Shown piece after piece: positions 1 through 64,000 of a DNA stretch of 64,000 nt. The number at the start of each line of letters is the position of its first letter. Within the stretch, counting starts at the first letter, position 1. This DNA is from Pyrinomonadaceae bacterium (lineage in GTDB: Bacteria; Acidobacteriota; Blastocatellia; Pyrinomonadales; Pyrinomonadaceae), in assembly GCA_035474235.1 (NCBI GenBank), contig DATINM010000051.1:40437-104436 (forward strand), in the 5' to 3' direction. Both the position numbers and the translations under genes were made by a program. The notes under the pieces were generated by a model. That model was not told where the DNA came from. It made no database searches and saw only the letters and a program-made list of their open reading frames with translations.

Positions 1-798
1 CTTCTCTCGCAGGAGGCGCAGAAGCGCGGCATGACGGAGCGCGCGCTGCTTGAGACGGAGGTCACGGCGAAAGTTCCCGTCATCACCGAGGCGCAGGCGC
101 TCGACTTCTACAACAAGAACAAGGCGCAGATAAACGGCGACTTCACTACGGTCAAGTACCAACTCATCGAGTACCTTCAAAGCAAGGAGGCGGGCAACGT
201 CGAGGGAGCGTTCGCCGGGCGGCTGCGGAACGCCGCCTCTGTCCAGACGTTTCTCACTCCGCCGCCCGCGCCCGCTTACAGGATCGCGACCGACGACCAG
301 CCGGAGAAGGGAAATCCGAAGGCGGCGGTCACGCTCGTCGAGTTCACAGACTACCAGTGCCCTAGCTGCGCGCAGGAGCAGCCCATCATCGAGCGGCTCA
401 TCAATGAGTACGGCGACCGCGTGCGCTTCGTCTTCCGAGACTTCCCGCTACAGCAGCACGCCGACGCCGAGAAGGCAGCCGAAGCTGCCGAGGCCGCCCG
501 CGAACAGGGCAAGTATTGGGACTTCACAGCGATACTCTTCCGCAACCAGTCGCAACTCAAACCCGAAATGCTCAAGCAGTACGCGGGCGTCATCGGACTC
601 GACCGCGCGAAGTTCGACGCGGCGCTCGACTCAGGCAAGTTCGCCGACAAGGTTCGGCGCGACCTTGAAGACGGCCAGAGGATCGGCGTCACCAGCACGC
701 CATCTCTGTTCGTCAACGGCAGCCCCGTCACAAACATTTCATACGAGAGCGTGAAGGCCACGCTCGACGCCGCGCTAAAGAGTTCCTCGAAGCCCTGA
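1..798 (+). CDS. DsbA/thioredoxin-fold thiol:disulfide oxidoreductase; 5' end probably outside the window
   Basis: The frame is open from base 1 to the listed ATG at 31. CPSC active-site motif (FTDYQCPSCAQ). DsbA-like C-terminal half (YWDF..LF..Q, TPSLFVNG). Confidence 0.8.
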   Translation, partial: LLSQEAQKRGMTERALLETEVTAKVPVITEAQALDFYNKNKAQINGDFTTVKYQLIEYLQSKEAGNVEGAFAGRLRNAASVQTFLTPPPAPAYRIATDDQPEKGNPKAAVTLVEFTDYQCPSCAQEQPIIERLINEYGDRVRFVFRDFPLQQHADAEKAAEAAEAAREQGKYWDFTAILFRNQSQLKPEMLKQYAGVIGLDRAKFDAALDSGKFADKVRRDLEDGQRIGVTSTPSLFVNGSPVTNISYESVKATLDAALKSSSKP

Positions 799-1000
799 AG
801 CCTCGCTTCAGTTCGTGCGCCGCTCCGGTCTTTACGGGGCGGCGCATTCATCTGCGGCTCGGCGCAGTGGAAATGTCCGCGTGGCTGCCGCGCGCGCGTA
901 AAATCCGACGCTCGCCGCGAAACTTTATCTCGCCCGGCGGCGATTTTTTGTAACGCACTCCGCCAGCGTAACGTCAACTAAGTTAATGAGGAAGCCTTCC

Positions 1001-2224
1001 ATGAGAAAACTTCTGGCCGCCGCGTCTCTCTTCGTCGTCGCGCTCGTCGCGGCGGCGTCGGCGCAGACCACGACGCCCGCGAACAACGTGCTCGGCGACG
1101 TAATCGCGACCGACGCAGGCACGAAACAGATTTTCGTGAAGACCGACGCGGGCGCGGTCGTCGTCATAACGGTCTCGGACGCGACACGGATTCTGAAGAA
1201 CCCTCCGGGCGAAAAAGGTCTGGACAAGGCGACGCCGATTCAACTCTCCGACATCGTTGCGGGCGACCGCGTACTCGCGCTCGGAAGACCCAGCGCCGAC
1301 GGCAAGACGCTCGTCGGCCCGCGCGTCGTCGTCGTCAACACGAAGTCCGAACTCACGGCGAAGCAGGACGCCGAGCGCGCCGAGTGGCGTCGGCGCGGCA
1401 TCGTCGGCGTCGTCTCCGCTGTGAACCCCGAAGCGAAAGAGATAACGATTCAGACGCGCACGCCCGAAGGCCCCAAACCCGTCGTCATCCCCGCCGGGGC
1501 GAGCGTGAAGCTCCGGCGTTACGCGCCCGACTCGATCAAGTTCGCCGACGCGAAGCCCTCTACGTTCGAGGAGGTGAAGGTCGGCGACCAACTGCGCGCG
1601 AAGGGCGACCGAAGCGAGGACGGCTCGCGCTTCAACGCCGACGAGGTCGTGACCGGCACGTTCCGCACGTCGGTCGGCACGATCACGGCCGTTGACGCCG
1701 CGAAGAACGAGTTTACGATCAAGCAGCTTCAGGGCGACCAGCCGCTGACCGTCGTCGTCCGCGCCGACGCGGTTCTCAAGCAGATTCCGGCGAACGCGAT
1801 GATGGGCGGCGGAGGATTCGGCGGCGCGGGCGGAGCAGCAACAGCAGGCGGCGGCGCGCAAGGCGGCAGGCCGGGCGGGCAGGGCGGCCAAGGTCAGGGT
1901 GCGGGGCAAAGCGGCGGCGCGCAGGGGGCGGGCGGCGGAATGCGTCGCGGCGGAGACTTCATGCAGCAGATGATCGACCGCCTGCCGCCGGTCACGCTCG
2001 CGGACTTGAAGCCGGGGCAGATGGTCGTCGTCTCCAGCACCGTGGGCGCAGACCCGACGCGCGTCACCGCCATCCAACTCGTCTCGAACATCGAGCCGCT
2101 CGTCGCGATGATGTCGCGCAGACCCGGAGGCGCGGGCGGAGCGGGCGCAGGCGCGGGCGGCGGTCTCGGCGGCCTCGGCGCGGGCGGCGGAATCAACTTC
2201 GGCTTCGGCATAGGCCAGCCGTAA
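1001..2224 (+). CDS. Secreted hypothetical protein with a Gly-rich C-terminal region
   Basis: Signal-peptide-like N-terminus (MRKLLAAASLFVVALVAAASAQ). AGGAAG lies 6 nt upstream of the ATG at 1001, which I prefer over the ATG at 986. Long GGxG tracts. No family recognised. Confidence 0.6.
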   Translation: MRKLLAAASLFVVALVAAASAQTTTPANNVLGDVIATDAGTKQIFVKTDAGAVVVITVSDATRILKNPPGEKGLDKATPIQLSDIVAGDRVLALGRPSADGKTLVGPRVVVVNTKSELTAKQDAERAEWRRRGIVGVVSAVNPEAKEITIQTRTPEGPKPVVIPAGASVKLRRYAPDSIKFADAKPSTFEEVKVGDQLRAKGDRSEDGSRFNADEVVTGTFRTSVGTITAVDAAKNEFTIKQLQGDQPLTVVVRADAVLKQIPANAMMGGGGFGGAGGAATAGGGAQGGRPGGQGGQGQGAGQSGGAQGAGGGMRRGGDFMQQMIDRLPPVTLADLKPGQMVVVSSTVGADPTRVTAIQLVSNIEPLVAMMSRRPGGAGGAGAGAGGGLGGLGAGGGINFGFGIGQP

Positions 2225-2230
2225 AGAACC

Positions 2231-2339
2231 ATAGATGAAGGCCGCAAGGATGAAGGATGAACCGAAAGAGCGCAGGCTTTCCCGTTCTTCGCTCTGACCT
2301 CTTCATCGCTCCGGCTTAATCCGCCGTTCGTCATTCATA
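2231..2339. repeat. Imperfect dyad built from GATGAAGG-type units (weak member of the hairpin family)
   Basis: GATGAAGGCCGCAAGGATGAAGGATGAAC faces ...CTCTTCATCG...CGTTCGTCATTCAT. Complementarity is only partial. Confidence 0.35.
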
Positions 2340-2365
2340 GCTCCGATTTATAAAAGGCAGTGATC

Positions 2366-5300
2366 ATGAAAGTCTTTCTGAAAAAACTGGGACGAGGTCT
2401 GTCGGTCGCCGTCGTCGTCGCGCTCGCGTGCGTTGGCGCTGCGGCGCAGCAGTCGGGGACGGGGACTCTGCGCGGGCAGGTGACGGACGAACTCGGCGGC
2501 GTCGTCATCGGCGCGACCGTCACCGCGGTTGACCCGACCGGCAAAGAGAAGACGGCGACGACGGGCAGCGACGGCAACTTCGTCATTCCCGCGCTCGCGC
2601 CCGGCAAGTACACTCTGCGCGCCATCGCGCCCGGCTTCGCCCTGTACGAGAAGGCGGAGGTTGACGTGCAGCCGACCACGACAGCGCCGCTGAAGATCGT
2701 GCTCAGCGTCTCGCTCGAAAAGGAGGAGGTGACGGTCGCATCCGAGAGTCCCGTCAACGTTGACGACGCAAGCGCGGGCGCAATCGTCATCAAAGGCAAA
2801 GACATCGACGCTCTGCCCGACGACCCGGACGAACTCGCCGCCGCGCTCTCGGCGCTCGCGGGGCCCGCCGCAGGCCCGAACGGCGGTCAGATTTTGATCG
2901 ACGGCTTCGAGGGCGGACGCATCCCTCCGAAGGACTCGATACGCGAGATTCGCGTCAACGACAACCCGCTCTCAGCCGAGCGCGACCAGCCGGGTTTTGG
3001 AGGCATACAGATTTTCACGAAGCCCGGCACGGACAAACTTCGCGGAAGTCTTTCGGGGACGTTCAACGACGAGAGCATGAACTCGCGCAATCCTTTTCTC
3101 AGAAGCCCGAAGCGGCCGCCGTTCCAGTTCCGACAGTTCGGCGGCAACCTTTCGGACTCGATCATTCCGAAGAAGGCTTCCTTCTTCCTTGACTTCGAGC
3201 GCGGCGCGACCGACGACAACGACCTCGTCAACGCCATAGTGCTCGACCCGACGACGCTTTTGCCTGTTGCCTTCAACGATGCCGTGCTTGTCCCGCGCCG
3301 TCGCCTCAATACGAGCGTGCGCGTTGACTCTCAACTCAGCAAAAGCAACACGCTCGTTGCGCGCTACAACTATTTCAGTGATAGTTTGAAGAATCTGGGC
3401 GTCTCGCAGTTCTCTCTGCCGGAGCGGGCCTACGACCAGTCCGACAGAGGGCACACTGTGCAACTGACGGACACGGCAGTCATCAACAAGAAGACGGTCA
3501 ACGAGACGCGCTTTCAGTTCATACACAACCACGTCAGCCAGACCGCGCTCAACAACGGACTCGACATAACCGTGCTCGACGCATTCAACTCAGGCGGCGC
3601 TCCCGGCGGCGACTCGTTCAACAACACGAGCCGCTGGGAGGTGACGAACACGACGACGGTCGCCGAAGGTTTGCATTCGATCAAGTTCGGCGCTCGGCTG
3701 CGCGGCGTCAGCGTCTCGGACTTCTCCGAGGGCAACTTCAACGGCACTTTCACCTTCGGCGGCTCGCGCGCTTTCACCGCATCGCAGATAACGAGCCTCG
3801 AACGCTTTCAGGAGACAGAGCAGTTACTTCACTCCGGCGCTAGTCCGGCGCAGATCGCAGCCGCCGGACTCGGGCCCACGCAGTTCACAATCGCGGGCGG
3901 TCAGCCGCTCGCCGAGATCAGCCAGATAGACTTCGGCGGCTTCGTGCAGGACGACTGGAAGGTGCGCCAGAATCTAACGCTCGGCGGTGGACTGCGCTAC
4001 GAGGCGCAGTCGAACATCAGCGACCACTTCGATCTTGCGCCGCGCGTTTACATGGCATGGTCGCCCGACGGCAAAGCAGGGAAGCCCGCGAAGACCGTCA
4101 TACGTCTCGGCTTCGGCATCTTCTACGACCGCATCGCCGAAAGCTTCGCTCTCAGCGACGAGCGCTTCAACGGCGTCAACCAGCAGCAGTTCATCATCAG
4201 CGCGCCGCTTCCGGGCGACACTTCGCCGCTCGCGCAGCAGGCCGTCTCTATCCTGAGCCGGTTTCCTTTAGTCCCGACCATAAGCCAGTTGAGCGCGTTC
4301 CAATTGCCGCAGGCGACGCGCAGGATTGACCCGAACGCCAGAGCGCCGTACTCCTACATTACCGGCGTCATCGTCTCGCGGCAGTTGACGAAGACGCTCA
4401 CGCTCAACGTCTTCGGCTCGACCTACGACACGCGCCACGTCCTTCGCGCCCGAAACATCAACGCGCCATTCAACGGCGGCGCGCGACCGCAGCCCACGCT
4501 CGGCGATATCTACGAATACGAGACTTCGGGGACGCTCAACCAGAAGCAGATCAACTTCGGCCTCACCGATCAAGTTAGTCGCAACCTCAGCTTCTTCGCC
4601 AACTACACACTCTCGAAGGTTGACAGCGACACGGACTTCGGCGGATTTCCCGTCAACCAGTACGACCTGAGCGGCGAGTACGGGCGCGCTTCATTCGAGC
4701 AGCGGCAACGATTCACGCTCTTCTCTAATGTCAACATCCCGCGCGTGCTGCTTTCGTTTACACCCATCATCATCGCTTCGAGCGGTCGCCCCTTCAACAT
4801 CACGACGGGCTTCGACAACAACGGCGATGGCATCTTCAACGACCGGCCAGCGTTCGCCGATTCGCAGACCACCGCGGCAGACCTTCGACACACGCGCTTT
4901 GGCGACTTCGACATCAACCCGAAGCCGGGCCAGAAGATCATCCCACGCAACTTCGGACAAAGCCCCGGCTTCTTCGCCGTCAACCTGCGCGTGGGCCGAA
5001 CCTTCAGCTTCGGCGCATTGCCGGGCGCACAAAACCGCGTGGCGCAGAACGGAGGCGAACAGGGACAGGGCAGCAATCGCGGTCAGGGTAATAACCGGGG
5101 CGCGCGTGGCGGCGGTGGCGGCTTCGGAGGCGGAGGTTTCGGCGGCGTCGGAGGCGGCCCGCGCGGCGGTGGCGGCGGCGGCGGTGGTGGCGGCGGCGGT
5201 TTCTCCGGGGGCGGTGCGGGCGAGCAGAAGCGTTACTCTCTGAACCTTTCGCTCAACTTCATCAACCTGCTTAACAACACGAACTTTGCATCCCCTGTCG

Positions 5301-5419
5301 GCAATCTTACGTCGCCTTTGTTCGGCCAGTCGCTTTCATCCGTCGGCGGTTTCGGCGTCGCGGGTAATCCGAACTCCGGCAACCGGCGCATACAGGCTTC
5401 CGTGCGATTCAGCTTCTGA
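2366..5419 (+). CDS. TonB-dependent receptor-like outer-membrane protein with an N-terminal carboxypeptidase-regulatory-like domain
   Basis: Signal peptide. GTLRGQVTDELGGVVIGATVTAVD...GNFVIPALAPGKYTLRA (CarboxypepD_reg-like). Plug-like segment (ILIDG..GG). C-terminal beta-barrel ending ...RIQASVRFSF. Poly-Gly insert near the C-terminus. Confidence 0.8.
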   Translation: MKVFLKKLGRGLSVAVVVALACVGAAAQQSGTGTLRGQVTDELGGVVIGATVTAVDPTGKEKTATTGSDGNFVIPALAPGKYTLRAIAPGFALYEKAEVDVQPTTTAPLKIVLSVSLEKEEVTVASESPVNVDDASAGAIVIKGKDIDALPDDPDELAAALSALAGPAAGPNGGQILIDGFEGGRIPPKDSIREIRVNDNPLSAERDQPGFGGIQIFTKPGTDKLRGSLSGTFNDESMNSRNPFLRSPKRPPFQFRQFGGNLSDSIIPKKASFFLDFERGATDDNDLVNAIVLDPTTLLPVAFNDAVLVPRRRLNTSVRVDSQLSKSNTLVARYNYFSDSLKNLGVSQFSLPERAYDQSDRGHTVQLTDTAVINKKTVNETRFQFIHNHVSQTALNNGLDITVLDAFNSGGAPGGDSFNNTSRWEVTNTTTVAEGLHSIKFGARLRGVSVSDFSEGNFNGTFTFGGSRAFTASQITSLERFQETEQLLHSGASPAQIAAAGLGPTQFTIAGGQPLAEISQIDFGGFVQDDWKVRQNLTLGGGLRYEAQSNISDHFDLAPRVYMAWSPDGKAGKPAKTVIRLGFGIFYDRIAESFALSDERFNGVNQQQFIISAPLPGDTSPLAQQAVSILSRFPLVPTISQLSAFQLPQATRRIDPNARAPYSYITGVIVSRQLTKTLTLNVFGSTYDTRHVLRARNINAPFNGGARPQPTLGDIYEYETSGTLNQKQINFGLTDQVSRNLSFFANYTLSKVDSDTDFGGFPVNQYDLSGEYGRASFEQRQRFTLFSNVNIPRVLLSFTPIIIASSGRPFNITTGFDNNGDGIFNDRPAFADSQTTAADLRHTRFGDFDINPKPGQKIIPRNFGQSPGFFAVNLRVGRTFSFGALPGAQNRVAQNGGEQGQGSNRGQGNNRGARGGGGGFGGGGFGGVGGGPRGGGGGGGGGGGGFSGGGAGEQKRYSLNLSLNFINLLNNTNFASPVGNLTSPLFGQSLSSVGGFGVAGNPNSGNRRIQASVRFSF

Positions 5420-5465
5420 CGAAGACGACACCACGGGCCCGGCAGTGCGCGCGAACTCGAACGCG

Positions 5466-5523
5466 CAAACACGAAGGGCACGAAGAAAGAGTCTCAACTC
5501 TTTCTTCGTGCCCTTCGTGTTTG
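5466..5523. terminator. Perfect 27-bp-stem hairpin between convergent genes (candidate bidirectional terminator; CACGAAG-unit arms)
   Basis: CAAACACGAAGGGCACGAAGAAAGAGT / loop CTCA / ACTCTTTCTTCGTGCCCTTCGTGTTTG, read directly. It lies between the receptor stop (5419) and the frr stop (5580). Confidence 0.75.
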
Positions 5524-5579
5524 CTGACGCCGACGCGAACAACTCGTCCGCCCCGCAGCGTTCTGTTCTTCGCGTGGAC

Positions 5580-6140
5580 TCAGACGCTCAGAATCTCGTG
5601 CTCCTTCGACTTCGCAAGCTCGTCCACTTTGCCGACGAACGTGTCCGTCATCCTCTGCACCTCGTCGAGCGCGTCGCGCTCCGCGTCCTCGGAGATCTGC
5701 TTCTCCTTGAGCATCTTCCTGAGCCGGTCGTTTGCGTCGCGACGGACGTTGCGTATCGCCGTGCGGTGTTCCTCGGCGACCTCGTGAACCTGCTTGGCTA
5801 ACTGCCTGCGCCTCTCCTCCGTGAGCGGAGGAACTGGCACGCGCACCAGCTTGCCGTCGTTCGACGGGTTGAGGCCGAGGTCTGCGGAGCGTATCGCCTT
5901 CTCGATTGCGCCAAGCTGCGTCTGATCCCACGGCTGCACCGTCAGCATGTTCGGTTCCGGCGCATGCACCGACGCCATCTGGCTCAGCGGAGTCGGCGTG
6001 CCGTAGTATTCGACAACCACCGAGTCGAGCAGGCTAACCGCCGCGCGCCCCGTCCGAATCGTCGCAAGCTTCTTCCTCAAGTCCTCGACCGCCCCCTCCA
6101 TCCGCGGGCGCGTCTCCCTGATGACATCCTTCTCACTCAT
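5580..6140 (-). CDS. frr: Ribosome recycling factor
   Basis: MSEKDVIRETRPRMEGAVEDLRKKLATIRTGRA...LGLNPSNDGKLVRVPVPPLTEERR is a classic Frr sequence. The start was trimmed to the ATG at 6140 because the ORF-track extension (..LSLITYHSE..) translates the hairpin repeat. GGAGAG lies upstream. Confidence 0.93.
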   Translation of the reverse strand: MSEKDVIRETRPRMEGAVEDLRKKLATIRTGRAAVSLLDSVVVEYYGTPTPLSQMASVHAPEPNMLTVQPWDQTQLGAIEKAIRSADLGLNPSNDGKLVRVPVPPLTEERRRQLAKQVHEVAEEHRTAIRNVRRDANDRLRKMLKEKQISEDAERDALDEVQRMTDTFVGKVDELAKSKEHEILSV

Positions 6141-6151
6141 GTCTCTCTCCG

Positions 6152-6222
6152 AGTGATAAGTGATGAGTGATAAGAAGTCGAGTCCGCTTTTTCTTATCAC
6201 TTATCACTCATCACTTATCACT
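6152..6222. repeat. Heptamer-built hairpin (GTGATAA/GTGATGA units) filling the pyrH-frr spacer
   Basis: Left arm AGTGATAAGTGATGAGTGATAAGAA. The reverse complement of the right arm is AGTGATAAGTGATGAGTGATAAGTGATAAGAA, which has one extra 7-nt unit. It overlaps the pyrH stop codon. Confidence 0.85.
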
Positions 6223-6967
6223 GTTTAAGGTTTTCGTTGAAGACTCGCGTGCCGACCGTCTCGCCCGCGACGACGCGGACGATGTTGCCGGGCGTTTTCA
6301 TGTCGAAGACGACGATGGGCAGGTCGTTGTCCATGCACAAAGAGATGGCGGAGGCGTCCATCACCGCGAGCCGCTGCTCCAAGACCTCTCGGTACGTGAT
6401 GCAATCGTAGCGCGTCGCCGTCACGTCTTTAACAGGATCAGCCGTGTAAACTCCGTCCACCTTCGTCGCCTTCAGGATAACGTCGGCCTTGATTTCGAGC
6501 GCGCGAAGCGCCGCAGCAGAGTCGGTCGTGAAATACGGGTTGCCCGTCCCCGCGGCGAAGATGACGACGCGCCCCTTTTCCAGATGGCGCACGGCGCGGC
6601 GGCGTATGAAAGGCTCCGCGACCTGCGGGATGTTGATCGCCGAGAGGACCCGCGTATGCACGCCGACTTTTTCGAGCGCGTCCTGCAAGACGACGGCGTT
6701 CATCACGGTCGCGAGCATCCCGATGTAGTCGGCTGAAGAGCGATCCATGTCGCCCGCGCTCTCCGAGACGCCGCGAAAGATGTTGCCGCCCCCGACGACC
6801 ACTGCGACCTCGACGCCGAGCGCGCGCACGTCCCTGATCTCCCCGGCAATCGCGCGCGCCACGCCAACGTCAACGCCGTAATTCTGCGCGCCCATCAGCG
6901 CCTCGCCCGAAGCCTTCAGCAGAATGCGTCGGTAGGCCGCGCTCGTCGTCTTTGTTTCGGCTATCAT
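6218..6967 (-). CDS. pyrH: UMP kinase
   Basis: [15 protein letters not shown]...[13 protein letters not shown]...MLATVMNA..L; full-length UMP kinase signature. Confidence 0.95.
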
Positions 6968-6970
6968 TTT

Positions 6971-7060
6971 TTTAGAGTCCGGAGTCTCCGGGTCTGGAGT
7001 CCGAAGTCAAAGCAGTTCGTCTCGACTTCGGATTCCAGACCCCGAGACTCCGGACTTAAA
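6971..7060. repeat. Long hairpin (GAGTCCG/GAGTCTC units) filling the tsf-pyrH spacer
   Basis: TTTAGAGTCCGGAGTCTCCGGGTCTGGAGTCCGAAGTC compared with the reverse complement of the right arm, TTTAAGTCCGGAGTCTCGGGGTCTGGAATCCGAAGTC. Nearly perfect stem of about 37 bp. Confidence 0.85.
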
Positions 7061-7062
7061 GT

Positions 7063-7734
<672 letters not shown>

Positions 7735-7754
7735 GTCTTAAAATCTCCTCGTAT

Positions 7755-7875
7755 GAAATGATGAATGCTGAAATGATGAATGGGTGTTAGGTTTTGGGTG
7801 TTAGGTGCTGGCTACTCTTTACCAGAACCAAACGCCTGGCATCAAAACCCTCTCTCCTTCACTTAGCATTCAGCG
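7755..7875. repeat. Tandem direct repeats plus an imperfect dyad in the rpsB-tsf spacer
   Basis: GAAATGATGAATGCT/GAAATGATGAATGGG (15-mer x2), then GGGTGTTAGGTTTT/GGGTGTTAGGTGCT (14-mer x2). The downstream half (CCAGAACCAAACGCCTGGCATCAAAACCC...CATTCAGC) is only partly complementary. Confidence 0.5.
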
Positions 7876-7884
7876 TTATAAGAA

Positions 7885-7926
7885 AGCGCAGCCCGGCGGG
7901 TTCATCCGCACTTTCGGGGCTGCGCT
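7885..7926 (-). terminator. Stem-loop downstream of rpsB (terminator-like)
   Basis: AGCGCAGCCC ... GGGCTGCGCT is a 10-bp GC stem. On the minus strand it is followed by TTTCTT. Confidence 0.45.
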
Positions 7927-7977
7927 CGCCGTTGTCTGAAAGTTGAAAGCTTCGCCGTGCAGGCTTCGGCGGCTGGC

Positions 7978-9036
7978 TCACTTGGCCGCGCCGACCGTCT
8001 CCGCGCCCTTCTCCTGTTCGGGCGAAGACTGCGGCTCCGTGCCTCCGGCTTCGCCCGCGCCCGACGCGCCGCGCACGGGCGCATGAGTCCCCGTCTGCTC
8101 GTGATCGCCGACGCTGTCGGGCTGCTGTCCCGTCGTCGCGAAGCCCTTGTTTCCGGGCACGGAAACTTGCGTCTCGTTCGACGGCGCGGCGGCCTGCATG
8201 TCCGTGATATTCTCGGACTGCTTGCCGGGTTCGCCCTCGGTCGTGATCGAAGAGTTGGCGACGCGCGCGGTGGGCTGTGCGGCTGTCGTCTGGGACGAAG
8301 CCTCGGCCTGAGCCTGCTCGTCCGCATCCTCGTCGCCCTTCGTGTTCACCTGCTGTCCCTCGATGACGGCGTCGGCGATGCGCGACGCGAAGAGGCGCAC
8401 GGCGCGCAACGCGTCGTCGTTTCCGGGGATGATGTAGTCGATGCCTTCGGGCGAGCAGTTTGTGTCAACGACGGCGATGATGGGGATGCCGAGGCGGTTC
8501 GCCTCCTTGACGGCGATGTCTTCCTTGCGAACGTCTATGACGAAAAGCGCGTCGGGCAGACGCGTCATGTTCTTGATGCCCGAAAGATTCTTGTCGAGAA
8601 TCTCGCGCTCGCGGTCGAGCTTGATGCGCTCCTTCTTCGTCATCTTCTCGTAGCGGCCGTCGGTCTGCATCGCTTCGAGATCGCGCAGACGCTTGATTGA
8701 TTTCTGCACGGTCTGGAAGTTTGTGAGCAGGCCGCCGAGCCAGCGCTGATTGATGTAATACTGCCCGGCCCTTTCGGCCTCCTCGCGGATGGCGTCCTGC
8801 GCCTGCCGCTTGGTGCCGACGAAGAGGATGTTGCGCCCGCGCTCCTCGCCCATCATGGACGCGACGAACGCGATTGCGTCGCGAAACATCTTCTGCGTCT
8901 TCTGAAGGTCAATAATGTTAATGCCGTTGCGCTCGCCGAAGATGTACTCCTTCATCTTCGGGTTCCAGCGCCTGACCTGGTGGCCGAAGTGCACGCCGGC
9001 CTCCAAGAGTTCTTTCATCGTGACGGTGACTGCCAA
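7978..9036 (-). CDS. rpsB: 30S ribosomal protein S2 with a low-complexity C-terminal extension of about 110 aa
   Basis: [41 protein letters not shown]... is a canonical S2 core, followed by an acidic/Q/T/G-rich tail. Confidence 0.95.
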
Positions 9037-9125
9037 ACTAACCCTCCTTAGGTCTTGATTGGTTTATTGTACTCGCCGCGCCTCAAGCGACCCCGTTCGG
9101 GAGCAACCAACCGAGGCGCGACAAT

Positions 9126-9210
9126 GGTTTTCAGTTTTCAGTCTCCGGTTTTCAGTTTTCAGCAAGAGCGTGTGGCTTTACTGAAAACTGAAAACCGGAG
9201 ACTGAAAACC
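9126..9210. repeat. Heptamer-built hairpin (TTTTCAG units) filling the rpsI-rpsB spacer
   Basis: Left arm GGTTTTCAGTTTTCAGTCTCCGGTTTTCAGTTTTCAG. The reverse complement of the right arm is GGTTTTCAGTCTCCGGTTTTCAGTTTTCAG. The left arm carries one extra TTTTCAG unit. Confidence 0.85.
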
Positions 9211-9213
9211 GCT

Positions 9214-9606
9214 TTAGCGTTTCGAGAACTGGAAGCGCTTACGCGCGCCCTTCTGCCCGTACTTCTTGCGCTCCTTGGCGCGCGGGTCGCGCGTGACGAG
9301 TCCGGCGTCCTTGAGCGCGGGGCGGAGGTCGGCGTTGAACTCCATCAGCGCGCGCGTGATGCCGTGGCGCACCGCGCCGGCTTGGCCCGCGGGGCCGCCG
9401 CCCGCGACGTTTACGACGATGTCGAACTTGCTCGCAGTGTCGGTGAGCGTCAAGGGCTGGCGGATGATCATGCGCAGCGCCTGATTGGGGAAGTACTGCT
9501 CGAAAGTCTTTTTGTTGACCTTGAACTCGCCCGTGCCCGGCCTCAAGTAAACGCGCGCGGTGGAAGTCTTGCGCCGTCCCGTCCCGTAATACTGAATGTC
9601 TGCCAC
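9214..9606 (-). CDS. rpsI: 30S ribosomal protein S9
   Basis: [21 protein letters not shown]...[16 protein letters not shown] is a canonical S9 sequence. Confidence 0.96.
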
Positions 9607-9633
9607 AGTTCCTCTTCCTTCAAGTAACTTCGT

Positions 9634-10101
9634 TTATGCCTTCTGCGCGGCGACGCGGGCGCTCAAGCGGAGCGGCTCGGGGCGCTGCGCCGCGTGTCGG
9701 CGAAGACCCTCGTCGTCGGCGTAAACTTTGAGCTTCTTCGCCATCGCCTTGCCGAGCTTGTTCTTCGGGAGCATTCCACGCACGGCGAGTTCGATGACGC
9801 GCTCCGGGTGACGCTCGAACTGGTCGCGCACCGAAACCTCTCGGAGTCCGCCGGGGTAGAGCGTGTGACGGCGATAGACCTTCTGCTCGTTCTTCGACCC
9901 TTTGAAGACGGCCTTGCTCGCATTGACGACGATGACGTGGTCGCCCGTATCCATGAAGGGCGTGTACTGTGGCTTGTTCTTGCCGGTGAGCACGCGCGCG
10001 ACTTCGGTAGCGAGACGACCGACGGTTTGGCCCGCCGCGTCAACGACGTACCACTTGCGATTCTCAGCGAGCGAGTCCCCGCTGGGGAAATAGGTTGACA
10101 T
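9634..10101 (-). CDS. rplM: 50S ribosomal protein L13
   Basis: [46 protein letters not shown]. The start was trimmed to the ATG at 10101 (MSTYFP...). Confidence 0.95.
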
Positions 10102-10292
10102 AGATAATTCTCTCAATTTTAAGCGTCTAAAACGCGAACGGCTAGAATACGAAACGGCCTTTTTGTTGTCAAGCAGCGGCGGGCACGGTCTTAGTCGAAG
10201 CGAAAGGACGGCGTTCGCGGAAACTTGCAAGGGTCGGCCACAGGGCGTCCCGCGCGTCGCCGGACTTCTTTTTTCCTGCGCCCTCCGAACTG

Positions 10293-10326
10293 AAGGCTCT
10301 CAGGATAGCTATCCTGAGAGCCTTCT
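10293..10326. terminator. Perfect 34-bp palindrome downstream of the M48 peptidase gene
   Basis: GAAGGCTCTCAGGATAGCTATCCTGAGAGCCTTC, read directly. There is no clear U-tract on the minus strand. Confidence 0.5.
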
Positions 10327-10359
10327 TGATCGTCCCGGCTGCTTCGGCCTCCGCTGAAT

Positions 10360-11598
10360 TTACCGCGGAGGATTCTGAGGGTTCTGCTGCTGGTCGTCCG
10401 TGCGGCGCTTGAGTTGCGGCTTGTCGTCTTCCTTCTTCTCGGCGGGCTTCGACGGATCGTCGGTCGTCGAGTCGTCGGGCGTCGGCGAGCGGCGCTTGAG
10501 CGTCGGGCGACCCGTAGAGCCGTCGTCGCCGGGCGAGATGTCGCCGGTCGTCGAGGCGCGCGCGTTCGACAGGCGCATCAGGCGCGCCTTGACGCGCTGG
10601 AACTCCGAAGTACTGACGACGTACTCCTCGCGTTCGGGGAAGCGTGCGATGAGGGCGCGGCTGGCCTCCATTCTGTCAACAGACTGCGGGTGCGTCTCGA
10701 AGAGTTTCGAGAACGTGCCGGGCTTCTTCTTATTCTTCGCCGCGAGCTTCTCGAACATCGTTGACATCGCGTTCGGGTCGTAGCCGGCGGCCCAGAGGTA
10801 TTCGACGCCGAGCATGTCGGCCTCGGACTCGGCGTTGCGGCTGAACTTCATGAAGCCGAGCAGCGCGCCGAACTGTGCGCCGTTGAGTATGGCCATGCCG
10901 CCGAGTCCGCCAAGGAAGATCGAGCCGACCGTCAGAAGTCCCTGCGCGATGTTCGCCTTCGTCTGGTTCTCCATCGCGTGACGCGCGGCGACGTGGCCGA
11001 TCTCGTGCGCCATGACGCCCGCGACCTCCGCCTCGTTGTCGGCGGCGAGAATGAGTCCCTTGTTGACGTAGAAGAACCCGCCGGGGAGCGCGAAGGCGTT
11101 GACCTCGTCGGAGTCTATGACCTTGATCGTGAAGGGCACTTTCGCGTCGGAGTGGAGCACGATGTTCTGGCCGACGCGGTTGATGTACTCGGTGATGACG
11201 GGGTCGTCAATGAACTTGGCCTCGCGGTCAACCTGTGCGGCGAGTTGCTGTCCGAGCCTGACCTCCTTGTCCATCCCGCCGCTCATGTGCGCGATGATGC
11301 CTTTGTTGATGTTGCGCTTGCCGACGAGCCGAGGGTCTTCCTCCTCAGAGAGCGGTTTGCCGGGGTTGCCCTTCGCGGGCTGTACGGAGGATGAAGACGG
11401 CTGCGCGCTTTCGTCGCCATCGCTTTTCGCGTCTTTCTTGTCGCTCTTGTCGCTCGAATCCTGCTTTGCTGTGGTGCCGCCCTGCGCCTGCGTGCTCTGC
11501 GCCTGAGTCTGCGGCAGCGCCAAAGCCGACAGCGAGCCGGCCCAAAGGCTGAAGATGAGCGCGAGGGCCGTTGACGTGCGGGACAATCTGTTGTGCAT
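10360..11598 (-). CDS. M48-family zinc metalloprotease (secreted or periplasmic)
   Basis: HEIGHVAARH (HExxH) followed by a downstream E. NAFALPGGFFYVNKGLI. Signal peptide after the ATG at 11598 (MHNRLSRTSTALALIFSLWAGSLSALA). The ORF-track 5' extension was discarded. Confidence 0.8.
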   Translation of the reverse strand: MHNRLSRTSTALALIFSLWAGSLSALALPQTQAQSTQAQGGTTAKQDSSDKSDKKDAKSDGDESAQPSSSSVQPAKGNPGKPLSEEEDPRLVGKRNINKGIIAHMSGGMDKEVRLGQQLAAQVDREAKFIDDPVITEYINRVGQNIVLHSDAKVPFTIKVIDSDEVNAFALPGGFFYVNKGLILAADNEAEVAGVMAHEIGHVAARHAMENQTKANIAQGLLTVGSIFLGGLGGMAILNGAQFGALLGFMKFSRNAESEADMLGVEYLWAAGYDPNAMSTMFEKLAAKNKKKPGTFSKLFETHPQSVDRMEASRALIARFPEREEYVVSTSEFQRVKARLMRLSNARASTTGDISPGDDGSTGRPTLKRRSPTPDDSTTDDPSKPAEKKEDDKPQLKRRTDDQQQNPQNPPR

Positions 11599-12037
11599 AA
11601 CTCGTGCCTCCAAAAACTTTTCAAACGCCTGTGGACGAAGGGAAGGAGGGCAAGCCTCTCCAAAGGAAACGACGGACGCCCGAATCGAAACTCTCTCCCC
11701 GCCGTCGGGTAAGGCCCGGCGATTCGGAGAGAGTATCCGGCAAGGCGTGACACTTTGATGCTGCCAATCGCGCCGTTGGTTGTGCAGGGCGGAGGCGGGA
11801 AGCATTCGCTTTCCGAGTCGAAAGTCCGGCACGCACGCGCAAGGCTCGACGGCGGCTCTTGACCTCATCCCGTTTGGAGGAGACGGACGGATTATACAGC
11901 TAAAAGCGCCGCGCGCGAGCTAAAAAACTTATTGATTGCGGTGCCGACGCGCCGCGTGTTAGATTCAAAATTGCCCGCCTTGCCTCACGCATCAGGGTTT
12001 TTTGTTTGAGCCATTTAGCCCGCCGCAAGTCACGCGC

Positions 12038-15019
12038 ATGAAACGCATACAGGATAAGATCAAGGATTTAGTCGAACCGCAATCATTCGAGCAAGTAGGG
12101 AATTTCGCAGAAGACCCGGCGCAGGCGCTTGCCGCCTACCGCTTCACGGACGTGACTTCTGACCTGCTGTCGCGCTGGCTCGACGCGCTCGCGAGTCTGC
12201 GGCCCGGAAGCGGGGCGGCGCACGCGCTCGCAGGCCCGCGCGGCGTCGGCAAGAGCCACACGCTCGCGGTCTTAGGCGCGCTGGCGGGTTCGGAGCGGCT
12301 GCGCTCGACTGTTCAGGACGGACACGTCACGGCGAGCGCGGAGCGACTCGCGGGGCGTCATTGCGTGGTCGCGCGGGTCGAGCGCGGCACGCGCCCGACT
12401 CTCGCAGAGGAGTTGGGGACGGCTTTTGCGCATCTGTTCGGCGGCAGCGAGTCTCAATGGGTTCGCTCGCCCACCGAGACGCTGGCGGTCGCGGCGTCGC
12501 GCGCGGCGGGCGAGACGCTGCTCGTAGTCATCGACACGGCCTTCAACCGGCCCGCGCGTGTCTCGCGCGACGACGGCCCGGCGCTCGCCGCTCTGGCGGA
12601 GGCGGCGAGCGAACTCAACGTCTTCCTCGCGCTCGCGCTCGACGACGACATCGCCGGCGCGGACGGCGCGAACGTCGCAGTGGCGGGCGCATACCGCATC
12701 GAGTACCTCGACCCGGAGAACCTGTACCGCGTCGCAGATCAGTACGTGCTCCGCAAGAAGCCGCAGGTCGGCGACGCGTTGCGCGAAATCTACCAATCCC
12801 TGCGCGCGACCGTTCACGAGTTCAACTGGAGTCAGGCGCGTTTCTCTTCGGTCTATCCCGTCCACCCGCTCGTCGCGGAGGTTGCTTCGGGCGTGCGGCT
12901 CTACGTCTCGACCTTCGCGTTTCTGCCGTTTGCGGCGACGGCTGCGGCGCGCGCAACGTCGCGCCCCGCGCTCTCGCTCGTGCTGCTCGACGAGGTGTTC
13001 GACGCCGCCGAGACGGGACTGCGCGAGGCCGTTGAGCTTCTGCGCGCGTTCGCCGCCTACGACCACCTGACCGAGCGCTGCATCGCGCGGCTGCCGATCA
13101 TGCAGCGCTATCAGGCTCGCCTGATCTTAAAGAGCCTCTTCGTCCTCTCGCTCGACGGTCGCGACGTGACGCCGGGCGAGATGTGCGCCGCGCTTCTGCT
13201 GACCGACGGCGAGACGGGCGACGACGCGCCGCGCCGCGCCGGAGAAATCCTCTCGCGTTTCGCGGCGGAGTCCGCGCCCGGAAGCCTCATACTCGCCGCA
13301 GGCCCCGGTGGCGAGACGCGCTATCGCTTCCACATCGCCGCGCTCGAAGCGTATGGAGCCGCGCCGCCCTCCGCTCAAAAAGCTTTCGCACAGCAGCCGT
13401 CGGAGGCCGTCGCCGAGAGCGTCGTCGTCGGCAGAGACGAAAGCTTTGCAGGGCTTGTTGACGAGAGCGAGGCTGTCTCGGAGTCGAATGCCGCGCCTGC
13501 CGCGACCGTCGTGCGAGATGAGGAACCGGCGGCTGAGGTCGTCCAAGCGGGCCGTGCGGACGCCTTGGCGGACTCGAACGAAAGAGTGGAGGCCGGGCAC
13601 GAAGTCGAGGCCGGGGCCGAAGCTGAAGTCAAAGCCGAGGCCGAAGGAGTCGAAGTAAAAGTTGACGGCGCTCGGACGGAAGCAAAAGTCGCTCATACGG
13701 AAGTCAAAGGCGGCGACGCCGAAGTTAAAGTCGGAAGCGGCGACGCTCAACTTGAAGAAAGAAGCGTCGGCGCTCAAGTCGAAGTCGGAGGCGTCGAGAT
13801 CGACGCGCTGCCGGAGCGGCTCGTCGAGTGGGCGCGGCTTCTGACGTTCAAGCCGACGCTCGGAACTATCGCCGGTCGCGACGCGCGCGAGGAAGTGAGC
13901 GCCGCGCTCGCCGGATGGCTCAGCCGTTGGCGCTCGCACGCACTCCAACAGAAGTTCGATGCGCTGCCGGACGGCTGTCTGACGACGCGCGTTTGGAAGG
14001 CCGAGGTCGAGGTGCGAAAGTCTTTCGGTCGCGCTGCGTCCGCCGTCGCCGACGCGCTCGACGGGAAGATTTCGTTCGAGGACGCGTTGACCCGCGTCGC
14101 AGAGGCTTTCAAAAATTCGCACGAGACTTTCGAGCGCCGCGCGCGCCTGCTCGAAGACCTGACGGAGTTTGTCGAGGGCTTCGCCGAACGCGAGCGCGTG
14201 CGCGCGTACCTCGCCACGGCTGAGGCGACCGGCGTCGGCGAGGCAGAGACGGCGCGGCGAGAACTTCTCGCGCTCGGCGATGACCCGAACAACTTTCTCG
14301 ATTCGGTGGCGCGCGAGCGCTTCCGAATGCTCTGGCAGGATTACAGCGCGCGGTACAGTGAGCATTACGCGGCAGTCCATGATAAAACTGTCGGCGCGGC
14401 GGAGGCGCGCGAGTCTCTACAGTCGCTGCGTCGCGGCGAGCGTTGGCGCGAGTTCGAGTCTCTGTCGCGCCTGCCCGTCGTCAGCACGCAGGTGTGGCGT
14501 CAGGCCGAGTCGCTGCTGCGTCGCGCGGGCGGCGTTCGTTGCGACTTGCCGGTGCGAAAGCTTTTAGAAGGCCGGCCTACGTGCGCGTGCCGTTTCCGGC
14601 TCTCGCAGGCCGACGAGCACGGAGACTTGCCGCAGGAGCTTGAGGCGCTGATGGATTGGGGACTCGCGGTCTATCGACGCACGCTCCTGCTGATCGGCGC
14701 GAACCTTGCAATCTCGCTCGACGCACTGGCGCGACGCGAGACGGACGAAGAGATGTCGCGCCGCGCGCGCACACTCTCGACCATGTTCGCGCAGTCGCGT
14801 GTGCCAGAAAGGTTCGCGCGGCAGGACGTTGAATTGGTCGAGCGCGCGCTGAAGCGTATGCCCTCGCCGCCGCCCGTCAAAGTAGTCGCGCCGAACGGCG
14901 ACGCCGGACTGCTCACGCGCGAGGAGTTGCGCTCGCGCTTCGAGCAGTGGCTCGACGAACTGCCCGAACGACCCGTGCTCATCGAGATCGTCTCGAAGGC
15001 CGAGATAAATGCCCCTTAA
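12038..15019 (+). CDS. Large P-loop NTPase of unknown function (N-terminus resembles BrxC/PglY/DUF6079-type ATPases)
   Basis: Walker A motif GPRGVGKSHTL about 70 aa in, preceded by IKDLVEP..FEQV....YRFTDVTSDLLSRWL. Walker-B-like LLVVIDTAF. Central E/V/K/A/G low-complexity insert. C-terminal Cys pair (RPTCACRF). The family assignment is from memory of the motif layout and is not verified. Confidence 0.6.
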   Translation: MKRIQDKIKDLVEPQSFEQVGNFAEDPAQALAAYRFTDVTSDLLSRWLDALASLRPGSGAAHALAGPRGVGKSHTLAVLGALAGSERLRSTVQDGHVTASAERLAGRHCVVARVERGTRPTLAEELGTAFAHLFGGSESQWVRSPTETLAVAASRAAGETLLVVIDTAFNRPARVSRDDGPALAALAEAASELNVFLALALDDDIAGADGANVAVAGAYRIEYLDPENLYRVADQYVLRKKPQVGDALREIYQSLRATVHEFNWSQARFSSVYPVHPLVAEVASGVRLYVSTFAFLPFAATAAARATSRPALSLVLLDEVFDAAETGLREAVELLRAFAAYDHLTERCIARLPIMQRYQARLILKSLFVLSLDGRDVTPGEMCAALLLTDGETGDDAPRRAGEILSRFAAESAPGSLILAAGPGGETRYRFHIAALEAYGAAPPSAQKAFAQQPSEAVAESVVVGRDESFAGLVDESEAVSESNAAPAATVVRDEEPAAEVVQAGRADALADSNERVEAGHEVEAGAEAEVKAEAEGVEVKVDGARTEAKVAHTEVKGGDAEVKVGSGDAQLEERSVGAQVEVGGVEIDALPERLVEWARLLTFKPTLGTIAGRDAREEVSAALAGWLSRWRSHALQQKFDALPDGCLTTRVWKAEVEVRKSFGRAASAVADALDGKISFEDALTRVAEAFKNSHETFERRARLLEDLTEFVEGFAERERVRAYLATAEATGVGEAETARRELLALGDDPNNFLDSVARERFRMLWQDYSARYSEHYAAVHDKTVGAAEARESLQSLRRGERWREFESLSRLPVVSTQVWRQAESLLRRAGGVRCDLPVRKLLEGRPTCACRFRLSQADEHGDLPQELEALMDWGLAVYRRTLLLIGANLAISLDALARRETDEEMSRRARTLSTMFAQSRVPERFARQDVELVERALKRMPSPPPVKVVAPNGDAGLLTREELRSRFEQWLDELPERPVLIEIVSKAEINAP

Positions 15020-16136
15020 AAAAGTAGTCAGCGATCAGCGGTCTGCAATCAGCCGGCGCGGAAAGCGTCGGCGAGTCGAAGAAGAGAAGGGAAGCGAGAG
15101 AGATTCCGCCTCCCTTTTTTCGCGCCCGGCTGTCGCTCCGACGCCACGCTCCGTCTCGTCGAAACGCGCGTCGTCGAAGCGCGGCGCAGCGTCGGGCCGC
15201 TCGACAACTCCGCGCCGCCAGAGTGTCGTCATCGTCGGCGCGGGACGACTCGGCACCGCGCTCGCACGAGCGCTCGCGGCGTGCGGCTACGATGTGCGCG
15301 CGTTGGTCGCGCGTAGCGATGCGAGCGCGCGGCGAGGCGCGGCGCGCGCGTGCGTGAAGGCGCGTGCGTTGGGCGTCGCGCGGCTCGAAGAGTTGCCGCC
15401 GTCGGACTTTCTGTTCATCTCGACGCCGGACGACGCCATCGAAGAGACGGCGCAACGCGTCGCCGCGCTCCCGGACGCGCGTGCGCGCATCGCGCTGCAC
15501 ACGAGCGGCGCACTCTCTTCGGAGGTGCTCACACCGCTTCGCGCGCGAGGCTACGCGGTTGGCTCGATGCACCCGCTCGTCGCAGTGACCGAAGCGGAAG
15601 CGGGCGCGGAGAGTCTGAGCCGCGCCTTCTACTGCGTCGAGGGCGACGCGCGGGCCGTGCGCGCGGCGCGACGCCTCGTGCGCGACCTCGGCGGGCGGAG
15701 TTTTTCAATCAGCGCGGGCGACAAGGCGCTCTATCACGCGGCGGCTTTAATCGCGGCGGGGCACGCCGTCGCGCTTTTCGACACGGCTGCCGGGCTGCTC
15801 GCGCGCTGTGGGCTTTCGGACGGCGAAGCGCGTAGAGTTCTTCTGCCGCTTCTGGCGAGCACGCTCGAAAACCTTTCGCGCTCGCCGCCGGAGCGCGCGT
15901 TGACGGGCACGTTCGCGCGCGGCGACGCCTCGACGGTTCGCAAGCACCTCGCCGCGCTCGGCGGGTCGGGAGACGCGGAAGCGCTCCTCGTTTACGCGCT
16001 GCTCGGCGCGCGGTCGCTTCGACTCGCGGCGCGGCGCGGAGTCGCGGACGCTTCGGCTTTGAAGGAGATCGCGATGCTGCTGGCCTCGGCCACTGTGAAC
16101 AGGGCGCAAGACCCGGAGCCTTCCGCGGGAAAATGA
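15009..16136 (+). CDS. Rossmann-fold oxidoreductase-like protein, DUF2520 type
   Basis: VVIVGAGRLGTALARALAACGYDV (GxGxxG) and C-terminal LTGTFARGDASTVRKHLAAL, typical of DUF2520. The N-terminal 70 aa or so are basic and low-complexity, so the start is uncertain. Confidence 0.65.
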   Translation: MPLKKVVSDQRSAISRRGKRRRVEEEKGSERDSASLFSRPAVAPTPRSVSSKRASSKRGAASGRSTTPRRQSVVIVGAGRLGTALARALAACGYDVRALVARSDASARRGAARACVKARALGVARLEELPPSDFLFISTPDDAIEETAQRVAALPDARARIALHTSGALSSEVLTPLRARGYAVGSMHPLVAVTEAEAGAESLSRAFYCVEGDARAVRAARRLVRDLGGRSFSISAGDKALYHAAALIAAGHAVALFDTAAGLLARCGLSDGEARRVLLPLLASTLENLSRSPPERALTGTFARGDASTVRKHLAALGGSGDAEALLVYALLGARSLRLAARRGVADASALKEIAMLLASATVNRAQDPEPSAGK

Positions 16137-16355
16137 CGAAGGGGAAAATATGAAAGTCGTCGCCGGACTCATCATCGACGCGATGTTTGCGTCGATCTTC
16201 TTTCGCCGGGTTCTGAACTTAAGCGCGCTCGGTTTTTGAGGCGCGGCACAGGCCGTCACTCGCTTGCGCCGCCGTCGGCATTGGCGCTAGAGTTTAACAG
16301 AGCTTCCCACGATCAATTTTTTGAAGTCGAACGCGAAAGGAAATCTCTGTCCTCG

Positions 16356-17789
16356 ATGCAGAACACGCCAAGCGCGAGTTACAGCCTGACGCTGCGAGTG
16401 AAACTCTCTTCACGCGCGGGCACTCTCGGAGAACTGACGACCGCAATCGGGCGAGCGGGCGGCGACATCGGCGCAATCGACATCGTAAGCGTCGGGCGCG
16501 ATGCAATCATCCGCGACCTGACGGTCAACGCGGGTTCGGCGGAGCACGGCAAGGCCATCGTCGAGGCCGCGCGCTCGGTTGACGGCGTCGAGGTCATAAA
16601 CGTCAGCGACCGTGTATTCCTGATGCACCTCGGCGGCAAGATCGAGGTCGTCTCGAAAGCGCCTCTGAAGACGCGCGCAGATCTCTCGATGGCGTACACG
16701 CCCGGAGTCGCACGCGTCTGCGAGGCCATCCACCGCGACCCGGAAAAAGCCTTCACGCTCACGATAAAGAAGAACACGGTCGCGGTCGTCACCGACGGAA
16801 CTGCCGTGCTCGGCCTCGGAGACATAGGGCCGGCGGCTGCGCTCCCGGTGATGGAGGGAAAGGCGATGCTCTTTAAGGAGTTCGCCGACGTTGACGCCTT
16901 CCCCATCTGCCTTGCGACGAAAGACCCTTCGGAGATAGTCGAAACCGTCAAGCGCATCTCGGTCGCCTTCGGCGGCATCAACCTCGAAGACATCTCCGCG
17001 CCCCGCTGCTTCGAGATCGAAGAGCGCCTCAAAGAAGAACTCGACATACCCGTATTTCACGACGACCAACACGGGACGGCGGTCGTCGTCCTCGCCGCGC
17101 TCATCAACGCCGTCAAGCTCGTCGGCAAACGCATGGAGGATTTGAAGGTCGTCGTCAACGGCGTCGGCGCGGCGGGCGTGGCCTGCACGAAGATCATCCT
17201 GAGCGCGGGCGTGCGAAACGTCGTCGGCTGCGATCAGCACGGCGCGATCTACGAAGGTCGCGCAGAGCACATGAACTGGGTCAAGGATCACTACGCGCGC
17301 ATCACGAACCCGCAGCGCGAGCGCGGCAACGTGCACGACGTGATTCGCGGCGCGGACGTTTTCTTCGGACTCTCCGTGCCGGGCGTGATTGATGTCGAGG
17401 ACGTTAAGCGCATGGCGAAAGACCCTATCGTCTTCGCGATGGCGAACCCGACGCCGGAGATAATGCCGGAAGAGGCCGCCGGCCACGTCGCGGTGATGGC
17501 GACGGGCAGAAGCGACTACCCCAACCAGATAAACAACGTGCTCTGCTTTCCGGGCATCTTCCGCGGCGCGCTTCAATGCCGCGCCTCGCGCATCAACGAG
17601 GAGATGAAGCTCGCCGCGGCACAGGCCATCGCCGGAATCATCACGCCCGAAGAACTCCACCCCGAATACATCGTCCCCTCGGTCTTCGACAAGCGAGTGG
17701 CCGAGGCCGTCGCGCGCGAAGTCGAAGAGGCCGCCTACCGCACGGGCGTCGCGCGCCGCGAGCGCACGCACGTTGACTCGTTGATGTAG
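16356..17789 (+). CDS. NAD(P)-dependent malic enzyme with an N-terminal ACT domain
   Basis: LSMAYTPGVARVCEAI, VVTDGTAVLGLGDIGP.AALPVMEGKA, NLEDISAPRCFEIE, VVNGVGAAG. The start was trimmed to the ATG at 16356. Confidence 0.9.
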   Translation: MQNTPSASYSLTLRVKLSSRAGTLGELTTAIGRAGGDIGAIDIVSVGRDAIIRDLTVNAGSAEHGKAIVEAARSVDGVEVINVSDRVFLMHLGGKIEVVSKAPLKTRADLSMAYTPGVARVCEAIHRDPEKAFTLTIKKNTVAVVTDGTAVLGLGDIGPAAALPVMEGKAMLFKEFADVDAFPICLATKDPSEIVETVKRISVAFGGINLEDISAPRCFEIEERLKEELDIPVFHDDQHGTAVVVLAALINAVKLVGKRMEDLKVVVNGVGAAGVACTKIILSAGVRNVVGCDQHGAIYEGRAEHMNWVKDHYARITNPQRERGNVHDVIRGADVFFGLSVPGVIDVEDVKRMAKDPIVFAMANPTPEIMPEEAAGHVAVMATGRSDYPNQINNVLCFPGIFRGALQCRASRINEEMKLAAAQAIAGIITPEELHPEYIVPSVFDKRVAEAVAREVEEAAYRTGVARRERTHVDSLM

Positions 17790-17838
17790 ACGCCAACGCA
17801 TCGAAGGCGGCTTCTCTCACTGCCGCCGCAAAAAATAG

Positions 17839-17866
17839 TTGCATCTATCCGATTCGGTGATATTGT
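17839..17866 (+). promoter_or_regulatory. Candidate sigma70-type promoter for the 17984 gene
   Basis: TTGCAT-16 nt-TATTGT about 120 nt upstream of an ATG that has an AAAGGAGAG Shine-Dalgarno (SD) sequence. Confidence 0.3.
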
Positions 17867-17983
17867 AGCCGCCGTCCTGCACGCAGTTTTACCCGCACGA
17901 GCCTTTACGCTGGAAGTAGTTTTCTCATACGCACTCTGCCCCGCCGAAAGGCGGGCCTCGCCCATACAAGAAAGGAGAGACGT

Positions 17984-19543
17984 ATGCTCTTCGGTTCCAC
18001 TATGCTCGAAGTCGCCATCGGCATGGTCTTCGTCTATCTCTTAATGAGCCTGCTGTGCTCGGCGCTTAACGAGTTGATCAACTCCCTGTTCAAGCTGCGC
18101 GCCAAAGATTTGGAGAAGGGAATCAAGAGGCTGCTCGACGGCAAGGCGGAGAGGAAAGGTCTGGGCAAGAAGCTATCCGACTTCTTCTCCGGCTTCGGCA
18201 GCCCGCGCGCCGTCGCCGTCGCCGGGGAAGAAGTCAGGGAAAGAGCCGGGAAGCTCTCCGCCCTTTTCTTCGACCACCCGCTCATCAGGCCCTTTTACGA
18301 AGACCGCAAGCCGTCCTACATCCCCGCGCGCACCTTCAGCCTCGCCCTCTGGAACATGGCTACGGAGGCGGCGAAGAAGGCGCGCAGCGCGCTCATCACG
18401 TCGCCGCCGGACGCATCCGGCGACGTTGTCGCGGGAGTGACGAGAAACCTGAAGGAACTGCGGGACACGATTGCCACTCTGCCGGACGAGGATCTGCCGA
18501 AGAGCCTCAAGCAATCGCTCGTCACGCTCATTGACGAAGCCGACAACGACTTCGACAGGGCGCGCGAGAACGTCGAGAAGTGGTACGACGACGCGATGGA
18601 TCGTGTCTCCGGCAAGTTTCGCCGACGCACGCAGTACATCCTCATCGCCCTCGGCTTCACCATCGCGCTCGTGATGAATGTGGACAGCTTCAACATCTTC
18701 AAGGCGCTCTGGAACAGCGGAGACTTGCGCAAATCGGTCGCCGACGTGGCCGAGACATACGCCAAGTCGCAGTTGCCGACGCCCACACCCACGCCGAACA
18801 CGGCGAGCGGCTCGACCACTCCGAGCGGCGGCGCAAACAACAACAGCAACAAAGGCACCAACACGAATACCGGCACGGGCGCGAGCACTAACGCCAACTC
18901 CAACAAGAACACCAACGCAAACGCCAACTCCAACAAGAACACTAACGCGAACACAAACACGAACACCAGCGCGAACACAAACACAAACACGAACATCAAC
19001 ACCAACGCGAACACCAACGCTGGCGCTGGCACGACGCCGACCAGTGAGGGTGAGTCTTCCGACGAGAAGGCGAAGTTCGACGCTGCCGTGAAGAGAATCA
19101 ATAATCTCCAAATGGAATTGAACGGACTCGGCCTGCCCATCGGTTGGGACTGCTCCAGAGTGCCGGTCGCGTCGGGAGACAACTCGAAAACCGGCACTGA
19201 CGCGAACGCAAACACAGGCACCAACACGAACGACAACACAAATGCCAACAAGAGCGCGAGCGTCAGCCCGACGCCGGCACCAAGGCCCGCCCGCCAGTGG
19301 AAGTGCTCGAACATCGCGGACAACCCGCGCGGCACGCCGCAGGGCCTCTTACCGTGGCTCTTGAAACTGGCCGGAATCTTCCTGACGGCGATGGCCGTCT
19401 CACAGGGAGCGCCCTTCTGGTTCGATATGCTCAACAAGTTGATCGTCATTCGCTCGACCGTCAAGCCGAACGAAAAGAGCCAGACGGAGGGAACCAAAGA
19501 CAAGAGCGCGAAGGACGGGGAAGAAGACGGCGGCGGCAAATAG
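17984..19543 (+). CDS. Integral membrane protein with a long Asn/Thr-rich low-complexity insert
   Basis: N-terminal TM segment (MLEVAIGMVFVYLLMSLLCSAL), mid TM segment (YILIALGFTIALVMNV), C-terminal TM segment (LLKLAGIFLTAMAVSQGAPFWFDMLNKL). There are two N/T/A/S repeat blocks. Good SD. No family recognised. Confidence 0.65.
   Translation: MLFGSTMLEVAIGMVFVYLLMSLLCSALNELINSLFKLRAKDLEKGIKRLLDGKAERKGLGKKLSDFFSGFGSPRAVAVAGEEVRERAGKLSALFFDHPLIRPFYEDRKPSYIPARTFSLALWNMATEAAKKARSALITSPPDASGDVVAGVTRNLKELRDTIATLPDEDLPKSLKQSLVTLIDEADNDFDRARENVEKWYDDAMDRVSGKFRRRTQYILIALGFTIALVMNVDSFNIFKALWNSGDLRKSVADVAETYAKSQLPTPTPTPNTASGSTTPSGGANNNSNKGTNTNTGTGASTNANSNKNTNANANSNKNTNANTNTNTSANTNTNTNINTNANTNAGAGTTPTSEGESSDEKAKFDAAVKRINNLQMELNGLGLPIGWDCSRVPVASGDNSKTGTDANANTGTNTNDNTNANKSASVSPTPAPRPARQWKCSNIADNPRGTPQGLLPWLLKLAGIFLTAMAVSQGAPFWFDMLNKLIVIRSTVKPNEKSQTEGTKDKSAKDGEEDGGGK
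18890..18949 (+). repeat. In-frame 30-nt tandem duplication inside a wider (AAC-RCN)n coding microsatellite
   Basis: AACGCCAACTCCAACAAGAACACCAACGCA followed directly by AACGCCAACTCCAACAAGAACACTAACGCG (2 mismatches). It encodes NANSNKNTNA twice. Confidence 0.85.
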
Positions 19544-19901
19544 AGCGTGAAGTTGAACAGCTTTCGGCTAAACGTCCGTCCGACGTGGCCGGGATAAAGT
19601 TTAGTGGCGAAAACAATCCCCGCCCTAAAAAGCACACGACGAGGCCGCGCGCGGCGCCCGCCGCGGCGCCCGCGCCCCGGCCCATCACCGGGGCCGCGGC
19701 ACAATCTCTCCCCGCGAGACGTGCCAGCGTCAATCGTTAACTAAAATGCCCATGTGGTATTCTCTCGCGCGTTCGCATCTTTGAAAATAAGGCAACGGTC
19801 TGATGCGTAACTCGGCCCCAATCTCAAGGGAGTGATGAGCGCCGCCGTTCGAGATGAAAGCAGGTTCATTCTCACGGCGAAACAGTTACGCGAGGATATT
19901 C

Positions 19902-19919
19902 TATACCGTCATCGGTATA
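19902..19919. promoter_or_regulatory. Candidate operator palindrome upstream of the XRE gene
   Basis: TATACCG-TCAT-CGGTATA about 50 nt upstream of the ATG at 19969. Confidence 0.25.
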
Positions 19920-19968
19920 AGGGCCAGTTTTTTCGTCTTATTGCTGTCCTGTCGGGAGGTAACTCCTG

Positions 19969-20283
19969 ATGGGAACGGCACGTCAGAAGGCGGAGCGGCT
20001 TGCCGAAAAACTGCTGCGGGTGCGGCTTGAACTCGGGCTTTCGCAGACCGAGATGCACAGGCGCTTAAATGCCGAGGACATGGTTGCGTACACCAGAATT
20101 TCCGAGTACGAGCGAGGAATACGCGAGCCGCCTCTGCCGATTCTGCTGCGCTACGCTCGCGTTGCCGGGGTGCCGACCGAAGTGCTCGTTGACGACGAAC
20201 TCGACCTGCCGAAGAAACTGCCCGGCCCGACGAATCACGAAGAAATCAGACGCAAGTTTACCCCTTCCCGTAAAAAACGTTAG
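19969..20283 (+). CDS. XRE/Cro-C1-family helix-turn-helix transcriptional regulator
   Basis: LRVRLELGLSQTEMHRRL......ISEYERGIREPPLPILLRYARVAGVPTEVLVDD is a typical HTH_3 pattern. GGGAGG SD. It lies in the AT-richer island. Confidence 0.8.
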   Translation: MGTARQKAERLAEKLLRVRLELGLSQTEMHRRLNAEDMVAYTRISEYERGIREPPLPILLRYARVAGVPTEVLVDDELDLPKKLPGPTNHEEIRRKFTPSRKKR

Positions 20284-20323
20284 GCGACTCACCGCGCGCG
20301 TATCGCCCGTCAGTAAGCGCAGG

Positions 20324-21076
20324 TTAAAGTTTAGCGTCTAGTCTGGCAGCGGCCCTGGCGGAAACCTTTGAATGTAAGTCGGAAAGTGATTCGTAATCGA
20401 GGAAGTTGACTTCGGAGCGGATCGAAGTGAATGCTGTATAACCCATCTTTTTTTGGAATTCACCAAGCCTTGCTTTATCGGCGACGATGTAGAATCTGAT
20501 TTTAAAATCCTGAAACTCGACGAACTTGAGCAGCGAATTTTGAATGTCGGTGGAATGCTCCACTTCAAAAAAGGCTTCCGGGAACTTTCTATTATTGAAC
20601 CAAGAGACATCAACCGTTCTGGCTCTTCTCAGGAGTGAGTCGTAAGTGAAATTATAAAACTCCTTCAGCGTGGCGACCTCCGACAGCCTTCGCTCCAGAA
20701 ACGGTTTGTTCTTGTCTTGATGCGGGACGAAGGTTTCATGGTTCGTCAGGTTTCCAATCTCGATGAGTAGTCCCTGATAGTAGCTATGGTTGAACACTTC
20801 AGGGTTACGCGCATTGGCCTTCTCATCGAGTTTGAGCTTTGACAGCACCGCATCGCGCTCAGACGCGAGTGCCCACAGGCCGGGCCTGATTCTGAAAAAA
20901 TGATTCGGGTATACCTGAACTATGCGGCGGATACTCGCGAACGGCGTCTTCGTTCCCCACCGGCAGCCTTCAATCTTCGTGGCCGTGCGATACAGTTGGC
21001 CGAGCGTGGCGTAACCGCCGTTCTCGCGCATGGCCTGAATGACCGCCTCGTATTGTCTCATCGCGCCGCCTCTCAA
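20324..21076 (-). CDS. Two-domain protein: N-terminal HARE-HTH-like winged helix plus C-terminal PD-(D/E)XK-like nuclease domain (putative)
   Basis: N-terminus YEAVIQAMRENGGYATLGQLYRTA.......TPFASIRRIVQVYPNHFFRIRPGLWAL matches the HARE-HTH pattern. C-terminus has VDVSWF...AFFEVEHSTDI (D...ExE-type nuclease-like motif). It lies 29 nt downstream of the restriction endonuclease (REase) gene on the same strand. Both domain calls are made by eye. Confidence 0.5.
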   Translation of the reverse strand: MRGGAMRQYEAVIQAMRENGGYATLGQLYRTATKIEGCRWGTKTPFASIRRIVQVYPNHFFRIRPGLWALASERDAVLSKLKLDEKANARNPEVFNHSYYQGLLIEIGNLTNHETFVPHQDKNKPFLERRLSEVATLKEFYNFTYDSLLRRARTVDVSWFNNRKFPEAFFEVEHSTDIQNSLLKFVEFQDFKIRFYIVADKARLGEFQKKMGYTAFTSIRSEVNFLDYESLSDLHSKVSARAAARLDAKL

Positions 21077-21105
21077 GCGATAAAATTACTTCGGGCGAGT
21101 ATAAA

Positions 21106-22080
21106 CTAAGCGGCGAACTCTTTCTGCCCTTTTATAGCGACTTTAAGCAGACGGCGTAAAGCCCATTCCAGTTGTCCCTCCTTGGCGAGCCGAATGTTAA
21201 CAAGGTAATCAATTCTATCAAACGCCTCCCGCAGCGCGGCTCGCATCTTCAGCCACCCATAGCCATCCGTGACCCAGATAAAACCTATACCTGCTTTGTT
21301 GAGGATTTGCTGGCGCGCGAAGTATTCGGCTGCGATGGATTCGGGCTTTGAGCCGGTCGAGCCGTAATGATTAACTTCTATGACAGCGAAACGGCGCGGC
21401 GGCTTGCTCGTCCAAAAGGCCCAGTCCCATTTCTTCCTCGTAAATCCTCCGGGCAGAACACAGCCTTGTGAGGCTAAGAATGCATAAGTTGCTTCGGCCC
21501 TTACTTCGATCTGGGGAAACTTTTTGAGCGTCTGTTCGACGGTCGGGCGAAGAGCTTCAATCGCGCACTTGCCGCTGCGATTTTTACGCGCATTGCTATC
21601 AAGACCTACCTCTACGCCGGTGGCGTAGTCGAATACGGACTTGATTTGTTCGAGCAGAAACAGGATGCCCGATTTGAGTAGGAACTCGACGTAACCTTCT
21701 ACCTGATCGTCAGTCAGAGGAAGCTTAGCTATCGAGAAATCATATGACTTAACAACTCCCAGATTTAAATCCTCTGCCAGAGATATGACGCACCGCGAAG
21801 TGTTTCGCTCTGCGTTTGCTATCAGAACGGGGAGCACGGGAATAACCTGCGGGTACTTTCGTAGCAACTCCCGCGCGGCCTGCTCTTTGTCGGGTGCGCT
21901 GCAAAGAGAGCTTAGAAGGAAAAGCTCGTGCCGGTAGCGCTCGACGTTAGTGAATACCTTTTTCCAGTCCACGTAATAATCGGCGTCGTAATAAGACCGA
22001 AGCTCAGCGACAAAACGGTCGAAAGCCTCATCCGAAGACTTGGCCCCGAAGCGGTCTTCATAAAAGAAAAGGTCAGCCAT
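21106..22080 (-). CDS. Type II restriction endonuclease, DpnII/MboI family (predicted GATC-specific)
   Basis: DYYVDWKKVF..V, YPQVIPVLPVLIA, FLLKSGILFLLEQ, DYATGVEVGLDSNARKNRSGK, VIEVNHYGSTGSKPE and FIWVTDGYGW line up with my recollection of R.DpnII (..YVTGVEVGMDTNGRKNRTG.., ..IEVNFYSGSGSKLNE.., ..WITDGQGW..). Confidence 0.75.
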   Translation of the reverse strand: MADLFFYEDRFGAKSSDEAFDRFVAELRSYYDADYYVDWKKVFTNVERYRHELFLLSSLCSAPDKEQAARELLRKYPQVIPVLPVLIANAERNTSRCVISLAEDLNLGVVKSYDFSIAKLPLTDDQVEGYVEFLLKSGILFLLEQIKSVFDYATGVEVGLDSNARKNRSGKCAIEALRPTVEQTLKKFPQIEVRAEATYAFLASQGCVLPGGFTRKKWDWAFWTSKPPRRFAVIEVNHYGSTGSKPESIAAEYFARQQILNKAGIGFIWVTDGYGWLKMRAALREAFDRIDYLVNIRLAKEGQLEWALRRLLKVAIKGQKEFAA

Positions 22081-22985
22081 CTGTAACCCCCCCCCCCCCC
22101 AACAGTTACGGGCGGATCAAAGGTCAGGCTGTCTTGCCTCTCTCGTGCGACCGTCTCATCCATAATCCTTTTGGCTGCGGCCTCCAAAAAATCCTTGTCT
22201 AACTCAAAGCCTACGAAGTGGCGGCCCGTGCGGGCACAGACCGTGCCCGTAGTGCCGCTGCCGCAGAAAGGGTCGAGGACGAGGTCGTGTGGGTTTGTTG
22301 ACGCGCGGATGATTCGGTCGAGCAGCGCTTCGGGTTTCTGCGTAGGGTGCTTGCCGTATCGTTTCTCGCGCGGGGCGGGAGGCTTTATCTGCCAGAGCGA
22401 TTGCATCTGACGGTCGCGGTTCTCGCGCTTCATCTCCGCGTAGTTGAAGGTGTGACGCGCCTTCGGGTTGCGACGCGCCCAGAGAATCGTCTCGGTCGCG
22501 TGCGTGAAGTAGCGGCAAGAGAGGTTTGGCGGCGGGTTGACCTTGTACCAGGCGATGTCGTTCAGAATCTTGAAGCCGAGCATCTGCATCGCGAATCCGA
22601 CGCTGTAGATGTTATGCGCCGTCCCCGTCACCCAGATGCTCCCGTTCGGCTTGAGCAGGCGGCGGCACTCTTCGAGCCACACGAGATTGAATTTGTGTAT
22701 CTCCTCGAAGGTCGCGGCCTTGTCCCACACGCCCTTATTGACGCTGACCATCCGTCCCGCGTGACACGTGATGCCGTCATTCGAGAGGAAGTAGGGCGGG
22801 TCTGCGAATATCAGGTCGAAGTGCGAGTCCTTAGCCTTCTTCAAAAGTTCGAGCGCGTCGCCGCGATAGAGCCACAGGCCGTGCGCCTTGTCCTCGAAGA
22901 AAGGTGCGGGCGTGTCGTGAGGCATCAACGCTTCCCACGGAGAGTCGTCTGCGGATTCTGAAACTGCCGGACTCGTCGTTGACAT
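21912..22985 (-). CDS. Beta-class N6-adenine (or N4-cytosine) DNA methyltransferase. As sequenced, its 3' end runs 56 codons out of frame into the REase gene.
   Basis: Motif IV FDLIFADPPYFL precedes motif I VLDPFCGSGTTGTVC, which is the beta-class order. After the G14 tract the protein reads GGGGGYRWLTFSF..., an out-of-frame translation of the REase 5' end. Confidence 0.85.
   Translation of the reverse strand: MSTTSPAVSESADDSPWEALMPHDTPAPFFEDKAHGLWLYRGDALELLKKAKDSHFDLIFADPPYFLSNDGITCHAGRMVSVNKGVWDKAATFEEIHKFNLVWLEECRRLLKPNGSIWVTGTAHNIYSVGFAMQMLGFKILNDIAWYKVNPPPNLSCRYFTHATETILWARRNPKARHTFNYAEMKRENRDRQMQSLWQIKPPAPREKRYGKHPTQKPEALLDRIIRASTNPHDLVLDPFCGSGTTGTVCARTGRHFVGFELDKDFLEAAAKRIMDETVARERQDSLTFDPPVTVGGGGGYRWLTFSFMKTASGPSLRMRLSTVLSLSFGLITTPIITWTGKRYSLTSSATGTSFSF
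22087..22100. repeat. Homopolymer: C14 on the plus strand, G14 on the coding strand, at the MTase/REase junction
   Basis: Counted directly: cccc (22087-22090) plus cccccccccc (22091-22100). It ends 6 nt upstream of the REase ATG (22080). Confidence 0.95.
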
Positions 22986-23130
22986 GAAGATGGAATCTAA
23001 GCCGAACCCCGGGCGCGCTCGCCTGATCTCCCGAAAGCGGATCGGATCGTTGATCGAATCTGTGGGAACGTCAAGGCGCGCGGGCGCCAGCGCGAGCGAC
23101 CTAAATTCTTCGACTTGTTTGATTAAGTTT

Positions 23131-24126
23131 TTAGACTGCGGCGCGCAGCGATTGTGCGATGAGCGGGACGACGCGGCGCGGGACGGCGACGGCCTCTCTG
23201 ATGTGGCGGGAGTTTGTGAAGTGGCCTGCGACGTAGAGGCCGTGGACGTTGGTCTCGAAAGTCTCGGGGTCGTAAGACGGAATTTCGGTGAGGCCGGACT
23301 TCTCGACGCGGACGCCCGCCTCGCGCAGCAAGGTCAGGTCTGCGTCGCTGCCGATGAGTATGAAGACGGCGGCGTTCGGGAGCGCGTGCGAAGCGCCGCG
23401 GTCGTCTTTGATTCTGACTTCTGTTTCGGTTATCTCCTCGACCTCGGAGAAGAGGAAGAGGCGCAGGCGGCCTTCCGCGATCTCGCGTTCGAGCGGCACG
23501 CGAACCCAGTGCTTGATGCAGCCGCGCTTCGGGTCGCGGTTCTCCCAGTCCGAGGGCCAGATGGCAAACGTCGGGCGCGCGCCGCCTTCGGAGAGAAAGA
23601 GCGCGGCCTCGGCAGCGGAGTTGCCGCCGCCGACGACGAGCACGTCCTTGCGGACGTAAGGGTAAGGCTCGACGAAGCGATGGTGCACTTTCGGCAGGTC
23701 TTCGCCGGGCACTCCGAGCCGCCGCCGACGCGCCATCGCGCCCGTGCAGACGAGCAGCCGCAAAGCCTCGTACTCATCGCGCGTCGTTCGGACGCGGAAG
23801 CCCTCCGCGCCGAGAGGCTCGATGCGCGTGACGGCCTCCTCGGTGTTGATATGAAGATTATGTTCGAGCGCGAAGTGGACGTAGTAGGAGAGCAACTCCT
23901 CGCGCGTCGGCTTCTCGCGGCAGGGCTTCAATCCGCCCTCACTCAACTCAAGCTCGTTCGTCGTCGAGAAGACGGTCAGGCCGACTGGGTATTGATAGAC
24001 GGTGTCGGCGATTAGACCTTTTTCGACGACGAGATAGTCGAGTCCCTCGCGCGCCGCAACGTCCGCCGCGGAAAGACCGGCGGGGCCCGCGCCGATGATA
24101 AGCAAGTCGAGTCGTCCGTCGTTCAT
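23131..24126 (-). CDS. ypdA: YpdA-family FAD/NAD(P)-dependent disulfide reductase (putative bacillithiol disulfide reductase)
   Basis: LLIIGAGPAGLSAA......YLVVEKG.IADTVYQYPVGLTVFSTTNELEL....L....KPTREELLSYY matches the YpdA N-terminal pattern. There is a second Rossmann motif, VLVVGGGNSAAEAA. Confidence 0.7.
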   Translation of the reverse strand: MNDGRLDLLIIGAGPAGLSAADVAAREGLDYLVVEKGLIADTVYQYPVGLTVFSTTNELELSEGGLKPCREKPTREELLSYYVHFALEHNLHINTEEAVTRIEPLGAEGFRVRTTRDEYEALRLLVCTGAMARRRRLGVPGEDLPKVHHRFVEPYPYVRKDVLVVGGGNSAAEAALFLSEGGARPTFAIWPSDWENRDPKRGCIKHWVRVPLEREIAEGRLRLFLFSEVEEITETEVRIKDDRGASHALPNAAVFILIGSDADLTLLREAGVRVEKSGLTEIPSYDPETFETNVHGLYVAGHFTNSRHIREAVAVPRRVVPLIAQSLRAAV

Positions 24127-24217
24127 GGCTTCCTTGAACGACTCAATCCTCGCACGCGCGGGCGCAGGGTCGCAACCCCGCGCGTGCGTCGCAGACCCGG
24201 ACGGACTCGAACGGTCT

Positions 24218-27163
24218 TTAATCCGAACATTCGGGGAGGGGAACGGTGGTCGTGCCGGGCGGATTGCCCAGATAGCAGCGCGCCTGCGTCTGGAACGATT
24301 CGATGTCTGTGACCGTGCCGCCCTTGCAGATCAGGTTGACGATGTATTCGCCGAGCGCGCGGTAGCTCTCGAACTGCGACTCGCTGTACATCTGATCGGC
24401 GGTTGACTCGTGCGGGAAGGCCGGGTTCGACTTGGCGTAGTGGAAGACGTCGGCAGGCTCGCCGCCGTAGATGTTCGGCTTGATGTAGATGATCGTGCCG
24501 TTGACTGCCGTCTCGCCGTCCTTCTTCTTGTAGCAGATCGTGCCGACGGCGCAGAACTTCTCCTTCAGGTCGTCGGCCTGAAGGAAGGCTATCTCGTCGC
24601 GGTCTTTCGGCGTGACGGGGATATTGTCGAAGAGGATTGGGATGCCGAGGTCGTCGCGGATTTTGCTGACGGCGTTGCCGAGGTCGCTGAAGGTGAAGGT
24701 CGGGTCTGCGCTCCCGTCGCTGACGACGATTGTGTGGCAGCGGCGCAAGACCATCTCGTAGAGGCCGAGGTTCTCGAAGTGCCCGCCGTCGGAGAGATAG
24801 ACGTATGGGTGACGGTCGTCCGTCCAGCCCAGAGTCTCCGCGATGATGGGGCGCGGGCCGTAGGTCGGGCCGGACTTGTCGTAAGTCGAATCGCCGGCCT
24901 TGCCCGGGTTGCCGAGCCACCAGCCGAGACGGACGTTGAAGAGCGAGAGGAGAAACGTGACGAAGGTCGAGGAATAGTAGCCCATGTTCGGACTCGCCGC
25001 CGCGCCGGAAATCGCGACCGCCGTGCCGAGCGAGATGCCGCGCTCCATAGCCTTGTCGTAGCCGTACTCTTTGGAATCGCGATAGCCGAGACAGAAACTC
25101 CCCGAATAGAGGCGCGAGGATGTGAACGACTCGGCCTTTCTGTCCTGCCATGCCAACTGCTCGCCCGAAAGGCTTACGAGGTTCAAGGTCATGTTGACGA
25201 CGTGCAGCGGCCTCTCGGCAAGCTCGCTCATAGGCATGTTGTCCGCTTCGTCGAAGCCTGTGAAGGGGTTTGGGCGTCGCTCGGACTTGGGTCGCGACGC
25301 GCCGAGGTATGCGCGTATGAGCCGGTCGCGGTAGGCAGCGTGCAGAGAGAACTTGTTGATGTTGACGCAAAGCCCCATCAGGAAACCCGCCAGGACGACG
25401 ACGAAAGAGAGCGCGAACACGAACCTGCCCGGTAGGTGATAGATAATGTTAAGAAACCCGTAGCTATCGTAGGGCAGGTGTTGATATGCATCCCATTTTA
25501 TCTCATGGATGGCGAGTAGAGACCTAAGCCCGTACCAGTCAGCCCAAGAACCCGCGCCTGCAAGCGCGTCGTAGATTGCGCGGTAAAGTAAGGTAGTCGC
25601 GAGCGACATGATGATCAGCAGGAAGACGGCGAAGACGGGAGCCGCGAGCGCGAGCGCGTAGCGCTTGAGTAGCTGAGTCCACCCGGAAGCGTTCTGCTTC
25701 TTCTCCTCTTTATTGTTCGCGGCCGTCTGACCGCTCGTGCCGCCGCCTATCGTTACAATCCCCGCGGCGCTCCCGATTGCAGTGATTATCTTCGGGCCGA
25801 AGTAGAAGAGCGCGACGGGGCCGAAGATCACGATCACGCTTACGATGATCCACAGCGCGGCGGCGATCAAGACCCATGCGCCCGCACGCGCCAGCCACTC
25901 GCGGTCTGCGTCCGTCGTCTTGCGGCTGGCGAATCCGACGAAGAGCGTCGAGGCGATGAGGAAGAGTATCAGGAAGGTCGGCGCGGCGAAGCAGACGTAA
26001 AGCGACGTGCTCAAGACCGTCGCGGTCTCCGTATCCTTCACGATAGGATTATCGAAGATGTTGGCGGCGACGAGGTAAGTCAGAAGACCGCCGATGAGTC
26101 CCGTGGGAACGGCGAAGAAAGGCTCGGCGAGAAGCACCCTTCGCAAAAGTAGAATTTGCGCGACGACGTATGCGCCGCCGTAGAGCAGCATGCCGAAGAA
26201 CGCGAACGAGAAGGCATTGTGTATGTTGCCGAACGGCGCGAGCCTGAGTTGATCCATCGGCGCGCGAAGCCATGCCCAGTAGGTCGTGATCGCGCTCGCG
26301 AGCACGAGCAGAGGGGCCACGCAGAGTATTAGGAACCACCACTCGCCCCTGTACTTCTCCCGCAGGCGGCTCGCGTCGAGGCCGGAAGGCTTGGGGTCTG
26401 CGATGCTCGGACGGTTGGCGATGATGAAGGCGATTGCGAGTATGCCGAAGACGACGGCGAGCAAGTAGGCGAAGCCCGTCCATCCGCCGCCGCCGCCCCA
26501 CCGCGCGACCGCGAGGCTCAGCCGCGGGATGACGAGCACGCCGAATATCAGTGGGACGAGCACGAGTTGAATGAGAAAGAGGTTTCGGAAGTAGATGGCT
26601 ACGAGCGTCCAAGTGTCCGCCGACAGCAGCCCTAGCCGCGGACTCATGTAGTTGCTGTATGAGCGTAGGTGTCTGACAGTCTCCGGCTCCGGCTGAAGCT
26701 TCGGCGCGGGCGGATTGTTGAGTTCATCCTGTATGTCTCTGAGCGCATCCCGCGCGCTCTTCTTCGAGCGCTCGCTCTCGCGCCTTAGCCATGCGGAGAA
26801 CCAGCCACCGAGGTATCCGCCGCCCGAAACGGTCGAGAGGTAATCGAACTCCGTGAGCAACTTCTTGCGCGCAAGCCCCTGCAACACGCCCAGCCCGAAC
26901 GTCGCGCTCCGAATCCCGCCGCCCGAAAAGCACAAGGCCGCGCGCTTATCACCATTTCGCGCGCGCTCGTGGATGAGATCGCAGATGGCCGACAAGCGCT
27001 TGTCGGCCTCCGCCTTCTTCTTCTCGTCCTTCTCTTTTTCAGTCAGCCCTTTCTCTTTATCTATTTCGCTCAGCGGTCTCCTTGGATAGTCGGGAAGGTT
27101 TTTGTAGAGTTCCTGATACTCTTTCTCTAAAACTTCGCAAAGATGAAATGGGCCGTTAGACAT
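24218..27163 (-). CDS. Patatin-like phospholipase whose catalytic halves are separated by a multi-TM insert of about 500 aa
   Basis: N-terminus: ALCFSGGGIRSATFGLGVL (oxyanion GGGxR) and LSTVSGGGYLGGW (nucleophile-Ser region). About 10 hydrophobic helices span aa 190-640. C-terminus: YVYLSDGGHFENLGLYEMV (catalytic Asp, DGG). Confidence 0.75.
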   Translation of the reverse strand: MSNGPFHLCEVLEKEYQELYKNLPDYPRRPLSEIDKEKGLTEKEKDEKKKAEADKRLSAICDLIHERARNGDKRAALCFSGGGIRSATFGLGVLQGLARKKLLTEFDYLSTVSGGGYLGGWFSAWLRRESERSKKSARDALRDIQDELNNPPAPKLQPEPETVRHLRSYSNYMSPRLGLLSADTWTLVAIYFRNLFLIQLVLVPLIFGVLVIPRLSLAVARWGGGGGWTGFAYLLAVVFGILAIAFIIANRPSIADPKPSGLDASRLREKYRGEWWFLILCVAPLLVLASAITTYWAWLRAPMDQLRLAPFGNIHNAFSFAFFGMLLYGGAYVVAQILLLRRVLLAEPFFAVPTGLIGGLLTYLVAANIFDNPIVKDTETATVLSTSLYVCFAAPTFLILFLIASTLFVGFASRKTTDADREWLARAGAWVLIAAALWIIVSVIVIFGPVALFYFGPKIITAIGSAAGIVTIGGGTSGQTAANNKEEKKQNASGWTQLLKRYALALAAPVFAVFLLIIMSLATTLLYRAIYDALAGAGSWADWYGLRSLLAIHEIKWDAYQHLPYDSYGFLNIIYHLPGRFVFALSFVVVLAGFLMGLCVNINKFSLHAAYRDRLIRAYLGASRPKSERRPNPFTGFDEADNMPMSELAERPLHVVNMTLNLVSLSGEQLAWQDRKAESFTSSRLYSGSFCLGYRDSKEYGYDKAMERGISLGTAVAISGAAASPNMGYYSSTFVTFLLSLFNVRLGWWLGNPGKAGDSTYDKSGPTYGPRPIIAETLGWTDDRHPYVYLSDGGHFENLGLYEMVLRRCHTIVVSDGSADPTFTFSDLGNAVSKIRDDLGIPILFDNIPVTPKDRDEIAFLQADDLKEKFCAVGTICYKKKDGETAVNGTIIYIKPNIYGGEPADVFHYAKSNPAFPHESTADQMYSESQFESYRALGEYIVNLICKGGTVTDIESFQTQARCYLGNPPGTTTVPLPECSD

Positions 27164-27871
27164 AGAATGACTCCTGGCTTGGTTGGCGAGTGAAGGTTAA
27201 ATCCCGAATCACGCGGCTGTGTAACGAGCGTTCGACGTGCGTATTAAGTGAGATGCCGGCTGGTCAAGTCGCGTCTGCCAGTCGCACCTCAGTCGCGTTT
27301 ACTTCTCAGGCTGAGAATCTTTTTCATTTGGAGTCGCGCCGCGACGGGTCGGCGCGATTCGGCGTCGAGCTATTCGAGATACCGATCCCCGCCGAGGAAT
27401 CATCACAGAAGAGAGCGGGATCGTGGTGAACCGCCGGCACGGTAGGGCTTGTGTCGGCTCGGAAGCCGGTTGAAAGCGTCGGCAAAAATATTCCCGCACG
27501 AAAATATTGTCAATCACTTTTTTCCGCACACGTATCATGCTGCAAATCTCTGTACGGAAAATTGGAACGCCACCGGCGAAAGAAGATGAAAGCCCCGCAA
27601 GGGCGACTCCGGCAGTCGCCGGAAAAGAGTATCGAGCCGCGCCCGCGCTCAAGCGGGCCGGCGGTTTCCGAATTGGCGCGCGGGCGGTACGTCGTCTTTG
27701 ATTCAGCCTTCGCCTGCTAAAAAAGTCGGAGCGCGCGCGACCGTCTTCTCGTGCCTTCTCTAAATCTATAATGCTGTTTTGAGGAAAAACATTTCGCGCG
27801 CAGACCGTCGTTAGAGATGCGTCGTGCGTCGCTTGTCGCCGGACGCGCAGGCGTGGCCGCGCGCTAACTGT

Positions 27872-27901
27872 TTGCGCGCTTTCGGAAGCGCTCGCTATAA
27901 T
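27872..27901 (+). promoter_or_regulatory. Candidate promoter for the dapA-like gene
   Basis: TTGCGC-18 nt-TATAAT. The -10 box overlaps the ORF-track ATG at 27900. The next ATG (27912) is 10 nt downstream, so the leader would be very short or absent. Confidence 0.3.
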
Positions 27902-27911
27902 GCCCGGCCTT

Positions 27912-28889
27912 ATGAGAGACGAGATCGGCAACCGGAAAACTTCGCACACTCAACAGGTCGTCAACAAACTGCGCGGCGTTCTGCTGCCGTTCACGACGCC
28001 GTTCGGCGAGGGCGGCGAGGTTGATGCGGCGGCGCTCGGCGCGAACATCGAGAGGTGGAACGAGACGGGCGTGGCAGGCTACGTCGCGCTCGGCTCGACG
28101 GGCGAGCGCGTGCATCTGGACGAGCGAGAACGAACGGAGGTCGCCGAGGCGTCGAGGGCACGCGTGCCGCGCGAGCTTGCGTTCGTCGTCGGCGTCGGCG
28201 AGCATTCGACGCGGCACACAATACTCGAAGCGCGCCGCGCGGCGGCGACGGGCGCGGACGCGGTGCTCGTTCTGACGCCGCACTTCTACCGTGGGGCGAT
28301 GTCGCAGGACGCGCTCGCCGGACACTTCCGACGCGTCGCCGACGACTCGCCCGTCCCCGTCATCCTCTACAACATCCCGCAGAACACGGGCGTCGCAATC
28401 GCGCCGGAGTGGGTCGCGCGGCTCTCGGAGCACGCGAACATCGCCGGCATCAAGGATAGTTCGGGCGACATGGTGAACCTCGTCGAGATGATTCGGCAGG
28501 TGGGCGGAGGGCGCGAAGACTTCGCCTTGATGACGGGGCACGCGGGCGTCTTCTACGCATCGTTGTGCGCGGGCGTCGTCGGCGCGATACTCGCCGCGGG
28601 CTGCGCCGCGCCGCGTCTGTGCGTAGAGATTTACGAAGCATTCATGCGCGGAGACCACGCGCGCGCGCTTGAGTCGCAGGCTCGACTCGCGCCGCTCGCT
28701 CGCGCCGTCACCGTGCGCTTCGGCGTCGGCGGTTTGAAGTACGCGCTCGACCTCGTGGGTTACAAGGGCGGTGCGGTGCGCGCGCCTCTCGGCGAGCCGA
28801 ATGAAGAGGCGCGCGCAGAGATCGCAATGCTTCTCGAAGAGACCGAAAACGGCGCAGCGCTCTCGGCGTCAACGCCGCCCGCTTCGTGA
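27912..28889 (+). CDS. Dihydrodipicolinate synthase/N-acetylneuraminate lyase family protein
   Basis: GVLLPFTTPF.....VD..AL..NIERWNETGVAGYVALGSTGE, VGVGE.ST, YNIPQNTG, GIKDSSGD (Schiff-base Lys context). The start could be 27900 or 27912. Confidence 0.8.
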   Translation: MRDEIGNRKTSHTQQVVNKLRGVLLPFTTPFGEGGEVDAAALGANIERWNETGVAGYVALGSTGERVHLDERERTEVAEASRARVPRELAFVVGVGEHSTRHTILEARRAAATGADAVLVLTPHFYRGAMSQDALAGHFRRVADDSPVPVILYNIPQNTGVAIAPEWVARLSEHANIAGIKDSSGDMVNLVEMIRQVGGGREDFALMTGHAGVFYASLCAGVVGAILAAGCAAPRLCVEIYEAFMRGDHARALESQARLAPLARAVTVRFGVGGLKYALDLVGYKGGAVRAPLGEPNEEARAEIAMLLEETENGAALSASTPPAS

Positions 28890-29109
28890 AAAGCGCGCGG
28901 CGCGTGACTCGTCGTGCGCCGCGCGCGCACTTTCAGCTAATCGTCACGTCCCGGTTCGTGAGAAGACGATAAGCCCGACGAAGCGTGCGAGAGAATGTAA
29001 GGCAGTTGTAAAAGTTTAAGGCAAACGGGCGAAGATGAGTCTTCCCGTTTGCCTTTTCGACTTCCGCGCCGCGACTATCGTTTGCGCGCGTTCCGAGGCC
29101 GTCGTTATA

Positions 29110-30852
29110 ATGCGACGGCAAAAGCAGTTCACGAGACGGATTAGCGCCTGTCAGGAGAGCTTGAAGCCTGTGACCACGACCGAACCCGAATGTCACGGCA
29201 CGCCCGAAGGCGCGGGTCTTCGAGTCGAGCGTCTGCCGTTCGAGCGCATCCCGCAACAGTCGCGACTCTTCCTCGACTACCTGAAAGATCCGACCGCGCT
29301 CCGGCGCTTCTACCCCGAAGCGGTGCGATTCCACTACGAGCTTGACGCGCGCGCGCGCCGGGTGCTCGACAATCAGGCGACCGACCGGACGGCGCTCTGC
29401 GACGCGCTCGAATCAATGAATGCGCGTTGGAACGCCGGGCAAGCGACTCTCGAAAATATCAAACGTCTCCGCTTGAACGATTGCGTCGCAGTCGTCACGG
29501 GGCAGCAGGTCGGACTCTTCACGGGCCCTCTCTACACACTCTACAAAGCACTCTCCGCCGTGAAACTCGCCGCGTGTCTTTCGTCGCGCGAAACGCCCGC
29601 CGTGCCTGTCTTCTGGATGGCGACCGAGGATCACGACTGGGATGAGGTTCGGCGCGCAGAGGTCATCGCCTGCGACGGTCGCCTCGCGGGCGCGAGTGTG
29701 CCGGACGAGTTGCACAGGGAAGGCGAGCAGGTCGGCGGCGTCGTCTTAAGCGATAGCATCGGCGACGCGACGAAGCGACTGTTCGAGTTGTTGCCGTCGA
29801 GCGAGTTTCTGCCCCGTCTCGAAACGCTCCTGCGCGACTGCTACAGACCGGGGCGAACGTTCGGCGAGGCGTTCGCGCTGATGCTCTCATCGCTCACGTC
29901 GAAGTACGGGCTTGTGCTGCTCGACCCGACCGACCGGGCGCTCAAGCGTCTGGCCGCGCCGCTCTACTCCGAGGCTGCGCGCCGCGCCGCAGAAATCGCC
30001 GCGGCGACCGATGCGCGCTCGCGCGCGCTCGTCGAGGCCGGATACCACGCGCAGGTTCACACGTCGCCCGACGCGTTCCCGCTCTTCCTCGTCGAAGGCG
30101 GCGCGCGCCGCGCGCTCACGCGGACGGGCGAAGGCCGCTACCGCTCGAAGGGGACGGAACACGAATGGACGGCGGAGGAGTTGTCTGCGCTCGCGCTCCG
30201 GGAACCCGAACGCTTCAGCCCGAACGTCACGCTGCGGGCGGTCGTTCAGGATTACCTTCTGCCGACCGTCGCCTACTTCGGAGGCTCAGCCGAGATCGCA
30301 TACTTCGCGCAGACCGCCGAGAGCTATCGAGTGCTCTCGCGCCCCGCCACTCCGATACTTCACCGTGCGAGCATCACCGTCGTCGAGCGCCGCGCGGGCC
30401 GCACGCTCGAACGCTACGGGTTGAAGCTCGAAGACTTTTTCGGCGGACTCGACTCGGTCGTCGCGCGCGTCGTCGAAGAACACCTCGGCACGGAGATAGC
30501 GGGCGCGTTCGACTCGGCGGACGCATCGGTCGCTCGCGCGCTCGACAAGCTCGAAACGAGCCTGCGCGCCTTCGACCCGACGCTCGCAGACGCGCTCACG
30601 GGCGGGCGTAAAAAAATCTCTCATCAACTCGACGGCCTGCGCTCTCGCTTCCACCGCGCGCAAGCTCAGCGCGACCGCGCGGCGATGCGACAGTTAGAGC
30701 GCGCCGCCACGTCGCTCTATCCCGAAAAGGCTTTGCAGGAGCGGCACGTCAACGTCACAAGCCTGCTCGCGCGCCACGGTCGCTACGTCGTCGAATGGAT
30801 TCACGATTCGATTGACCTCTCGACGAACGACCACCAGATCGTTTACCTCTGA
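29110..30852 (+). CDS. bshC: Bacillithiol biosynthesis cysteine-adding enzyme BshC
   Basis: VVTGQQVGLFTGPLYTLYKALSAVKLA...PVFWMATEDHDWDEV...FSPNVTLRAVVQDYLLPTVAYFGGSAEIAYFAQ are hallmark BshC blocks. The true start is uncertain: ATG 29110 overlaps a TATAAT, and GTG 29171 is an alternative. Confidence 0.8.
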   Translation: MRRQKQFTRRISACQESLKPVTTTEPECHGTPEGAGLRVERLPFERIPQQSRLFLDYLKDPTALRRFYPEAVRFHYELDARARRVLDNQATDRTALCDALESMNARWNAGQATLENIKRLRLNDCVAVVTGQQVGLFTGPLYTLYKALSAVKLAACLSSRETPAVPVFWMATEDHDWDEVRRAEVIACDGRLAGASVPDELHREGEQVGGVVLSDSIGDATKRLFELLPSSEFLPRLETLLRDCYRPGRTFGEAFALMLSSLTSKYGLVLLDPTDRALKRLAAPLYSEAARRAAEIAAATDARSRALVEAGYHAQVHTSPDAFPLFLVEGGARRALTRTGEGRYRSKGTEHEWTAEELSALALREPERFSPNVTLRAVVQDYLLPTVAYFGGSAEIAYFAQTAESYRVLSRPATPILHRASITVVERRAGRTLERYGLKLEDFFGGLDSVVARVVEEHLGTEIAGAFDSADASVARALDKLETSLRAFDPTLADALTGGRKKISHQLDGLRSRFHRAQAQRDRAAMRQLERAATSLYPEKALQERHVNVTSLLARHGRYVVEWIHDSIDLSTNDHQIVYL

Positions 30853-30869
30853 ACGCCGATAGCTTTCCG

Positions 30870-32933
30870 ATGTCCAAGATTCGCGTACTCTCCGACCACG
30901 TTGCAAACCAGATCGCCGCGGGCGAAGTGGTCGAGCGTCCCGCCTCGGTCGCTAAAGAGTTGGTCGAGAACTCGATTGACGCGGGCGCGCGCCGAGTCGA
31001 GATTGATGTCGAAGCGGGCGGGCGGCGACTCCTGCGCGTCGCGGACGACGGCTGCGGGATGACGCGCGACGACGCGGTGCTCGCCTTCGAGCGGCACGCA
31101 ACGTCGAAGCTCGCGACGACCGAAGACCTCTCGCGCATCAGCACGCTCGGCTTCCGCGGCGAGGCGCTCGCGTCAATCGCGTCGGTCGCGCGCGTCGAAC
31201 TCATCACGCAAACCTTGGACGAGACGGAAGGCACGCGAGTCATCATCGAGGGCGGGCGTATGCGCGACGTGTCGCCGGCCGCGCGTGCCGTGGGGACGAC
31301 GATTGCCGCGCGCGACCTCTTCTTTAACGTCCCGGCGCGCAGAAAATTTTTGCGCTCCGAAGCGACCGAGAGCTTTCACCTGACGAATCTCGTCACGCAC
31401 TACGCGCTCGCGCACCCCGAAATCGAGTTCACGCTCACGAACAACGGGCGCGAAGTCCTGAGCGCCACGCCCGCCGCAGACCTGCGCGAACGCGCGTACC
31501 AGATTTTCGGCGCGGAGTTCATCGAACATCTTCTTGAAATCGAAGGCGGTCGCGCGGATGTCGCGCGCGTGCGAGGCTACGTCTCCGCGCCGCGCGAGCG
31601 CCGGACGACGCGCGACGCGCAATATCTCTTCGTCAACGGACGCTACGTGCGCGACCGTCTCGTCGCGCGCGCGCTGTCCGAAGGCTACCGCTCGGTTCTT
31701 CCGCACGGGGTCTTCCCGGCGGCGCTCCTTTTCCTCGAAGTGTCGCCCGAAGAGTTGGACGTGAACGTCCATCCCGCGAAGACCGAGGTGCGATTCCGAC
31801 GCGCCTCGGCGGTCGCCGACTCGGTGCGAGACGCAGTCCGGGCCGCGCTCGCCGTCAACGGTTTTCTGAGACTCGAAGAGGACAGCGCCGAACCGCGCGC
31901 CGCGGATGACTCCGGCGTTGACACGGAGACTTCTTTCGACGAACGAGCCGGCGAAGGAGCCGTGCACGACTTCCGTGTGGCCGGCGACGAGGGCGCGACG
32001 CGACAGGAGGCGATTGAGTTCGGCCACGCGCCGCCCGCCGAAGACTCGCCGTGGCCCGACGAGCGCGGCAACGGCGGCGAGTCGTCCGGCGCTTCGCGTC
32101 CGAACGCGGACTCGCAAAATCATTCGGCCCCGGCGCTCGAAGCAAACGCTCCGAGCGCAGAGGCCACGCCTCGGTCACGGCGCGAGCCTTCGTCGCCGGA
32201 AATCGAGACGCGCGAAGCGTCTCGCGATTCGGAGTTTGAAGAGGCGACGGCTTCCGCCCGGAGTGCGGCGACTTCTGCACGCGTGGAAAGCGTCGGATTG
32301 CCGCCGCTTGACTCCGCCGCGAAGCTCGTGCGCGACGCCGCGCCCGAATCGTTGACGCCCGACATCCGACCGCTCGGACAACTAGAAGACAGCTTCATCA
32401 TCGCGACCGACTCGGAAGGCTTGCTGCTCATAGACCAGCACGTCGCGCACGAGCGAATACTGTTCGATAAGTACCGGCGCATCGAATCGCAGCGGACGGC
32501 GGAGTCGCAGCAACTACTCGTCCCCGAAACCTTCGACCTCACGCCCGCGCAGGCCGCGGCCTTCGACGAGGTCTCCGAGGAACTCGAACGGCTCGGCTTC
32601 GGGTTGATGCGCTTGTCCGGGCGCACGGTCGCGGTGCGCGCCGTGCCCGCAGACCTGCCCGCGTCGGAGGCTCGAAACCTTCTAGCCGAAATCCTCGACA
32701 CCGTTGACGCGGAGAAGCGCGGGCGCGCGCGCGCGACGTTGCGCGACGCGGTTGCCGCCTCGCTCGCCAGCCGCGCCGCGATCAAAAACAACACGCCGCT
32801 CACCGAAGAGAAGATGCGCTGGCTCATCGGGCGACTCCTGCTCACCTCATCGCCGACGACCAGCCCGCACGGCCGCCCCATCATCCTCCGCCTGACGAAG
32901 CGCGACATCGAGCGCGGCTTCCGCCGACCGTAG
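30870..32933 (+). CDS. mutL: DNA mismatch repair protein MutL
   Basis: IRVLSDHVANQIAAGEVVERPASVAKELVENSIDAGA..., GFRGEALASI, and C-terminal dimerisation domain (QLEDSFIIA...LLIDQHVAHERILF). Confidence 0.95.
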   Translation: MSKIRVLSDHVANQIAAGEVVERPASVAKELVENSIDAGARRVEIDVEAGGRRLLRVADDGCGMTRDDAVLAFERHATSKLATTEDLSRISTLGFRGEALASIASVARVELITQTLDETEGTRVIIEGGRMRDVSPAARAVGTTIAARDLFFNVPARRKFLRSEATESFHLTNLVTHYALAHPEIEFTLTNNGREVLSATPAADLRERAYQIFGAEFIEHLLEIEGGRADVARVRGYVSAPRERRTTRDAQYLFVNGRYVRDRLVARALSEGYRSVLPHGVFPAALLFLEVSPEELDVNVHPAKTEVRFRRASAVADSVRDAVRAALAVNGFLRLEEDSAEPRAADDSGVDTETSFDERAGEGAVHDFRVAGDEGATRQEAIEFGHAPPAEDSPWPDERGNGGESSGASRPNADSQNHSAPALEANAPSAEATPRSRREPSSPEIETREASRDSEFEEATASARSAATSARVESVGLPPLDSAAKLVRDAAPESLTPDIRPLGQLEDSFIIATDSEGLLLIDQHVAHERILFDKYRRIESQRTAESQQLLVPETFDLTPAQAAAFDEVSEELERLGFGLMRLSGRTVAVRAVPADLPASEARNLLAEILDTVDAEKRGRARATLRDAVAASLASRAAIKNNTPLTEEKMRWLIGRLLLTSSPTTSPHGRPIILRLTKRDIERGFRRP

Positions 32934-32951
32934 AAGAGGAGCATACGGCCC

Positions 32952-33446
32952 TTGAAACTCAGATTCGTCGTCTCGTCATTCGTCTTGACGATAGTGGGAA
33001 TCGTCGTCGTCGCTTCCGTCTTGTTGCTGCGCACGGTCGGCGCGGCGCGGGCATCGCAGCGCAACGTCGAGAGTGATCGCCGGGCGCTCGTCGAGCTTGA
33101 GAATGAATGGCTGAAGAACGAACACGACGACGCCGCGCTCGAACGCATACTCGCGCCCGACTTCGTTCACCCCGTACCGACGGGCGACTTCCTGACGAAG
33201 ACTCAGCACATCTTCTACTCGACGAAGTACAAACCGCCCGCGAACATCAAGCAGCGTTTCGAGAGCCTGAGCGCGCGCATCTACGGTGATGTCGGGATCG
33301 TCAACGGCATCGTCGTGACGAGCGACGAGCGCGGGAAGGACGTTGACAGGACGATCTTCACGGACGTTTTCGCTTACCGCGAGGGACGCTGGCAGGCCGT
33401 CAACGCGCAGGAGAATCAAGTGGAGAAGTTGCGAAGGCCGGAATGA
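32952..33446 (+). CDS. NTF2/SnoaL-like (DUF4440-type) secreted protein
   Basis: Signal or TM N-terminus. LVELENEWLKNEHDDAALERILAPDF....GRWQAVNAQ is a typical DUF4440 layout. Confidence 0.6.
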   Translation: MKLRFVVSSFVLTIVGIVVVASVLLLRTVGAARASQRNVESDRRALVELENEWLKNEHDDAALERILAPDFVHPVPTGDFLTKTQHIFYSTKYKPPANIKQRFESLSARIYGDVGIVNGIVVTSDERGKDVDRTIFTDVFAYREGRWQAVNAQENQVEKLRRPE

Positions 33447-33478
33447 AGTCTGACGGCAGAAGCGTCGCCGCTCTCTCG

Positions 33479-34255
33479 CTAGAGCTTCGCGAGAGTTCGC
33501 AGCAGGAGTTCCGTGTCTGTTAAGTCATCGAGAAGCGCATCAGGCGCGTGCGCCGCGAGGTCTTCGGCACGGTAGGTTCTGCCCGTGGCGACGGCGACAA
33601 CACGCGCGCCGAAGTGTCGCGCGCAGGCGATGTCGTTCGGCGTGTCGCCGACGACGACGAGTTGTTCGGGATTCAAATCGACGCCGAGGTGTCGGCTCAG
33701 GCGCGCGAGCGCGAGCGCGGGCAGGTCGCGCCGGTCGTGCGAGTCTTCGCCGAACGCGCCCGGCAGCCGGAAGAAGCCTTCGAGTCCGACCGCGCGAAGC
33801 TTCAGACGCGCGGCAAGCTCGACGTTTCCCGTGAGCAGCGAGTTGAGATAGCGCGGGTGACTCTCGACGGCTTCGAGTGACGCGCGCGCGCCGTCGAGCG
33901 CGTAGTAAACATCCTCGCCGCTCGTCAGGCGCTCAAGCTCTTCGTGGAAGAGCGCGGCCAACTCCGGCGCACGCGCGCGAATCGCCGCCTCGTCGAAACC
34001 TTCCTCGCACAGAGCCTCCGAGACGATCTGCAAGTCTGTCATCCCCGACACGCTCAACTCGTGCAAACGCCCCGCCGTGCCGAACACACGGACAATCGCG
34101 GGCGTCGTGTAATCCTTGAACACGCCCGCGCGCCGCGTCCGCACGAGCGTGCCGTCAATGTCCCAGAGGATGACGCGAAGTCCGTCGGGAAAGGATGAAG
34201 GCGGAAGGCGGAAGGATGAAGATGCTGCGGCGGTTGCTTCTTTCTTCTTTTTCAT
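33479..34255 (-). CDS. HAD-superfamily hydrolase (phosphoglycolate phosphatase-like)
   Basis: Motif I ILWDIDGTLV, motif II LLTGN, motif IV VVVGDTPNDIACA. The start was set at the ATG at 34255 (MKKKKE...). The first ~20 codons are encoded by a GGATGAAGG/CGGAAGG repeat. Confidence 0.75.
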   Translation of the reverse strand: MKKKKEATAAASSSFRLPPSSFPDGLRVILWDIDGTLVRTRRAGVFKDYTTPAIVRVFGTAGRLHELSVSGMTDLQIVSEALCEEGFDEAAIRARAPELAALFHEELERLTSGEDVYYALDGARASLEAVESHPRYLNSLLTGNVELAARLKLRAVGLEGFFRLPGAFGEDSHDRRDLPALALARLSRHLGVDLNPEQLVVVGDTPNDIACARHFGARVVAVATGRTYRAEDLAAHAPDALLDDLTDTELLLRTLAKL

Positions 34256-34378
34256 CCTTCCGCCAGCCTTGAAAAAATATTCAGTGGAAGTTGCATAAAA
34301 AACCTCTGCCATTCATTTATGCGTTGCTTATTCGCTCAGACTGCATATTTGCGCAGAGCTTCCTTCCGCCTTCATCCT
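34191..34378. repeat. GGATGAAGG/CGGAAGG repeat cluster with two complementary partners, overlapping the 5' end of the HAD gene
   Basis: AAGGATGAAGGCGGAAGGCGGAAGGATGAAG (34191-34221). Complements are TTCATCCTTCCGCC (34251-34264) and CTTCCTTCCGCCTTCATCCTC (34358-34378). Confidence 0.5.
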
Positions 34379-34891
34379 CTATTCGATGACGGCGAGCACT
34401 TCGCCCGCGTTGACGGTCGCGCCCGGCTCGATTCGGAGTTCGACGACCGTGCCCGACTTCGGCGACTTCAACTCGTTCTGCATCTTCATCGCCTCGACGA
34501 CGACTATTCCAGCGCCCGCCTCTACCTCCTGACCCTTCGAGACGAGCACGCGCACGACCTTCCCCGGCATCTGTGCAGTGACCTGCGCGCGCCCGCCTTC
34601 GTGTTCGGCCACAGTGCGCGCGCCGCGCAAGTGCTTCGGGTCGGCGAGCGCGACGGCGTACTCGAACGCGCCGACCGAGACGCTCAACTCCCCTCTCGAA
34701 CGCGCGCCACGCGCCGCGCCGACGCGACATTCGTAAACGCGCCCGCCATGAATCAGAAGGTACTCGCTACTGCCTACCGCTCGCGCTTCGAGTTCGTAAC
34801 GACGCCCGCCGACTTCGGCAAAGACGCGCCCGCCCTCGCGCCTCACTTCGAGCGCGACCTTCTCGCCTTCGATTTCGGCGTTGAGTTTCAT
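34379..34891 (-). CDS. Biotin carboxyl carrier / biotinyl-domain protein
   Basis: C-terminal biotinylation motif VVEAMKMQNEL within a lipoyl/biotinyl fold. It lies directly downstream of the biotin carboxylase gene. Confidence 0.8.
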   Translation of the reverse strand: MKLNAEIEGEKVALEVRREGGRVFAEVGGRRYELEARAVGSSEYLLIHGGRVYECRVGAARGARSRGELSVSVGAFEYAVALADPKHLRGARTVAEHEGGRAQVTAQMPGKVVRVLVSKGQEVEAGAGIVVVEAMKMQNELKSPKSGTVVELRIEPGATVNAGEVLAVIE

Positions 34892-34927
34892 GAATCGAAC
34901 CCGCGCGTCGCGCGAAAGCCGCGCTTC

Positions 34928-36463
34928 TCAAATCCTCGACTGATGAAGCGCCGCGCGGCCCGCAATCTTCCAGCGGCTCGGCGGCGCTTGTGATTGTTGC
35001 TGCTCGGAGCCGCGTTGTTCCGGCTCGGAGTATGCGAGCGCGGCTGCGACGAGCGCAATGTCGCGGCGTTCGATCTCTTCCGCGCCCGGCCCGGCGTCGC
35101 TCATACGTGCCGCGTCGCGGCGCTCGTTGAATCGAGGGATGAAACCCGTGTCGAGTCGTCCGGCGACGAACTCCTCGTCGCGCATCACCTCGCGGAAGAA
35201 TGGGAGCGTCGTCTTGATGCCGCCGACCGAATACTCTGCGAGCGCGCGGCGCATTCGCTCGATTGCCTCAATGCGCGTACGCCCCCACGTTGCGAGCTTC
35301 GAGATAAGCGGGTCGTAGTAGATCGAGACCTCCGCGCCTTCATAGACGCCGCCGTCGTCGCGCACTCCGGGGCCGGCGGGCACGCGCAAACGTTCGATGT
35401 GTCCGGGCGAAGGCATGAAGTTCTGCTCCGGGTCTTCGGCATAGACGCGGCACTCGACGGCGTGGCCCGTCATGCGAACGTCGTCTTGAGTGAACGAGAG
35501 CGGGAGACCGGCGGCGACGCGAATCTGCTCGCGCACGAGGTCGAAGCCGGTGACGAGTTCCGTCACGGGATGCTCGACCTGAAGTCGCGTGTTCATCTCA
35601 AGGAAGTAGAAGTCGCGCGTCACGTCCGAGACGAGGAACTCGACCGTGCCCGCGCCGACGTAAGAGGCCGCGCGCGCGATCTCGATAGCCGCCGCGCCCA
35701 TCCGCGCGCGCAAAGACGAGTCGTTAATCGGCGAAGGGCATTCCTCGATGACCTTCTGATGCCTACGCTGAATCGAGCACTCGCGCTCGCCGAGGTGTAC
35801 GAAGCGTCCCTGCGTATCCGAGAAGATTTGAATCTCGACGTGGCGCGGGCGCTCGACCGCCTTCTCGATATAGACGGACGAATCGCCGAACGCGGACGCG
35901 GCCTCGGACTGCGCGGTCTCGAATGCCGAAGGCAGTTCGTCTTCGGATGCGACGAGCCGCATCCCTTTTCCGCCGCCGCCCGCAGCGGCCTTGAGCATGA
36001 TTGGATAGCCGACCGAGCGCGCGGTCTCGCGCGCATCGGCGATTGATGCGAGCGCCTCGGTCGCGCCCGGAACGACGGGCGCTCCGGCTGCGATTGCGGC
36101 GCGACGCGCGCTCGTCTTCGACCCCATCAACTCCATCGCTTCGGGCGAAGGGCCGATGAAGACGAGTCCGGCTTCATTCACCGCGCGCGCGAACTCTGCG
36201 TTCTCGGCGAGGAATCCGTAGCCGGGATGCACCGCCTCAGCGCCGCTCTTGAGCGCGGCGGCGATGACGCGTTCAATCCGCAGATAGCTCTCGACCGAGG
36301 GCGCGGGGCCGAGCAGATAAGCCTCATCCGCGAGCCGGACGTGAAGCGCCGCGGCGTCGGCCTCCGAGTAGACGGCGACCGCCGCGATGTCCAACTCGCG
36401 GCACGCGCGTATGACGCGCACGGCGATCTCGCCGCGGTTCGCTATGAGCATCTTCTTGAACAT
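34928..36463 (-). CDS. accC: Biotin carboxylase subunit of acetyl/acyl-CoA carboxylase
   Basis: MFKKMLIANRGEIAVRVIRACRELDI, GYPIMLKAAAGGGGKGMR, EMNTRLQVEHPVTE; full-length ATP-grasp biotin carboxylase. Confidence 0.92.
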   Translation of the reverse strand: MFKKMLIANRGEIAVRVIRACRELDIAAVAVYSEADAAALHVRLADEAYLLGPAPSVESYLRIERVIAAALKSGAEAVHPGYGFLAENAEFARAVNEAGLVFIGPSPEAMELMGSKTSARRAAIAAGAPVVPGATEALASIADARETARSVGYPIMLKAAAGGGGKGMRLVASEDELPSAFETAQSEAASAFGDSSVYIEKAVERPRHVEIQIFSDTQGRFVHLGERECSIQRRHQKVIEECPSPINDSSLRARMGAAAIEIARAASYVGAGTVEFLVSDVTRDFYFLEMNTRLQVEHPVTELVTGFDLVREQIRVAAGLPLSFTQDDVRMTGHAVECRVYAEDPEQNFMPSPGHIERLRVPAGPGVRDDGGVYEGAEVSIYYDPLISKLATWGRTRIEAIERMRRALAEYSVGGIKTTLPFFREVMRDEEFVAGRLDTGFIPRFNERRDAARMSDAGPGAEEIERRDIALVAAALAYSEPEQRGSEQQQSQAPPSRWKIAGRAALHQSRI

Positions 36464-36465
36464 GA

Positions 36466-36553
36466 AAGTGAGAGTGAAGAGTGATGAGTGATGAGTGATG
36501 AGTAAAAGACAGTTTGCCTTTACTCATCACTCTTCACTCATCACTCTTCACTT
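36466..36553. repeat. Heptamer-built hairpin (GTGATGA/GTGAAGA units) starting 2 nt from the accC start
   Basis: Left arm AAGTGAGAGTGAAGAGTGATGAGTGATGAGTGATGAGTAAA. The reverse complement of the right arm is AAGTGAAGAGTGATGAGTGAAGAGTGATGAGTAAA. Confidence 0.85.
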
Positions 36554-36564
36554 GGCCCTTCTCG

Positions 36565-36855
36565 TCAGACGACCACAGAGTTTCCCGGCTGGCGCGGGTT
36601 GAAGCGGACGGTGACGCTCGCGCCGGGGAAGTATTCGGTCGAGCGCTGGCGTTGATCGGGGTCGAGCGCTTGCGAAGACTCGTACTCGACGCCGTTGATC
36701 TGGTAGTTGTAGAAGACCTGTGTGATCGTGCCCGCGTCGTCGGTTATCACGTCGAAGATCGAGCCTTCCGTGATGCGCCCGGCGCGCAGCAGAGCGGCGC
36801 GGCGCGTTGCCTCGTCGTCCGACTTCTTCCGCCTGAATATGCTGAGAAATCCCAT
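36565..36855 (-). CDS. Small hypothetical protein (DUF3592-like beta-rich domain, tentative)
   Basis: 96-aa ORF with non-biased composition (..GSIFDVITDDAGTITQVFYNYQINGVEYESSQ..). No other ORF explains this interval. Confidence 0.5.
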   Translation of the reverse strand: MGFLSIFRRKKSDDEATRRAALLRAGRITEGSIFDVITDDAGTITQVFYNYQINGVEYESSQALDPDQRQRSTEYFPGASVTVRFNPRQPGNSVVV

Positions 36856-36895
36856 GTCCTTTAACGATTTTTGAAACGTTGTCGGCGATGCCGAA

Positions 36896-37816
36896 TCAGT
36901 TGGAGCGTTTGACGAAGACGGCGGGCGTCGCTTTCACCTTTGCCGCGGCGGGCAGGCCGTCGCCGATGACGCCGTCGCGTATCCGCAGGTCGTCGTCAGT
37001 GCCGAGCAAGCCGTCGCGTCCGGGCAGTACGACCTCGTAATTCGTGAGCACAATCCCTGCGTCGGGCAGGTCGGGCGCGGACGCCGCGCCGCGCAACTCG
37101 CTCACGCGACGACGACCGCGCGACTTCGAGCGCGCCGAAGAGAGCGAGGCGATGTCCGTCTCAGGCTTGTACTCTCCGGCCTCGACGCGCGCGAGCAGGC
37201 GCGCTATCGAACCGTCAGGGTCTTCGAGCCTTCGCAAATCTTCGAGCGCCGCCGGGTACGTGCCGAAGCGCTGGCGGTAGCGCATGAGCGCGAGGTCTGT
37301 CTCGTAGAGCACGGCGTTCTCCGCCGCGCGCCGCGCGAGTTCGCGCATGCGCAGACGTTCCGGCACGGTGACGCCGACGAGTACGGCGAGCGAGACGGCG
37401 ACCACTGCGGTCAGAGCGAGTCCGGCGCGCGCGCACCTGTGCCCGACGAAGCGCGTGTGCTCGCGGCTCATGCGCGAATAGAGCCGGCGGCATACGAGCG
37501 TGAGCGCGAACGCCGCGGGCAGCGCGCTCCACTTCAAGCTCCACGCAGCCGACTCGGCGGCGCGAAGGAGCGCGCGTGCGCCGAGCGAGAACGTTTCGCC
37601 TCGCGCGAGCGCCGAGACGAACGCGTAGGCGAACGCGAGCAGCAACAGAACGCCCGCCGCAGAGATCGCGAGCGCGTGGCCGTAGGTTGGAAGCTCTTGT
37701 TCCGGGCGCGCGAGCGGCGGCCCGACCGCGCGCGCGCCGCACGCGGCGCAGCCGTCGCACAACTCGCCGTCAAACTTTGCTCCGCAGCAGGGGCAGACCG
37801 TCAACGTTGCTTTCAC
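36896..37816 (-). CDS. Zinc-ribbon membrane protein, hypothetical
   Basis: N-terminal CPCCGAKFDGELCDGCAACG (two CxxC pairs), then 3-4 hydrophobic helices and a soluble C-terminal domain. Confidence 0.55.
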   Translation of the reverse strand: MKATLTVCPCCGAKFDGELCDGCAACGARAVGPPLARPEQELPTYGHALAISAAGVLLLLAFAYAFVSALARGETFSLGARALLRAAESAAWSLKWSALPAAFALTLVCRRLYSRMSREHTRFVGHRCARAGLALTAVVAVSLAVLVGVTVPERLRMRELARRAAENAVLYETDLALMRYRQRFGTYPAALEDLRRLEDPDGSIARLLARVEAGEYKPETDIASLSSARSKSRGRRRVSELRGAASAPDLPDAGIVLTNYEVVLPGRDGLLGTDDDLRIRDGVIGDGLPAAAKVKATPAVFVKRSN

Positions 37817-37835
37817 CTCGAAGAAAATGACGAGT

Positions 37836-37906
37836 GTTGAATGATGGATGCTGAATGTCGAGAACCGTGCTGCCTTTTATTCATCATTCATCATTCCGCA
37901 TTCATC
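37836..37906. repeat. Hairpin of the GATGAATG/CGGAATG unit type
   Basis: GTTGAATGATGGATGCTGAATG ... TTCATCATTCATCATTCCGCATTCATC. The right arm shares CCGCATTCATC with the element at 51800-51872. Confidence 0.65.
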
Positions 37907-37913
37907 GCTAAAG

Positions 37914-38798
37914 TCAGCGCGACGCAGGGACGCGGCGCGTCATGTCGGGCGCGCCCGGTCGCCCCGCGTCCGTGTTGGATGCGTCGCCGGTCGTTTGCGG
38001 TGCGCCGTTGCCGTCGGCGCGTCGCTGCGCGGAGGGCGGCGTCTGCGAAGCTTCGGAAATGGTTTGCGCCGTCGCCACGGCGCGCGACTCCGCTGCGTTG
38101 CGGTTCAACTCGCACCACGTGTGATAGACGCGGAAGGCGAAAGTCCAGAACGAGCCGACCGCGAGAACCCAGAGCACCGCGGGCATTCGATTGGCGAAGA
38201 TGCTGTTTGAGCTAGGGTGCGTCGAGAGCGCGCCGATGATCAGGAGCACGACGCGCTCCGGCCTGCGAAGAAATCCCACGTCGCACTTTGGTATCAGGCT
38301 CTCGGCGCGCGCCGAGGCGTAGGAGACGAGCACCGAGCCGGTCAACGCGAGTCCGGCCAGAAGGACGTTGACGGTCGAATGAAATTCGGTGTCGCGTGCA
38401 TAGAAGAGCATGAGGCCGACGAAGGCGGCCATGTCGGAGACGCGGTCGAGCGTGGAGTCGAGGAAGCCGCCGAAGCGCGTCACCTGATTGGTGAGCCGCG
38501 CGACCTGGCCGTCGAGCATGTCGAAGAGGTTTGCGACGATGAGGACTATTCCGGCCCAGAAAAAGTCGCCGAGGCCGAACATGAGGCCGCACAGGACGTT
38601 TATCAGAACGCCCGTCACGGTCAGAAGGTTCGGGTTGATCCTGCGCCGCGCGAGTCCCTGCACCATCGCGCTTATGATCCGCCCCGCGCCGCGCCCGATG
38701 CTCGCACCGAACAACTCTTGAAAGCCTTTCCCCGCGTGTCCCTGTAAGGACGCGGACGCGCCTCTTCGCGGGCGCTTTCGGTTTCGACGAGTCATCAT
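37914..38798 (-). CDS. CDP-alcohol phosphatidyltransferase family protein
   Basis: Motif DMLDGQVARL....FGGFLDSTLDRVSD fits D(x)2DG(x)2AR(x)8G(x)3D(x)3D. Multiple TM helices. Confidence 0.8.
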   Translation of the reverse strand: MMTRRNRKRPRRGASASLQGHAGKGFQELFGASIGRGAGRIISAMVQGLARRRINPNLLTVTGVLINVLCGLMFGLGDFFWAGIVLIVANLFDMLDGQVARLTNQVTRFGGFLDSTLDRVSDMAAFVGLMLFYARDTEFHSTVNVLLAGLALTGSVLVSYASARAESLIPKCDVGFLRRPERVVLLIIGALSTHPSSNSIFANRMPAVLWVLAVGSFWTFAFRVYHTWCELNRNAAESRAVATAQTISEASQTPPSAQRRADGNGAPQTTGDASNTDAGRPGAPDMTRRVPASR

Positions 38799-38877
38799 AG
38801 GAACGCGCCGGAAGGCTTGTCAAGGAACTCTATTGTCGTCACTCGTTTTCGCTCAAGATAGACGCGCGGCGTGAACT

Positions 38878-39333
38878 TCAACCGGCGCGATTCAAACGAC
38901 GAAAGATGACGCCCGCGAGCGAGCCTAGCACGACGCCGTAGAGTCCTGAGATGTAAGGGCTGCTGATGATGTTGACGAAGCCGCGAGACGACTCAGGCTT
39001 GAAGACGAGCGGGAGTAGAAAACTGAAGGCGGCTTCGGCGACTGCGAGGCCGAAAATCGCGCCCGCAAATGCTCCGAGCGTGCGGCCCGCGAGACGCGAA
39101 GACAGTCCGAGTAAAAGCCCGACCGCCGTGCCCGCCAAAAGGTCTGGCAAGAGGAACACGAAGAGGAGCATCAGCGGGAGGAATGTGAGCGCGGTGAGGA
39201 GCATCGCGAAAAGATCTCGCAGGCTCGCGGCGACCGCGACGACGCCCGCGACGTATGCGATTAGAAGCGTGGCGGCGGCGCTGATGATTCCCGCGACCCA
39301 TCCGAAAAGTACGCGCCGCGGCTCAGGCGTCAT
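38878..39333 (-). CDS. Small integral membrane protein, hypothetical
   Basis: Four hydrophobic helices. The start overlaps the greA stop by 4 nt (ATGA-type coupling). Confidence 0.5.
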   Translation of the reverse strand: MTPEPRRVLFGWVAGIISAAATLLIAYVAGVVAVAASLRDLFAMLLTALTFLPLMLLFVFLLPDLLAGTAVGLLLGLSSRLAGRTLGAFAGAIFGLAVAEAAFSFLLPLVFKPESSRGFVNIISSPYISGLYGVVLGSLAGVIFRRLNRAG

Positions 39334-39815
39334 CCGCTGTTCTCTTTTGTCTCGTCGTGCAGCGTCGTCAGCTTTTTGATCTCGAAGTTGCGCGTGCCCG
39401 CGGGCGTCGTGACTTTAATCTCGTCGCCCTCTTCGCGCCCCATTAAACTACGGCCTACGGGCGATGTCGTCGAGATCAGTCCGGCGGGGGGGTCGCTCTC
39501 TTCGGGCGTAACGAGCCGGTATGTAACTTCCTCTTCGCGCTCCGAGTCGTAGAGGACGAGCGTCGAGCCGTATGCGGCGCGGTCGTGCGGGACTTTCGAG
39601 AGGTCAATCGAAGAGAGTTCGCTGAGGCGCTGACGCAACTGCTGTATGCGCGCCTGCACGAACTGCTGGCGGGCGAGCGCCGCGTGATACTCGGCGTTCT
39701 CGCGCAGGTCGCCGAACTCCTTTGCGCGTTTGATCTCGCGCGGCAGGTGCACGTGCAACTCCTCGTCCAAAACGTTCAACTCCTGCTGAAGCTTCTGCCT
39801 GACTGCTTCGGTCAT
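39330..39815 (-). CDS. greA: Transcription elongation factor GreA
   Basis: EIKRAKEFGDLRENAEYHAALARQQFVQARIQQL...ISTTSPVGRSLMGREEGDEI is a canonical GreA sequence. Confidence 0.95.
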   Translation of the reverse strand: MTEAVRQKLQQELNVLDEELHVHLPREIKRAKEFGDLRENAEYHAALARQQFVQARIQQLRQRLSELSSIDLSKVPHDRAAYGSTLVLYDSEREEEVTYRLVTPEESDPPAGLISTTSPVGRSLMGREEGDEIKVTTPAGTRNFEIKKLTTLHDETKENSG

Positions 39816-40016
39816 CCTTCTCCTCCGCTCGCGTGGCTTGACTTCGTGTGATTATAACCAAGCCTTCGCCGCTCGCATAACCCGCCCGGCGCTCACGCTG
39901 CGTGAGCGACTTCCGGCGCACGCGCCGCCGCTGCGGTGCGAGGCTTGAGATGCGTTTGCGTGCGGCGAGCTTGAATCGCCTTGAATCGCGCGCAGTTTTT
40001 TACGACACTGGCACGC

Positions 40017-41186
40017 ATGGCCGAGCCTTCAATCACAGTGACGAAGCGCGGGGCGGAGCGCGTCCACGGCGGACACCTTTGGGTCTATCGCAGCGACGTG
40101 CGCGACGCGGGCGGCGCGGACGCAGGCTCGACCGTGTGCGTCCGGGACGAGCGCGGTCGGTTCGTCGGCCACGCTTTATATTCGGCGCGCTCCGAGATCG
40201 CCCTGCGTCTTCTGACGACGAAGGACGAGGCGGTTGAACGCGAGTGGTGGCGCGCACGGCTTCGCGCGGCTGCGTCGCGGCGCGCGGGGCTTGAGAATGA
40301 TGCGGACGCTTTCCGGCTCGTCTATTCGGAAGGCGACCTTATGCCGTCGCTGATCGTTGACCGCTACGCCGACGTGCTCGTCTTGCAGACGCTCTCGCAG
40401 GGGACTGAGGCGCTGAAGGAAATGTTAGTCGGGCTGCTCGTCGAGGAGTTCGCGCCGCGCTCAATCGTCGAACGCAACGACGTTCGCGTGCGCTCGCTCG
40501 AAGGTCTGCCGCTCCGTTCCGGCATCATCTACGGCGAAGCGCCCGGCGAGTTGGAGGTCGTGCAGCACGGCACGCGCCTGAGAGTCGCGCCGCTCGGCGG
40601 GCAGAAGACCGGCGCTTTTCTAGACCAGCGCGAGAATCACGTCGCCGCGCGTACGCACGCGCACGGGCGCGCGCTCGACTGCTTCACATTTGGCGGCGGC
40701 TTCGCGCTCTCGATTGCGCGGGCGTGCGAGAGCGTTCTCGGTCTCGACATCTCGGCGGAGGCGGTTGCGGCGGCGCGGCGCAACGCGGATTTGAACGGCG
40801 CGGCGAACGTCGAGTTCCGGGAGGCGAACGTCTTCGACGCGCTGCGCGAGTTGGAGTCGGCGGGCGAGCGATTTCAAACCGTCGTCCTCGATCCGCCCGC
40901 CTTCGCGAAGAACCGCGCGAGCGTCGCGGCTGCGGCGCGCGGCTACAAAGAGATCAACCTGCGCGCGCTCAAGATGCTCGAACGGGGCGGAGTGCTCGTC
41001 ACCTGCACGTGCTCGTACCACATGACCGAGCCTCTCTTCCTCGAACTCATCGCGGAGGCCGCCGCGGACGCGCGCCGCCGCGTGCAGATCGTCGAACGTC
41101 GAACGCAATCGGGCGACCACCCCGTCCTCGTCGGCGTGCCCGAAACGCTCTACCTCAAGTGCGTCGTCGCGCGCGTCATCGAGTGA
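40017..41186 (+). CDS. Class I SAM-dependent rRNA methyltransferase, RlmI/PUA type
   Basis: PUA-like N-terminus (RVHGGHLWVYRSDV), FLDQRENH, VLDPPAF, CTCS. The start was trimmed to the ATG at 40017. Confidence 0.85.
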   Translation: MAEPSITVTKRGAERVHGGHLWVYRSDVRDAGGADAGSTVCVRDERGRFVGHALYSARSEIALRLLTTKDEAVEREWWRARLRAAASRRAGLENDADAFRLVYSEGDLMPSLIVDRYADVLVLQTLSQGTEALKEMLVGLLVEEFAPRSIVERNDVRVRSLEGLPLRSGIIYGEAPGELEVVQHGTRLRVAPLGGQKTGAFLDQRENHVAARTHAHGRALDCFTFGGGFALSIARACESVLGLDISAEAVAAARRNADLNGAANVEFREANVFDALRELESAGERFQTVVLDPPAFAKNRASVAAAARGYKEINLRALKMLERGGVLVTCTCSYHMTEPLFLELIAEAAADARRRVQIVERRTQSGDHPVLVGVPETLYLKCVVARVIE

Positions 41187-41390
41187 GAGTCTCCAGCACC
41201 GTTTTGCCTTAACAGCATACCGGGTGTCTTCCCGCTGAAAATTCTGATTGAAATTCTCGCCGCGTTGGGAAGATAATGCCGCGCGTACGAGAGGACTTCG
41301 CCGGGGACGATTTTCCGCACGTCTCCCTCATGAACGCCGCTTAAGTTGAATGGTTCGCACACGGCCTTTTCGCCGGTGGAGGTTGATTAA

Positions 41391-42788
41391 ATGCCCGAAG
41401 GAACAGCCGCACAAGTTAGTGGAACGTGCTTCGTGGTGATGGGTTTCGGCAAGAAGACCGACTTCGAGACGGGGCGCATACTTGATCTCGACAAGACCTA
41501 CGGCAGCATCATCAAGCCAGCCGTGGAGGAAGCCGGTCTGAAGTGCGTCCGCGCGAACGAGATCGTCCACTCCGGCGTCATCGACGTGTCGATGTACGAG
41601 CAACTACTCAAAGCCGACGTGGTCGTCGCCGACCTCTCGACCTCGAACAAGAACGCTTATTACGAACTGGGCGTGCGCCACGCGCTGCGTCCCTACACGA
41701 CCATCATCATCTGCGAAGACGGCGTTCAGACCTTTCCCTTCGATGTTAATCACATCGCCATCCGCCAGTACCATCACCTCGGCGAGGGGATTGACTTCGA
41801 TGAGGTGATGCGATTCCGCGAAGTATTGAAGGATGCCATCGTCAAGATTTATAAAGACGACCCGCGGCCCAAGGACAGCCCCGTCTATACCTTCCTACAC
41901 GACTTGGCCCCGCCGGCGCTGGCAGAAGCAATGCAGAGCGTAGCCAGAGCGGTGGCGGCGACTGCGCCCGACGCTGACGGGCGTGCGGACGAGGTGAACT
42001 ATAGCGAGCGGATGCAGGAGGTGGACGAGGCGCAGGAGGCGGGCGACTTCGTCACGGCCAAGGTGCTGCTCACGCAACTCCGCAGGAAGATGAAGGAGGC
42101 CGCCCGCACTGCCGCACGAAAGGCCGCCGAAGATGCCGCCAAACTGGGCGCGTCGGCGGAGTTGAAGGAGCGGCCCGAAGACCCTTCAATCATCCAGCGA
42201 CTCGCCCTCGCAACATACAAGAGCAAGCAGCCAACGCCGCTGGCGGCGCTCGAAGAGGCGCGCGAGTTGCTCAAAACGCTCGACCCCGCGACCTCGAACG
42301 ACACTGAGACGCTCGGCCTCTGGGGCGCGGTGCACAAACGTCTTTGGGAAGAGACCGGAGATCGCACCCATCTCGACGAGGCCGTGCGCGGCTACGAGCG
42401 CGGCTTCTACCTGCGTAACGACTACTACAACGGCATCAACCTCGCTTACCTGCTCAACGTTCGCGCCGCCAACGCGCCGCGCCGCGCCGAGGCAGTTGCC
42501 GACTTCGTGCAGGCCGAGCGCGTCCGCCGCGAGGTGCTCGACATCTGCAAGGAGTTGACGAAGGACGGCGGCCCGCCGGGCAACGACCAAAAGTATTGGG
42601 CGCTCGCTACGATGGCCGAGGCAATGCTCGGCGTCGGCGACGAGGTCGGCGCTCGGCAAAAGCTCGACGAAGCGTCCGCCGTCGCCTCCGGCCAGTGGAT
42701 GAAGGAGAGCACGCAGGAGCAGTTGGACAAACTGCGCCGACTGCTGGCCGACTCGCCGCTCAAGTACGTCAAGGCCGACGGCGAATAG
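41391..42788 (+). CDS. Two-domain protein: N-terminal TIR / nucleoside-2-deoxyribosyltransferase-like fold plus C-terminal TPR-like helical repeats (DUF4071-like, tentative)
   Basis: CFVVMGFGKKTD......Y..IIKPAVEEAGLKCVRANEI.......MYEQLLKADVVVADLSTSNKNAYYELGVRHAL.PYTTIII is the conserved pattern of this fold. The C-terminal half has RGYERGFYLRNDYYNGINLAYLL and other helical repeats. GGAGG SD. Confidence 0.5.
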   Translation: MPEGTAAQVSGTCFVVMGFGKKTDFETGRILDLDKTYGSIIKPAVEEAGLKCVRANEIVHSGVIDVSMYEQLLKADVVVADLSTSNKNAYYELGVRHALRPYTTIIICEDGVQTFPFDVNHIAIRQYHHLGEGIDFDEVMRFREVLKDAIVKIYKDDPRPKDSPVYTFLHDLAPPALAEAMQSVARAVAATAPDADGRADEVNYSERMQEVDEAQEAGDFVTAKVLLTQLRRKMKEAARTAARKAAEDAAKLGASAELKERPEDPSIIQRLALATYKSKQPTPLAALEEARELLKTLDPATSNDTETLGLWGAVHKRLWEETGDRTHLDEAVRGYERGFYLRNDYYNGINLAYLLNVRAANAPRRAEAVADFVQAERVRREVLDICKELTKDGGPPGNDQKYWALATMAEAMLGVGDEVGARQKLDEASAVASGQWMKESTQEQLDKLRRLLADSPLKYVKADGE

Positions 42789-42810
42789 AAAACATCCGTC
42801 GGAACACTTA

Positions 42811-42855
42811 GAATGAAAGACGGCACGGCGAGCATCACCGTGCCGTCTTTCATTC
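42811..42855. terminator. Perfect 18-bp-stem hairpin between convergent genes
   Basis: GAATGAAAGACGGCACGG / 9-nt loop / CCGTGCCGTCTTTCATTC, 22 nt after the stop at 42788. Confidence 0.7.
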
Positions 42856-42864
42856 ATCGCCACA

Positions 42865-42889
42865 CACTATGCACTTTCAGTGCATAGTG
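42865..42889. terminator. Second short hairpin in the same convergent spacer (glmS side)
   Basis: CACTATGCACT-TTC-AGTGCATAGTG, perfect 11-bp stem. Confidence 0.5.
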
Positions 42890-42919
42890 GTTTGGTTCTA
42901 CTATCGAGCGCCGTCAGCG

Positions 42920-44779
42920 TCACTCGACGGTGACGGACTTGGCGAGATTTCTGGGCTGGTCAACGTCGCAGCCGCGGCGGACTGCGATGTGGTATGCGAG
43001 AAGTTGCAACGGGACGATTGCGAGAATCGGCGAGAGCAGATCGGACGATTCAGGGATAGAAATGACGTGGTCTGAGACCTTCGATGACATCTCGTCGCCC
43101 TCGGTCAAGACGGAGATGACGACGCCCTCGCGCGCCTTCACTTCGACGATGTTCGAGTGCGTCTTCTCGTAGCGAAGCTCGGATGATTTGTCGCCCTCCT
43201 CTCGCGGGTTGATGACGACGACGGGCAGGCGCTCGTCAATCAGGGCGTTCGGCCCGTGCTTCATCTCGCCCGCGGGGTAGCCTTCGGCGTGGATGTATGA
43301 AATCTCTTTGAGCTTCAGAGCGCCTTCGAGCGCAACGGGGAAGTTGATGCCTCGACCGAGGTAGAGAAAGTCCGTCGCGCGGTGGAACTCGCGCGCGAGT
43401 TCTTCGAGATCGTCAGACTCCGACAGAAGGCGCTCGATCTTAACGGGAAGCCCCGCCAACTGCTGCGCGTGCCGACGCGCCTCCGTATCCGAGAGCGCGC
43501 TGCGCAGCCCACCCAGATACATCGCGAAGAGGTAGAGCGCGATCATCTGTGCCGTGAAAGCCTTGGTCGAGGCCACTCCGATCTCGGGGCCGGCGTGCGT
43601 CAGGATCGTGCCGTCCGACTCGCGCGTGACCATCGAGCCTTGCACGTTGCAGATCGCCAAGACCTTCGAGCCGCGCTGCTTCGCCTCCCTGAGTGCGGCG
43701 ATGGTGTCCGCCGTCTCGCCCGACTGTGAGATGATGACAAGGAGCGTGCGCTCCGTCATCACCGGGTCGCGGTAGCGAAACTCCGAAGCGTAATCAACCT
43801 CGACGGGCACGCGCGCCAGCTGCTCGATCATGTACTTGCCCGCGAGTCCGGCGTGCCAACTCGTTCCGCAGGCGGCGATCAAAACTCTGTCAAACGACTT
43901 GAACTCTTCGGGCGTGATGTTCATCTCGTCCAAGTAGACGCGGCCCGTGTCCAGAGAGACGCGACCCTGCACCGTGTCGCGGACGGCGCGCGGCTGCTCG
44001 TAAATCTCTTTGAGCATGAAGTGCTTGAACCCGCCCTTCTCGGCCATGATCGGATCCCACGTGATGCGCTGCGTGTGCGGCTGAACCTGCCCGCCCTCGA
44101 AGTCCGTCACCCGCACGGAGTCTTTCGTGAGCACGGCGATCTCGCCGTCGCCGAGGAAGAAAATGTCGCGCGTGTGCTGGAGTATGGGCGGAACGTCGGA
44201 GGCGACGAAGAACTCGCCGTCGCCGAGGCCAATGACGACGGGCGGGCCTTGCCGGACGGCGATGATCGTGTCCGGCTCGTCGGTCGAGATAATCGAGAGC
44301 GCGAAGATGCCGCGCAGGTCGCGCACTGCCGAGCGCACGGCGAACTCGAAAGAGTCGTCCGTCTTCAAATACTCTTCGATGAGGTGCGCGATGACTTCCG
44401 TGTCGGTCTCGGTGACAAAGTGGTGGTCGCTGCGGCGCAGACGGTCTTTGAGTTGAAGATAGTTTTCGATGATGCCGTTGTGGACGACGACGACGCGGCC
44501 CGTGCAGTCGCGATGCGGGTGCGCGTTCTCCTCCGTTGGACGGCCGTGCGTCGCCCAGCGCGTGTGGCCGATGCCGTATGTGCCGTCGAGCGGCTTGAGG
44601 CGGATAGCCTCTTCGAGATTGCGTAGTTTCCCCTCGGCGCGGCGAATGTCGAGGTGGTGCGCTTCGTCAACGACCGCGATGCCTGCCGAGTCGTAGCCGC
44701 GATACTCCAACTTCCTCAGCCCGTCGAGGATGACGGGCACGACCTGCTTGTTTCCGACGTAACCGACGATGCCGCACAT
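42920..44779 (-). CDS. glmS: Glutamine--fructose-6-phosphate aminotransferase
   Basis: MCGIVGYVG... N-terminal nucleophile Cys, two SIS domains, C-terminus ...NLAKSVTVE. Confidence 0.97.
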
Positions 44780-44798
44780 GATTGCTTTCCTTTCAAAA

Positions 44799-44879
44799 GC
44801 CGTGAACCTTGAACCGTGAGCCGTGACAAGTGAAGAATCGTTTTCATCTTGTCACTTGTCACGGTTCAAGGTTCACGGC
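44799..44879. repeat. Heptamer-built hairpin (CCGTGA/GTGACAA units) filling the glmU-glmS spacer
   Basis: Left arm GCCGTGAACCTTGAACCGTGAGCCGTGACAAGTGAAGAA. The reverse complement of the right arm is GCCGTGAACCTTGAACCGTGACAAGTGACAAGA. The right arm contains the glmU stop codon. Confidence 0.85.
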
Positions 44880-46351
44880 ATTACCTCTTCTTCCGCAGAC
44901 CTGTTTTCTGATTCGCCCGCGTCGTCTTCGCGCGGCAGTTTCTTCTTGACCTTCGCGGGGACTCCGGCGACGAGCGTGTCGGGCGGAACGTTTTCGGTGA
45001 CGACCGAGCCTGCGCCCGTGACCGAGCGCGAGCCGACGCGCACCGGCGCGACGAGCATCGTGTCGGAGCCGATCTTCACGTCGTCATCGATTGTCGTCGA
45101 GTGCTTCGCGCGTCCGTCGTAGTTGCAGGTGATTGTGCCCGCGCCGATGTTCGTGCGCTCGCCTACTTCGGCGTCGCCGAGGTAAGAGAGGTGCATCGCC
45201 TTCGACTTCGAGCCGAGGCGAGACTTCTTCATCTCGACGAAGTTGCCCACGGTCGAGTTCTCGTCCATCCGCGCGTTCATCCGAAGATGCGCGAAGGGGC
45301 CGATGGTGCAATGGTCTGCGATGTCCGATTCGACTATGACCGAGTGGTCTTTGACGGTGACGCCGTTGCCGACGCGCGAGTCTGTGATGCGCGCGCCCTG
45401 CATTATCTCGCAACCCTCGCCGATTACGGTGCGCCCTTCGACGTGGACGTTCGGGTGGAGCGTCGTGTCGGGGCCAATCTGCGCGTCGGGGCTGACGTAT
45501 GTGTGCTGCGGGTCGATGACGGTGACGCCGCTGTTGAGCATGAGGCTTCGGAGCGTGCGCAGGCGAAGAATGCGCTCGAACTCGGAAAGCTCGACGCGCG
45601 TGTTGATGCCTGAGACTTCGCGCGCGTCCGTGTGCGTGTAAATGCTCACGTCCTCGCCGTCGGCGCGAAGTATCGCGGGCACGTCGGTCAGGTAAAGCTC
45701 GCCCTGCGCGTTCTCCGTCCCGACGCGTTCGAGCGCGGGGAACAGAAGCCGCGTCTCGAAGCAGTAGATTCCGACGTTGACCTCGCCTATATGTTTCTCT
45801 TCGGCGGTCGCGTCCCTCTGCTCGACGATCTTCTCGAAGCGCCCCTCCTCGTCGCGGACGATGCGACCGTAGCCTGTCGGGTCTTCGAGCCGGACGGCCA
45901 TCAGCGTGCAGGCCGCGCCGCGCCCCCGGTGCGTGCGGTGCTGATGCACGAGCGCGCCCAGAGTCTCGGCGCGAACGAGCGGCACGTCGCCGGAGAGGAC
46001 GAGCAGCGTCGAGTCGGCGTCGCCGAGCGCGTCGCGCGCCGCGAAGACTGCGTCGCCCGTGCCGCGCTGCTCGGCCTGTGTGACGAAGACCGCGCCGGCG
46101 TCGCCGAGTTCGGCGCGCACGGCCCCCTTCACTTCGCCCGCCTGATGCCCGACGACGACGTAAACGGGTCGCTCGCCTTTGACGAGCGCGGAGGCCGTGC
46201 GGCAGACGTGCGCGACGAGCGGGCGACCGCCGAGCTTGTGCAGAACCTTCGCCGTTGACGAACGCATACGCGTGCCGAGTCCGGCGGCGAGTATGAGTAT
46301 GTCGAGTGGAGTGCTGACGGGCTGCGAGGGCTGCTGTGGCTGTTTGTCCAT
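44873..46351 (-). CDS. glmU: Bifunctional UDP-N-acetylglucosamine diphosphorylase / glucosamine-1-phosphate N-acetyltransferase
   Basis: ILAAGLGTRMRS...KVLH.LGGRPL N-terminal nucleotidyltransferase domain, left-handed beta-helix hexapeptide repeats, then a basic/acidic C-terminal tail. Confidence 0.95.
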   Translation of the reverse strand: MDKQPQQPSQPVSTPLDILILAAGLGTRMRSSTAKVLHKLGGRPLVAHVCRTASALVKGERPVYVVVGHQAGEVKGAVRAELGDAGAVFVTQAEQRGTGDAVFAARDALGDADSTLLVLSGDVPLVRAETLGALVHQHRTHRGRGAACTLMAVRLEDPTGYGRIVRDEEGRFEKIVEQRDATAEEKHIGEVNVGIYCFETRLLFPALERVGTENAQGELYLTDVPAILRADGEDVSIYTHTDAREVSGINTRVELSEFERILRLRTLRSLMLNSGVTVIDPQHTYVSPDAQIGPDTTLHPNVHVEGRTVIGEGCEIMQGARITDSRVGNGVTVKDHSVIVESDIADHCTIGPFAHLRMNARMDENSTVGNFVEMKKSRLGSKSKAMHLSYLGDAEVGERTNIGAGTITCNYDGRAKHSTTIDDDVKIGSDTMLVAPVRVGSRSVTGAGSVVTENVPPDTLVAGVPAKVKKKLPREDDAGESENRSAEEEVMP

Positions 46352-46357
46352 GTCGCT

Positions 46358-47428
46358 TCAGCGCGCGGCGGTCACGACGCCTCGGCGCGCGCGCGCCTGC
46401 TCGTAGCAGGCGACGATGACGCGCGCAAGCTTGTCGGGGCTGTGCCGCACCTTCTCCCCTTCGTCGAGCAGGTCGGCGCGGACGATCTCCACCTCGTCGC
46501 CGAACTCCTCTTCGAGCCTGTGATCGCTCAGACCTATCTGACGCGCGCCCTCGGCGGCGTAGGCCGCGGCTTGCTCAAGGGTCACGGGCCGGTCGTTGAC
46601 GACGACGAAGTCGAACCTGATCTCGGGCGCGTACCCACGGACGACTTCGAGGTGTTTGCGCGCCGTGTAGCCGTCGGTCTCGCCCGGCTGCGTCATCAGG
46701 TTGCAGATGAAAATCTTGACCGCCGAAGACTGGCCGATGCAGCCCGCAACGCGCGCGACGAGAAGGTTCGGAAGGATGCTCGTGTAGAGCGAGCCGGGGC
46801 CGACCGTGATGATGTCTGCCGTTCGGATCGCGGCCAGAGCCTCGGGCAGCGGGAGGCACTGCTCCGGTTCCAGCCGAAGCCGCCTGATCGGCGAGCGCGA
46901 AGCCGTGATGCGCGTCTCGCCGCGCACCTCAGTCCCGTCCTCAAGTTCGGCGACGAGCCGCACGTCGTTCAGCGTCGCAGGGTATATGCGACCCTTGCTC
47001 GCAAGGACTTCGGAAGAGAGACGGACGGCCTCGACGAAGTCGCCGGTGACTTCCGTCAGCGCGGCGAGGAAGAGGTTGCCGAAGCTGTGGCCACCGAGGT
47101 CGCCTCCGCCGCGGAAACGGTATTGAAATAGACGCGACAGCAGCGTCGAGTCTTCCGACAGAGCGACCATGCAGTTACGTATGTCGCCCGGCGGGAGCAT
47201 CTGCAACTCCTCGCGCAGCCGGCCAGAACTGCCGCCGTCGTCCGAGACTGTGACAATCGCCGAGAGCGCTTCGAGCCGGTGGCCGCCGCGCCCCGCGTCG
47301 CCGACAAGTTCCTTCAGTCCCGACAGCGCCGTGGACAGACCTGTACCCCCGCCGATGGCGACGAGCTTCAGGCCGCGCTCAAAGGTGGATTGCAAATCCT
47401 TCCGGCTCCCAGTGAAACTTTGGCGCAC
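46358..47428 (-). CDS. yvcK: YvcK/GlmR-family (CofD-like) UDP-sugar-binding regulator
   Basis: LKLVAIGGGTGLSTALSGLK, VTVSDDGGSSGRLR, GPGSLYTSILPNLLV are YvcK hallmarks. Confidence 0.85.
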   Translation of the reverse strand: MRQSFTGSRKDLQSTFERGLKLVAIGGGTGLSTALSGLKELVGDAGRGGHRLEALSAIVTVSDDGGSSGRLREELQMLPPGDIRNCMVALSEDSTLLSRLFQYRFRGGGDLGGHSFGNLFLAALTEVTGDFVEAVRLSSEVLASKGRIYPATLNDVRLVAELEDGTEVRGETRITASRSPIRRLRLEPEQCLPLPEALAAIRTADIITVGPGSLYTSILPNLLVARVAGCIGQSSAVKIFICNLMTQPGETDGYTARKHLEVVRGYAPEIRFDFVVVNDRPVTLEQAAAYAAEGARQIGLSDHRLEEEFGDEVEIVRADLLDEGEKVRHSPDKLARVIVACYEQARARRGVVTAAR

Positions 47429-47536
47429 CGAGCGCCCGCACGAGAAATCATACTCGAAAGGCGCGGGCTTTCAAAAGCAGCTAAGGGCGAAGAGGCAATT
47501 AAAGTCGTGGCGGGGGAGCGGTCGGGAGGAGGTTAC

Positions 47537-48469
47537 TCAGAGCCGCGTCGGAGAAAAAATTATTCGCTCGAACTCCGGCTCGGAGCGAAGTGCCGCCAGG
47601 TCTGCGTCCGTGTGTGCGCGCACTCGCAGCACGGGCTTGAGTTCGACGGCGCGTTCGAGCGATTGCAGCGCGGCCTCGACCGCGCCGAGCCGCGAGCGCG
47701 CGGCGGCGAGCGCGTAGAGAGTGTCTGGCGCGTCGGGGTCGCGTTTGAGAGCGCGCTCGAACAACTCCTGAGCCGAGACGAAATCTCCACGGTTCAATTC
47801 GATGACGCCTCGGTCGTAGAGCGAGTCAGGGTCGCGCGGGAGCGCCGACTCTGTCCGCAACCGAGATTCGGCGATGGTCAGATAAGTGCGCGCGCGCGCC
47901 GTCACCTCCGACACGCCCGCGTGCTGCTCGATGAGCGAGCGGAAGAGGTCGCGCGCGGTCGAGAAGTTGCCGCGGACGAACTCCTTGTGCGCGCGCTCGA
48001 AAGACTTGAGCGCGGCGGCCTCGTCGCGTGAAGGCTGCCGCGGCGCGGCGGGCGCGAGTCTCGGCGCGCCTCGATGCTGCGCGTCAACTTTCGATGCTTT
48101 CGTCGCTTGAGCTTTAGCCGGCTTCGCGGGAACCGACTTGCGAGGCTGAGGCTTGGCTATAGCCTTCTTTTTGACGGATGCGGCTTTGTCACGAGACGAC
48201 GCCTGCCCCTTGCCGCTCGCCTTTTTAGTTGCGTTGAGCTTCGCAGGTCGCTTTGCCTGTTTCGCCGACGGGCGCACGGCTTTCGCAGCGGAAGCGGACT
48301 TTGCGGGCGCGGCTTTTCGCACTGGCGACTTCTGCGTCACACGCTTGGGCTTGGGCTTTGCCGACTTGGCAGTCAGCTTGCGGCTTTTGGCGGCAGACTT
48401 TGGCGAGGTGCCACGCGGGGCAGGGCGGGAGGAACTTCTTTTTGCACCCTTGATGACTGGATCGCTCAT
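47537..48469 (-). CDS. Protein with a histone-H1-like Lys/Ala/Pro-rich N-terminal half and a TPR C-terminal half
   Basis: aa 1-165 consist of AKxxAKPKPK-type repeats. The C-terminus has TPR-like helices (..YDRGVIELNRGDFVSAQELFERALKRDPD..). The start was trimmed to the ATG at 48469. Confidence 0.6.
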   Translation of the reverse strand: MSDPVIKGAKRSSSRPAPRGTSPKSAAKSRKLTAKSAKPKPKRVTQKSPVRKAAPAKSASAAKAVRPSAKQAKRPAKLNATKKASGKGQASSRDKAASVKKKAIAKPQPRKSVPAKPAKAQATKASKVDAQHRGAPRLAPAAPRQPSRDEAAALKSFERAHKEFVRGNFSTARDLFRSLIEQHAGVSEVTARARTYLTIAESRLRTESALPRDPDSLYDRGVIELNRGDFVSAQELFERALKRDPDAPDTLYALAAARSRLGAVEAALQSLERAVELKPVLRVRAHTDADLAALRSEPEFERIIFSPTRL

Positions 48470-48823
48470 GCGAAGCACTCGCTTTTCACAGATCGCTTCC
48501 ACAAAAAGGGAAGCCAACGACCTCCAGCAGCTTAACACACGAGAGGGCATAAATCAACGTGCAAGTAGTATTTGCGGGAAATTACAGACGACGGAGAGTG
48601 TTAAAAAAACATAGACAATGAAAAACTGTTGAAGTCATCTTTGACCTTGTGTTAGAGTTCCTTTGGAGTAGAGAGGCTCAGAAGCGAGCCTCGATACGAG
48701 CACAGATTCGTCGAGTCAAATATCCTCAAATCTTCATTTAAGTTCTTCGACCGGTGCCTCGGAGATCAAGCCCCCGAAACTCACCCTCAGTTCATATCCT
48801 GCGAGAAAAGAGTCAGTGTACGC

Positions 48824-49306
48824 ATGACAGACACACCTATCATAATGCACGAGCAGCAATATCAGCAGCTCGGGCATATCCTGAGCAAGCTGCGTCTCGA
48901 ATCTTTTTCCCGCGTGGTCTTTCTCGTTGACAAGAACGGCCAGCAGATTGCCGCGCAGGGCGACATCGCAGACCTCGACACGACGAGTCTTGCGTCCCTT
49001 GCCGCAGGGAACGTCGCCGCCACAGGCGGGATGGCGCAACTCATCGGCGAGAAGGAGTTTCCCACGCTCTCGCACGAGGGCGAGCGCGAGAGCATACACA
49101 TCTGCATCATCGGTCGTGTGCTGCTCGTCGTGGTCTTCGACGACCGTTCGAGCCTCGGACTCGTCAAGCTGCGCGTCAAGCAGGCGTCGCGTGACCTCTC
49201 GATCCTATTCGCCGAGCTTGAGCGTCTAGCCGAAGAGCGCCGCGAGTCCGACGAGTCGCTCTTCGCCGAGATCACGGACGACGACATTGACAGCCTCTTC
49301 AATTAA
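48824..49306 (+). CDS. mglB: Roadblock/LC7-domain protein, MglB-like GTPase-activating partner
   Basis: VVFLVDKNGQQIAAQGD....TTSLASLAAGNVAATGGMAQLIG and IHICIIGRVLLVVVFD show the Roadblock/LC7 pattern. It lies immediately upstream of mglA. Confidence 0.75.
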   Translation: MTDTPIIMHEQQYQQLGHILSKLRLESFSRVVFLVDKNGQQIAAQGDIADLDTTSLASLAAGNVAATGGMAQLIGEKEFPTLSHEGERESIHICIIGRVLLVVVFDDRSSLGLVKLRVKQASRDLSILFAELERLAEERRESDESLFAEITDDDIDSLFN

Positions 49307-49412
49307 GTTTTGAGTCGAGGGATTAAGGTTCGGAGTCAGGACTGAAACCCTTTCACCGCCCGACTCCGGACTTCTGACCCGTGAACCCAGACCCTTCCGC
49401 CAAGTAAATACT

Positions 49413-49997
49413 ATGACTTTCATCAACTACGCTTCACGAGAGATCAACTGCAAGATCGTTTACTACGGGCCGGGACTGTGCGGCAAGACGACGAACCTGC
49501 AATACATCTACGACGCAACCGCGCCGACGGCGAAGGGCAAGCTCATCTCGTTGGCGACCGAGACCGACCGCACGCTCTTCTTCGACTTCATGCCGCTCGA
49601 ACTCGGCACGGTGCGCGGCTTCAAGACGCGCTTCCATCTCTACACCGTTCCGGGCCAAGTCTTCTACGACGCCTCTCGCAAGCTCATCCTGAAGGGCGTT
49701 GACGGCGTCGTCTTCGTCGCCGACAGTCAGGAAGAGCGCATGGACGCCAACATCGAGTCGCTCTACAATCTCGAAGAGAACCTTCAGGCGAACGGCTACG
49801 ATCTGTCAAAGATTCCATACGTCCTGCAACTGAACAAGCGCGACCTGCCGAACATCATCCCCGCCGAAGAGATGGTCTCCGAACTCAAGCGCAACGGCGA
49901 ACCCGTCCACGAGGCCGTCGCCGCGAACGGCGCGGGCGTCTTCGACACGCTCAAGTCCGTCGCCAAGCAGGTTCTGACCGAGCTACGACGTAGCTGA
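49413..49997 (+). CDS. mglA: Ras-like small GTPase MglA
   Basis: [33 protein letters not shown]...TVPGQVFY...LNKRDLP is a near-canonical MglA sequence. Confidence 0.9.
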
Positions 49998-49998
49998 C

Positions 49999-50092
49999 GG
50001 AAAGGAAGGCGAAAGATAAAGACAAGGCGGCTCGGGCCTCGTCCTTGAAGGATGAGGCCCGAGCCGCCTTCCGTCTTAGCTTTTGCCTTTCC
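49999..50092. terminator. Hairpin with a stem of about 43 bp between convergent mglA and the GNAT gene (candidate bidirectional terminator; AAGG-rich repeat arms)
   Basis: GGAAAGGAAGGCGAAAGATAAAGACAAGGCGGCTCGGGCCTCGTCC / TTGAA / GGATGAGGCCCGAGCCGCCTTCCGTCTTAGCTTTTGCCTTTCC. It abuts both stop codons (49997 and 50093). Confidence 0.75.
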
Positions 50093-50683
50093 TCAGACCA
50101 GAGATTTAATCATCAGCAGTCCGTCGCCGCCGTTCGAGTAGTAGCGCGGAAGTCTCTGCGTGACGGCGAAGCCGCGCTTGATGTAAAGCTCCTGCGCGCC
50201 GGTGTTGACCGAGCGGACTTCGAGCCGGAGTATGCGAACGCGCCGTTTGCGAAACCCGTCTTCGACCTTGAGGAGCATACGCTGCGCGACGCCGCGCCTC
50301 CGGTGTTCGGGCGCGACGCCGAGCGTGGTGATGTGTCCGGTCGCGTCCGGCTCGACGATGCCGACGATGAATCCGACCATCGCGCCGTCCGCCGTCACGA
50401 CGCGGTACGAGACGGAGTCGGGCGACGTGAGAAGGTACTCGAAAGTCTCGCGGCTGTATGCTTCGCCGTCAACGAAGCAGCGCTGGTCGAGACGCCAGCA
50501 CTCGTCCAACTGCGCGACCGTGAGCGGGCGCACGTCGTAGCGCGTCTCCACGCCCGACGCCGCGCGCACGTCCCGCGCCTCTGCGTCCAACAGTGGGCCG
50601 CCATCCGCGACGCCGGACGAGAAAAGACGCGAGCGAATTTTTTTCAGCACGGCCATAAGGCTCAATAGCGGTGACGGGGACAA
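50093..50683 (-). CDS. GNAT-family N-acetyltransferase (RimI-like)
   Basis: HITTLGVAPEHRRRGVAQRML (acetyl-CoA Q/RxxGxG/A motif) and LEVRSVNTGAQELYIKRGF. Confidence 0.7.
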   Translation of the reverse strand: MSPSPLLSLMAVLKKIRSRLFSSGVADGGPLLDAEARDVRAASGVETRYDVRPLTVAQLDECWRLDQRCFVDGEAYSRETFEYLLTSPDSVSYRVVTADGAMVGFIVGIVEPDATGHITTLGVAPEHRRRGVAQRMLLKVEDGFRKRRVRILRLEVRSVNTGAQELYIKRGFAVTQRLPRYYSNGGDGLLMIKSLV

Positions 50684-50738
50684 GTGTCGAGTGACGGGCA
50701 GGATTTTATCTCGTCACTCGTCACTTGTCACTTGTCAC
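50671..50738. repeat. Hairpin of GTGACRR units in the queA-GNAT spacer
   Basis: GTGACGGGGACAAGTGTCGAGTGACGGGCA ... TCGTCACTCGTCACTTGTCACTTGTCAC. An imperfect stem. It overlaps the GNAT ORF-track start and the queA stop. Confidence 0.65.
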
Positions 50739-51793
50739 TTTATAAACATGCAGTCGCCGTAACTGTAAAAGCGGTAGCTCGCCCCGACGGCGTGACGGTA
50801 CGCCGCGAGCACGAGTTCGCGACCGGCGAAGGCGCTCACAAGCAAGAGCAGAGACGAGCGCGGCAGGTGGAAGTTCGTCAACATCGCGTCAACCATTCGG
50901 AACTCGTAGCCGGGCGTGATCGTCAGCGCTGCTTCATCGCGACCGGCGCGCACGCGCCCACGCCCGTCGGCTGCGGATTCGAGGGCGCGCACGGTCGTTG
51001 TCCCGACGGCGACGACTCGACCGCCGCGCTCGCGCGTCTTGTTAATCTCGCGCGCCGCCCCTTCGACGATCTCGAAAGACTCCGGCGCGACGCTGTGGCT
51101 GCTCAGGTCTTCTTCGCGCACGGGCGCGAACGTGCCGTAGCCGACGTGCAACGTGATTTCGACGACGCCGACACCGCGCGCGCGCAACTCGTCGAAGACC
51201 CGCGGCGTGAAGTGCAGCCCCGCGGTCGGAGCCGCAATCGCGCCGCGCTCGGCGGCGTAAACGGTCTGATATCTCTCCCGGTCTTCGGCGCGCGAGGCGA
51301 GGTCGTCACCCTCGCGCTTGATGTACGGCGGCAGAGGCATCCGCCCGAACTCTTCGACGAGCGCGTCGAAGTCGCCGTCCGCGTCGAAGCGGACGACGCG
51401 ACGCGTGCCGTCTTCGGTCGCGCAGAGAATTTCCGCGCGCAGCCGACCGTCGCCGAAGACAACGCGCGCGCCGGCATCGAGCCTTCGCGCGGGCCGCGCG
51501 AGCGCCTCCCAAACTTCGCCTTCAAAGTCCACGCGCCGCCGCACGAGCAGAAGCTCCACGCGCCCGCCCGTCGGCTCTCTTCGCCCGGCGAGTCGCGCCG
51601 GGAAGACGCGCGTGTTATTGACGACGAGCGTGTCGCCCTCGCGCAACTGCGAAGGGAACTCGGGGAAAGAGCCGTCGCGCCAACTTCCGTCCGCGCGGCT
51701 GACGACGAGCATTCGCGACGCGTCGCGACGCCCGAGCGGGTGCTGCGCGATCAACTCGACGGGAAGCTCGTAGTCGAAATCGGAAATCAGCAT
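50735..51793 (-). CDS. queA: S-adenosylmethionine:tRNA ribosyltransferase-isomerase
   Basis: MLISDFDYELPVELIAQHPL..RD.SRMLVV, PLPPYIKR, TAGLHFT, VGTT..R.LES. The start was trimmed to the ATG at 51793. Confidence 0.95.
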   Translation of the reverse strand: MLISDFDYELPVELIAQHPLGRRDASRMLVVSRADGSWRDGSFPEFPSQLREGDTLVVNNTRVFPARLAGRREPTGGRVELLLVRRRVDFEGEVWEALARPARRLDAGARVVFGDGRLRAEILCATEDGTRRVVRFDADGDFDALVEEFGRMPLPPYIKREGDDLASRAEDRERYQTVYAAERGAIAAPTAGLHFTPRVFDELRARGVGVVEITLHVGYGTFAPVREEDLSSHSVAPESFEIVEGAAREINKTRERGGRVVAVGTTTVRALESAADGRGRVRAGRDEAALTITPGYEFRMVDAMLTNFHLPRSSLLLLVSAFAGRELVLAAYRHAVGASYRFYSYGDCMFIK

Positions 51794-51799
51794 GATAAA

Positions 51800-51872
51800 T
51801 GATGAATGCGGAGTGATGGATGATGAATTATAAAAGCAGACCGGCTTCACATTCATCACTCCGCATTCATCA
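51800..51872. repeat. Hairpin (GATGAATGCGGAGTGATG units) filling the yihY-queA spacer
   Basis: Left arm TGATGAATGCGGAGTGATGGATGATGAAT. The reverse complement of the right arm is TGATGAATGCGGAGTGATGAAT. The left arm has an extra GATGAT-type unit. Confidence 0.85.
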
Positions 51873-51876
51873 ATTT

Positions 51877-52815
51877 TTACGACGGTGATGCCGGAGTCTC
51901 TGCCGCGAGTTCAGCGCCCGCGTGCTCCTGGTGCAGGACGACCGAGAGTTGCGCGCCGAACATGAGTATGAGGCTTGAGACGTAGCTCCATGTGAGCACG
52001 GCGACGACCGCGCCGACCGAGCCGTAAATCTCGTCGTAGTGGAAGTATTGCAGGCTCGAAGCGAAGACGTACTTGCCCGCCTCCCACAGCAAACCGGCGA
52101 GTATCGCGCTCGGCAGCGTGTCCCTGAACGTCACGCGACCGTTCGGCACGAAGCGATAGACGACGGCGAAGAGCGCAATGGTTACGAGCGCGCCCGCGAC
52201 CGCGATGAGCGACTGCCAGAACGCGTTGTTCATCATCGTCATCCAAGGCGTTCGCCGCACGACCCGAATCGGCAGTTGGTCAATCAACTCCTGAAGGCCG
52301 ACGAGCACCGACGTGAGGAAGACGGAGATCATCAGAAGCACGCCGACCGCGCCGATCATTCCGAGCGTGAGTGCTCGACCGTGAAGGAACGCGCGCGGGC
52401 GCGTGCCCCAGATGCGATTCAAAGCGCGCTCGATGACGGCGAAGACCCATGAGCCTGCCCAGAGCGTGACGATGGTCGCGCTCGCGAGTCCGCCCCAGCC
52501 AACGTCTTTGAGCGAACGCACCGTCGCGCGCAGGAACTCGCGCGAGCCGGGATAGACTTCGACGATGTGCGACAGTGCTTCGTTCCCTGCGGCGAAGCGG
52601 TTGCTGATGACGAGCATGACGAGGAGCGCCGGAAAGAGCGTGAGCAGCCCGAAGTAGCTCATCGCTGCGGCGGGTGTGAACAGGTCGTTCTCGTGGAACT
52701 GGTGTACGGTGTGCCCTATGATGGCCCGCCAAGGCGCGAGATTCTTCACGCCCCAGCGCCGCCGCGAGAAGAAGGGAATGTGTCTTCTGACGTTCTCCAT
52801 CAGCCAACTCCGCAA
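51877..52815 (-). CDS. YihY/BrkB-family membrane protein
   Basis: AAAMSYFGLLTLFPALLV, six TM helices, YGS.GAVVAVLTWSY..S are typical of YihY. Confidence 0.8.
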   Translation of the reverse strand: MRSWLMENVRRHIPFFSRRRWGVKNLAPWRAIIGHTVHQFHENDLFTPAAAMSYFGLLTLFPALLVMLVISNRFAAGNEALSHIVEVYPGSREFLRATVRSLKDVGWGGLASATIVTLWAGSWVFAVIERALNRIWGTRPRAFLHGRALTLGMIGAVGVLLMISVFLTSVLVGLQELIDQLPIRVVRRTPWMTMMNNAFWQSLIAVAGALVTIALFAVVYRFVPNGRVTFRDTLPSAILAGLLWEAGKYVFASSLQYFHYDEIYGSVGAVVAVLTWSYVSSLILMFGAQLSVVLHQEHAGAELAAETPASPS

Positions 52816-52862
52816 CCGTTACACGCGCAATTGTCCGTCATTTTCCGCCGCGCCGCAAAACC

Positions 52863-54881
52863 TCAGCGCGTGGTCGCGGCAGTCGTGCCGGGACTTTTCC
52901 TGAGCGCCGCCCTCGCCGCGGCCAGCAGCGCGGCGGCCCGCACCTCTTCGTCTTTGAAATTGCGCGCCTCAGCGAACGTCCGCGCCGCGTCGAGCTTTGC
53001 CGCAGCCGCGAACACGTCCGGCAACTTCGTAGGGGCGTCCGGGATGTCGAGGGCGTAAGGTATTTTGTCTTCCGGACTGAGGATGAACTCGAAGAACAGC
53101 GCGTCGAAACGCAGGTCGTCCGACTCGTTTGCCGCGCCGACGAGCATTGGTAAAAACTCCCATAGGCGAGTGGCGTCGGCTCGCGCCGCCGAGAGGGCTA
53201 CGAGCGAGAGTGCGGTCGCGCGCTCTGTTCCGCGCTCGGCCTGCGCGGCGTAGCCCGTCGCCTCCGTTAGCAGTTCGCCCGCGCGCGCGCGTTTGCCGCC
53301 GCGCGATGCGAGTTCGGCGGCCTGAGCAAGCCCGACCGCGCGCACTTCGGGCGGCACGTCCGCGGCGCGCACGAGGTCAGCCGCGCGCTCGAAGGCATCG
53401 CCCTCGTCCGACTCGAAAGAGTGCGAGATGTCCATAACCTGCCGGATCGCGATGCCGAGACGCGCGCCGCGCCGCACCTCCGCGTCCTCGATCTCGGCGG
53501 CGATGTTGCGCGCGCGATCCCAGAGCCTTCCGTGTGCCGCACTCATCACAACATAGAGCCGCGCTGAGTCGCGCTCGACCGTGTTTTGCGCGCGAGATAT
53601 TTCGTCCATCCCGCCGGCGAGCGGGTCAGCCGGGTTTTTGGGCGACAGGCTGTTCACGTCCATCCTTGACGTGAGTGAGTCGCGAAGGCCGGGGGCGAGT
53701 TCCGAGGCGAGCGCCGCCATTCGCGCGTTCAAGGCGGGCGCGTACTGCGGAGCGTCGCGCTCGAAGAAGGGGAGAAGGTGGCCGGCGGCGTAGTAGCGGG
53801 CTGCCGTCTCCTCGTCCTGTCCTCCGTCGGCGCTTGGAACGGGCGGGCGCAGCAGCACGGAGGCCGCCGCCTCGAAGAATGCGCCGCGCACCTGTGCGGA
53901 GATTGGCGCAAGCTTTTCCTCGTCGCCGATGCGACCTATGAAAGCGAAATTTGTCGAGCCGTCGCCCCTGACGTATGTGTAAAGGCTTGGCGAGACGATG
54001 GGCGAAGCGAGAAGCAGGATGTCGTTTGCGTCCGTGCCCGCGTCCGCGCGTGTCGCTTCGATGAGATGCAGGTAGAGCGCGTCGGCGGTGTGCGCGTCTT
54101 GCGCGCGTAGGCTGTTGATGAAAGCGAGAAGCATCTGCGTCGGCCCTTCGGCGACTACAGGCGCGGCCATCTCGGCGGCGCTCTTGAAATCTCCTTCGGC
54201 GAGCAGTTGGTCGGCGACGGCGAGGCGCTGGAAACCTGCGGGACTCAGGCTGCGCTCCTTGTGTGGCGGCGATTCTTCGTTGTCAGTCTGCCCGTCTTGT
54301 TTTGTCGAATCCTGTTCGCCGCCCTGCGACGTAGCCGATTGTTTGTCGGAGTCACGCACCAGATCGCGGACGAATGTGTCGGCGAGGCGCGAGTCGTGTT
54401 TCGCGGCTGCCTTGATGATGAAGTGGCGCGCGGCCGTCAGCACTTCCTGCGCAGCTTCTTTCGGATCGCTGGTGCTTTCCAGACCGGGAATCTTATTTTC
54501 AACCCCCGGAGCGGTCGCTGACTCCCACGCGCGGCGAAGGATTGCGCGCGCCGCCTGCTCGTCGTAGGGCCAGAGCGCGTCGGCGGCTTCCGACTGAACG
54601 AACGCAACCTCGTAGATGTCGTCGAAAGAGCGCGCCGCGTCCGCCACTTCGCGCAACGCTGCGACCGCATCGCGCACGTCTCGCGCTTTGCGCGCCGCAT
54701 CCGCGTCCGTTTTTCTTTTCGCTCCCTGTTTTGTTTGTGTGGTGTGCTTCGTGCCTGGCTGTGGACGCGGCGATGCGGAGTCACTTCCTTTGGGCGACTG
54801 CGCGCGAGCGACATTTAAGGAGATGCACGCAAGAAGCGCGACGGAGAAGAGTCTGAATGTGTGAGGCCGACGGAGTTTCAT
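52863..54881 (-). CDS. Secreted Ala-rich alpha-helical hypothetical protein
   Basis: Signal peptide (FRLFSVALLACISLNVARAQ). 672 aa with ordinary composition and no recognised motif. Confidence 0.55.
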   Translation of the reverse strand: MKLRRPHTFRLFSVALLACISLNVARAQSPKGSDSASPRPQPGTKHTTQTKQGAKRKTDADAARKARDVRDAVAALREVADAARSFDDIYEVAFVQSEAADALWPYDEQAARAILRRAWESATAPGVENKIPGLESTSDPKEAAQEVLTAARHFIIKAAAKHDSRLADTFVRDLVRDSDKQSATSQGGEQDSTKQDGQTDNEESPPHKERSLSPAGFQRLAVADQLLAEGDFKSAAEMAAPVVAEGPTQMLLAFINSLRAQDAHTADALYLHLIEATRADAGTDANDILLLASPIVSPSLYTYVRGDGSTNFAFIGRIGDEEKLAPISAQVRGAFFEAAASVLLRPPVPSADGGQDEETAARYYAAGHLLPFFERDAPQYAPALNARMAALASELAPGLRDSLTSRMDVNSLSPKNPADPLAGGMDEISRAQNTVERDSARLYVVMSAAHGRLWDRARNIAAEIEDAEVRRGARLGIAIRQVMDISHSFESDEGDAFERAADLVRAADVPPEVRAVGLAQAAELASRGGKRARAGELLTEATGYAAQAERGTERATALSLVALSAARADATRLWEFLPMLVGAANESDDLRFDALFFEFILSPEDKIPYALDIPDAPTKLPDVFAAAAKLDAARTFAEARNFKDEEVRAAALLAAARAALRKSPGTTAATTR

Positions 54882-54919
54882 TGCTCAAGACCTCCGAGGA
54901 AAATTATTCAGTAAAAAGA

Positions 54920-55966
54920 TTATTCCGAGTCGAAGAGTCCGGGGCGTTGAGTTTGTTGTTGCGGGGGCGCGATGCCGAAGTGCTCGTAGGCGAGGCGCGT
55001 GGCGGTGCGGCCTCGCGGCGTGCGGTTGAGGAAGCCGATCTGAATCAGATATGGCTCGATGATCTCCTCGATTGAGTCCTTCTCTTCTTGCAGCGCGGCG
55101 CTCATGTGGTTGAGGCCGACGGGGCCGCCCATGTGCTGCTGAATAATCATCAGCAGCATTTTTCTGTCCATCTCGTCGAGGCCGAAGGTGTCAACCTCCA
55201 TCCGGTTCAAGGCGTCGTCGGCGACCTCTTTTGTGATGCGACCGTCGTGCTCGACCTCTGCGTAGTCGCGCACGCGCCGGAGCAGGCGGTTCGCTATTCG
55301 CGGTGTGCCGCGTGCGCGGCGGGCAATCTCGCGCGCGCCGCCGTCGTCGATCTCCGTGTCGAGTATGTCGGCGGAGCGTCGGACAATCGTTGCGAGTTCG
55401 TCGTGCGTGTAGAAGTTGAGGTGAAAAGTTATCCCGAAGCGACCGCGCAAAGGTGCTGTGATGAGTCCCGGTCGCGTCGTCGCACCGACCAGAGTGAACT
55501 TCGGGAGGTCGAGTTTTATCGAGCGCGCGGCGGTGCCTTGCCCGATCATTATGTCGAGTTGGTAGTCCTCCATCGCCGGGTAGAGGACTTCCTCAATCGC
55601 GGGGGCCATCCGGTGAATCTCGTCGATGAAGAGTACGTCGCCTTCCTGAAGGTTCGTGAGTATGGCCGCGAGGTCGCCGGGCTTTTCGATGACGGGGCCG
55701 GCGGTCGAGCGAAGCTCCGCGTCCATCTCGTTGGCGATGATGACGGACAGTGTGGTCTTGCCGAGTCCGGGCGGGCCTGTAAGTAAAACGTGGTCGAGCG
55801 CCTCGTGCCGCTTGCGCGCGGCGCGTATGAAGATGCCGAGGTTCTCGGTCGCCTTCCGCTGGCCGATGTACTCCGCGAGACGAGTCGGCCTGAGCGAAAG
55901 CTCGAACTGCCGCTCGTCTTCCGTCGGCTTCGACTCGCGCACGCTTACGGGATCGGGGTCAGACAT
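54920..55966 (-). CDS. ruvB: Holliday junction branch migration helicase RuvB
   Basis: [50 protein letters not shown]. The start was trimmed to the ATG at 55966. Confidence 0.97.
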
Positions 55967-55973
55967 AAAAGCC

Positions 55974-56070
55974 TGTGAATGGTGAATGGTGAATGGTAAA
56001 TGGTGAATGATGAATGGTGGCGTGACCGGCGCGGTTATCAATTCGCCATTTACCACTTACTATTTACCAG
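55974..56070. repeat. Hairpin of GGTGAAT units filling the ruvA-ruvB spacer
   Basis: TGTGAATGGTGAATGGTGAATGGTAAATGGTGAATGATGAATGGTGG ... CGCCATTTACCACTTACTATTTACCAG. The left arm is about 20 nt longer than the right. Confidence 0.7.
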
Positions 56071-56073
56071 CCT

Positions 56074-56697
56074 TCATCCTTTCGAGAGTTGCCGCAAAGA
56101 GCGTCGCAGGAGCGTCTCGACGGAGAGTTCGCCGCCCTCGCTCATTGCCTGCGCGACGGTCTTCTCTGCTGCCGGACGCGGGAAGCCGAGTTGCAGGAGC
56201 GCCGCAAGCGTGTCCTCGCGCAGAGAGTCTTCCGACTGTCGCGCCCCTGCGGCGACGCCCGCCGCTATCTCTTCGTCGAGAGCGGGCGAACTGAGCGCGG
56301 CCATCTTGTCGCGCAGTTCGATGACGAGCCGCTCGGCGGTCTTGCGCCCGACGCCGGGGATCGAGGTCAGGCGCGCGTAGTTGTTCGTTCGGATCGCCAT
56401 GATGATCTCGTCGGCGCTCATGCCCGATAGCATCGCGACGGCTGACTTGGGGCCGATGCCGCTCACCGAGATCAGAAGCGTGAAGAGTTCGCGCTCGCGC
56501 TCGGTTCGGAAGCCGAAGAGTTGGAGCGCGTCCTCGCGGACGTGCGTGTAGATTCTGAGCTTGACGGGCGCGCCCGCGTCGCCTAGATCGTAGAACGTCG
56601 TGACGGGTATCGTCACTTCGTAGCCGACGCCTCCAACGTCAACGATGACGCTCGTCGCGTGCTTCGCCAGAAGAGTCCCTGATATGTGTGCGATCAT
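56074..56697 (-). CDS. ruvA: Holliday junction DNA-binding protein RuvA
   Basis: MIAHISGTLL......VIVDVGGVGYEV, LISVSGIGPKSA.AMLS, L..IPGVGRKTAERL. Confidence 0.95.
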   Translation of the reverse strand: MIAHISGTLLAKHATSVIVDVGGVGYEVTIPVTTFYDLGDAGAPVKLRIYTHVREDALQLFGFRTERERELFTLLISVSGIGPKSAVAMLSGMSADEIIMAIRTNNYARLTSIPGVGRKTAERLVIELRDKMAALSSPALDEEIAAGVAAGARQSEDSLREDTLAALLQLGFPRPAAEKTVAQAMSEGGELSVETLLRRSLRQLSKG

Positions 56698-56814
56698 CTA
56701 AATTGCTTTGACGGGAGAAGAGATTTCGAGAGCGCCTCACGTACTCGTCGGATTTTAGATGAAGGCAGAGGGTTCGGCAAACGTGCGTCGGTCGCGCGTG
56801 TTGGGAAAGATGAG

Positions 56815-57177
56815 TTACCGGGCGTGTTCGGATTCGAGCTTGTCCATGCGGCCTTCGAGTCGGTTCTGGTCTGCGCGAAGCGTGAGCATGTCGAGGCCAA
56901 GCACGTTCAGCTTACGAGCCATCGTGTCAACCTTCTCGCCGACAGCCATAATCTCTGCAAGCGCGCGTTCCCAAATCGGCTTCGTTTCCATTGCCCTTCG
57001 TTGCGCATCGTCCTCAAGTTTTTGAACGCGCGCGTCTAAGTCGTGAAGCTTCGACTCGACGGCTTCGAGCCGCTTCTCCATTCTGTCGAAGCGCGCATCC
57101 AGTGCGTCGAAGCGTGCGAACACGCGCTCCTCGAAGGAGCGTTCGTCGTTGAGGTCTTTGGTTTTCTCTTCGCCCAT
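56815..57177 (-). CDS. Coiled-coil hypothetical protein
   Basis: 120 aa with heptad-like repeats (RFDALDARFDRMEKRLEAVESKLHDLDARVQKLEDD). Confidence 0.5.
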   Translation of the reverse strand: MGEEKTKDLNDERSFEERVFARFDALDARFDRMEKRLEAVESKLHDLDARVQKLEDDAQRRAMETKPIWERALAEIMAVGEKVDTMARKLNVLGLDMLTLRADQNRLEGRMDKLESEHAR

Positions 57178-57323
57178 AGCGTGATTATGAACCTCGATGC
57201 AATTCTGTTCAAGAGTTGTGCGGGAATCTCAGGCCGCAGCGAGTCTCGGACTCACGCGTCTTTTCTACGCAGCCTCGCGCGCGTTATACTTGGGCCGGTC
57301 TTCCCGGAGAGCAGGGCATTCGG

Positions 57324-58040
57324 ATGAAGTCTGAGAAAATTTCTGAGTTGACGACGAGCAGGTTGAGCGTCTATCTGCGCTGCCTGAATCTTCTCGCCGC
57401 CGCCGGGGTGAAGACCGTCTCGTCGCAGGCGCTCGCAGACCAGTTCCGCCTGAACTCGGCGCAGATACGCAAAGACCTCGCCCACTTCGGCGAGTTCGGC
57501 ACGCGCGGCGTCGGCTACTCGGTCGAAGAGCTTCGCCGCCACCTTACGCAGATTCTCGGCCTCGACCGCGCACACAGGGTCGGCATCGTCGGCGCAGGCA
57601 ACCTTGGGACTGCGCTCGCAAACTACAGAGGCTTCGGCGAGTCGAGCTTCGAGGTCGTCGCGCTCTTCGACAACGACCGCGGGAAGATCGGGCGCGAGGT
57701 CGGGCAGGCGCGAGTCCGCGTCTTCGACGTTAAGACGCTCGCGCGCGTCGTTCGCGAACGCGAGATTGACGTTTCGGTCGTCGCCGTTCCGGCGCGCGCC
57801 GCACAGCGCGTGTTGAATCAAATCATGTCGGCTGGCGTAAAGGCCGTCTTGAATTTTGCGCCCGTCCGCCTTCACGCGCGTTTGGGCGTGAAGGTGAAGA
57901 CGGTTGACTTGACGATTTCTTTGGAGTCACTATCGTACTTCCTCGCGCGACCTCAGATAACTTGCGTCACGAACCCGCGCGGCCTTCTCTACTTCGAGGA
58001 GACGGCTCAGCGCGAAGAACAAGAGTTGCAGCAAAGCTGA
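57324..58040 (+). CDS. rex: Redox-sensing transcriptional repressor Rex
   Basis: RLSVYLRCLNLL...VSSQALAD.F.LNSAQIRKDLAHFGEFGTRGVGYSVEEL, then Rossmann motif VGIVGAGNLGTALANY. The start was trimmed to the ATG at 57324. Confidence 0.9.
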   Translation: MKSEKISELTTSRLSVYLRCLNLLAAAGVKTVSSQALADQFRLNSAQIRKDLAHFGEFGTRGVGYSVEELRRHLTQILGLDRAHRVGIVGAGNLGTALANYRGFGESSFEVVALFDNDRGKIGREVGQARVRVFDVKTLARVVREREIDVSVVAVPARAAQRVLNQIMSAGVKAVLNFAPVRLHARLGVKVKTVDLTISLESLSYFLARPQITCVTNPRGLLYFEETAQREEQELQQS

Positions 58041-58057
58041 CAAGGAGTTCAGAAGTC

Positions 58058-58516
58058 ATGCATCCCTGCTTGCTAAAAAAACTTTTGCCGTTCGCTTTAA
58101 CTTTCATCGTCGGCGCGACGATTGGCGGGCTGTTCAAGTCTCGCGTGACGACGCAGACTTCGACGGAGCGCACGACGCTGATGATTGACCACAACGGCTA
58201 CGGCCATAGTTGCCGGATGTACCGCCGCGACCTCGTAGCTGAGACGAAGCCGCTCGTCATTTTCTTTAAGCCCGACGCCTTGTTGTCATACAGGGAAGAG
58301 ATGGGTAAAGAGGGAAGAAACACTGTATCAGTGAATGTGACCTTCGGCGCTGACGGAAAAGTGCAAAAGGTCGAGAATCTTCCGCCATTGATGCCTGACG
58401 TAATGAAACAGGCTGTCGAGCGCGCAGCGCGGCAGATTCAGTTCACGCCGGAGATAATCAACAGTGTGCCCATCACCGTCACGAGAGAAGTCGAGATACA
58501 TTTCATGACCGACTGA
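58058..58516 (+). CDS. Membrane-anchored protein with a TonB-C-like C-terminal domain (tentative)
   Basis: N-terminal TM segment (LLPFALTFIVGATIGGLF). The C-terminus, VNVTFGADGKVQKVENL....AVERAARQIQFTPEIINSVPITV, resembles the TonB C-terminal fold. Confidence 0.45.
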   Translation: MHPCLLKKLLPFALTFIVGATIGGLFKSRVTTQTSTERTTLMIDHNGYGHSCRMYRRDLVAETKPLVIFFKPDALLSYREEMGKEGRNTVSVNVTFGADGKVQKVENLPPLMPDVMKQAVERAARQIQFTPEIINSVPITVTREVEIHFMTD

Positions 58517-58542
58517 TCGGCTGTGAAGTTGGACGAATCCTG

Positions 58543-59364
58543 ATGGACGAGCAGACAGCCCGGCGCGAGATCGTGCGCGTCGGCAAGTTGATGTACGAGC
58601 GTTCATACGTCGTCTCTTCGGACGGCAACGTGAGCGTGCGCCTCGAAGACGGTCGCATACTCGCCACGCCGACGCAGACCTCGAAGGGACGCATGACGGA
58701 AGACTCGCTCGCCGTCACCGACATCGAAGGCAAGCCCTTGAACGACCGCCGCGCGTCGTCGGAGCTTGCGATGCACCTTCTCATCTACCGCGAGCGCGAA
58801 GACGTTCGCTCGGTCTGCCACGCGCATCCGCCGCACGGCTCGGCCTTCGCCGTCGCCGGACTCGCGATTGACCAGCCGATTCTCTCCGAAGTTATCTTAA
58901 CTCTCGGTTGCGTCCCGCTCGCAGAGTACGGCACGCCCTCGACCGACGAGTTGACCGAGGCGATGCGCCCGCTCGTCCGGCACCACAACGCTCTGCTGAT
59001 GGCGAATCATGGCGCGGTCGCATACGGCGCGGATTTGTGGCAGGCTTTCGACCGGCTCGAAACACTCGAACACACGGCGAAGATCGCCATCCTCGCGCGA
59101 ACGCTCGGCGGCGCGCGCAACCTCCCGCCCGACTCGATTGAGAAACTGATCAACGTCCGCGAGAAGGCCGGATACCTCGACGAAAGCGCGCGCTGCCAGT
59201 CGTGCGGCTACCTGCACGAGACGCAAGTGGTTTGCCCCTTGGGCGAGCGCGACGCGGCGCAAGCCACGCGCGCGGCGAACGGCGCGGGCGCGAACGGCAA
59301 GATAAGTCTGACGCGTGAAGAGTTGATAGAGCTTCTCAGTCAGGCGTCGCGGGCCGCGAGGTGA
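58543..59364 (+). CDS. Class II aldolase/adducin-family enzyme with a C-terminal extension of about 60 aa
   Basis: S.DGNVSVR, TPTQTSKG.MT, SSELAMHLLIYRERED..SVCHAHPPHG and LMANHGAVAYG show the Zn-His pattern of class II aldolases. The tail carries CQSCGY..VVCP and ends in the amphipathic ISLTREELIELLSQASRAAR. Confidence 0.8.
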   Translation: MDEQTARREIVRVGKLMYERSYVVSSDGNVSVRLEDGRILATPTQTSKGRMTEDSLAVTDIEGKPLNDRRASSELAMHLLIYREREDVRSVCHAHPPHGSAFAVAGLAIDQPILSEVILTLGCVPLAEYGTPSTDELTEAMRPLVRHHNALLMANHGAVAYGADLWQAFDRLETLEHTAKIAILARTLGGARNLPPDSIEKLINVREKAGYLDESARCQSCGYLHETQVVCPLGERDAAQATRAANGAGANGKISLTREELIELLSQASRAAR

Positions 59365-59540
59365 GAGCCGGTGAAGTCGCGGCGACGGGTCGAAGACAAA
59401 TTCATCAAGGCGTCTAATCACGCATCGGATCACTTCGGGTTCTGCCTCACACATCGCTTCGCAAAAGGAGGCTCGACATCCCTAGCCGCCTGCTCAAACA
59501 GTCCGAGATTGACTTCGCGCGACAGGTCTTCGAGGATCAG

Positions 59541-59987
59541 TTGCCGTATAACAAGGTGCATCTGGCGAGTTACTATCTGCCCGGCAATCAGGGCATCGCC
59601 GTCACGCTCGCGTCCGTCTCGACGCTGATCCCCGTGCGCTCTTTGAGGAACTACACGATCTACTTCGGCCCGGACGTTTTCCGCGACGGCGCGGATCGCC
59701 CCGGCGTGCGCGACACCTTCATACACGAGCTTACGCACGTGTGGCAGGGATACAACGGCGGACTCGGCTGGGAGTACATGGTCGAGTCCATGATCGCGCA
59801 GGGGCACGCCGTCATCACGCGGGGCGACCGGAATCGCGCTTACGACTACAAGCCCGGCGCGGACTGGAACAGCTACAACGTCGAGCAACAGGCGCTCATC
59901 GTGCAGGACTGGTTCCAAAACGGCATGAGGGAAGACGACGAAAGATATTCTTACGTCGTCAACAACATTCGCGCAGGCCGGAATTAA
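59541..59987 (+). CDS. Small HExxH protein (DUF4157-like metallopeptidase fold, tentative); the true start is probably upstream
   Basis: FIHELTHVWQG preceded by ...VHLASYY....GIAVTL.....YTIYFGPDVF. The frame is open back to 59418, with AAGGAGG at 59465-59471. Confidence 0.55.
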   Translation: MPYNKVHLASYYLPGNQGIAVTLASVSTLIPVRSLRNYTIYFGPDVFRDGADRPGVRDTFIHELTHVWQGYNGGLGWEYMVESMIAQGHAVITRGDRNRAYDYKPGADWNSYNVEQQALIVQDWFQNGMREDDERYSYVVNNIRAGRN

Positions 59988-60082
59988 CCGTCAGTTCGGA
60001 AAATTGATGCGAGGCTCATAACGCACGGCGCTTCCGACTGCGAAACGAGAGCAGCCGCACTCCTGCTCGCCTCCCGGCGCTC

Positions 60083-60325
60083 ATGTTTGATAGGATACTC
60101 AACGTCATCTTTCTGTTTGCGGGTAACGCGGCGTTCTGGCTGCTGATTCTAAGCAGGCGTGCGCGAAGATTCGTCATCAAAGGTTGGATAAGAAGATACG
60201 GGACGAATGATGCCGGAGAAGAGATCAAGACGGGCGAACTCGTTATCCTCTGCATGGCGGTCGTAGGCGAAATGGCTTTCATCCTGTTGACGGTCGCCGT
60301 CATCTTCGGATTCTTGAGAAGATAA
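60083..60325 (+). CDS. Possible small two-TM membrane protein
   Basis: 80-aa ORF with two hydrophobic segments (ILNVIFLFAGNAAFWLLIL and LVILCMAVVGEMAFILLTVAVIFGF). It is AT-richer than its surroundings and has no clear SD. Confidence 0.35.
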   Translation: MFDRILNVIFLFAGNAAFWLLILSRRARRFVIKGWIRRYGTNDAGEEIKTGELVILCMAVVGEMAFILLTVAVIFGFLRR

Positions 60326-60387
60326 CGTCGCCCGCGCTGAGACGAGGAAAGCATTTTCAAATTAACTTTGGTTAAGGAGCACATCGA

Positions 60388-60672
60388 ATGCCTCAAGAAG
60401 CACTCGGAATGGTCGAGACGAAGGGACTCGTGGCGATGATCGAGGCCGCGGACGCGATGGTGAAGGCTGCGAACGTCACGCTCGTCGGCTACGAGAAGAT
60501 CGGCGCGGGCTTCGTTACGGCAATCGTGCGCGGCGATGTTGCGGCTGTGAAGGCCGCGACCGACGCCGGAGCGGCAGCCGCACGCCGTGTCGGCGAACTC
60601 GTCAGCGTCCACGTCATCCCGCGCCCGCACGGAAGCGTTGACGAGGCGCTTCCGGTCGGCGGCGACAGATAA
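60388..60672 (+). CDS. Bacterial microcompartment shell protein, single-BMC-domain hexamer type (BMC-H)
   Basis: [76 protein letters not shown] is a canonical PduA/EutM/CcmK-like sequence. AAGGAG SD. Confidence 0.92.
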
Positions 60673-60676
60673 AAGC

Positions 60677-60750
60677 AGTGATAAGTGATGAGTGATGAGT
60701 GATAAGAAGAAAGCTTTTAACTCATCACTCATCACTCATCACTCATCACT
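60677..60750. repeat. Heptamer-built hairpin (GTGATGA/GTGATAA units) filling the BMC-H / BMC-P spacer
   Basis: AGTGATAAGTGATGAGTGATGAGTGATAAGAAG ... CTCATCACTCATCACTCATCACTCATCACT. Same unit family as the elements at 6152 and 36466. Confidence 0.85.
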
Positions 60751-60755
60751 TTCCA

Positions 60756-61028
60756 ATGATTATCGCGCGCATACTCGGAACGGTCGTCTCGACGCAGAAG
60801 GACGAGCGGCTGAAGGGCAACAAGCTCCTTCTCGTCCGGCCCCTGAACCTCGACGGCTCGGACGGCGCAGGCTACGTCGTCGCCGTCGATACGGTCGGCG
60901 CGGGATTCCACGAACGCGTGCTTGTCGTCGCAGGCTCCAGCGCGCGACTCGCCGAAGGCTTGAAGGACAAGCCCGTTGACGCCGCCATCATCGGCGTCAT
61001 CGACACTGTGGATTTCGTTAACGATTAG
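60756..61028 (+). CDS. BMC vertex pentamer protein (EutN/CcmL family, BMC-P) paralog 1
   Basis: MIIARILGTVVSTQKDERLKGNKLLLVRPL...VAVDTVGAGFHERVLVVAGSSAR......VDAAIIGVIDTVD. The start was trimmed to the ATG at 60756. Confidence 0.87.
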   Translation: MIIARILGTVVSTQKDERLKGNKLLLVRPLNLDGSDGAGYVVAVDTVGAGFHERVLVVAGSSARLAEGLKDKPVDAAIIGVIDTVDFVND

Positions 61029-61132
61029 CTGTCAGCACTCAGCTTCCGTCTTGCTCCGAAGTCGAGCGGCGAGATGAAAGGCTTTTGACTGAGTGAAAAA
61101 AGTTGAATGCCGACCGCTGAGTGCTGAAAGCT
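61027..61132. repeat. 17-bp inverted repeat bracketing the BMC-P1/BMC-P2 spacer
   Basis: AGCTGTCAGCACTCAGC (61027-61043) faces GCTGAGTGCTGAAAGCT (61116-61132), with one mismatch and about 72 nt between the arms. Confidence 0.55.
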
Positions 61133-61135
61133 TCC

Positions 61136-61423
61136 ATGCAACTTGCGCGCGTAATCGGCAACGTCGTGGCGACAGTGAAGAACGATTCGCTGGAAGGAAG
61201 AAAGCTTCTCGTCGTGCAGTCGCTCAACGCGGATTTGAAGCCGCAGGGTGCGCCCCTCGTCGCGCTCGACGCAATCGGCGCCGGGATAGGCGAACTCGTT
61301 TTCTGGTGTCGAGGCAAAGAGGCGAGCTTTCCCTTCAGACGTGAAGACACGCCGACCGACTGCACGATCATCGGCATCGTCGATTCGGACGAACACGTGT
61401 CGAGAGGGAGGCGTCCGAGATGA
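61136..61423 (+). CDS. BMC vertex pentamer protein (EutN/CcmL family, BMC-P) paralog 2
   Basis: MQLARVIGNVVATVKNDSLEGRKLLVVQSL...VALDAIGAGIGELVFWCRG.EA.......DCTIIGIVDS. Confidence 0.85.
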   Translation: MQLARVIGNVVATVKNDSLEGRKLLVVQSLNADLKPQGAPLVALDAIGAGIGELVFWCRGKEASFPFRREDTPTDCTIIGIVDSDEHVSRGRRPR

Positions 61424-61710
61424 TTCTTGCGCGCGTGCTCGGCAACGTCGTGGCGACGCAGAAGAACGCGCGCTACGAGAACGCGCGCGTGATGCTCTGC
61501 CAGCCGGTGACGCCGGAGGGAGAGGAGTGGGGCGCGACCTTGCTCGCGCTCGACTCGGTTGACGCGGGCGAGGGCGATCTTGTGTTAGTCGTGCAGGAAG
61601 GTTGGAGCGCCTCGACCGCCGCGACGGGCGAACAGGGCGCGGCGATTGACTCGGCCATCGTCGGGGTCGTTGACCGCGTTGACCTGCTCGAAGAGGAAGC
61701 GAAGGGATGA
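61420..61710 (+). CDS. BMC vertex pentamer protein (EutN/CcmL family, BMC-P) paralog 3
   Basis: MILARVLGNVVATQKNARYENARVMLCQPV...LALDSVDAGEGDLVLVVQEG.......IDSAIVGVVDRVD. ATGA overlap with paralog 2. Confidence 0.85.
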   Translation: MILARVLGNVVATQKNARYENARVMLCQPVTPEGEEWGATLLALDSVDAGEGDLVLVVQEGWSASTAATGEQGAAIDSAIVGVVDRVDLLEEEAKG

Positions 61711-62171
61711 GCAGCGAGCAGGACAGGGTGCGCGAACTGGCGGAGCGCGTCGCGCGCAAGCTCTCGAACGAGCCGGCGAGCGGCTCGCGTGCCGAGGGCG
61801 AGGGCGACGAACTGGGCTTGCTCCGCGCGAGCCTCGCGGAGATTCGACGACGCCTCGACGACATCGAATCTCAAACGTCGCGCGGACACGACGGCACCGC
61901 GGCGCGACAGTCGAGCATCGGCGAAGAGAAGCGAGTCTCCGCGTCTCCGGCACAAGCATCCGCGCCGCACGCGCAGACGCCGACGCGCTCGATGTGGCTG
62001 AGCGGCACTTACATGCCCGCGACGGAGCATCCGAGTCAGGAGCAGTTCACCGGGATAGGCGAGGCCGTCTCGGAACTCGTCGAATTCTTCGAGCGCGAGA
62101 AGACCTGCAACGTCGAACCGGGCGGCAAGCCATGCGACCACTGCGGCCTTTGTAGCTCGCGCGGTTTTTAG
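61707..62171 (+). CDS. Hypothetical BMC-locus protein with an N-terminal amphipathic helix and a C-terminal CX8CX2CX2C motif
   Basis: ATGA overlap with BMC-P3. Contains DRVRELAERVARKL and LLRASLAEIRRRLDDIE helices, a disordered middle, and C-terminal CNVEPGGKPCDHCGLCSSRGF. Confidence 0.55.
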   Translation: MSSEQDRVRELAERVARKLSNEPASGSRAEGEGDELGLLRASLAEIRRRLDDIESQTSRGHDGTAARQSSIGEEKRVSASPAQASAPHAQTPTRSMWLSGTYMPATEHPSQEQFTGIGEAVSELVEFFEREKTCNVEPGGKPCDHCGLCSSRGF

Positions 62172-62211
62172 ATGGAGGCGCGTGTCAGCGCGGGGTTAAT
62201 CATAAAGAATT

Positions 62212-62248
62212 AAAGGCTCGGAGAAAGCTGCTGGCTTTCTCCGAGCCT
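62212..62248. terminator. Perfect 16-bp hairpin between the convergent BMC operon end and lemA
   Basis: AAGGCTCGGAGAAAGC / TGCTG / GCTTTCTCCGAGCCTT. Confidence 0.65.
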
Positions 62249-62369
62249 TCGTGCGTGACGCTACGTACCGCGTCAGTTGCGTCCGTAATTCTGTCAAAGC
62301 CGTCTCGTGTTTTATCGCCGTGGGATTATTTCTTCCGCGGCGCGCGCCGGCCCTTTAATTCGCCTCTTC

Positions 62370-63023
62370 TCATTTCGTATTCGCGTCGCTTTGACCGCCC
62401 TGGTTGCGGCGCAACGTGTCGCCATTTAGCTTTGGCGCTTCGCGCGCGCCGGCTTCGGCCTGGAAGTAAGGCTCCTCTTTAAAGCCGTACATTTTGGCGG
62501 CGATGACCATCGGGAACTGTCCGCGCGAAGTGTTGTAATCCTTCACAGCCGCGTTGTAGTCCTCGCGGGCGACCTGTATGCGGTTCTCCGTGCCCTCAAC
62601 CGCGTCCTGAACCTTCTGAAAGCTCTCGGTTGAGCGCAACTCCGGGTACTGCTCGGCGAGTGACAGAAGCCGTCCGACCGTCCCGCCGAAGCTGTTCGCG
62701 GCATCAATCACGGCCTGCTTCTGCTCCGGCGTCTTGTCGCCGTTCTCACCCTGTGGCGGCGCGCCAGTCGCGTTCAAAAGTCGCGAGCGCGCCTCGGCGA
62801 TCTGCCCGAAGACCTCTTGCTCTTGTATGCTCGCGGCGCGCGCCGCCTCAAATGTATTCGGCAGTAGGTCTGCGCGTCGCTGTAGCTGCGATTCTACGTT
62901 CGACCATCTCTCTTTAACGGACTGTTGCTTCGAGACGAGCGTGTTGTAGCCGCAGCCGCCCGAAGTGAAAGCGACGAGCATGACGGCGGCGAGCAATAAC
63001 ATTCTTCTTCTATTCATCAGCAT
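62370..63023 (-). CDS. lemA: LemA-family protein
   Basis: N-terminal TM/lipobox-like segment (LLAAVMLVAFTSGGCGYN), WSNVESQLQRRADLLPN, YNAAVKDYNT are LemA hallmarks. Confidence 0.9.
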   Translation of the reverse strand: MLMNRRRMLLLAAVMLVAFTSGGCGYNTLVSKQQSVKERWSNVESQLQRRADLLPNTFEAARAASIQEQEVFGQIAEARSRLLNATGAPPQGENGDKTPEQKQAVIDAANSFGGTVGRLLSLAEQYPELRSTESFQKVQDAVEGTENRIQVAREDYNAAVKDYNTSRGQFPMVIAAKMYGFKEEPYFQAEAGAREAPKLNGDTLRRNQGGQSDANTK

Positions 63024-63084
63024 CCTCCTGACTAAAAAGCCTGAGACATGAAGCCTTCAAAACCGAACTCACTTAAATCAAAGC

Positions 63085-63828
63085 TCACATTCGGACAGAA
63101 GCTTCCAGTTTGTCAACGGATTCGATAACGCGCTCGACCTGCGCGATGTACTCGGCGAAGAGTTCGTTCGATTCGGCATCGCCGAGCGTCGCGTTGCGTC
63201 CAGCCTCGCGCAACTCGAAGACGCGCTCGAAGACCGAGCCGTCGAGCGCGAGCAGCCGCGCAGTCGCGCGCACGACATCGCGCTTCAAAACGGGCGGCTC
63301 CTCGCCGTGCAGCATCAGCACCGGCGCGAACAGAGTCGCGAAGCTCGAAACGCTGTCGCTCATCAGGTCGCGCAAACGCTCCGCCGAGACGGAGGCGGAG
63401 ATGTAGAGGCGTCGGAGTTGGATGAGCTTGCTGCGAAGCTCGTACTCGGTCTGATGCCGAAGGTTCTCGTCGGAGATTCTCACGCTCTCGAACGGATCGC
63501 GCCCGTAGAGAACGACGCGCGCGCGCTGCATCTGATGGAACTCAATCGGGAAAACGTCCGCCGCGTCGTGCAACTCCGCCGAGGTGAAATATACGGGGAG
63601 CGGGTGGCCGAGTCGCCGCCACTCGCGCATCGCCGCCTGCGCCTGCCGCAAGTCCTCCGGCGTGATGCGTTCGAGCGCGATAAGGATGTTATAGTCCGAC
63701 TCGGTCTGCACGAAGTCACCCGAAGCCGCCGACCCGTAGAGGACGACCGCGGCGAGGTTGTCGCCGTGCGTCGCCTTCAGGTCGCCGACGAGATTGTTGA
63801 AAGCCTCATGCGCAACTCTGTTCGCCAT
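63085..63828 (-). CDS. Nucleotidyltransferase-fold (Pol-beta superfamily) protein with a helical C-terminal domain
   Basis: VVLYGSAASGDFVQTESDYNILIAL fits the hG[GS] ... [DE]h[DE]h minimal NTase pattern, but the second acidic position is Asn. Confidence 0.65.
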   Translation of the reverse strand: MANRVAHEAFNNLVGDLKATHGDNLAAVVLYGSAASGDFVQTESDYNILIALERITPEDLRQAQAAMREWRRLGHPLPVYFTSAELHDAADVFPIEFHQMQRARVVLYGRDPFESVRISDENLRHQTEYELRSKLIQLRRLYISASVSAERLRDLMSDSVSSFATLFAPVLMLHGEEPPVLKRDVVRATARLLALDGSVFERVFELREAGRNATLGDAESNELFAEYIAQVERVIESVDKLEASVRM

Positions 63829-63911
63829 CAGTCACACTCTCCGAAACGATGAAGTATGAACGCTGAGCGCGGAACTGAAAACAGTTCGTCGTTCCGAGTT
63901 CAACGTTTGAT

Positions 63912-64000
63912 CTACCAGCTACCTCCCGCGCCGCCGCCTCCGAAGTCGCCGCCGCCGCCGAAGCCTCCGAAGCCGCCGCCGCCCCAGCCCGAACCGCCGC
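63912..64000 (-). CDS. 3' end of a gene encoding a Gly-rich C-terminus (TPM/YgcG-like tail, tentative); 5' end outside the window
   Basis: The reverse complement of 63912-64000 reads ...GGSGWGGGGFGGFGGGGDFGGGGAGGSW-stop. Such tails are typical of TPM-domain proteins that neighbour LemA. Confidence 0.4.
   Translation of the reverse strand, partial: GGSGWGGGGFGGFGGGGDFGGGGAGGSW

Follow-up and report, generated by a model that had tools for sequence, protein, structure and literature searches.

A poly-G tract at the methylase-nuclease junction of a DpnII-family system in soil Acidobacteriota: a probable slippage-prone dial on the nuclease:methylase ratio

Introduction

The methylase and nuclease genes of a DpnII-family type II R-M system meet at a run of 14 guanines in the 64-kb stretch of DNA analysed here (the window). 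Judged from sequence comparison, this tract is probably a genuine, selectively maintained, slippage-prone SSR that acts as a heritable, reversible, and stochastic dial on the ratio of nuclease to methylase. To our knowledge, phase-variable R-M is reported almost solely from host-adapted pathogens, mostly in the form of on/off frameshifts within mod, hsdS, or nuclease ORFs. The device proposed here lies at the joint between methylase stop and nuclease start in an ordinary two-gene type II system of abundant uncultured soil bacteria. At this position the R:M ratio could in principle be changed with methylation and both ORFs intact, and because methylation stays intact, the self-restriction risk of switching off a methylase would be avoided. 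If such a device were confirmed, contingency loci would gain in ecological range as well as in mechanistic repertoire.

Organization of the cassette

The methylase ORF occupies positions 21912..22985 of the minus strand and, in the long form present in the window, encodes a beta-class N6-adenine DNA methylase of 357 aa whose catalytic core ends before the tract. The protein matches PF01555 (N6_N4_Mtase; E 4e-63) and has both the catalytic DPPY motif and, as FCGSGTTG, the AdoMet FxGxG motif. Adjoining it on the same strand (21106..22080) is an intact gene for a DpnII-family type II restriction endonuclease of 324 aa, which aligns with positions 2-276 of the 278 positions of the PF04556 (DpnII) profile (E 6.7e-65). 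The two co-oriented genes have the domain content of a DpnII-family type II R-M system, and family membership leads us to presume that the nuclease recognizes GATC and cleaves unmethylated sites.

A third conserved gene of the cassette (20324..21076, minus strand) falls in the NmeDI_C (PF27126) family by the annotation of its relatives, being 75% identical to a gene so annotated in locus L084; it probably starts with the ATG at 21061, located 3' of a GAGAGG motif. A convergent gene for an HTH_3 (Xre-type) protein of 104 aa (19969..20283, plus strand) is also found in loci L089 and L098 and may belong to the cassette. The neighbor upstream of the methylase is a Pyr_redox oxidoreductase. A plasmid database search gave no match, and among solved structures a search turned up a relative of neither the nuclease nor the third gene.

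The DpnII cassette of Streptococcus pneumoniae consists of dpnM, dpnA, and dpnB. The cassette in the window shares with it a DpnII-family nuclease and a beta-class, DpnA-like methylase, but differs in its NmeDI_C-family third gene and in the poly-G at its junction. Whereas the classical cassette has an alpha-class Dam-like and a beta-class methylase upstream of the nuclease, a single beta-class methylase is present here.

Anatomy of the junction

Read on the minus strand, the junction consists of CCCGTAACTGTT-G14 (22100..22087)-TTACAG (22086..22081)-ATG (22080..22078)-GCTGAC, which bears out the poly-G run (22087-22100) reported at this site in a preliminary description of the window. The tract lies within the final methylase codons, where it encodes glycines, and its 3' edge is 6 nt from the nuclease ATG. 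That description also placed it where the SD of the nuclease should be; the position holds, with the refinement that the tract is itself the SD-like element, being the only purine-rich, SD-like sequence before the ATG. In relatives whose tracts are interrupted by A, the element reads GGAGG or GGAG.

The 5' flank of the tract, GTAACTGTT (22101..22109, minus strand), is conserved in alignment A3 and encodes Val-Thr-Val with rare A/T-ending codons. The TTACAG spacer that separates the tract from the nuclease start (22081..22086) is stop-free in the fusion frame, where it encodes Leu-Gln, and natural fused proteins read ...GGGGLQMADL... across it. The nuclease start codon (22078..22080) is GTG in several relatives, and the N-terminus M/V-A-D-L-S-F-Y is conserved in the nuclease alignment.

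Two methylase stops are available downstream of the tract, both on the minus strand. A TGA at 22073..22075 overlaps nuclease codons 2-3 and ends the methylase in the 13-G (short) frame; in run X2, a C>T change at 22074 converts this TGA to TAA. A TAA at 21912..21914, within the invariant nuclease Leu56-Ser57, ends the methylase in the 14-G (long) frame. As given, the methylase ORF passes the nuclease ATG and continues for 55 further codons in the nuclease +1 frame (the 56 counted earlier is a trivial discrepancy in an otherwise accurate account of read-through to 21912). Its stop lies 166 nt beyond the ATG, so the window lacks the overlapping stop/start expected of a coupled pair; this overlap is found in the 13-G relatives L083, L096, and L001.

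In-silico editing of the tract reproduced the other outcomes predicted in the preliminary description. With G13 or G16, the methylase is 303/304 aa and ends ...GGGGVTDG at the embedded TGA; with G12 or G15, it is joined in frame to the nuclease as a fusion of 625/626 aa; and with G11 or G14, the overrun form results. This tract is the sole homopolymer of at least 8 bases in the 64-kb window, and a first-order Markov model predicts only 3e-5 G/C runs of at least 14 in the window; on both grounds, the tract is not due to chance.

Mixed frames could also arise from any DNA length by RNA-polymerase stuttering or by tRNA-Gly slippage, in which case the length of the DNA tract would be of minor importance and some fusion or short product would be present at low level at all times. 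A run of GGG codons allows tRNA-Gly to re-pair in any frame, both alternative frames carry conserved features, and low-level frameshifting on a G7 run in herpesvirus thymidine kinase offers a precedent (reviewed in PMC5009743). Yet both ORFs are complete without the frame shift that a programmed frameshifting site would require, and every frame also exists as a DNA-level variant, making recoding at the RNA or ribosome level a very improbable explanation. No significant RNA fold that might stimulate a shift was found, the minimum free energy of the junction fold being no better than that of shuffled sequence (z -0.1). A separate proposal, that RNA structure sequesters the SD or start, was rejected on the same result. 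An Rfam scan of the 64-kb window gave no matches.

Authenticity of the tract length

Homopolymers of 11-14 G are error-prone, and the preliminary description raised the possibility that the tract is really 13 G long and the 14 an artefact. In its full form, this explanation gives the window the simple stop/start overlap and treats the different lengths among assemblies as homopolymer miscalls. Several observations disfavor it. A strain 94% identical to the window and sequenced in a separate study has the same G14 with no indel at a word depth of 114x, although the two strains have diverged by 6%. Identical long-form proteins have been recovered from several assemblies, and the long frame recurs in many, including three assemblies of one lineage in which the tract is interrupted as GAG10AG (still 14 nt). 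Likewise, an interrupted G7AG5 tract (13 nt) keeps the short frame. The observed lengths and frames (11, 12, 13, and 14) are asymmetric about any single value, with a strong depletion of the fused frame. The G14 is thus real and not an assembly slip, and a purely artefactual origin of the length differences is the least probable of the explanations weighed here, even if "independent" assemblies may in part share reads and individual length calls in low-coverage assemblies could in some cases be errors.

Runs with the locus were examined as Logan contigs, in which minor variants drop out. In the low-depth runs X3, X6, and X9, the contigs stop at or inside the tract, as might be expected of an error-prone homopolymer; these contigs are read-length singletons and are uninformative either way.

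Tract states among relatives

Relatives were collected from the best 120 matches each of methylase and nuclease protein searches, followed by the members of their clusters. All three of the arrangements anticipated for the junction (coupled, overrun, and fused) occur in public assemblies of close relatives. The counts are about 13 for short forms (G13, ending ...VTDG, with TGA or TAA over nuclease codons 2-3), about 16 for long forms (G14 or G11, with the 55-codon overrun seen in the window), and two for fused forms (G12, 619 aa). Counted by cluster, the ratio of long to short is 13:13. Fused forms are fewer than expected, at 2 of 28-31 cases (binomial P about 5e-4 to 1e-3).

States also differ among close strains. 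Within clusters defined at 90% identity, P0004 includes G11 long, short (its length inferred as G13), and fused forms; P0011 includes G14 long and G12 fused forms; and P0006 and P0008 each include both short and long forms. Locus L096 is in the short state, and its nuclease is 98% identical to that of the window. A methylase tree of 25 tips requires at least 10 state changes. Across these sequences, frame flips are frequent among near-identical strains.

The view that the fused state is absent was rejected upon the discovery of the two 619-aa fusions inside methylase-represented clusters. Clusters at 90% identity merge methylases with nucleases via fusion proteins, and fused forms are consequently hidden from ordinary searches.

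Conservation of the tract

The suggestion that homologous systems in relatives be checked for the tract has a positive answer: a clade of systems from soil Acidobacteriota/Pyrinomonadaceae retains tracts of 9-14 G, in lineages with nuclease identities of 53-83%. GGG accounts for just 13-15% of Gly codons, yet runs of GGG are retained at the junction, and the identity of the junction block is 0.88, compared with 0.59/0.61 in its flanks. By this pattern, the tract is conserved against codon bias.

Distant DpnII loci (30-38% identity), gathered from a metagenome scan with the nuclease alignment, served as an outgroup. A G run of at least 8 is found in none of 80 such loci among the matches listed. 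In 10 of 24 distant loci the stop and start are juxtaposed, either as an ATGA overlap or with the stop 5-7 nt upstream of the nuclease start; such juxtaposition is, judging by these loci, the family norm.

Signatures of use in the two main frames

Sequence signatures point to use of both main frames. The short-frame TGA/TAA is retained in 9 of 11 loci, including loci in the long state. Nuclease residues 2-3 vary (A/P/V and D/E/N, respectively) while the short-frame stop persists, which it does via T-ending second codons, although T makes up 20-27% of usage; a GCT second codon could be favored for initiation instead. In 10 of 11 loci, the long frame stays open for its full 55 codons. The chance of an open long frame is 0.17-0.93 per locus; multiplied over 8 diverged loci, it comes to about 4e-4 if the lineages are assumed to be independent, a statistic that is only moderately strong. 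An invariant AGY serine, which rarely switches codon class, largely accounts for the conserved long-frame stop at nuclease Leu56-Ser57. The nuclease itself is intact in 11/11 loci whatever the state, including the L086 lineage, which is semi-locked in the long frame.

A functional overlapping peptide in the 55-codon tail was considered and rejected: conservation of the tail is poor, four-fold sites in the overlap are only slightly more identical (0.49 vs 0.41), and the AGY serine largely accounts for the stop. AlphaFold gave the long form a mean pLDDT of 44.5 over the whole protein because of a shallow alignment, and the low-confidence tail is uninformative.

These patterns also bear on a neutral explanation, in which an over-grown, G-rich SD and glycine linker slips as a by-product, the nuclease initiates by itself, short and long states are equivalent in function, only the fusion is mildly deleterious, and the variation serves no regulation. 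The similar frequencies of long and short states by cluster, the unbroken nuclease in every state, and the weak conservation of the long tail all fit such a by-product, and the GGAGG and GGAG produced by A interruptions are canonical and fit an SD role. But an SD requires about 5 bases rather than 11-14. Pure homopolymers of such length occur nowhere else here and should decay, whereas the tract persists across a clade with saturated synonymous sites. Lengths concentrate at 13 and 14 instead of scattering, and the short-frame stop is conserved even in lineages now in the long frame. Weighed together, these points make a neutral origin unlikely, if clearly less so than either recoding or artefact.

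Proposed mechanism

Under the preferred reading, a maintained SSR that sets the nuclease:methylase ratio, the G tract would double as the SD-like sequence of the nuclease, and its length modulo 3 would decide the fate of methylase-translating ribosomes at the nuclease start. In the short state (3n+1; G13), ribosomes would terminate at the TGA/TAA over nuclease codons 2-3, an arrangement equivalent to the classical stop/start juxtaposition of tract-less DpnII relatives. Termination-reinitiation coupling and a higher nuclease output would be expected. In the long state (3n+2; G14 or G11, as in the window), ribosomes would overrun the start and terminate in the wrong frame, 55 codons into the nuclease gene; coupling would probably be lost, the start partly occluded, and less nuclease made, while the methylase would gain a non-conserved tail. 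In the fused state (3n; G12), a single methylase-nuclease polypeptide would be produced, a rare form that is probably counter-selected.

Because both catalytic ORFs are intact in every state, the tract would act as a dial on the nuclease:methylase ratio rather than as an on/off frameshift. The suggestion that tract length may tune the R:M ratio is a reasonable one, with indirect sequence signatures behind it. We infer slippage within populations, and likewise which way and how strongly nuclease translation would respond. The nuclease may instead be translated about equally in all states, since its ORF, start codon, and SD-like tract are intact in each.

A more specific form of this proposal is a dedicated contingency switch, conserved in a family-level clade of free-living soil Acidobacteriota, in which alternation between ribosome-coupled G13 and overrun G14 toggles the strength of restriction with both enzymes always unbroken, and the deleterious fusions at 12 and 15 act as barriers that trap the tract at 13/14. 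This two-state version is offered tentatively and is rather doubtful as it stands. If true, it would constitute a "safe" phase-variable defence, and SSR contingency loci would also operate in uncultured soil bacteria, beyond host-adapted pathogens.

Comparison with known phase-variable systems

The closest known class is C-terminal phase variation, where two frames produce alternative C-termini and the third produces a fusion with the downstream CDS (PMC5320596). Examples include Neisseria gonorrhoeae (e.g., NGK_1211/NGK_1212; Zelewska et al. 2016, PMC5320596) and Helicobacter canadensis (Snyder et al. 2010, cited in PMC5320596). As in that class, an unbroken homopolymer of a length prone to slip (about 8 bases or more) is found close to the 3' end of a CDS, the frames yield two C-termini and a fusion, and tract length differs between close strains. 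In contrast to that class, the pair here consists of a type II R-M methylase and nuclease, the tract is also the SD-like element of the downstream gene, one frame recreates a stop/start overlap, and the hosts are free-living soil Acidobacteriota. Given the stop/start overlap in one frame, the expected output would be a change in translational coupling, not an altered surface-protein tail.

Phase-variable type II restriction is also known from NlaIV of Neisseria gonorrhoeae, in which a poly-T lies in the 5' part of the nuclease ORF (bioRxiv 10.64898/2026.01.10.698759). Both systems are type II, and the homopolymer of NlaIV switches the restriction arm while methylation largely stays on; the out-of-frame NlaIV nuclease is truncated, however, whereas the nuclease ORF here is never disrupted. 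The type IIG enzyme cj0031 of Campylobacter jejuni contains an intragenic poly-G (PMC4889913). There, as here, a poly-G bears on whether restriction and modification domains form one polypeptide, but the locus described here has two separate genes, with fusion as the rare state. In cj0031, the tract determines whether one long restriction and modification polypeptide or a truncated one is made; the enzyme is a naturally fused single chain with an on/off switch.

The 13-G state reproduces the stop/start juxtaposition of methylase-nuclease pairs known from the DpnII family and from other type II systems. Such pairs elsewhere are repeat-free and their arrangement is fixed; here, it depends on the tract. 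The long state also affects annotation: gene callers report a truncated nuclease of 288, 251, or 223 aa, along with a methylase that bears a spurious 55-aa tail.

The methylase/nuclease junction

On the minus strand, the junction between the DNA methylase and restriction nuclease genes reads ...CCCGTAACTGTT-G14-TTACAG-ATGGCTGAC. The G run lies at 22100..22087, followed by the nuclease ATG (22080..22078) and an embedded TGA (22075..22073). The upstream ORF (21912-22985, minus strand, 357 aa) encodes a beta-class N6/N4 DNA methylase (PF01555, E 4e-63) with DPPY and FCGSGTTG motifs, whose top NCBIfam similarity, under cut-off, is to CcrM-type adenine methylases. The downstream ORF (21106-22080, minus strand, 324 aa) encodes a DpnII-family restriction endonuclease (PF04556, E 7e-65). 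The G14 run is not due to chance: no other homopolymer in the window reaches 8 bases, and a first-order Markov model predicts 3e-5 G/C runs of 14 or more there.

The frame in which the methylase meets the nuclease start is set by tract length. With 14 G (or 11, edited in silico), the methylase overruns the nuclease start, and in the window it ends in five glycines followed by YRWLTF...SFSF* (the long state). Editing to G13 or G16 yields a methylase of 303/304 aa ending GGGGVTDG (the short state), and G12 or G15 yields an in-frame methylase-nuclease fusion of 625/626 aa (...GGGGLQMADLFF...). These edits match exactly the three cases proposed in the preliminary description, and each of these states is represented among public assemblies.

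Gene callers give the long-state methylase its out-of-frame tail and shorten the nuclease of these loci, to 288 aa (start at the GTG of Val37), 251 aa or 223 aa; the window's contig (118.6 kb) is publicly recorded with a methylase of 337 aa and a nuclease of 288 aa. The shortened calls are annotation artefacts due to the tract. A 5-bp inverted repeat, GTAAC...GTTAC, flanks the G run (22082-22109, minus strand), so that tract length would alter the distance between its arms. The arms are only partially conserved in related loci L086, L089 and L091 and may be a chance feature.

Tract length in independent assemblies

An assembly error, in which 14 G would be an artefact of a true 13, had been offered as one explanation of the tract. 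The complete window is present in a single soil metagenome run, at a contig word depth of 14, and in three low-depth runs the read-length contigs end at the tract and carry no information on its length. A rhizosphere run from another study (X2) contains a contig of 18.8 kb, covered at word depth 114 and ~94% identical over both genes. Across 22000-22179 this contig differs from the window by substitutions, with zero indels and an unchanged G14. One substitution, 22074 C>T, changes the TGA of the alternative frame to TAA and so retains the stop. An assembly artefact is an unlikely explanation of tract length.

Junction states of related loci

Relatives were found by using the methylase as a protein query. 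When the best matches (62-91% identity) are aligned, they fall into two kinds of C-terminus: a short form, ...V[GE]GGG[VL]T[SDG][GA]* (P0006, P0008, P0009, P0010, P0012, P0014, P0020, P0030 and one P0022 variant), and a long form, ...VGGGGGYRWL...SFSF* (P0002, P0003, P0004, P0005, P0007, P0011, P0015, P0043, P0054 and P0105).

Whether homologous systems carry the tract had been posed as a check, and the DNA of the relatives' loci, read on the coding strand, has junctional G runs of variable length. The window junction itself (GTT G14 TTACAG) is long. L096, whose nuclease is 98% identical to that of the window, has GTG G13 (read as a 14-G run, 1 nt shorter overall) followed by TTACAG ATGGTTAAC, and is short with a TAA stop. 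The short state is also found in L083 (G13) and in L001, an Acidobacteriota MAG (G7AG5). Long junctions comprise G14 in L082, L089 and L090, G11 in L084 and L085, the 14-nt GAG10AG in L086, L087 and L088, and G9 in L095. In L091 (nuclease 55% identical), the junction GAG12 TTAGCTT ATG places a methylase TAG stop 4 nt 5' of the ATG. The Chthonomonadaceae loci L093 and L094 have G10 in a short-like frame that lacks the TGA and continues for 13 codons to a TAA. The fused state occurs in L098 (GTT G12 TTACAG ATG) and L097 (GTG G12, equivalent to 12).

The best 120 matches of both protein searches had suggested that fusions never occur; this was wrong, as two fusions are present among cluster members. 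P0252 and P0269 (619 aa each) lie inside clusters with methylase representatives, and their sequence ...VTVGGGGLQMADLSFY... is exactly the predicted fusion. Two 90%-identity clusters, P0004 and P0011, mix methylases, nucleases and fusion proteins, which hid the fused forms in ranked search output; the 619-aa fusions probably bridge the methylases and nucleases within them.

States also mix at this level of identity. Cluster P0004 includes a G11 long form, the short P0250 (G13, as inferred from its C-terminus) and the fused P0252; cluster P0011 includes G14 long and G12 fused forms; and clusters P0008 and P0006 include short forms together with the long P0260 and P0244, respectively. L098 and L089 are 91% identical, and their only 2 alignment gap positions are the 12-versus-14 tract difference. 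Of the distinct proteins or loci, ~16 are long and ~13 short, 2 are fused and 2 have a TAG before the ATG. A neighbor-joining tree of the methylase core requires at least 10 state changes over its 25 tips. The fused frame is rarer than one third (P ~5e-4 to 1e-3, ignoring phylogenetic non-independence). Tract lengths concentrate at 13 and 14, a pattern that would fit single-step slippage caught between the disfavored fusion lengths 12 and 15.

Conservation of the tract and its alternative frames

Over seven diverged loci, the block GTAACTGTT-Gn-TTACAG-[AG]TGGCTGAC is 0.88 identical, compared with 0.59 and 0.61 for the coding flanks. Many lineages keep 4-5 successive GGG codons, although GGG accounts for only 13-15% of this genome's glycine codons, which implies selection on the run of nucleotides as such. 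This poly-G tract is thus real and conserved, and it is hypervariable. G runs of 8 or more are absent from 80 distant DpnII loci (30-38% identity, 318 kb). Their upstream ORF typically either overlaps the nuclease start as ATGA or stops 5-7 nt short of it, which makes a closely spaced stop and start the rule for the family.

Of 11 loci, 9 have the short-frame stop over nuclease codons 2-3, among them those now in the long state, and it is kept over varied codons (GCT GAC, CCT GAC, GTT GAC, GCT GAA, GCT GAT, GTT AAC; GCT AAC in X2). T is invariably the last base of the second codon, as it is in only 20-27% of Ala/Val/Pro codons in use; alternatively, GCT in this position could be favored for initiation. 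The long frame runs for exactly 55 codons without a stop in 10 of 11 loci, regardless of current state. Synonymous-codon resampling gives per-locus probabilities of 0.17-0.93 for this, with a product of ~4e-4 over eight diverged loci if lineages are independent, which is suggestive of use. The common long-frame stop carries little weight: it falls in the invariant Leu56-Ser57, where a serine confined to AGY codons accounts for most of its conservation. A conserved tail peptide was rejected, given only slightly raised four-fold-site identity in the overlap (0.49 vs 0.41) and the loss of the long-frame stop in P0256, whose tail is 17 aa longer. No RNA structure stands out (fold z -0.1), and Rfam has zero matches within the window.

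Proposed control of nuclease expression

It is plausible, from these sequence comparisons, that tract length tunes the restriction-to-methylation ratio. Slipped-strand mispairing within populations would interconvert the lengths. Ribosomes that stop on ATGnnTGA in the 13 state could reinitiate at ATG or GTG, held there by the G-rich, SD-like run; the genes would be coupled and more nuclease made. In the 14 state, ribosomes would cross the nuclease start out of frame and stop 166 nt downstream, leaving the genes uncoupled, the start partly occluded, nuclease reduced and the methylase bearing a passenger tail. The 12 state would give a 1:1 fusion, mostly selected against.

Both catalytic ORFs are intact in every state. 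The main rival explanation treats short and long states as equivalent and the tract as an SD that has grown too long and simply slips. Recoding on the G run at the RNA or ribosome level is also possible, but is needed to explain nothing seen. The nuclease is intact even in L086, a semi-locked long lineage, which excludes a complete "off" for the long state; as a regulator, the tract would therefore be a dial, not a switch.

The closest known system is C-terminal phase variation, described in Neisseria gonorrhoeae and, as cited there, Helicobacter canadensis, in which a repeat near the 3' end of a CDS gives different C-termini in two frames and a downstream-CDS fusion in the third (PMC5320596). 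The type II nuclease NlaIV is also homopolymer-switched, but its tract is inside the nuclease ORF (bioRxiv 10.64898/2026.01.10.698759), and poly-G control of Campylobacter cj0031 concerns a fused type IIG enzyme (PMC4889913). A recent restriction-modification review covers phase-variable Type I and III methylases ("phasevarions") and, for type II translational control, antisense RNAs or hairpins, possible C-gene/nuclease coupling and disfavored codons, without mention of repeats at a type II gene junction (PMC12707154). Distinctive here are a repeat at the methylase-stop/nuclease-start joint that doubles as an SD-like element, an expected readout of coupling rather than ORF disruption, and hosts among uncultured soil Acidobacteriota/Pyrinomonadaceae and one Chthonomonadaceae lineage.

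Cassette neighbors and possible exchange

A third gene lies 3' of the nuclease (20324-21076, minus strand), in a cassette with the presumed GATC methylase. It is kept in nearly all relatives (L084 4420-5157, 75% identical) and annotated there as PF27126 NmeDI_C; neither the Pfam or NCBIfam copies searched nor the set of solved structures gave a match. The Chthonomonadaceae locus (L093 4404-5051) instead has a DpnI_C + HNH protein at this position, DpnI_C being the annotation for the C-terminal domain of DpnI. Just past the third gene of the window, a convergent gene (19969-20283, plus strand) encodes a 104-aa Xre/HTH_3 protein; an HTH_3 gene (110 aa) at the equivalent place in L089 and L098 suggests that it may be a cassette controller.

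Upstream are a Pyr_redox gene (23131-24126, minus strand), common to most loci, and a patatin-like gene (24218-27163, minus strand); the shared Pyr_redox gene places the cassette at one chromosomal site through this divergence. G+C is 0.52 over the nuclease and third gene (20001-22000) against ~0.62 for the whole window, which suggests an old horizontal origin, though the site is conserved.

L097 and L084 are 93-96% identical through the methylase to ~20 nt past the nuclease ATG. The L097 nuclease body (corresponding to ~21200-22060) is then a divergent allele, ~79% identical to L086, and identity to L084 returns (91%) from ~100 nt before the nuclease stop. By this alignment pattern the nuclease gene body is swapped between lineages, and the conserved junction block appears to be the recombination joint. 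Run X2 contains 33% of the words sampled from the methylase-nuclease region (21100-23000) versus 10% of those from the surrounding 10 kb (18001-28000); the cassette is thus more alike between the two strains than its flanks, which could reflect cassette exchange.

Follow-up and report, generated by a model that had tools for sequence, protein, structure and literature searches.

Long hairpins whose arms are tandem repeats of 7-nt units occupy the spacers between co-directional genes in a soil acidobacterium of the family Pyrinomonadaceae (genome 4.7 Mb, 62.5% GC). The explanation towards which we lean, without strong confidence, is that the hairpins as a whole are repeat elements that fold on themselves and are tolerated where operon genes lie close together. 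We analyzed a 64 000-nucleotide stretch of this genome (the window) together with the genome-wide set of hairpins. Hairpins were detected by inverted-repeat search and from the predicted fold of the transcribed strand at each junction, and gene identities and N-termini were assigned with NCBIfam profiles.

Heptamer-armed hairpins in the window

An earlier note on this DNA had reported hairpins whose feet lie near the upstream stop and the downstream start. Inverted repeats and folding bore this out at each junction it named, and the same arrangement recurred genome-wide. Every named junction contained a long hairpin with arms of 7-nt tandem repeats; the 5′ arm meets or contains the upstream stop, and the downstream ATG follows 2–13 nt past the 3′ arm. 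The window hairpins are:

6151..6222, minus strand: pyrH/frr hairpin, units AGTGATA/AGTGATG, from inverted repeats and folding
6971..7060 (arms 6976-7056), minus strand: tsf/pyrH hairpin, units AGTCCGG/AGTCTCC, upstream stop TAA, folding energy ~−70 kcal/mol with flanks
9126..9211, minus strand: rpsI/rpsB hairpin, units GTTTTCA, followed by a second stem, a true Shine-Dalgarno (SD) sequence (AAGGAGG) and rpsB
36466..36552 (arms 36473-36552), minus strand: hairpin between a 96-aa ORF (orf96) and accC, units AGTGAAG/AGTGATG, 34 nt, 97% complementary
37826..37902, minus strand: weaker hairpin between a CDP-alcohol phosphatidyltransferase gene and a 306-aa ORF, units ATGATGA/ATGCGGA
44799..44879, minus strand: glmU/glmS hairpin, units CCGTGAA/CTTGAAC
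50671..50738, minus strand: queA/GNAT (rimI-like) hairpin, units AGTGACA/AGTGACG, from junction folding
51797..51875, minus strand: yihY/queA hairpin, units TGATGAA/TGCGGAG
55974..56070 (arms 55980-56069), minus strand: ruvA/ruvB hairpin, units TGGTGAA/TGGTAAA
60677..60750, plus strand: BMC-H/BMC-P hairpin, units AGTGATA/AGTGATG

Nine window junctions were all co-directional, with spacers of ~70–180 nt mostly filled by the hairpin (the rpsI/rpsB spacer also by its second stem), which leaves little room for a promoter. Loops of the window hairpins contained no ORF. Profile alignments began at residue 1 for accC, queA, BMC-P (EutN/CcmL type), glmS, and ruvA; ruvB, pyrH, and frr were likewise identified with NCBIfam. 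The contact between 5′ feet and upstream stops described earlier is present: the stops of pyrH (the first TGA of the 5′ arm), glmU, and queA (TGA) lie within the first repeat unit, the yihY TAA is paired into the base of the stem, and the ruvA TGA and BMC-H TAA stand 4 nt ahead of the foot. Upstream of accC, the TGA of orf96 lies 12 nt ahead of the arm.

The distances from 3′ foot to ATG given in that note required some revision. The 5 nt at BMC-P (ATG at 60756) is exact, and the 6 nt at queA (ATG at 51793) and 7 nt at ruvB (ATG at 55966) become ranges of 3–6 and 7–13 nt. For accC (ATG at 36463), the proposed 2 nt applies only with the weaker GAAGG/CTTTC pairs included (1–2 nt), the perfect arm ending 9 nt away. 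At pyrH (ATG 6967-6965), put at 3 nt, we measured 4 nt if a TTTA/TAAA extension is counted and 8 nt otherwise. The reported lack of an SD at accC (CTCACTTTC-ATG), queA, ruvB, and BMC-P was evident on the sequence, and the pyrH start (CTCTAAAAAA-ATG) also lacks one. Clear SDs at other window genes, again as described, precede rpsB and BMC-H itself (AAGGAG). SDs are also present at frr (GGAGAGAG, 3′ of the pyrH/frr hairpin) and at glmS (AAAGGAAAG, 19 nt downstream of the glmU/glmS hairpin foot).

Genome-wide distribution and start-site context

Hairpins with stems of at least 18 bp numbered 584 in 4.7 Mb; dinucleotide shuffling of contigs left 17 per 1.64 Mb, a comparison that excludes a chance origin. 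A period-7 class, defined by ≥70% identity at lag 7, comprised 233 of the 584; any other period accounted for ≤4 cases. Unit families recurred (AGTGATG/A, ~105 copies; AGTTCAA, 31; GGATGAA, ~22; AGTTTTC, 19), and on visual inspection the AGTGATG family has a common apical motif. Co-directional genes flanked 173 of the 233 period-7 hairpins and convergent spacers held 22. Another 26 appeared genic owing to miscalled starts, because start calls extend into the stop-free 3′ arm. Based on a simple home-made gene caller (window cases being anchored by NCBIfam alignments), the median distance was 3 nt from stop to 5′ foot and 12 nt from 3′ foot to start. The 34 hairpins lying >40 nt from the next start, and the convergent ones, were equally tightly stop-anchored; anchoring was independent of what comes after the hairpin.

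Linear stop–start gaps across the hairpin were 63–118 nt in most cases. In silico removal of the hairpin left a median of 9 nt, and gaps of ≤25 nt at 117/173 junctions, a size reached by only 25% of all co-directional gaps. Junctions that are tight without their hairpin were ~3-fold enriched for hairpins. Stem identity was 0.92 in tight and 0.918 in loose contexts, i.e. stem quality is context-independent. Among sense-strand mismatches, G·U (144) was not in excess over A·C (136), and these counts gave no signature of RNA-level selection. The earlier proposal thus divides: a folded stem does bring stop and start together, at the 9-nt median, whereas the context-independent stems, the missing G·U excess, the stop-anchored copies in convergent spacers or far from a start, and the occurrence of such arms around a PF05635 gene (see below) argue against hairpins built for reinitiation.

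Duplexes were near-perfect over 25–37 bp, with folding energies of −32 to −70 kcal/mol and stems ending 2–9 nt ahead of essential genes, e.g. accC and pyrH; free de novo initiation behind such stems is hard to picture. Arm GC content was 40%, against 62.5% for the genome, and the purine arm came first in 150/171 hairpins. Stops in all three frames occurred in 87/173 5′ arms vs 25/173 3′ arms. In (AGTGATG)n, the commonest arm, the RNA reads as a chain GUGAU-N5-AUG (AUG AGU GAU GAG UGA), each stop overlapping the next AUG as UGAUG.

An SD core preceded 5 of the 102 genes starting <15 nt after a foot, compared with 35% of all genes (background 12%). Starts without an SD, 97/102 in this close-set group, are the norm here (65% of genes). 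An in-frame downstream start with an SD was found in 15% of these genes and in 18% of other SD-less genes; therefore, the deficit is not a start-calling artefact. ATG was the start codon of 79% of close-set genes vs 63% overall. The missing SDs would be mostly pre-existing, because most genes in this bacterial family have none, and partly geometric, because the pyrimidine-rich 3′ arm fills the SD window. On the other side of the stem, the 18 nt preceding the 5′ foot contained an SD-like 4-mer in 34% of cases vs 14% at ordinary gene ends (p = 2e-6). After in silico excision, an SD core fell in the SD window at 21/81 junctions (26%) vs 12% background (p = 5e-4), with broad spacing, mostly 8–13 nt with a second group at 19–20 nt. 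For two of the five window cases of the earlier note, accC and ruvB, the motif gained is a weak AAGG, read by eye.

A dispersed repeat element and its relatives

Across genera, the ruvA/ruvB, yihY/queA, accC, tsf/pyrH, and pyrH/frr junctions carried hairpins with differing units, some of them nested, and short flanks such as GCTTTTATG were conserved. Where relatives are hairpin-free, ruvA stop and ruvB start are ~2 nt apart or overlapping at three loci (L009-L011) and ~20 nt apart at another (L014). The glmU/glmS hairpin is absent in a same-genus genome. SDs were missing at queA, accC, and ruvB also in relatives with other hairpins or none, and this comparison makes SD absence the ancestral state of these genes, older than the hairpins.

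A gene of family PF05635 ("23S rRNA intervening-sequence protein", 124.8 bits) is wedged between two genes at C96:52317-52752 and bracketed by inverted TGGTAAA arrays, the same arm design as in the hairpins; the ruvA/ruvB hairpin units belong to the family of these arms. Contig C23 carries a decayed, frameshifted copy of the cassette. All hairpin and cassette copies lie between protein-coding genes, none being located in 23S rRNA. Known rRNA intervening sequences with a PF05635 (S23p) ORF are excised by RNase III (PMC4990558). They share the inverted repeats around the ORF, represented here by one intact heptamer-armed copy, but sit in rRNA helices, whereas the copies here lie in mRNA spacers and are nearly all gene-less.

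Cyanobacterial STRR and other bacterial heptanucleotide repeats, including TAACTGA of Beggiatoaceae, are intergenic and near start codons where canonical SDs are rare (PMC4679880); that study cites Mrazek 2007 for heptamers being the most frequent class of long simple repeat in bacteria. The 233 hairpins are likewise tandem 7-nt arrays in intergenic DNA. The known repeats are mostly direct single-unit arrays, whereas those described here are paired inverted arrays of several unit families with an upstream-stop anchor. The units and the host phylum are also unlike those of cyanobacterial STRR.

Dispersed imperfect palindromes in transcribed operon spacers, often near stops, also characterize REP/BIME elements, and Liang, Rudd and Deutscher reportedly found in 2015 that translation upstream can be affected by a REP lying ~15 nt or less from a stop. 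Unlike these hairpins, enterobacterial REPs seldom reach right up to the following start codon. A REP/RAYT system was rejected: the hairpins lack a GTAG head, their arms consist of tandem repeats, and what flanks the single Y1 transposase (PF01797) gene of the genome (C8:5044-5382) is not heptamer arms but a GC-rich GTAGCCCACGG palindrome (3 copies in the genome). Neither target-site duplications nor defined element ends were found among the hairpins, nor is any transposition enzyme associated with them; the case for mobility thus comes from dispersal and from presence or absence among relatives.

Under our preferred explanation, the hairpins would be copies of a genome-wide class of palindromic elements with arms of tandem 7-nt units, gene-less kin of the PF05635-bearing cassettes that resemble cyanobacterial STRR repeats. 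Such elements would settle directly 3′ of stop codons and persist chiefly in tight operon junctions, at times providing the stop themselves, given that TGA/TAA/TAG occur in every frame of the purine-rich 5′ arm. Self-pairing of the element in the folded RNA would return the flanks to their pre-insertion positions, with stop and start ~9 nt apart; restoration of the flanks would account for spacers that look wholly filled, both feet touching coding sequence. In about one case in four, an SD-like motif that precedes the 5′ foot, within the upstream gene's end or close to it, would regain a roughly working distance from the start. Alternatively, the hairpins may have been born in situ by slippage.

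Regained SD spacing would have a counterpart in phage T4 genes 25 and 38, including the gene 26-25 intercistronic junction, where a stable stem-loop lies between SD and AUG and folding restores a working spacing (22 to 5 nt and 27 to 11 nt; PMC3014915). In T4 the SD lies in or near the upstream gene end with the stem between it and the start; here, an SD-like motif comes within range at 26% of close-set junctions after excision. The T4 cases are single and specific and their stems short, whereas the stems described here are 25–37 bp long, repeat-built, present at ~100 junctions, and mostly without an SD on either side.

Translation across the stem and competing explanations

Translational coupling across the stem is plausible, and we infer that the downstream cistron would continue to depend on translation of the upstream one. 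The junctions resemble coupled pairs in having co-directional genes, a start masked by structure, and an upstream stop that places the ribosome on that structure. The most likely route follows the RNA-unfolding model of coupling (PMC12548453): a ribosome terminating at the 5′ foot would melt the stem base and free the start region, although it would open only a few bp of a ~29-bp stem, which may not suffice for initiation. As a variant, the ribosome might instead reinitiate across the stem base. In reinitiation pairs, stop and start overlap or adjoin linearly; here they are 70–95 nt apart and adjacent only via the stem.

A purer form of that variant, built on the proposal of the earlier note, holds that the folded stem sets the stop beside the start so that the terminating 30S or 70S crosses the stem base and reinitiates without unfolding, the genes being uncoupled when the stem opens. 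The short path through the stem, the SD-less and ATG-rich close-set starts, and the enrichment of hairpins at otherwise tight junctions agree with it, as does geometry preserved at the same junctions in many genera despite replaced stem sequence; coupling without an SD, declining with linear distance, is documented (PMC12548453, PMC6728339). About a quarter of the hairpins, however, have no nearby start, stem quality is the same in any context, G·U pairs are not in excess, and the SD absence predates the hairpins. With the stop 3 nt from the stem base, the ribosome must also melt that base, so that the folded state would already be disturbed at termination. We know of no precedent in bacteria for a ribosome that crosses a stem base after terminating, and we consider this explanation rather unlikely; if true, it would represent the bacterial equivalent of ribosome shunting.

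The hairpins without a following start would fit a role in RNA processing or 3′-end stability, with the stems serving as RNase III substrates. Cleavage would split the polycistronic RNA at each junction; the upstream message would end in part of a stem, and the downstream cistron, translated independently, would begin with a short leader that is unstructured and SD-less. The near-perfect duplexes, the arm design shared with the PF05635 cassette, the RNase III excision of the PF05635-type intervening sequence of Coxiella (PMC4990558), and an RNase III gene in this genome (C56:4420-5097) are consistent with this, but it leaves unexplained why the 3′ foot is so often ≤15 nt from a start, and cleavage would leave the downstream gene as SD-less as before, with a 5′ monophosphate. 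RNase III processing therefore appears unlikely, if not greatly so. Intrinsic terminators or attenuators grading transcript levels within operons are very improbable: the position directly 3′ of stops and the 22 hairpins between convergent genes would suit them, but T-tracts follow only 9% of hairpins, the arms are AT-rich in a GC-rich genome, and sites occur inside obligatory operons such as ruvAB, 2–13 nt from the next start. Convergent spacers, moreover, mostly hold non-periodic, GC-richer hairpins (119 vs 22 period-7), and the assignment as terminators was rejected on the T-tract and arm-GC values.

It is doubtful, yet conceivable, that at ~100 junctions, also in related genera, a terminating ribosome reaches an SD-less start either across the stem base or in relays along the 5′ arm. 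Many (AGTGATG)n arms could act as mini-cistrons that carry the ribosome stepwise into the stem. If this were true, it would amount to a widespread, repeat-encoded form of translational coupling over structured spacers of 70–95 nt.

Heptamer hairpins at the gene junctions of the window

The window (C51:40437-104436) belongs to an assembly of 4.735 Mb in 113 contigs (62.5% GC), and a ruvB search groups it with Acidobacteriota metagenome-assembled genomes of the Blastocatellia/Pyrinomonadaceae. The gene names proposed in the earlier note hold against NCBIfam (frr, pyrH, tsf, rpsB, rpsI, accC, glmS, glmU, queA, yihY, ruvB, ruvA, BMC-H, and BMC-P, the last of the CcmL/EutN type), and the N-termini of accC, queA, BMC-P, glmS, and ruvA are anchored at profile residue 1. 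An inverted-repeat search, together with junction-by-junction folding of the transcribed strand, bore out the hairpins described there, which occur at ten sites, all between co-directional genes, with arms built of tandem 7-nt units.

Hairpins at junctions of the window (upstream/downstream gene; position; basis)
pyrH/frr; 6151-6222; inverted repeats and folding
tsf/pyrH; 6971-7060; inverted repeats and folding
rpsI/rpsB; 9126-9211; inverted repeats and folding
96-aa ORF/accC; 36466-36552; inverted repeats and folding
CDP-alcohol phosphatidyltransferase gene/306-aa ORF; 37826-37902; inverted repeats and folding
glmU/glmS; 44799-44879; inverted repeats and folding
queA/GNAT; 50671-50738; folding
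yihY/queA; 51797-51875; inverted repeats and folding
ruvA/ruvB; 55974-56070; inverted repeats and folding
BMC-H/BMC-P; 60677-60750; inverted repeats and folding

Junction folding energies ranged from -32 to -99 kcal/mol, and no Rfam family matched within the window at the gathering score. As had been claimed, stops sit at the 5′ feet (the stem base next to the upstream stop): pyrH, glmU, and queA end within the opening unit of the hairpin that follows them, and the stops of yihY, ruvA, tsf, and BMC-H precede the stem by 0-6 nt. The starts of accC, pyrH, BMC-P, queA, and ruvB follow the 3′ foot by 2-13 nt (the range depends on the counting of weak extension pairs) and are preceded by pyrimidine-rich sequence without an SD core. 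An SD is retained at frr, glmS, and rpsB, with the hairpin upstream of it.

A perfect 28-bp hairpin with a 4-nt loop (GCAAACACGAAGGGCACGAAGAAAGAGT and its complement; 5465-5524) separates frr from a convergent 1019-aa gene; it is not 7-periodic by the criterion used, and CACGAAG is present twice. The product of accC (34928-36463) has 511 aa, a C-terminal extension of ~60 aa past the point near residue 445-450 where family profiles stop, and the 96-aa ORF at the position expected for accB (36565-36855) matched no NCBIfam model.

Genome-wide census and SD use

The junction pattern is a genome-wide rule. Our own finder (stem ≥18 bp) detected 584 hairpins in the whole assembly; dinucleotide-shuffled contigs yielded 17 per 1.64 Mb. 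Lag-7 identity ≥0.7, which defines the heptamer class, was found in 233 of the 584, and every other period in at most 4. With genes called by a home-made simple caller, these 233 hairpins occupied co-directional (173), convergent (22), and divergent spacers (7), contig edges (5), and nominally genic positions (26); all 26 of the latter were at gene edges, mostly where the caller had extended a start into a stop-free 3′ arm. Stops preceded the 5′ foot by a median of 3 nt (interquartile range -2 to 7), and starts followed the 3′ foot by a median of 12 nt (interquartile range 6 to 24). Anchoring to the stop was equal for near or far next starts, and in convergent spacers.

The only 16S rRNA gene found (C78:1-1476, two split matches) is truncated by a contig edge at about model position 1387; the anti-SD tail is therefore absent from the assembly, and SD use was measured empirically. 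An SD core (GGAG/GAGG/AGGA at -18 to -4) precedes 35% of all called starts versus 12% in the background, with a clear positional peak; the organism thus uses SDs in a minority of its genes. Among close-set genes (start <15 nt past the 3′ foot) the core was present in only 5/102 (p = 6e-13 against 35%; the non-independence of copies within one unit family makes per-copy statistics look more significant than they are), compared with 15/28 at 15-25 nt and 13/30 at ≥60 nt. Miscalled starts do not account for this deficit. In relatives, SDs were lacking at queA in some twenty genera of this family, hairpin or not, at accC in five relatives, and at ruvB in most. Since these genes are SD-less in relatives, queA even where no hairpin is present, SD absence at queA, accC, and ruvB predates the hairpins.

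Unit families, polarity, and turnover

A few unit families recur (AGTGATG/A, ~105 copies; AGTTCAA, 31; GGATGAA, ~22; AGTTTTC, 19), and arm GC is 40% against 62.5% for the genome; in both respects the hairpins behave as dispersed elements do. By eye, the arms of the AGTGATG family are topped by an apical motif, GAGTTAAAGGCA-N3-TGCCTTTAACTC (e.g. window 36500-36525, C22:42375-42439, C29:8468-8541), which points to shared descent of the copies rather than separate slippage events. An intact gene of PF05635, the '23S rRNA intervening-sequence protein' family, lies at C96:52317-52752 with its own GGAGG SD, inside inverted TGGTAAA/TGGTGAA arrays, with a co-directional gene on either side; the gene downstream begins at an ATG 4 nt past the foot and lacks an SD, and the arms share their unit family with the ruvA/ruvB hairpin of the window. 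A decayed, frameshifted PF05635 copy with AAGGCAAA arms occupies a convergent spacer (~C23:5940-6400). Neither target-site duplications nor extra flank complementarity exceeded permuted expectation in the hairpin flanks.

At C8:4850-5500, a single Y1 transposase (PF01797) gene stands between GC-rich palindromes in inverted orientation that carry a GTAG head (GTAGCCCACGGCG...), which looks like the classical RAYT/REP arrangement. A REP/RAYT origin of the hairpins was unsupported; the GC-rich word at this sole Y1 transposase gene occurs only three times in the genome.

The arms are polar irrespective of strand, with the purine-rich arm first in 150/171 hairpins. Stops in all three frames were found in 87/173 5′ arms versus 25/173 3′ arms. 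For the T-rich AGTTTTC and AGTTCAA families, a flanking T together with the arm's first AG often makes up the upstream stop, as TAG. Stretches of the extended SD UAAGGAGGUGAUC that are ≥5 nt long (GTGAT, AAGGA, GGTGA) occur in 64% of 5′ arms (e.g. window 60677-60713, 36473-36506), 14% of unit-shuffled arrays, and 0% of 3′ arms, an enrichment seen in 3/5 large families whose copies are not independent. The 3′ arms resemble the 16S 3′ tail. Read as codons, (AGTGATG)n is a chain of mini-ORFs (AUG AGU GAU GAG UGA) in which each stop overlaps the next AUG (UGAUG), with GUGAU 5 nt before each.

The same junctions bear hairpins in many genera; the units differ, the hairpins are sometimes nested, the feet stay 0-12 nt from the start, and GCTTTTATG and other short flanking stretches are conserved. 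Upstream of queA, accC, and pyrH in three relatives (L095, L117, L124), a hairpin of one family lies within the loop of another family's, which suggests that the same junction was hit by insertion more than once. In more distant hairpin-free relatives, the ruvA stop and ruvB start are ~2 nt apart or overlap in three loci (L009-L011) and are ~20 nt apart in a fourth (L014). Spacer content turns over, because the glmU/glmS spacer of a same-genus genome (G025, L126) is ~260 nt, GC-rich, and without a heptamer hairpin, whereas a hairpin fills the 93-nt spacer of the window; the C-terminal tail of that glmU is unlike the window's. An exact-protein look-up of BMC-P returned one Logan contig, broken at the hairpin and hence uninformative on population variation.

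Possible routes of translation initiation past the stem

The effect on translation that we infer concerns elements whose position and identity are directly observed. Stop and start do come close when the stem is discounted, as the earlier note held: in silico deletion left a median of 9 nt, and gaps ≤25 nt in 117/173 co-directional cases versus 25% of all co-directional gaps. SD-like 4-mers occurred ≤18 nt 5′ of the 5′ foot in 34% of cases versus 14% of ordinary gene ends (p = 2e-6). Both would be expected of a stem that, once folded, loops itself out, as in T4 genes 25 and 38, where a hairpin between SD and AUG restores spacing (PMC3014915). Excision returned an SD core to the normal window in 26% of close-set genes versus 37% of hairpin-free 0-20 nt junctions, so an upstream SD-like motif only mildly disfavours a hairpin between motif and start.

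With a stem of ~29 bp ending 2-9 nt ahead of the start, 30S subunits should be unable to bind freely, and one of three routes would therefore be required. We rank first an RNA-unfolding model of translational coupling (PMC12548453), in which a ribosome terminating at the 5′ foot would melt the stem base and unmask the start, because a ribosome cannot read a stop so near the foot (3 nt) without opening a few base pairs, and no new ribosome behaviour is needed. The earlier note had instead proposed termination-reinitiation across the 70-95 nt spacer, the terminating ribosome passing over the stem base to the downstream start. Several findings argue against a device built for reinitiation, among them the recurring families, the PF05635 cassette, and the older lack of an SD. 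About one quarter of hairpins have no nearby start yet are stop-anchored to the same degree. Nor was stronger stem conservation seen at tight junctions: stem identity (0.92 versus 0.918 in loose contexts) and folding energy per nt were equal, and stems were merely ~3 bp longer (29.4 versus 26.6 bp), the sole difference. Sense-strand mismatches showed no G·U over A·C asymmetry (144 versus 136) and thus gave no positive indication that the RNA fold is under selection, in a test that is weak because many mismatches are A/G unit variants in shifted register. RNase III, whose gene is present, might alternatively remove the stem, as it excises PF05635-bearing intervening sequences (PMC4990558). Promoters inside the loops seem unlikely, since no -35/-10-like hexamers were seen by eye in the 3′ arms. 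A reading as intrinsic terminators was rejected: a T-tract follows only 9% of the hairpins, and the arms are AT-rich.

STRRs are known bacterial heptanucleotide repeats. Long simple repeats of bacteria, heptanucleotides included, were treated by Mrazek 2007, as cited in PMC4679880, and TAACTGA arrays stand beside SD-poor starts in Beggiatoaceae (PMC4679880). Full-text literature searches returned no description of inverted heptamer arrays occupying operon junctions from stop to start. Translational coupling and the split RBS are known kinds; the hairpin-junction version would be a new variant, at present a predicted one.

Housekeeping and essential genes, including accC, pyrH, ruvB, queA, and microcompartment shell genes, have SD-less starts 2-13 nt past very stable stems, so the cell must possess some route of translation start at such junctions. 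Any of the three (unmasking, stem-base transfer, or RNase III) would explain how hundreds of structured insertions are tolerated in operons, and would tie the long-unexplained heptamer repeats of bacteria to translation in a concrete and testable way. If stem-crossing coupling is true, translational coupling would reach beyond its known short linear distances.

What the first reader, a model, noticed from the sequence alone, without database searches (positions are those of the whole stretch)
58543..62171. Compact aldolase-linked microcompartment locus: 1 BMC-H plus 3 BMC-P, with no BMC-T and no aldehyde dehydrogenase or phosphotransacylase core in view
Seen in sequence:
- One canonical single-domain BMC-H (60388-60672).
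- Three divergent EutN/CcmL pentamer paralogs (60756-61028, 61136-61423, 61420-61710).
- The last three ORFs of the locus are chained by ATGA stop/start overlaps.
- Co-oriented upstream genes are a class II aldolase with a tail, an HExxH protein and a small 2-TM ORF. Downstream is a Cys-motif protein.

Not seen anywhere in the 64 kb: BMC-T, acylating aldehyde dehydrogenase, PduL/Pta-type phosphotransacylase, alcohol dehydrogenase, or any signature enzyme other than the aldolase.

Established knowledge: metabolosome loci normally encode that core. Triplicated BMC-P together with a class II aldolase is known from planctomycetal PVM-type and some related loci. Acidobacterial BMC loci are catalogued but functionally uncharacterised.

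Inference: this is either a minimal organelle of unknown chemistry or a satellite shell locus.
Basis: partly seen in the sequence, partly recalled or inferred. Interest (0 to 1): 0.85.

Follow-up and report, generated by a model that had tools for sequence, protein, structure and literature searches.

The report
Known acidobacterial microcompartment locus (ACI type)
This is a real protein-shelled organelle gene cluster from a soil Acidobacterium, but it belongs to the "ACI" microcompartment type catalogued in 2021. In that type the "missing" aldehyde dehydrogenase is reported at a separate site in the genome, so the locus is not a new minimal organelle.

Summary
**Observation: confirmed.**
- Pfam calls one BMC-H, three EutN/CcmL pentamer genes and a class II aldolase at the stated coordinates.
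- Nothing else in the 64 kb matches an aldehyde dehydrogenase, phosphotransacylase, alcohol dehydrogenase, 2-hydroxyacid dehydrogenase or BMC-T.

**Identity.**
- The source is a Pyrinomonadaceae (Blastocatellia) MAG.
- The locus fits the main locus of the ACI type of Sutter et al. 2021: 125 loci, Acidobacteria only, AldDh reported on a satellite locus.
- The matching features are an aldolase with a C-terminal encapsulation peptide, a BMC-H with KAAN/PRPH motifs, an adjacent BMC-P triplet, and a small protein with an N-terminal encapsulation peptide and a Cys-rich C-terminus.
- The ACI hydroxyacid dehydrogenase is absent here and from 83 related loci.

**Conservation.**
- 153 species-level genomes encode the Cys protein.
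- The conserved order is Rex, a TonB_C-like gene, aldolase, a variable slot, BMC-H, P1, P2, P3 and the Cys protein.

- The HExxH gene is accessory. It occurs in 23 of 76 loci and is a VgrG2b/Tpe-family metallopeptidase.
- The 2-TM ORF is an ORFan.

**Additional observation.** A stable hairpin fills the BMC-H→P1 spacer in 68 of 69 loci and covers the P1 start region. This plausibly keeps pentamer expression low.

**Not testable here:** the satellite AldDh.

**Verdict:** a new member of a known, functionally uncharacterised kind.

The parts
57321..58040 (+). Rex, the redox-sensing (NADH/NAD+) transcriptional repressor. It is co-oriented and 17 nt upstream of the next gene.
   Evidence: NCBIfam Rex models score above cut-off: 254.8 bits vs 126, and 241 vs 217. 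Pfam finds Put_DNA-bind_N + CoA_binding. Rex is present immediately upstream in every related locus that covers the region. No canonical Rex box was found.
58058..58516 (+). Small membrane-anchored TonB_C-like protein (152 aa), 26 nt upstream of the aldolase. It is a conserved neighbour and probably not a BMC component.
   Evidence: Pfam TonB_C 1.2e-06. Homologs occupy the Rex-to-aldolase gap in 54 of 67 loci.
58543..59364 (+). Class II aldolase, the signature enzyme. It has a catalytic domain (aa 8-182), a conserved C-x2-C-x10-C motif (aa 218-231, within nt 59191-59235), a variable linker, and a C-terminal amphipathic encapsulation peptide (aa 252-273, nt 59296-59361).
   Evidence: Pfam 5.5e-46. 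Motifs like the FucA metal and catalytic sites, SSE74, H93xH95 and H156, are present by inspection. The tail alignment of 75 orthologs shows three invariant Cys and GKISLTREELIELLSQA. The highest hydrophobic moment lies at 259-273. Best NCBIfam hits are OtnC (144 bits) and FucA (106 bits), both below the 250-bit cut-offs. Best PDB hits are 'aldolase' 6VOQ and FucA.
59478..59987 (+). Accessory gene: a VgrG2b-C-terminal/Tpe-family gluzincin metallopeptidase (169 aa) with HExxH at aa 83-87 and the third ligand E136. The probable start is a non-canonical ATC.
   Evidence: The profile hits PDB 6H56 at E 2.1e-14 with the Zn site aligned. AF2 pLDDT is 88. Foldseek gives 6H56 prob 1.0 and TM 0.61. The gene is present in only 23 of 76 loci. 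The family has 1101 representatives, some with PG_binding_1 or hemopexin fusions.
60083..60325 (+). 80-aa ORF with two hydrophobic helices. It is an ORFan and its coding status is uncertain. It sits where an immunity gene would be expected.
   Evidence: There is no tblastn match in 83 loci. The only hit among 5.8 billion proteins is itself, VLJ61_09400. In 15 other loci this position holds a ~200-aa lipoprotein.
60388..60672 (+). BMC-H, the basal hexamer and bulk shell facet protein, with KAAN (aa 26) and PRPH (aa 78) interface motifs and a strong SD (AAGGAG).
   Evidence: Pfam 7.6e-31. NCBIfam EutM scores 142 bits vs a cut-off of 133. It is 93-100% identical across 76 loci. Motifs were located. 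An SD-like site is present in 69 of 69 loci.
60677..60750 (+). Intercistronic hairpin whose arms are tandem heptamers (AGTGATG)n/(CATCACT)n. It fills the BMC-H-to-P1 spacer and ends 5 nt before the P1 ATG.
   Evidence: MFE is -42.2 kcal/mol with z -8.6. An equivalent hairpin occurs in 68 of 69 loci (median -46.8 kcal/mol, z -8.4) with different repeat sequences. The 3' end lies a median of 5 nt from the P1 start, and no SD precedes P1 in 0 of 69 loci.
60756..61028 (+). BMC-P paralog 1 (90 aa).
   Evidence: Pfam EutN_CcmL 5.8e-30. Orthologs are 82-96% identical in all loci.
61027..61132 (+). Second intercistronic structured spacer, between P1 and P2.
   Evidence: MFE is -49.3 kcal/mol with z -4.7. 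75% of the P1-P2 spacers that could be folded (15-400 nt) have z below -3.
61136..61423 (+). BMC-P paralog 2 (95 aa).
   Evidence: Pfam 9.4e-31.
61420..61710 (+). BMC-P paralog 3 (96 aa), translationally coupled to P2 by an ATGA overlap.
   Evidence: Pfam 2e-22. The overlap is confirmed.
61707..62171 (+). Small EP-tagged Cys-rich protein (154 aa). Its parts are an N-terminal amphipathic helix (aa 3-20), a second long helix (aa 32-59), a disordered linker, and a conserved C-terminal domain (W97...H108...C134-x8-C143-D-H145-C146-x2-C149...F154). It is coupled to P3 by an ATGA overlap.
   Evidence: Alignments A2 and A3 show the invariant residues. AF2 predicts the helices, with the rest at low confidence. 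The maximum hydrophobic moment lies at aa 5-21. There are 1444 homolog clusters, and 153 species genomes encode a relative. No Pfam, NCBIfam or PDB relatives were found.
62212..62250 (.). Strong 16-17-bp GC-rich hairpin terminator between the convergent Cys-protein and LemA genes. It marks the end of the transcription unit.

Best explanation
Window 58543-62171 is the main locus of an ACI-type (Acidobacteria) bacterial microcompartment in a Pyrinomonadaceae genome.

Shown here:
- The conserved core is six genes. They are an EP-tagged class II aldolase, one basal BMC-H, three adjacent divergent BMC-P paralogs, and a small EP-tagged protein with a Cys4/His C-terminal domain.
- All six are co-oriented behind rex and a TonB_C-like gene, and the unit ends at a strong terminator.
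- The HExxH gene is a VgrG2b/Tpe-family metallopeptidase. The 2-TM ORF follows it. Both lie in a variable slot between the aldolase and BMC-H that holds unrelated genes, or nothing, in other genomes. They are not core parts.

Taken from the catalogue, not tested here:
- The aldehyde dehydrogenase that completes the metabolosome carries its own EP and is encoded at a satellite locus.

Inferred mechanism:
1. A phosphorylated sugar derivative of the fuculose/rhamnulose-1-phosphate kind enters the shell.
2. The encapsulated aldolase cleaves it to DHAP plus an aldehyde such as lactaldehyde.
3. The co-encapsulated AldDh oxidises that aldehyde to an acyl-CoA.
4. The Cys-rich protein, and possibly the 3-Cys tail of the aldolase, bind a metal or Fe-S centre. 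Their role would be redox or cargo-organising.

Expression stoichiometry also appears to be built into the transcript:
- BMC-H has a strong SD.
- P1 has none, and its start is buried under a conserved hairpin.
- P2, P3 and the Cys protein are translationally coupled.
- Together this would give many hexamers and few pentamers.
For: Domain calls.

Feature-by-feature match to the published ACI description:
- Acidobacteria-only taxonomy. The 100% identical Cys protein is annotated Pyrinomonadaceae, and all 80 best genome loci are Pyrinomonadaceae/Acidobacteriota. Blastocatellia BMC-P are labelled 'ACI (main)' in the catalogue tree.
- An aldolase with a C-terminal amphipathic helix after a flexible linker.
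- KAAN/PRPH motifs in BMC-H.
- An adjacent BMC-P triplet.
- A small protein with an N-terminal EP and conserved Cys residues.
- No AldDh or PTAC in the locus.

Other support:
- Gene order is invariant in 76 loci, with 77-100% identity for the shell proteins, which argues for function.
- The accessory status of the HExxH and 2-TM genes rests.
- The identity of the HExxH protein rests.
- The hairpin and SD pattern rests.
Against: - The ACI hydroxyacid dehydrogenase (PF00389/PF02826) is absent from the window and from the +/-10 kb around 83 related loci.
- The Cys protein is 137-165 aa rather than ~80 aa, and it has four rather than three invariant Cys.
- The satellite AldDh could not be looked for in this genome, so the complete pathway is assumed from the catalogue.
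- The aldolase falls below every NCBIfam equivalog cut-off. Its best model is a decarboxylase (OtnC), not FucA. The substrate, and even aldehyde production, are therefore inferred.
- No Rex operator was found.
- Encapsulation, shell assembly and the effect of the hairpin are untested.
Confidence: 0.82

Rival explanations
1. This is a self-sufficient minimal organelle. In Pyrinomonadaceae the six-gene core (aldolase, Cys protein, 1 BMC-H, 3 BMC-P) works without any encapsulated aldehyde dehydrogenase. It might confine an aldolase or decarboxylase reaction or a metal/Fe-S-dependent step.
For: - No AldDh, PTAC, AlcDh or hydroxyacid dehydrogenase lies within the 64 kb or within +/-10 kb of 83 related loci.
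- The catalogue says the satellite AldDh occurs in 'most', not all, ACI genomes.
- The aldolase is closest to a decarboxylase model, OtnC, which releases CO2 and not an aldehyde.
- Conserved Cys clusters occur in two EP-tagged proteins.
Against: [quoted passage not shown] Absence from the main locus is therefore the expected state.
- The rest of the genome could not be inspected.
- Every characterised aldolase-type metabolosome (PVM, GRM5) pairs the aldolase with an AldDh. This point rests on established knowledge.
Confidence: 0.1
2. This is a satellite shell locus. The genes supplement a complete canonical BMC locus elsewhere in the genome.
For: The enzyme core is missing from view.
Against: - The locus holds the full shell set (H plus the P triplet) and the EP-tagged signature enzyme. 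That combination defines a main locus.
- The same compact cluster is conserved across the 76 related loci compared, out of 153 species genomes that encode the Cys protein.
Confidence: 0.03
3. The HExxH protein, and the ORF after it, are genuine microcompartment components. They would be the catalogue's 'unknown protein with 3 conserved histidines', for example a lumenal metallo-enzyme or a shell- or cargo-processing protease. They would not be a hitch-hiking effector/immunity-like module.
For: - The catalogue lists a His-rich unknown protein among the ACI main-locus genes.
- The gene is co-oriented inside the operon.
- Its active-site residues are invariant in 27 homologs.
Against: - It is present in only 23 of 76 loci.
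- The same slot is empty in 49 loci (gap of 440 nt or less). Elsewhere it holds unrelated genes such as an SPFH-like protein, zinc-ribbon proteins and a secreted protein.
- It has no EP-like extension. Its N-terminal helix is part of the confidently folded domain.
- It is clearly homologous to a periplasm-acting T6SS toxin domain.
- Its downstream partner is a lipoprotein in 15 loci, as for the Tpi immunity proteins.
- A decayed lipoprotein remnant is visible in L027.
Confidence: 0.15

Closest known systems
ACI bacterial microcompartment type (Sutter, Melnicki, Schulz, Woyke & Kerfeld 2021, Nat Commun 12:3809; 125 loci)
   Same: - It is found only in Acidobacteria, with subdivision 4 prominent.
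- It has a PF00596 aldolase with a C-terminal EP.
- It has one basal BMC-H with standard interface motifs.
- It has an adjacent BMC-P triplet.
- It has a small protein with an N-terminal EP and conserved C-terminal cysteines.
- The main locus has no AldDh or PTAC.
   Different: - There is no hydroxyacid dehydrogenase (PF00389/PF02826) in or near the locus.
- The Cys protein is about twice the stated length and has four invariant Cys.
- The 'three-His' protein is optional in this family.
- A conserved rex gene lies upstream, which the ACI description read here does not mention.
PVM / PVM-like metabolosome of Planctomycetes and Verrucomicrobia (L-fucose/L-rhamnose catabolism)
   Same: - The signature enzyme is a class II aldolase.
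- It has a BMC-P triplet.
- The implied chemistry is cleavage of a sugar phosphate to DHAP plus lactaldehyde inside the shell.
   Different: - PVM loci encode AldDh, PTAC, acetate kinase and a lactate/malate-type dehydrogenase in the same locus.
- The phyla differ.
- The catalogue calls the ACI aldolase 'quite distinct', nearest to the HO/MIC3 aldolases.
VgrG2b C-terminal domain / Tpe1-Tpi1 metallopeptidase effector-immunity family (Wood et al. 2019, PMC6899460; PDB 6H56). This applies to the HExxH gene only.
   Same: - It has a gluzincin fold.
- The HExxH motif and the distal Glu ligand are conserved and align.
- A small envelope-targeted ORF lies directly downstream: a lipoprotein in 15 loci and a membrane ORF here.
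   Different: - The protein is a stand-alone 169-aa protein, not fused to VgrG.
- No T6SS genes are in view.
- Several loci keep the peptidase without any downstream gene.
- Homology of the downstream genes to Tpi/PA0261 was not tested.
Intercistronic stem-loops that set differential expression within operons (REP elements in E. coli malEFG, the Rhodobacter puf operon). This comparison rests on established knowledge.
   Same: A very stable hairpin lies directly after the gene whose product is needed in excess (BMC-H) and before genes needed in few copies (BMC-P).
   Different: - The arms here are tandem heptamer repeats whose sequence differs between genomes.
- The hairpin also covers the ribosome-binding region of the next gene.
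- The effect on mRNA or translation is untested.

Membership tests
ACI BMC type (Sutter 2021) | Occurs only in Acidobacteria, mainly subdivisions 4 and 6. | tested here: met
   The Cys protein is 100% identical to NCBI VLJ61_09425 from a Pyrinomonadaceae bacterium. All 80 best genome loci are Pyrinomonadaceae/Acidobacteriota. Blastocatellia BMC-P are labelled ACI (main) in the catalogue tree.
ACI BMC type (Sutter 2021) | A PF00596 class II aldolase with a C-terminal encapsulation peptide. | tested here: met
   Pfam 5.5e-46. A conserved C-terminal amphipathic helix, GKISLTREELIELLSQA, follows a variable Ala/Gly/Pro linker. The highest hydrophobic moment lies at aa 259-273. Encapsulation itself was not tested.
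ACI BMC type (Sutter 2021) | A hydroxyacid dehydrogenase (PF00389/PF02826) in the main locus. | tested here: not met
   No such Pfam domain occurs in any sizeable ORF of the window. SerA tblastn finds nothing in the window or in 83 related loci.
ACI BMC type (Sutter 2021) | A triplet of BMC-P genes encoded next to each other. | tested here: met
   Three PF03319 genes lie at 60756-61710 and are 36-39% identical to each other. Assignment to the green, grey and orange clades was not tested.
ACI BMC type (Sutter 2021) | [quoted passage not shown] | tested here: met
   PF00936 7.6e-31. KAAN is at aa 26 and PRPH at aa 78.
ACI BMC type (Sutter 2021) | [quoted passage not shown] | tested here: met
   Helix 3-20 has the highest hydrophobic moment. 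C134, C143, C146 and C149 are invariant. The length is 154 aa against the stated ~80 aa, and there are four rather than three Cys.
ACI BMC type (Sutter 2021) | An unknown protein with three conserved histidines. | tested here: inconclusive
   The HExxH protein has two invariant His plus Glu ligands. It is present in only 23 of 76 related loci. Whether it is the catalogue's protein could not be checked.
ACI BMC type (Sutter 2021) | A PF00171 AldDh with a near-C-terminal EP on a satellite locus. | not testable with these tools
   Only the 64-kb window and +/-10 kb around related loci are readable. No AldDh occurs there. No route to the rest of the genome was available.
ACI BMC type (Sutter 2021) | Assignment by the catalogue's own HMM set or BMC Caller. 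| not tested
   The HMM library is not available. The EP HMM supplement is truncated before the aldolase models.
PVM / PVM-like metabolosome | AldDh, PduL-type PTAC and accessory enzymes encoded with the aldolase and shell genes. | tested here: not met
   None occur in the window.
Satellite BMC locus | Shell genes that lie remote from the signature enzyme and the main shell set. | tested here: not met
   The EP-tagged signature aldolase, the only BMC-H and all BMC-P genes are together here.
VgrG2b-Cter / Tpe metallopeptidase family (HExxH gene) | A gluzincin fold with HExxH plus a distal Glu zinc ligand. | tested here: met
   Profile against 6H56 gives E 2.1e-14. H83/E84/H87/E136 align to H935/E936/H939/E983. 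Foldseek gives prob 1.0 and TM 0.61.
VgrG2b-Cter / Tpe metallopeptidase family (HExxH gene) | A cognate envelope-located immunity gene immediately downstream, and T6SS delivery. | tested here: inconclusive
   A lipoprotein lies downstream in 15 loci, nothing in 8, and an ORFan 2-TM ORF here. No T6SS genes are in view. Homology to PA0261/Tpi1 was not tested.

The most novel reading that the evidence does not exclude
In Pyrinomonadaceae the ACI locus may have been pared down to a six-gene organelle that works without an encapsulated aldehyde dehydrogenase. The EP-tagged aldolase-family enzyme may be a decarboxylase-like member. Together with the EP-tagged Cys4 protein it could form a metal/Fe-S-linked lumenal system under Rex (NADH/NAD+) control. 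That would be a BMC chemistry outside the metabolosome paradigm.
Probability: 0.08. Interest if true: 0.75.

Novelty: new member of a known kind. Interest (0 to 1): 0.3.

Why it matters
**Scope.** ACI microcompartments occur in a dominant soil phylum. No functional study of them turned up in the literature searched. This instance adds no new kind of system.

**What the comparison of 76 loci contributes.**
- It defines the invariant core that any functional model must explain: aldolase, BMC-H, three BMC-P and the Cys4 protein.
- It removes two distracting genes from that model.
- It shows that the hydroxyacid dehydrogenase is not universal in ACI.
- It points to testable features:
  - a 3-Cys motif in the aldolase tail;
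  - a Cys4/His domain in the small EP protein;
  - conserved rex adjacency;
  - a conserved hairpin and SD arrangement that could set the hexamer:pentamer ratio.

**Practical value.** A four-gene shell set (60388-61710) from a soil Acidobacterium is a compact candidate for heterologous shell assembly.

Tried and rejected
- **Satellite AldDh.** Looking for it in the source genome was not possible. The exact-protein look-up for the aldolase found no record. Look-ups for the Cys protein and the 2-TM ORF returned only short Logan contigs of SRR9656163. The genome-contig scan is limited to +/-10 kb around matches.
- **Shared domain in the AldDh.** I considered that the ~50-aa domain after the AldDh EP might be homologous to the Cys-protein C-terminus. 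It could not be tested, because only the best 120 of 1444 hits are listed and all of those are small proteins.
- **Rex operator.**
  - TTGTGAAN4TTCACAA with up to 3 mismatches has no match in the window.
  - No TGTGA-N4-10-TCACA and no recurrent palindrome occurs upstream of rex in 65 loci.
  - Rex regulation of the locus therefore rests on adjacency only.
- **Fold of the Cys protein.** AF2 gave pLDDT 60 with the C-terminal domain unresolved, so no fold search was run. The profile search against PDB gave only coiled-coil noise.
- **Rfam.** Over 56000-62600 there were only sub-threshold miRNA-like hits on the hairpin.
- **EP HMMs of the catalogue.** The stored file is cut before the aldolase/ACI models.
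- **A frame error of my own.** My first TonB_C-like query started at 58059, out of frame, and gave false negatives. It was corrected to 58058.
- **Rejected readings.** PVM membership, because the core enzymes are absent. Satellite-locus status, because the signature enzyme and full shell set are present.

Full report
**1. Observation**

- Class II aldolase, 58543-59364: E 5.5e-46 over aa 8-182, followed by a ~90-aa tail.
- One single-domain BMC-H, 60388-60672: 7.6e-31.
- Three EutN/CcmL genes, 60756-61028, 61136-61423 and 61420-61710: 5.8e-30, 9.4e-31 and 2e-22.

The pentamer paralogs share only 36-39% identity. The two ATGA overlaps exist.

The rest of the window is housekeeping. It includes ribosomal proteins, pyrH/frr, glmS/glmU, accC, mutL, bshC, a DpnII restriction-modification pair and ruvAB.
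- Pfam scans of the plausible ORFs found no aldehyde dehydrogenase, PduL- or Pta-type phosphotransacylase, Fe- or Zn-alcohol dehydrogenase, 2-hydroxyacid dehydrogenase or second BMC-domain gene.
- tblastn with E. coli EutE, EutD, EutG, EutL, EutS and SerA hit nothing.

**2. Source and relatives**

- The Cys-motif protein is 100% identical to NCBI VLJ61_09425 of a Pyrinomonadaceae MAG.
- Homologs of the HExxH protein are also from Pyrinomonadaceae.
- A scan of one genome per GTDB species with the Cys-protein alignment found 153 genomes that encode a relative. The 80 best are all Pyrinomonadaceae/Acidobacteriota.

**3. What it is**

Sutter et al. 2021 (PMC8217296) define the ACI type:
- It has 125 loci, found exclusively in Acidobacteria and mainly in subdivisions 4 and 6.
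- The main locus has a PF00596 aldolase with a C-terminal EP, a hydroxyacid dehydrogenase, a BMC-P triplet and at least one BMC-H.
- It also has three unknown proteins. One is short, with an N-terminal EP and conserved C-terminal cysteines. Another has three conserved histidines.
[quoted passage not shown] It carries an EP followed by a ~50-aa domain.
- Blastocatellia pentamers are labelled ACI (main) in the catalogue tree.

The window matches this description in every respect but one:
- BMC-H carries KAAN and PRPH.
- The aldolase ends in a conserved amphipathic helix, GKISLTREELIELLSQA, after a variable linker. That helix is the segment of highest hydrophobic moment in the protein.
- The 154-aa downstream protein starts with a predicted amphipathic helix at aa 3-20. 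It ends in an invariant H108...C134-x8-C143-D-H145-C146-x2-C149...F154 domain.

The exception is the hydroxyacid dehydrogenase. It is absent here and from all 83 related loci within +/-10 kb.

I therefore file this as an ACI main locus of a Pyrinomonadaceae flavour. It is not a new minimal organelle and not a satellite.

**4. Core versus accessory**

tblastn synteny over 76 loci gives an invariant frame:
- ruvB and ruvA on the minus strand;
- then rex, a small TM-anchored TonB_C-like gene, aldolase, a variable slot, BMC-H, P1, P2, P3 and the Cys protein on the plus strand;
- then lemA on the minus strand.

The TonB_C-like gene is recognisable in 54 of 67 loci.

The aldolase-to-BMC-H slot varies between genomes:
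- It is 440 nt or less in 49 loci.
- It contains the HExxH gene in 23 loci. In 15 of these a ~200-aa lipoprotein follows it.
- In other genomes it holds unrelated genes: an SPFH-like protein, zinc-ribbon proteins and a secreted protein.

The 2-TM ORF of the window has no homolog in any related locus. Its only match among 5.8 billion proteins is itself.

**5. The HExxH protein**

- Homologs are 169 aa. In the window the homologous N-terminus is in frame from an ATC at 59478, 7 nt after AAGGAGG. No ATG, GTG or TTG occurs before 59541.
- A 27-sequence profile hits the effector domain of P. aeruginosa VgrG2b (PDB 6H56) at E 2.1e-14. H83/E84/H87/E136 sit on the zinc site H935/E936/H939/E983.
- The AF2 model (pLDDT 88) matches 6H56 with probability 1.0 and TM 0.61.
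- The wider family has 1101 representatives at 50% identity. Some are fused to PG_binding_1 or hemopexin repeats.
- Wood et al. 2019 show that such effectors are followed by a small immunity ORF. That ORF is periplasmic, a lipoprotein, or anchored by an N-terminal TM helix.

The peptidase + lipoprotein arrangement in 15 loci, a decayed lipoprotein remnant in L027, and the membrane ORF here fit that pattern. This is by analogy only.

The protein has no EP-like extension. I consider it a hitch-hiker in a variable slot. The alternative, a genuine BMC component and the catalogue's His-rich protein, keeps about 0.15.

**6. New details of the core**

- *Aldolase tail.* It carries three invariant cysteines (ARCQxCGYL-x-ETxxxC, aa 218-231) between the catalytic domain and the EP. 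The ACI description read here does not mention them.
- *Aldolase subfamily.*
  - FucA-like metal and acid/base motifs are present by inspection.
  - The protein scores below all NCBIfam equivalog cut-offs.
  - Its best model is 3-oxo-tetronate-4-phosphate decarboxylase (144 bits), ahead of FucA (106 bits).
  - The substrate is therefore open.
- *BMC-H to P1 hairpin.*
  - The spacer (median 88 nt) folds into a very stable hairpin in 68 of 69 loci (median -46.8 kcal/mol, z -8.4).
  - The arms are tandem heptamers whose sequence differs between genomes.
  - The aldolase-to-BMC-H spacer shows this in only 6% of loci.
  - The hairpin begins a median of 2 nt after the BMC-H stop and ends a median of 5 nt before the P1 start.
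  - An SD-like tetramer precedes BMC-H in 69 of 69 loci and P1 in 0 of 69.
- *Downstream genes.* A second structured spacer separates P1 and P2. P2, P3 and the Cys protein are chained by ATGA overlaps. A 16-17-bp terminator hairpin closes the unit.

I infer a built-in expression gradient of many hexamers and few pentamers. It would work through RBS occlusion and possibly through protection of the upstream mRNA. This is untested. Hairpins of the same class occur in other intercistronic spacers of the window, so they are a genomic element class and not BMC-specific.

**7. Regulation**

- Rex is a confident call and is always adjacent and co-oriented.
- RuvAB and LemA are just as conserved, so the adjacency may simply reflect family-level synteny.
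- No Rex box was found.
- Control of the BMC by Rex is a hypothesis only.

**8. Mechanism, by analogy with PVM and GRM5**

1. A sugar phosphate is cleaved in the lumen by the EP-tagged aldolase to DHAP plus an aldehyde.
2. An EP-tagged AldDh encoded elsewhere oxidises the aldehyde.
3. The Cys4 protein supplies a metal or Fe-S function, or organises cargo. It combines an EP, a long helix, a disordered linker and a metal-binding domain.

What is shown: the gene content, the conservation, and the EP-like helices.
What is inferred: the substrate, the AldDh partner, and the role of the Cys protein.

**9. Limits**

- The satellite AldDh could not be sought, because only the window and +/-10 kb around related loci are readable.
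- No functional study of ACI microcompartments turned up in the literature searched.

**10. Verdict**

- The system is a new member of a known, functionally uncharacterised type.
- Interest is modest (0.3). It comes mainly from the refined core definition and the testable expression and metal-site features.

Noticed in passing
window 59415-59541: The VgrG2b-like metallopeptidase gene appears to start at a non-canonical ATC (59478), 7 nt after a perfect AAGGAGG. Homologs start with Met, Val or Leu at exactly this position. No ATG, GTG or TTG lies between the upstream stop (59415) and 59541.
   Followed up: partly
window 6152-6222, 9134-9209, 36471-36552, 44796-44882, 51797-51875, 55980-56069, 60673-60761: A genome-wide class of intergenic hairpins has arms made of tandem heptamer repeats (AGTGATG, GTTTTCA, TGGTGAA, CGTGAAC and others). 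Most lie between co-directional genes such as pyrH-frr, glmU-glmS and ruvA-ruvB. Related genomes use different heptamers at the same positions. No Rfam family matches.
   Followed up: partly
L040 7552-8625, L049 1138-2240, L050 7522-8626, L067 7583-8274, L066 8249-8689, L058 8235-8577, L044 1464-1807: The aldolase-to-BMC-H spacer is an insertion hot spot. In different Pyrinomonadaceae genomes it holds an SPFH/band-7-like protein, zinc-ribbon proteins or a signal-peptide protein instead of the metallopeptidase. L060 carries a remnant of the SPFH-like gene.
   Followed up: partly
L027, ~35-130 nt after the metallopeptidase gene: A 31-aa ORF here is a decayed remnant of the lipoprotein gene that follows the metallopeptidase in 15 other loci. 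Eight loci, counting the window, keep the peptidase without the lipoprotein.
   Followed up: no
window 20001-22985: A DpnII-type restriction endonuclease (21106-22080, minus strand) and an N6/N4 DNA methylase (21912-22985, minus strand) lie in or next to a low-GC patch (0.52 against ~0.62). This is probably a horizontally acquired R-M system.
   Followed up: no
window 16236-17789: A malic enzyme has a weak N-terminal ACT-domain match. The BMC catalogue lists an ACT-domain HMM shared by the ACI and MIC3 types. This gene is 40 kb from the locus and no link is shown.
   Followed up: no
window 48824-49997: An adjacent Roadblock/LC7 protein and a small Arf/Ras-like GTPase form an MglB/MglA-like pair. 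They are conserved upstream of the locus in L001 and L002.
   Followed up: no
window 12002-15019 and 24218-27163: Two ~1000-aa proteins have only weak Pfam matches: a partial DUF6079 match, and a patatin-like phospholipase N-terminus. They are otherwise uncharacterised.
   Followed up: no
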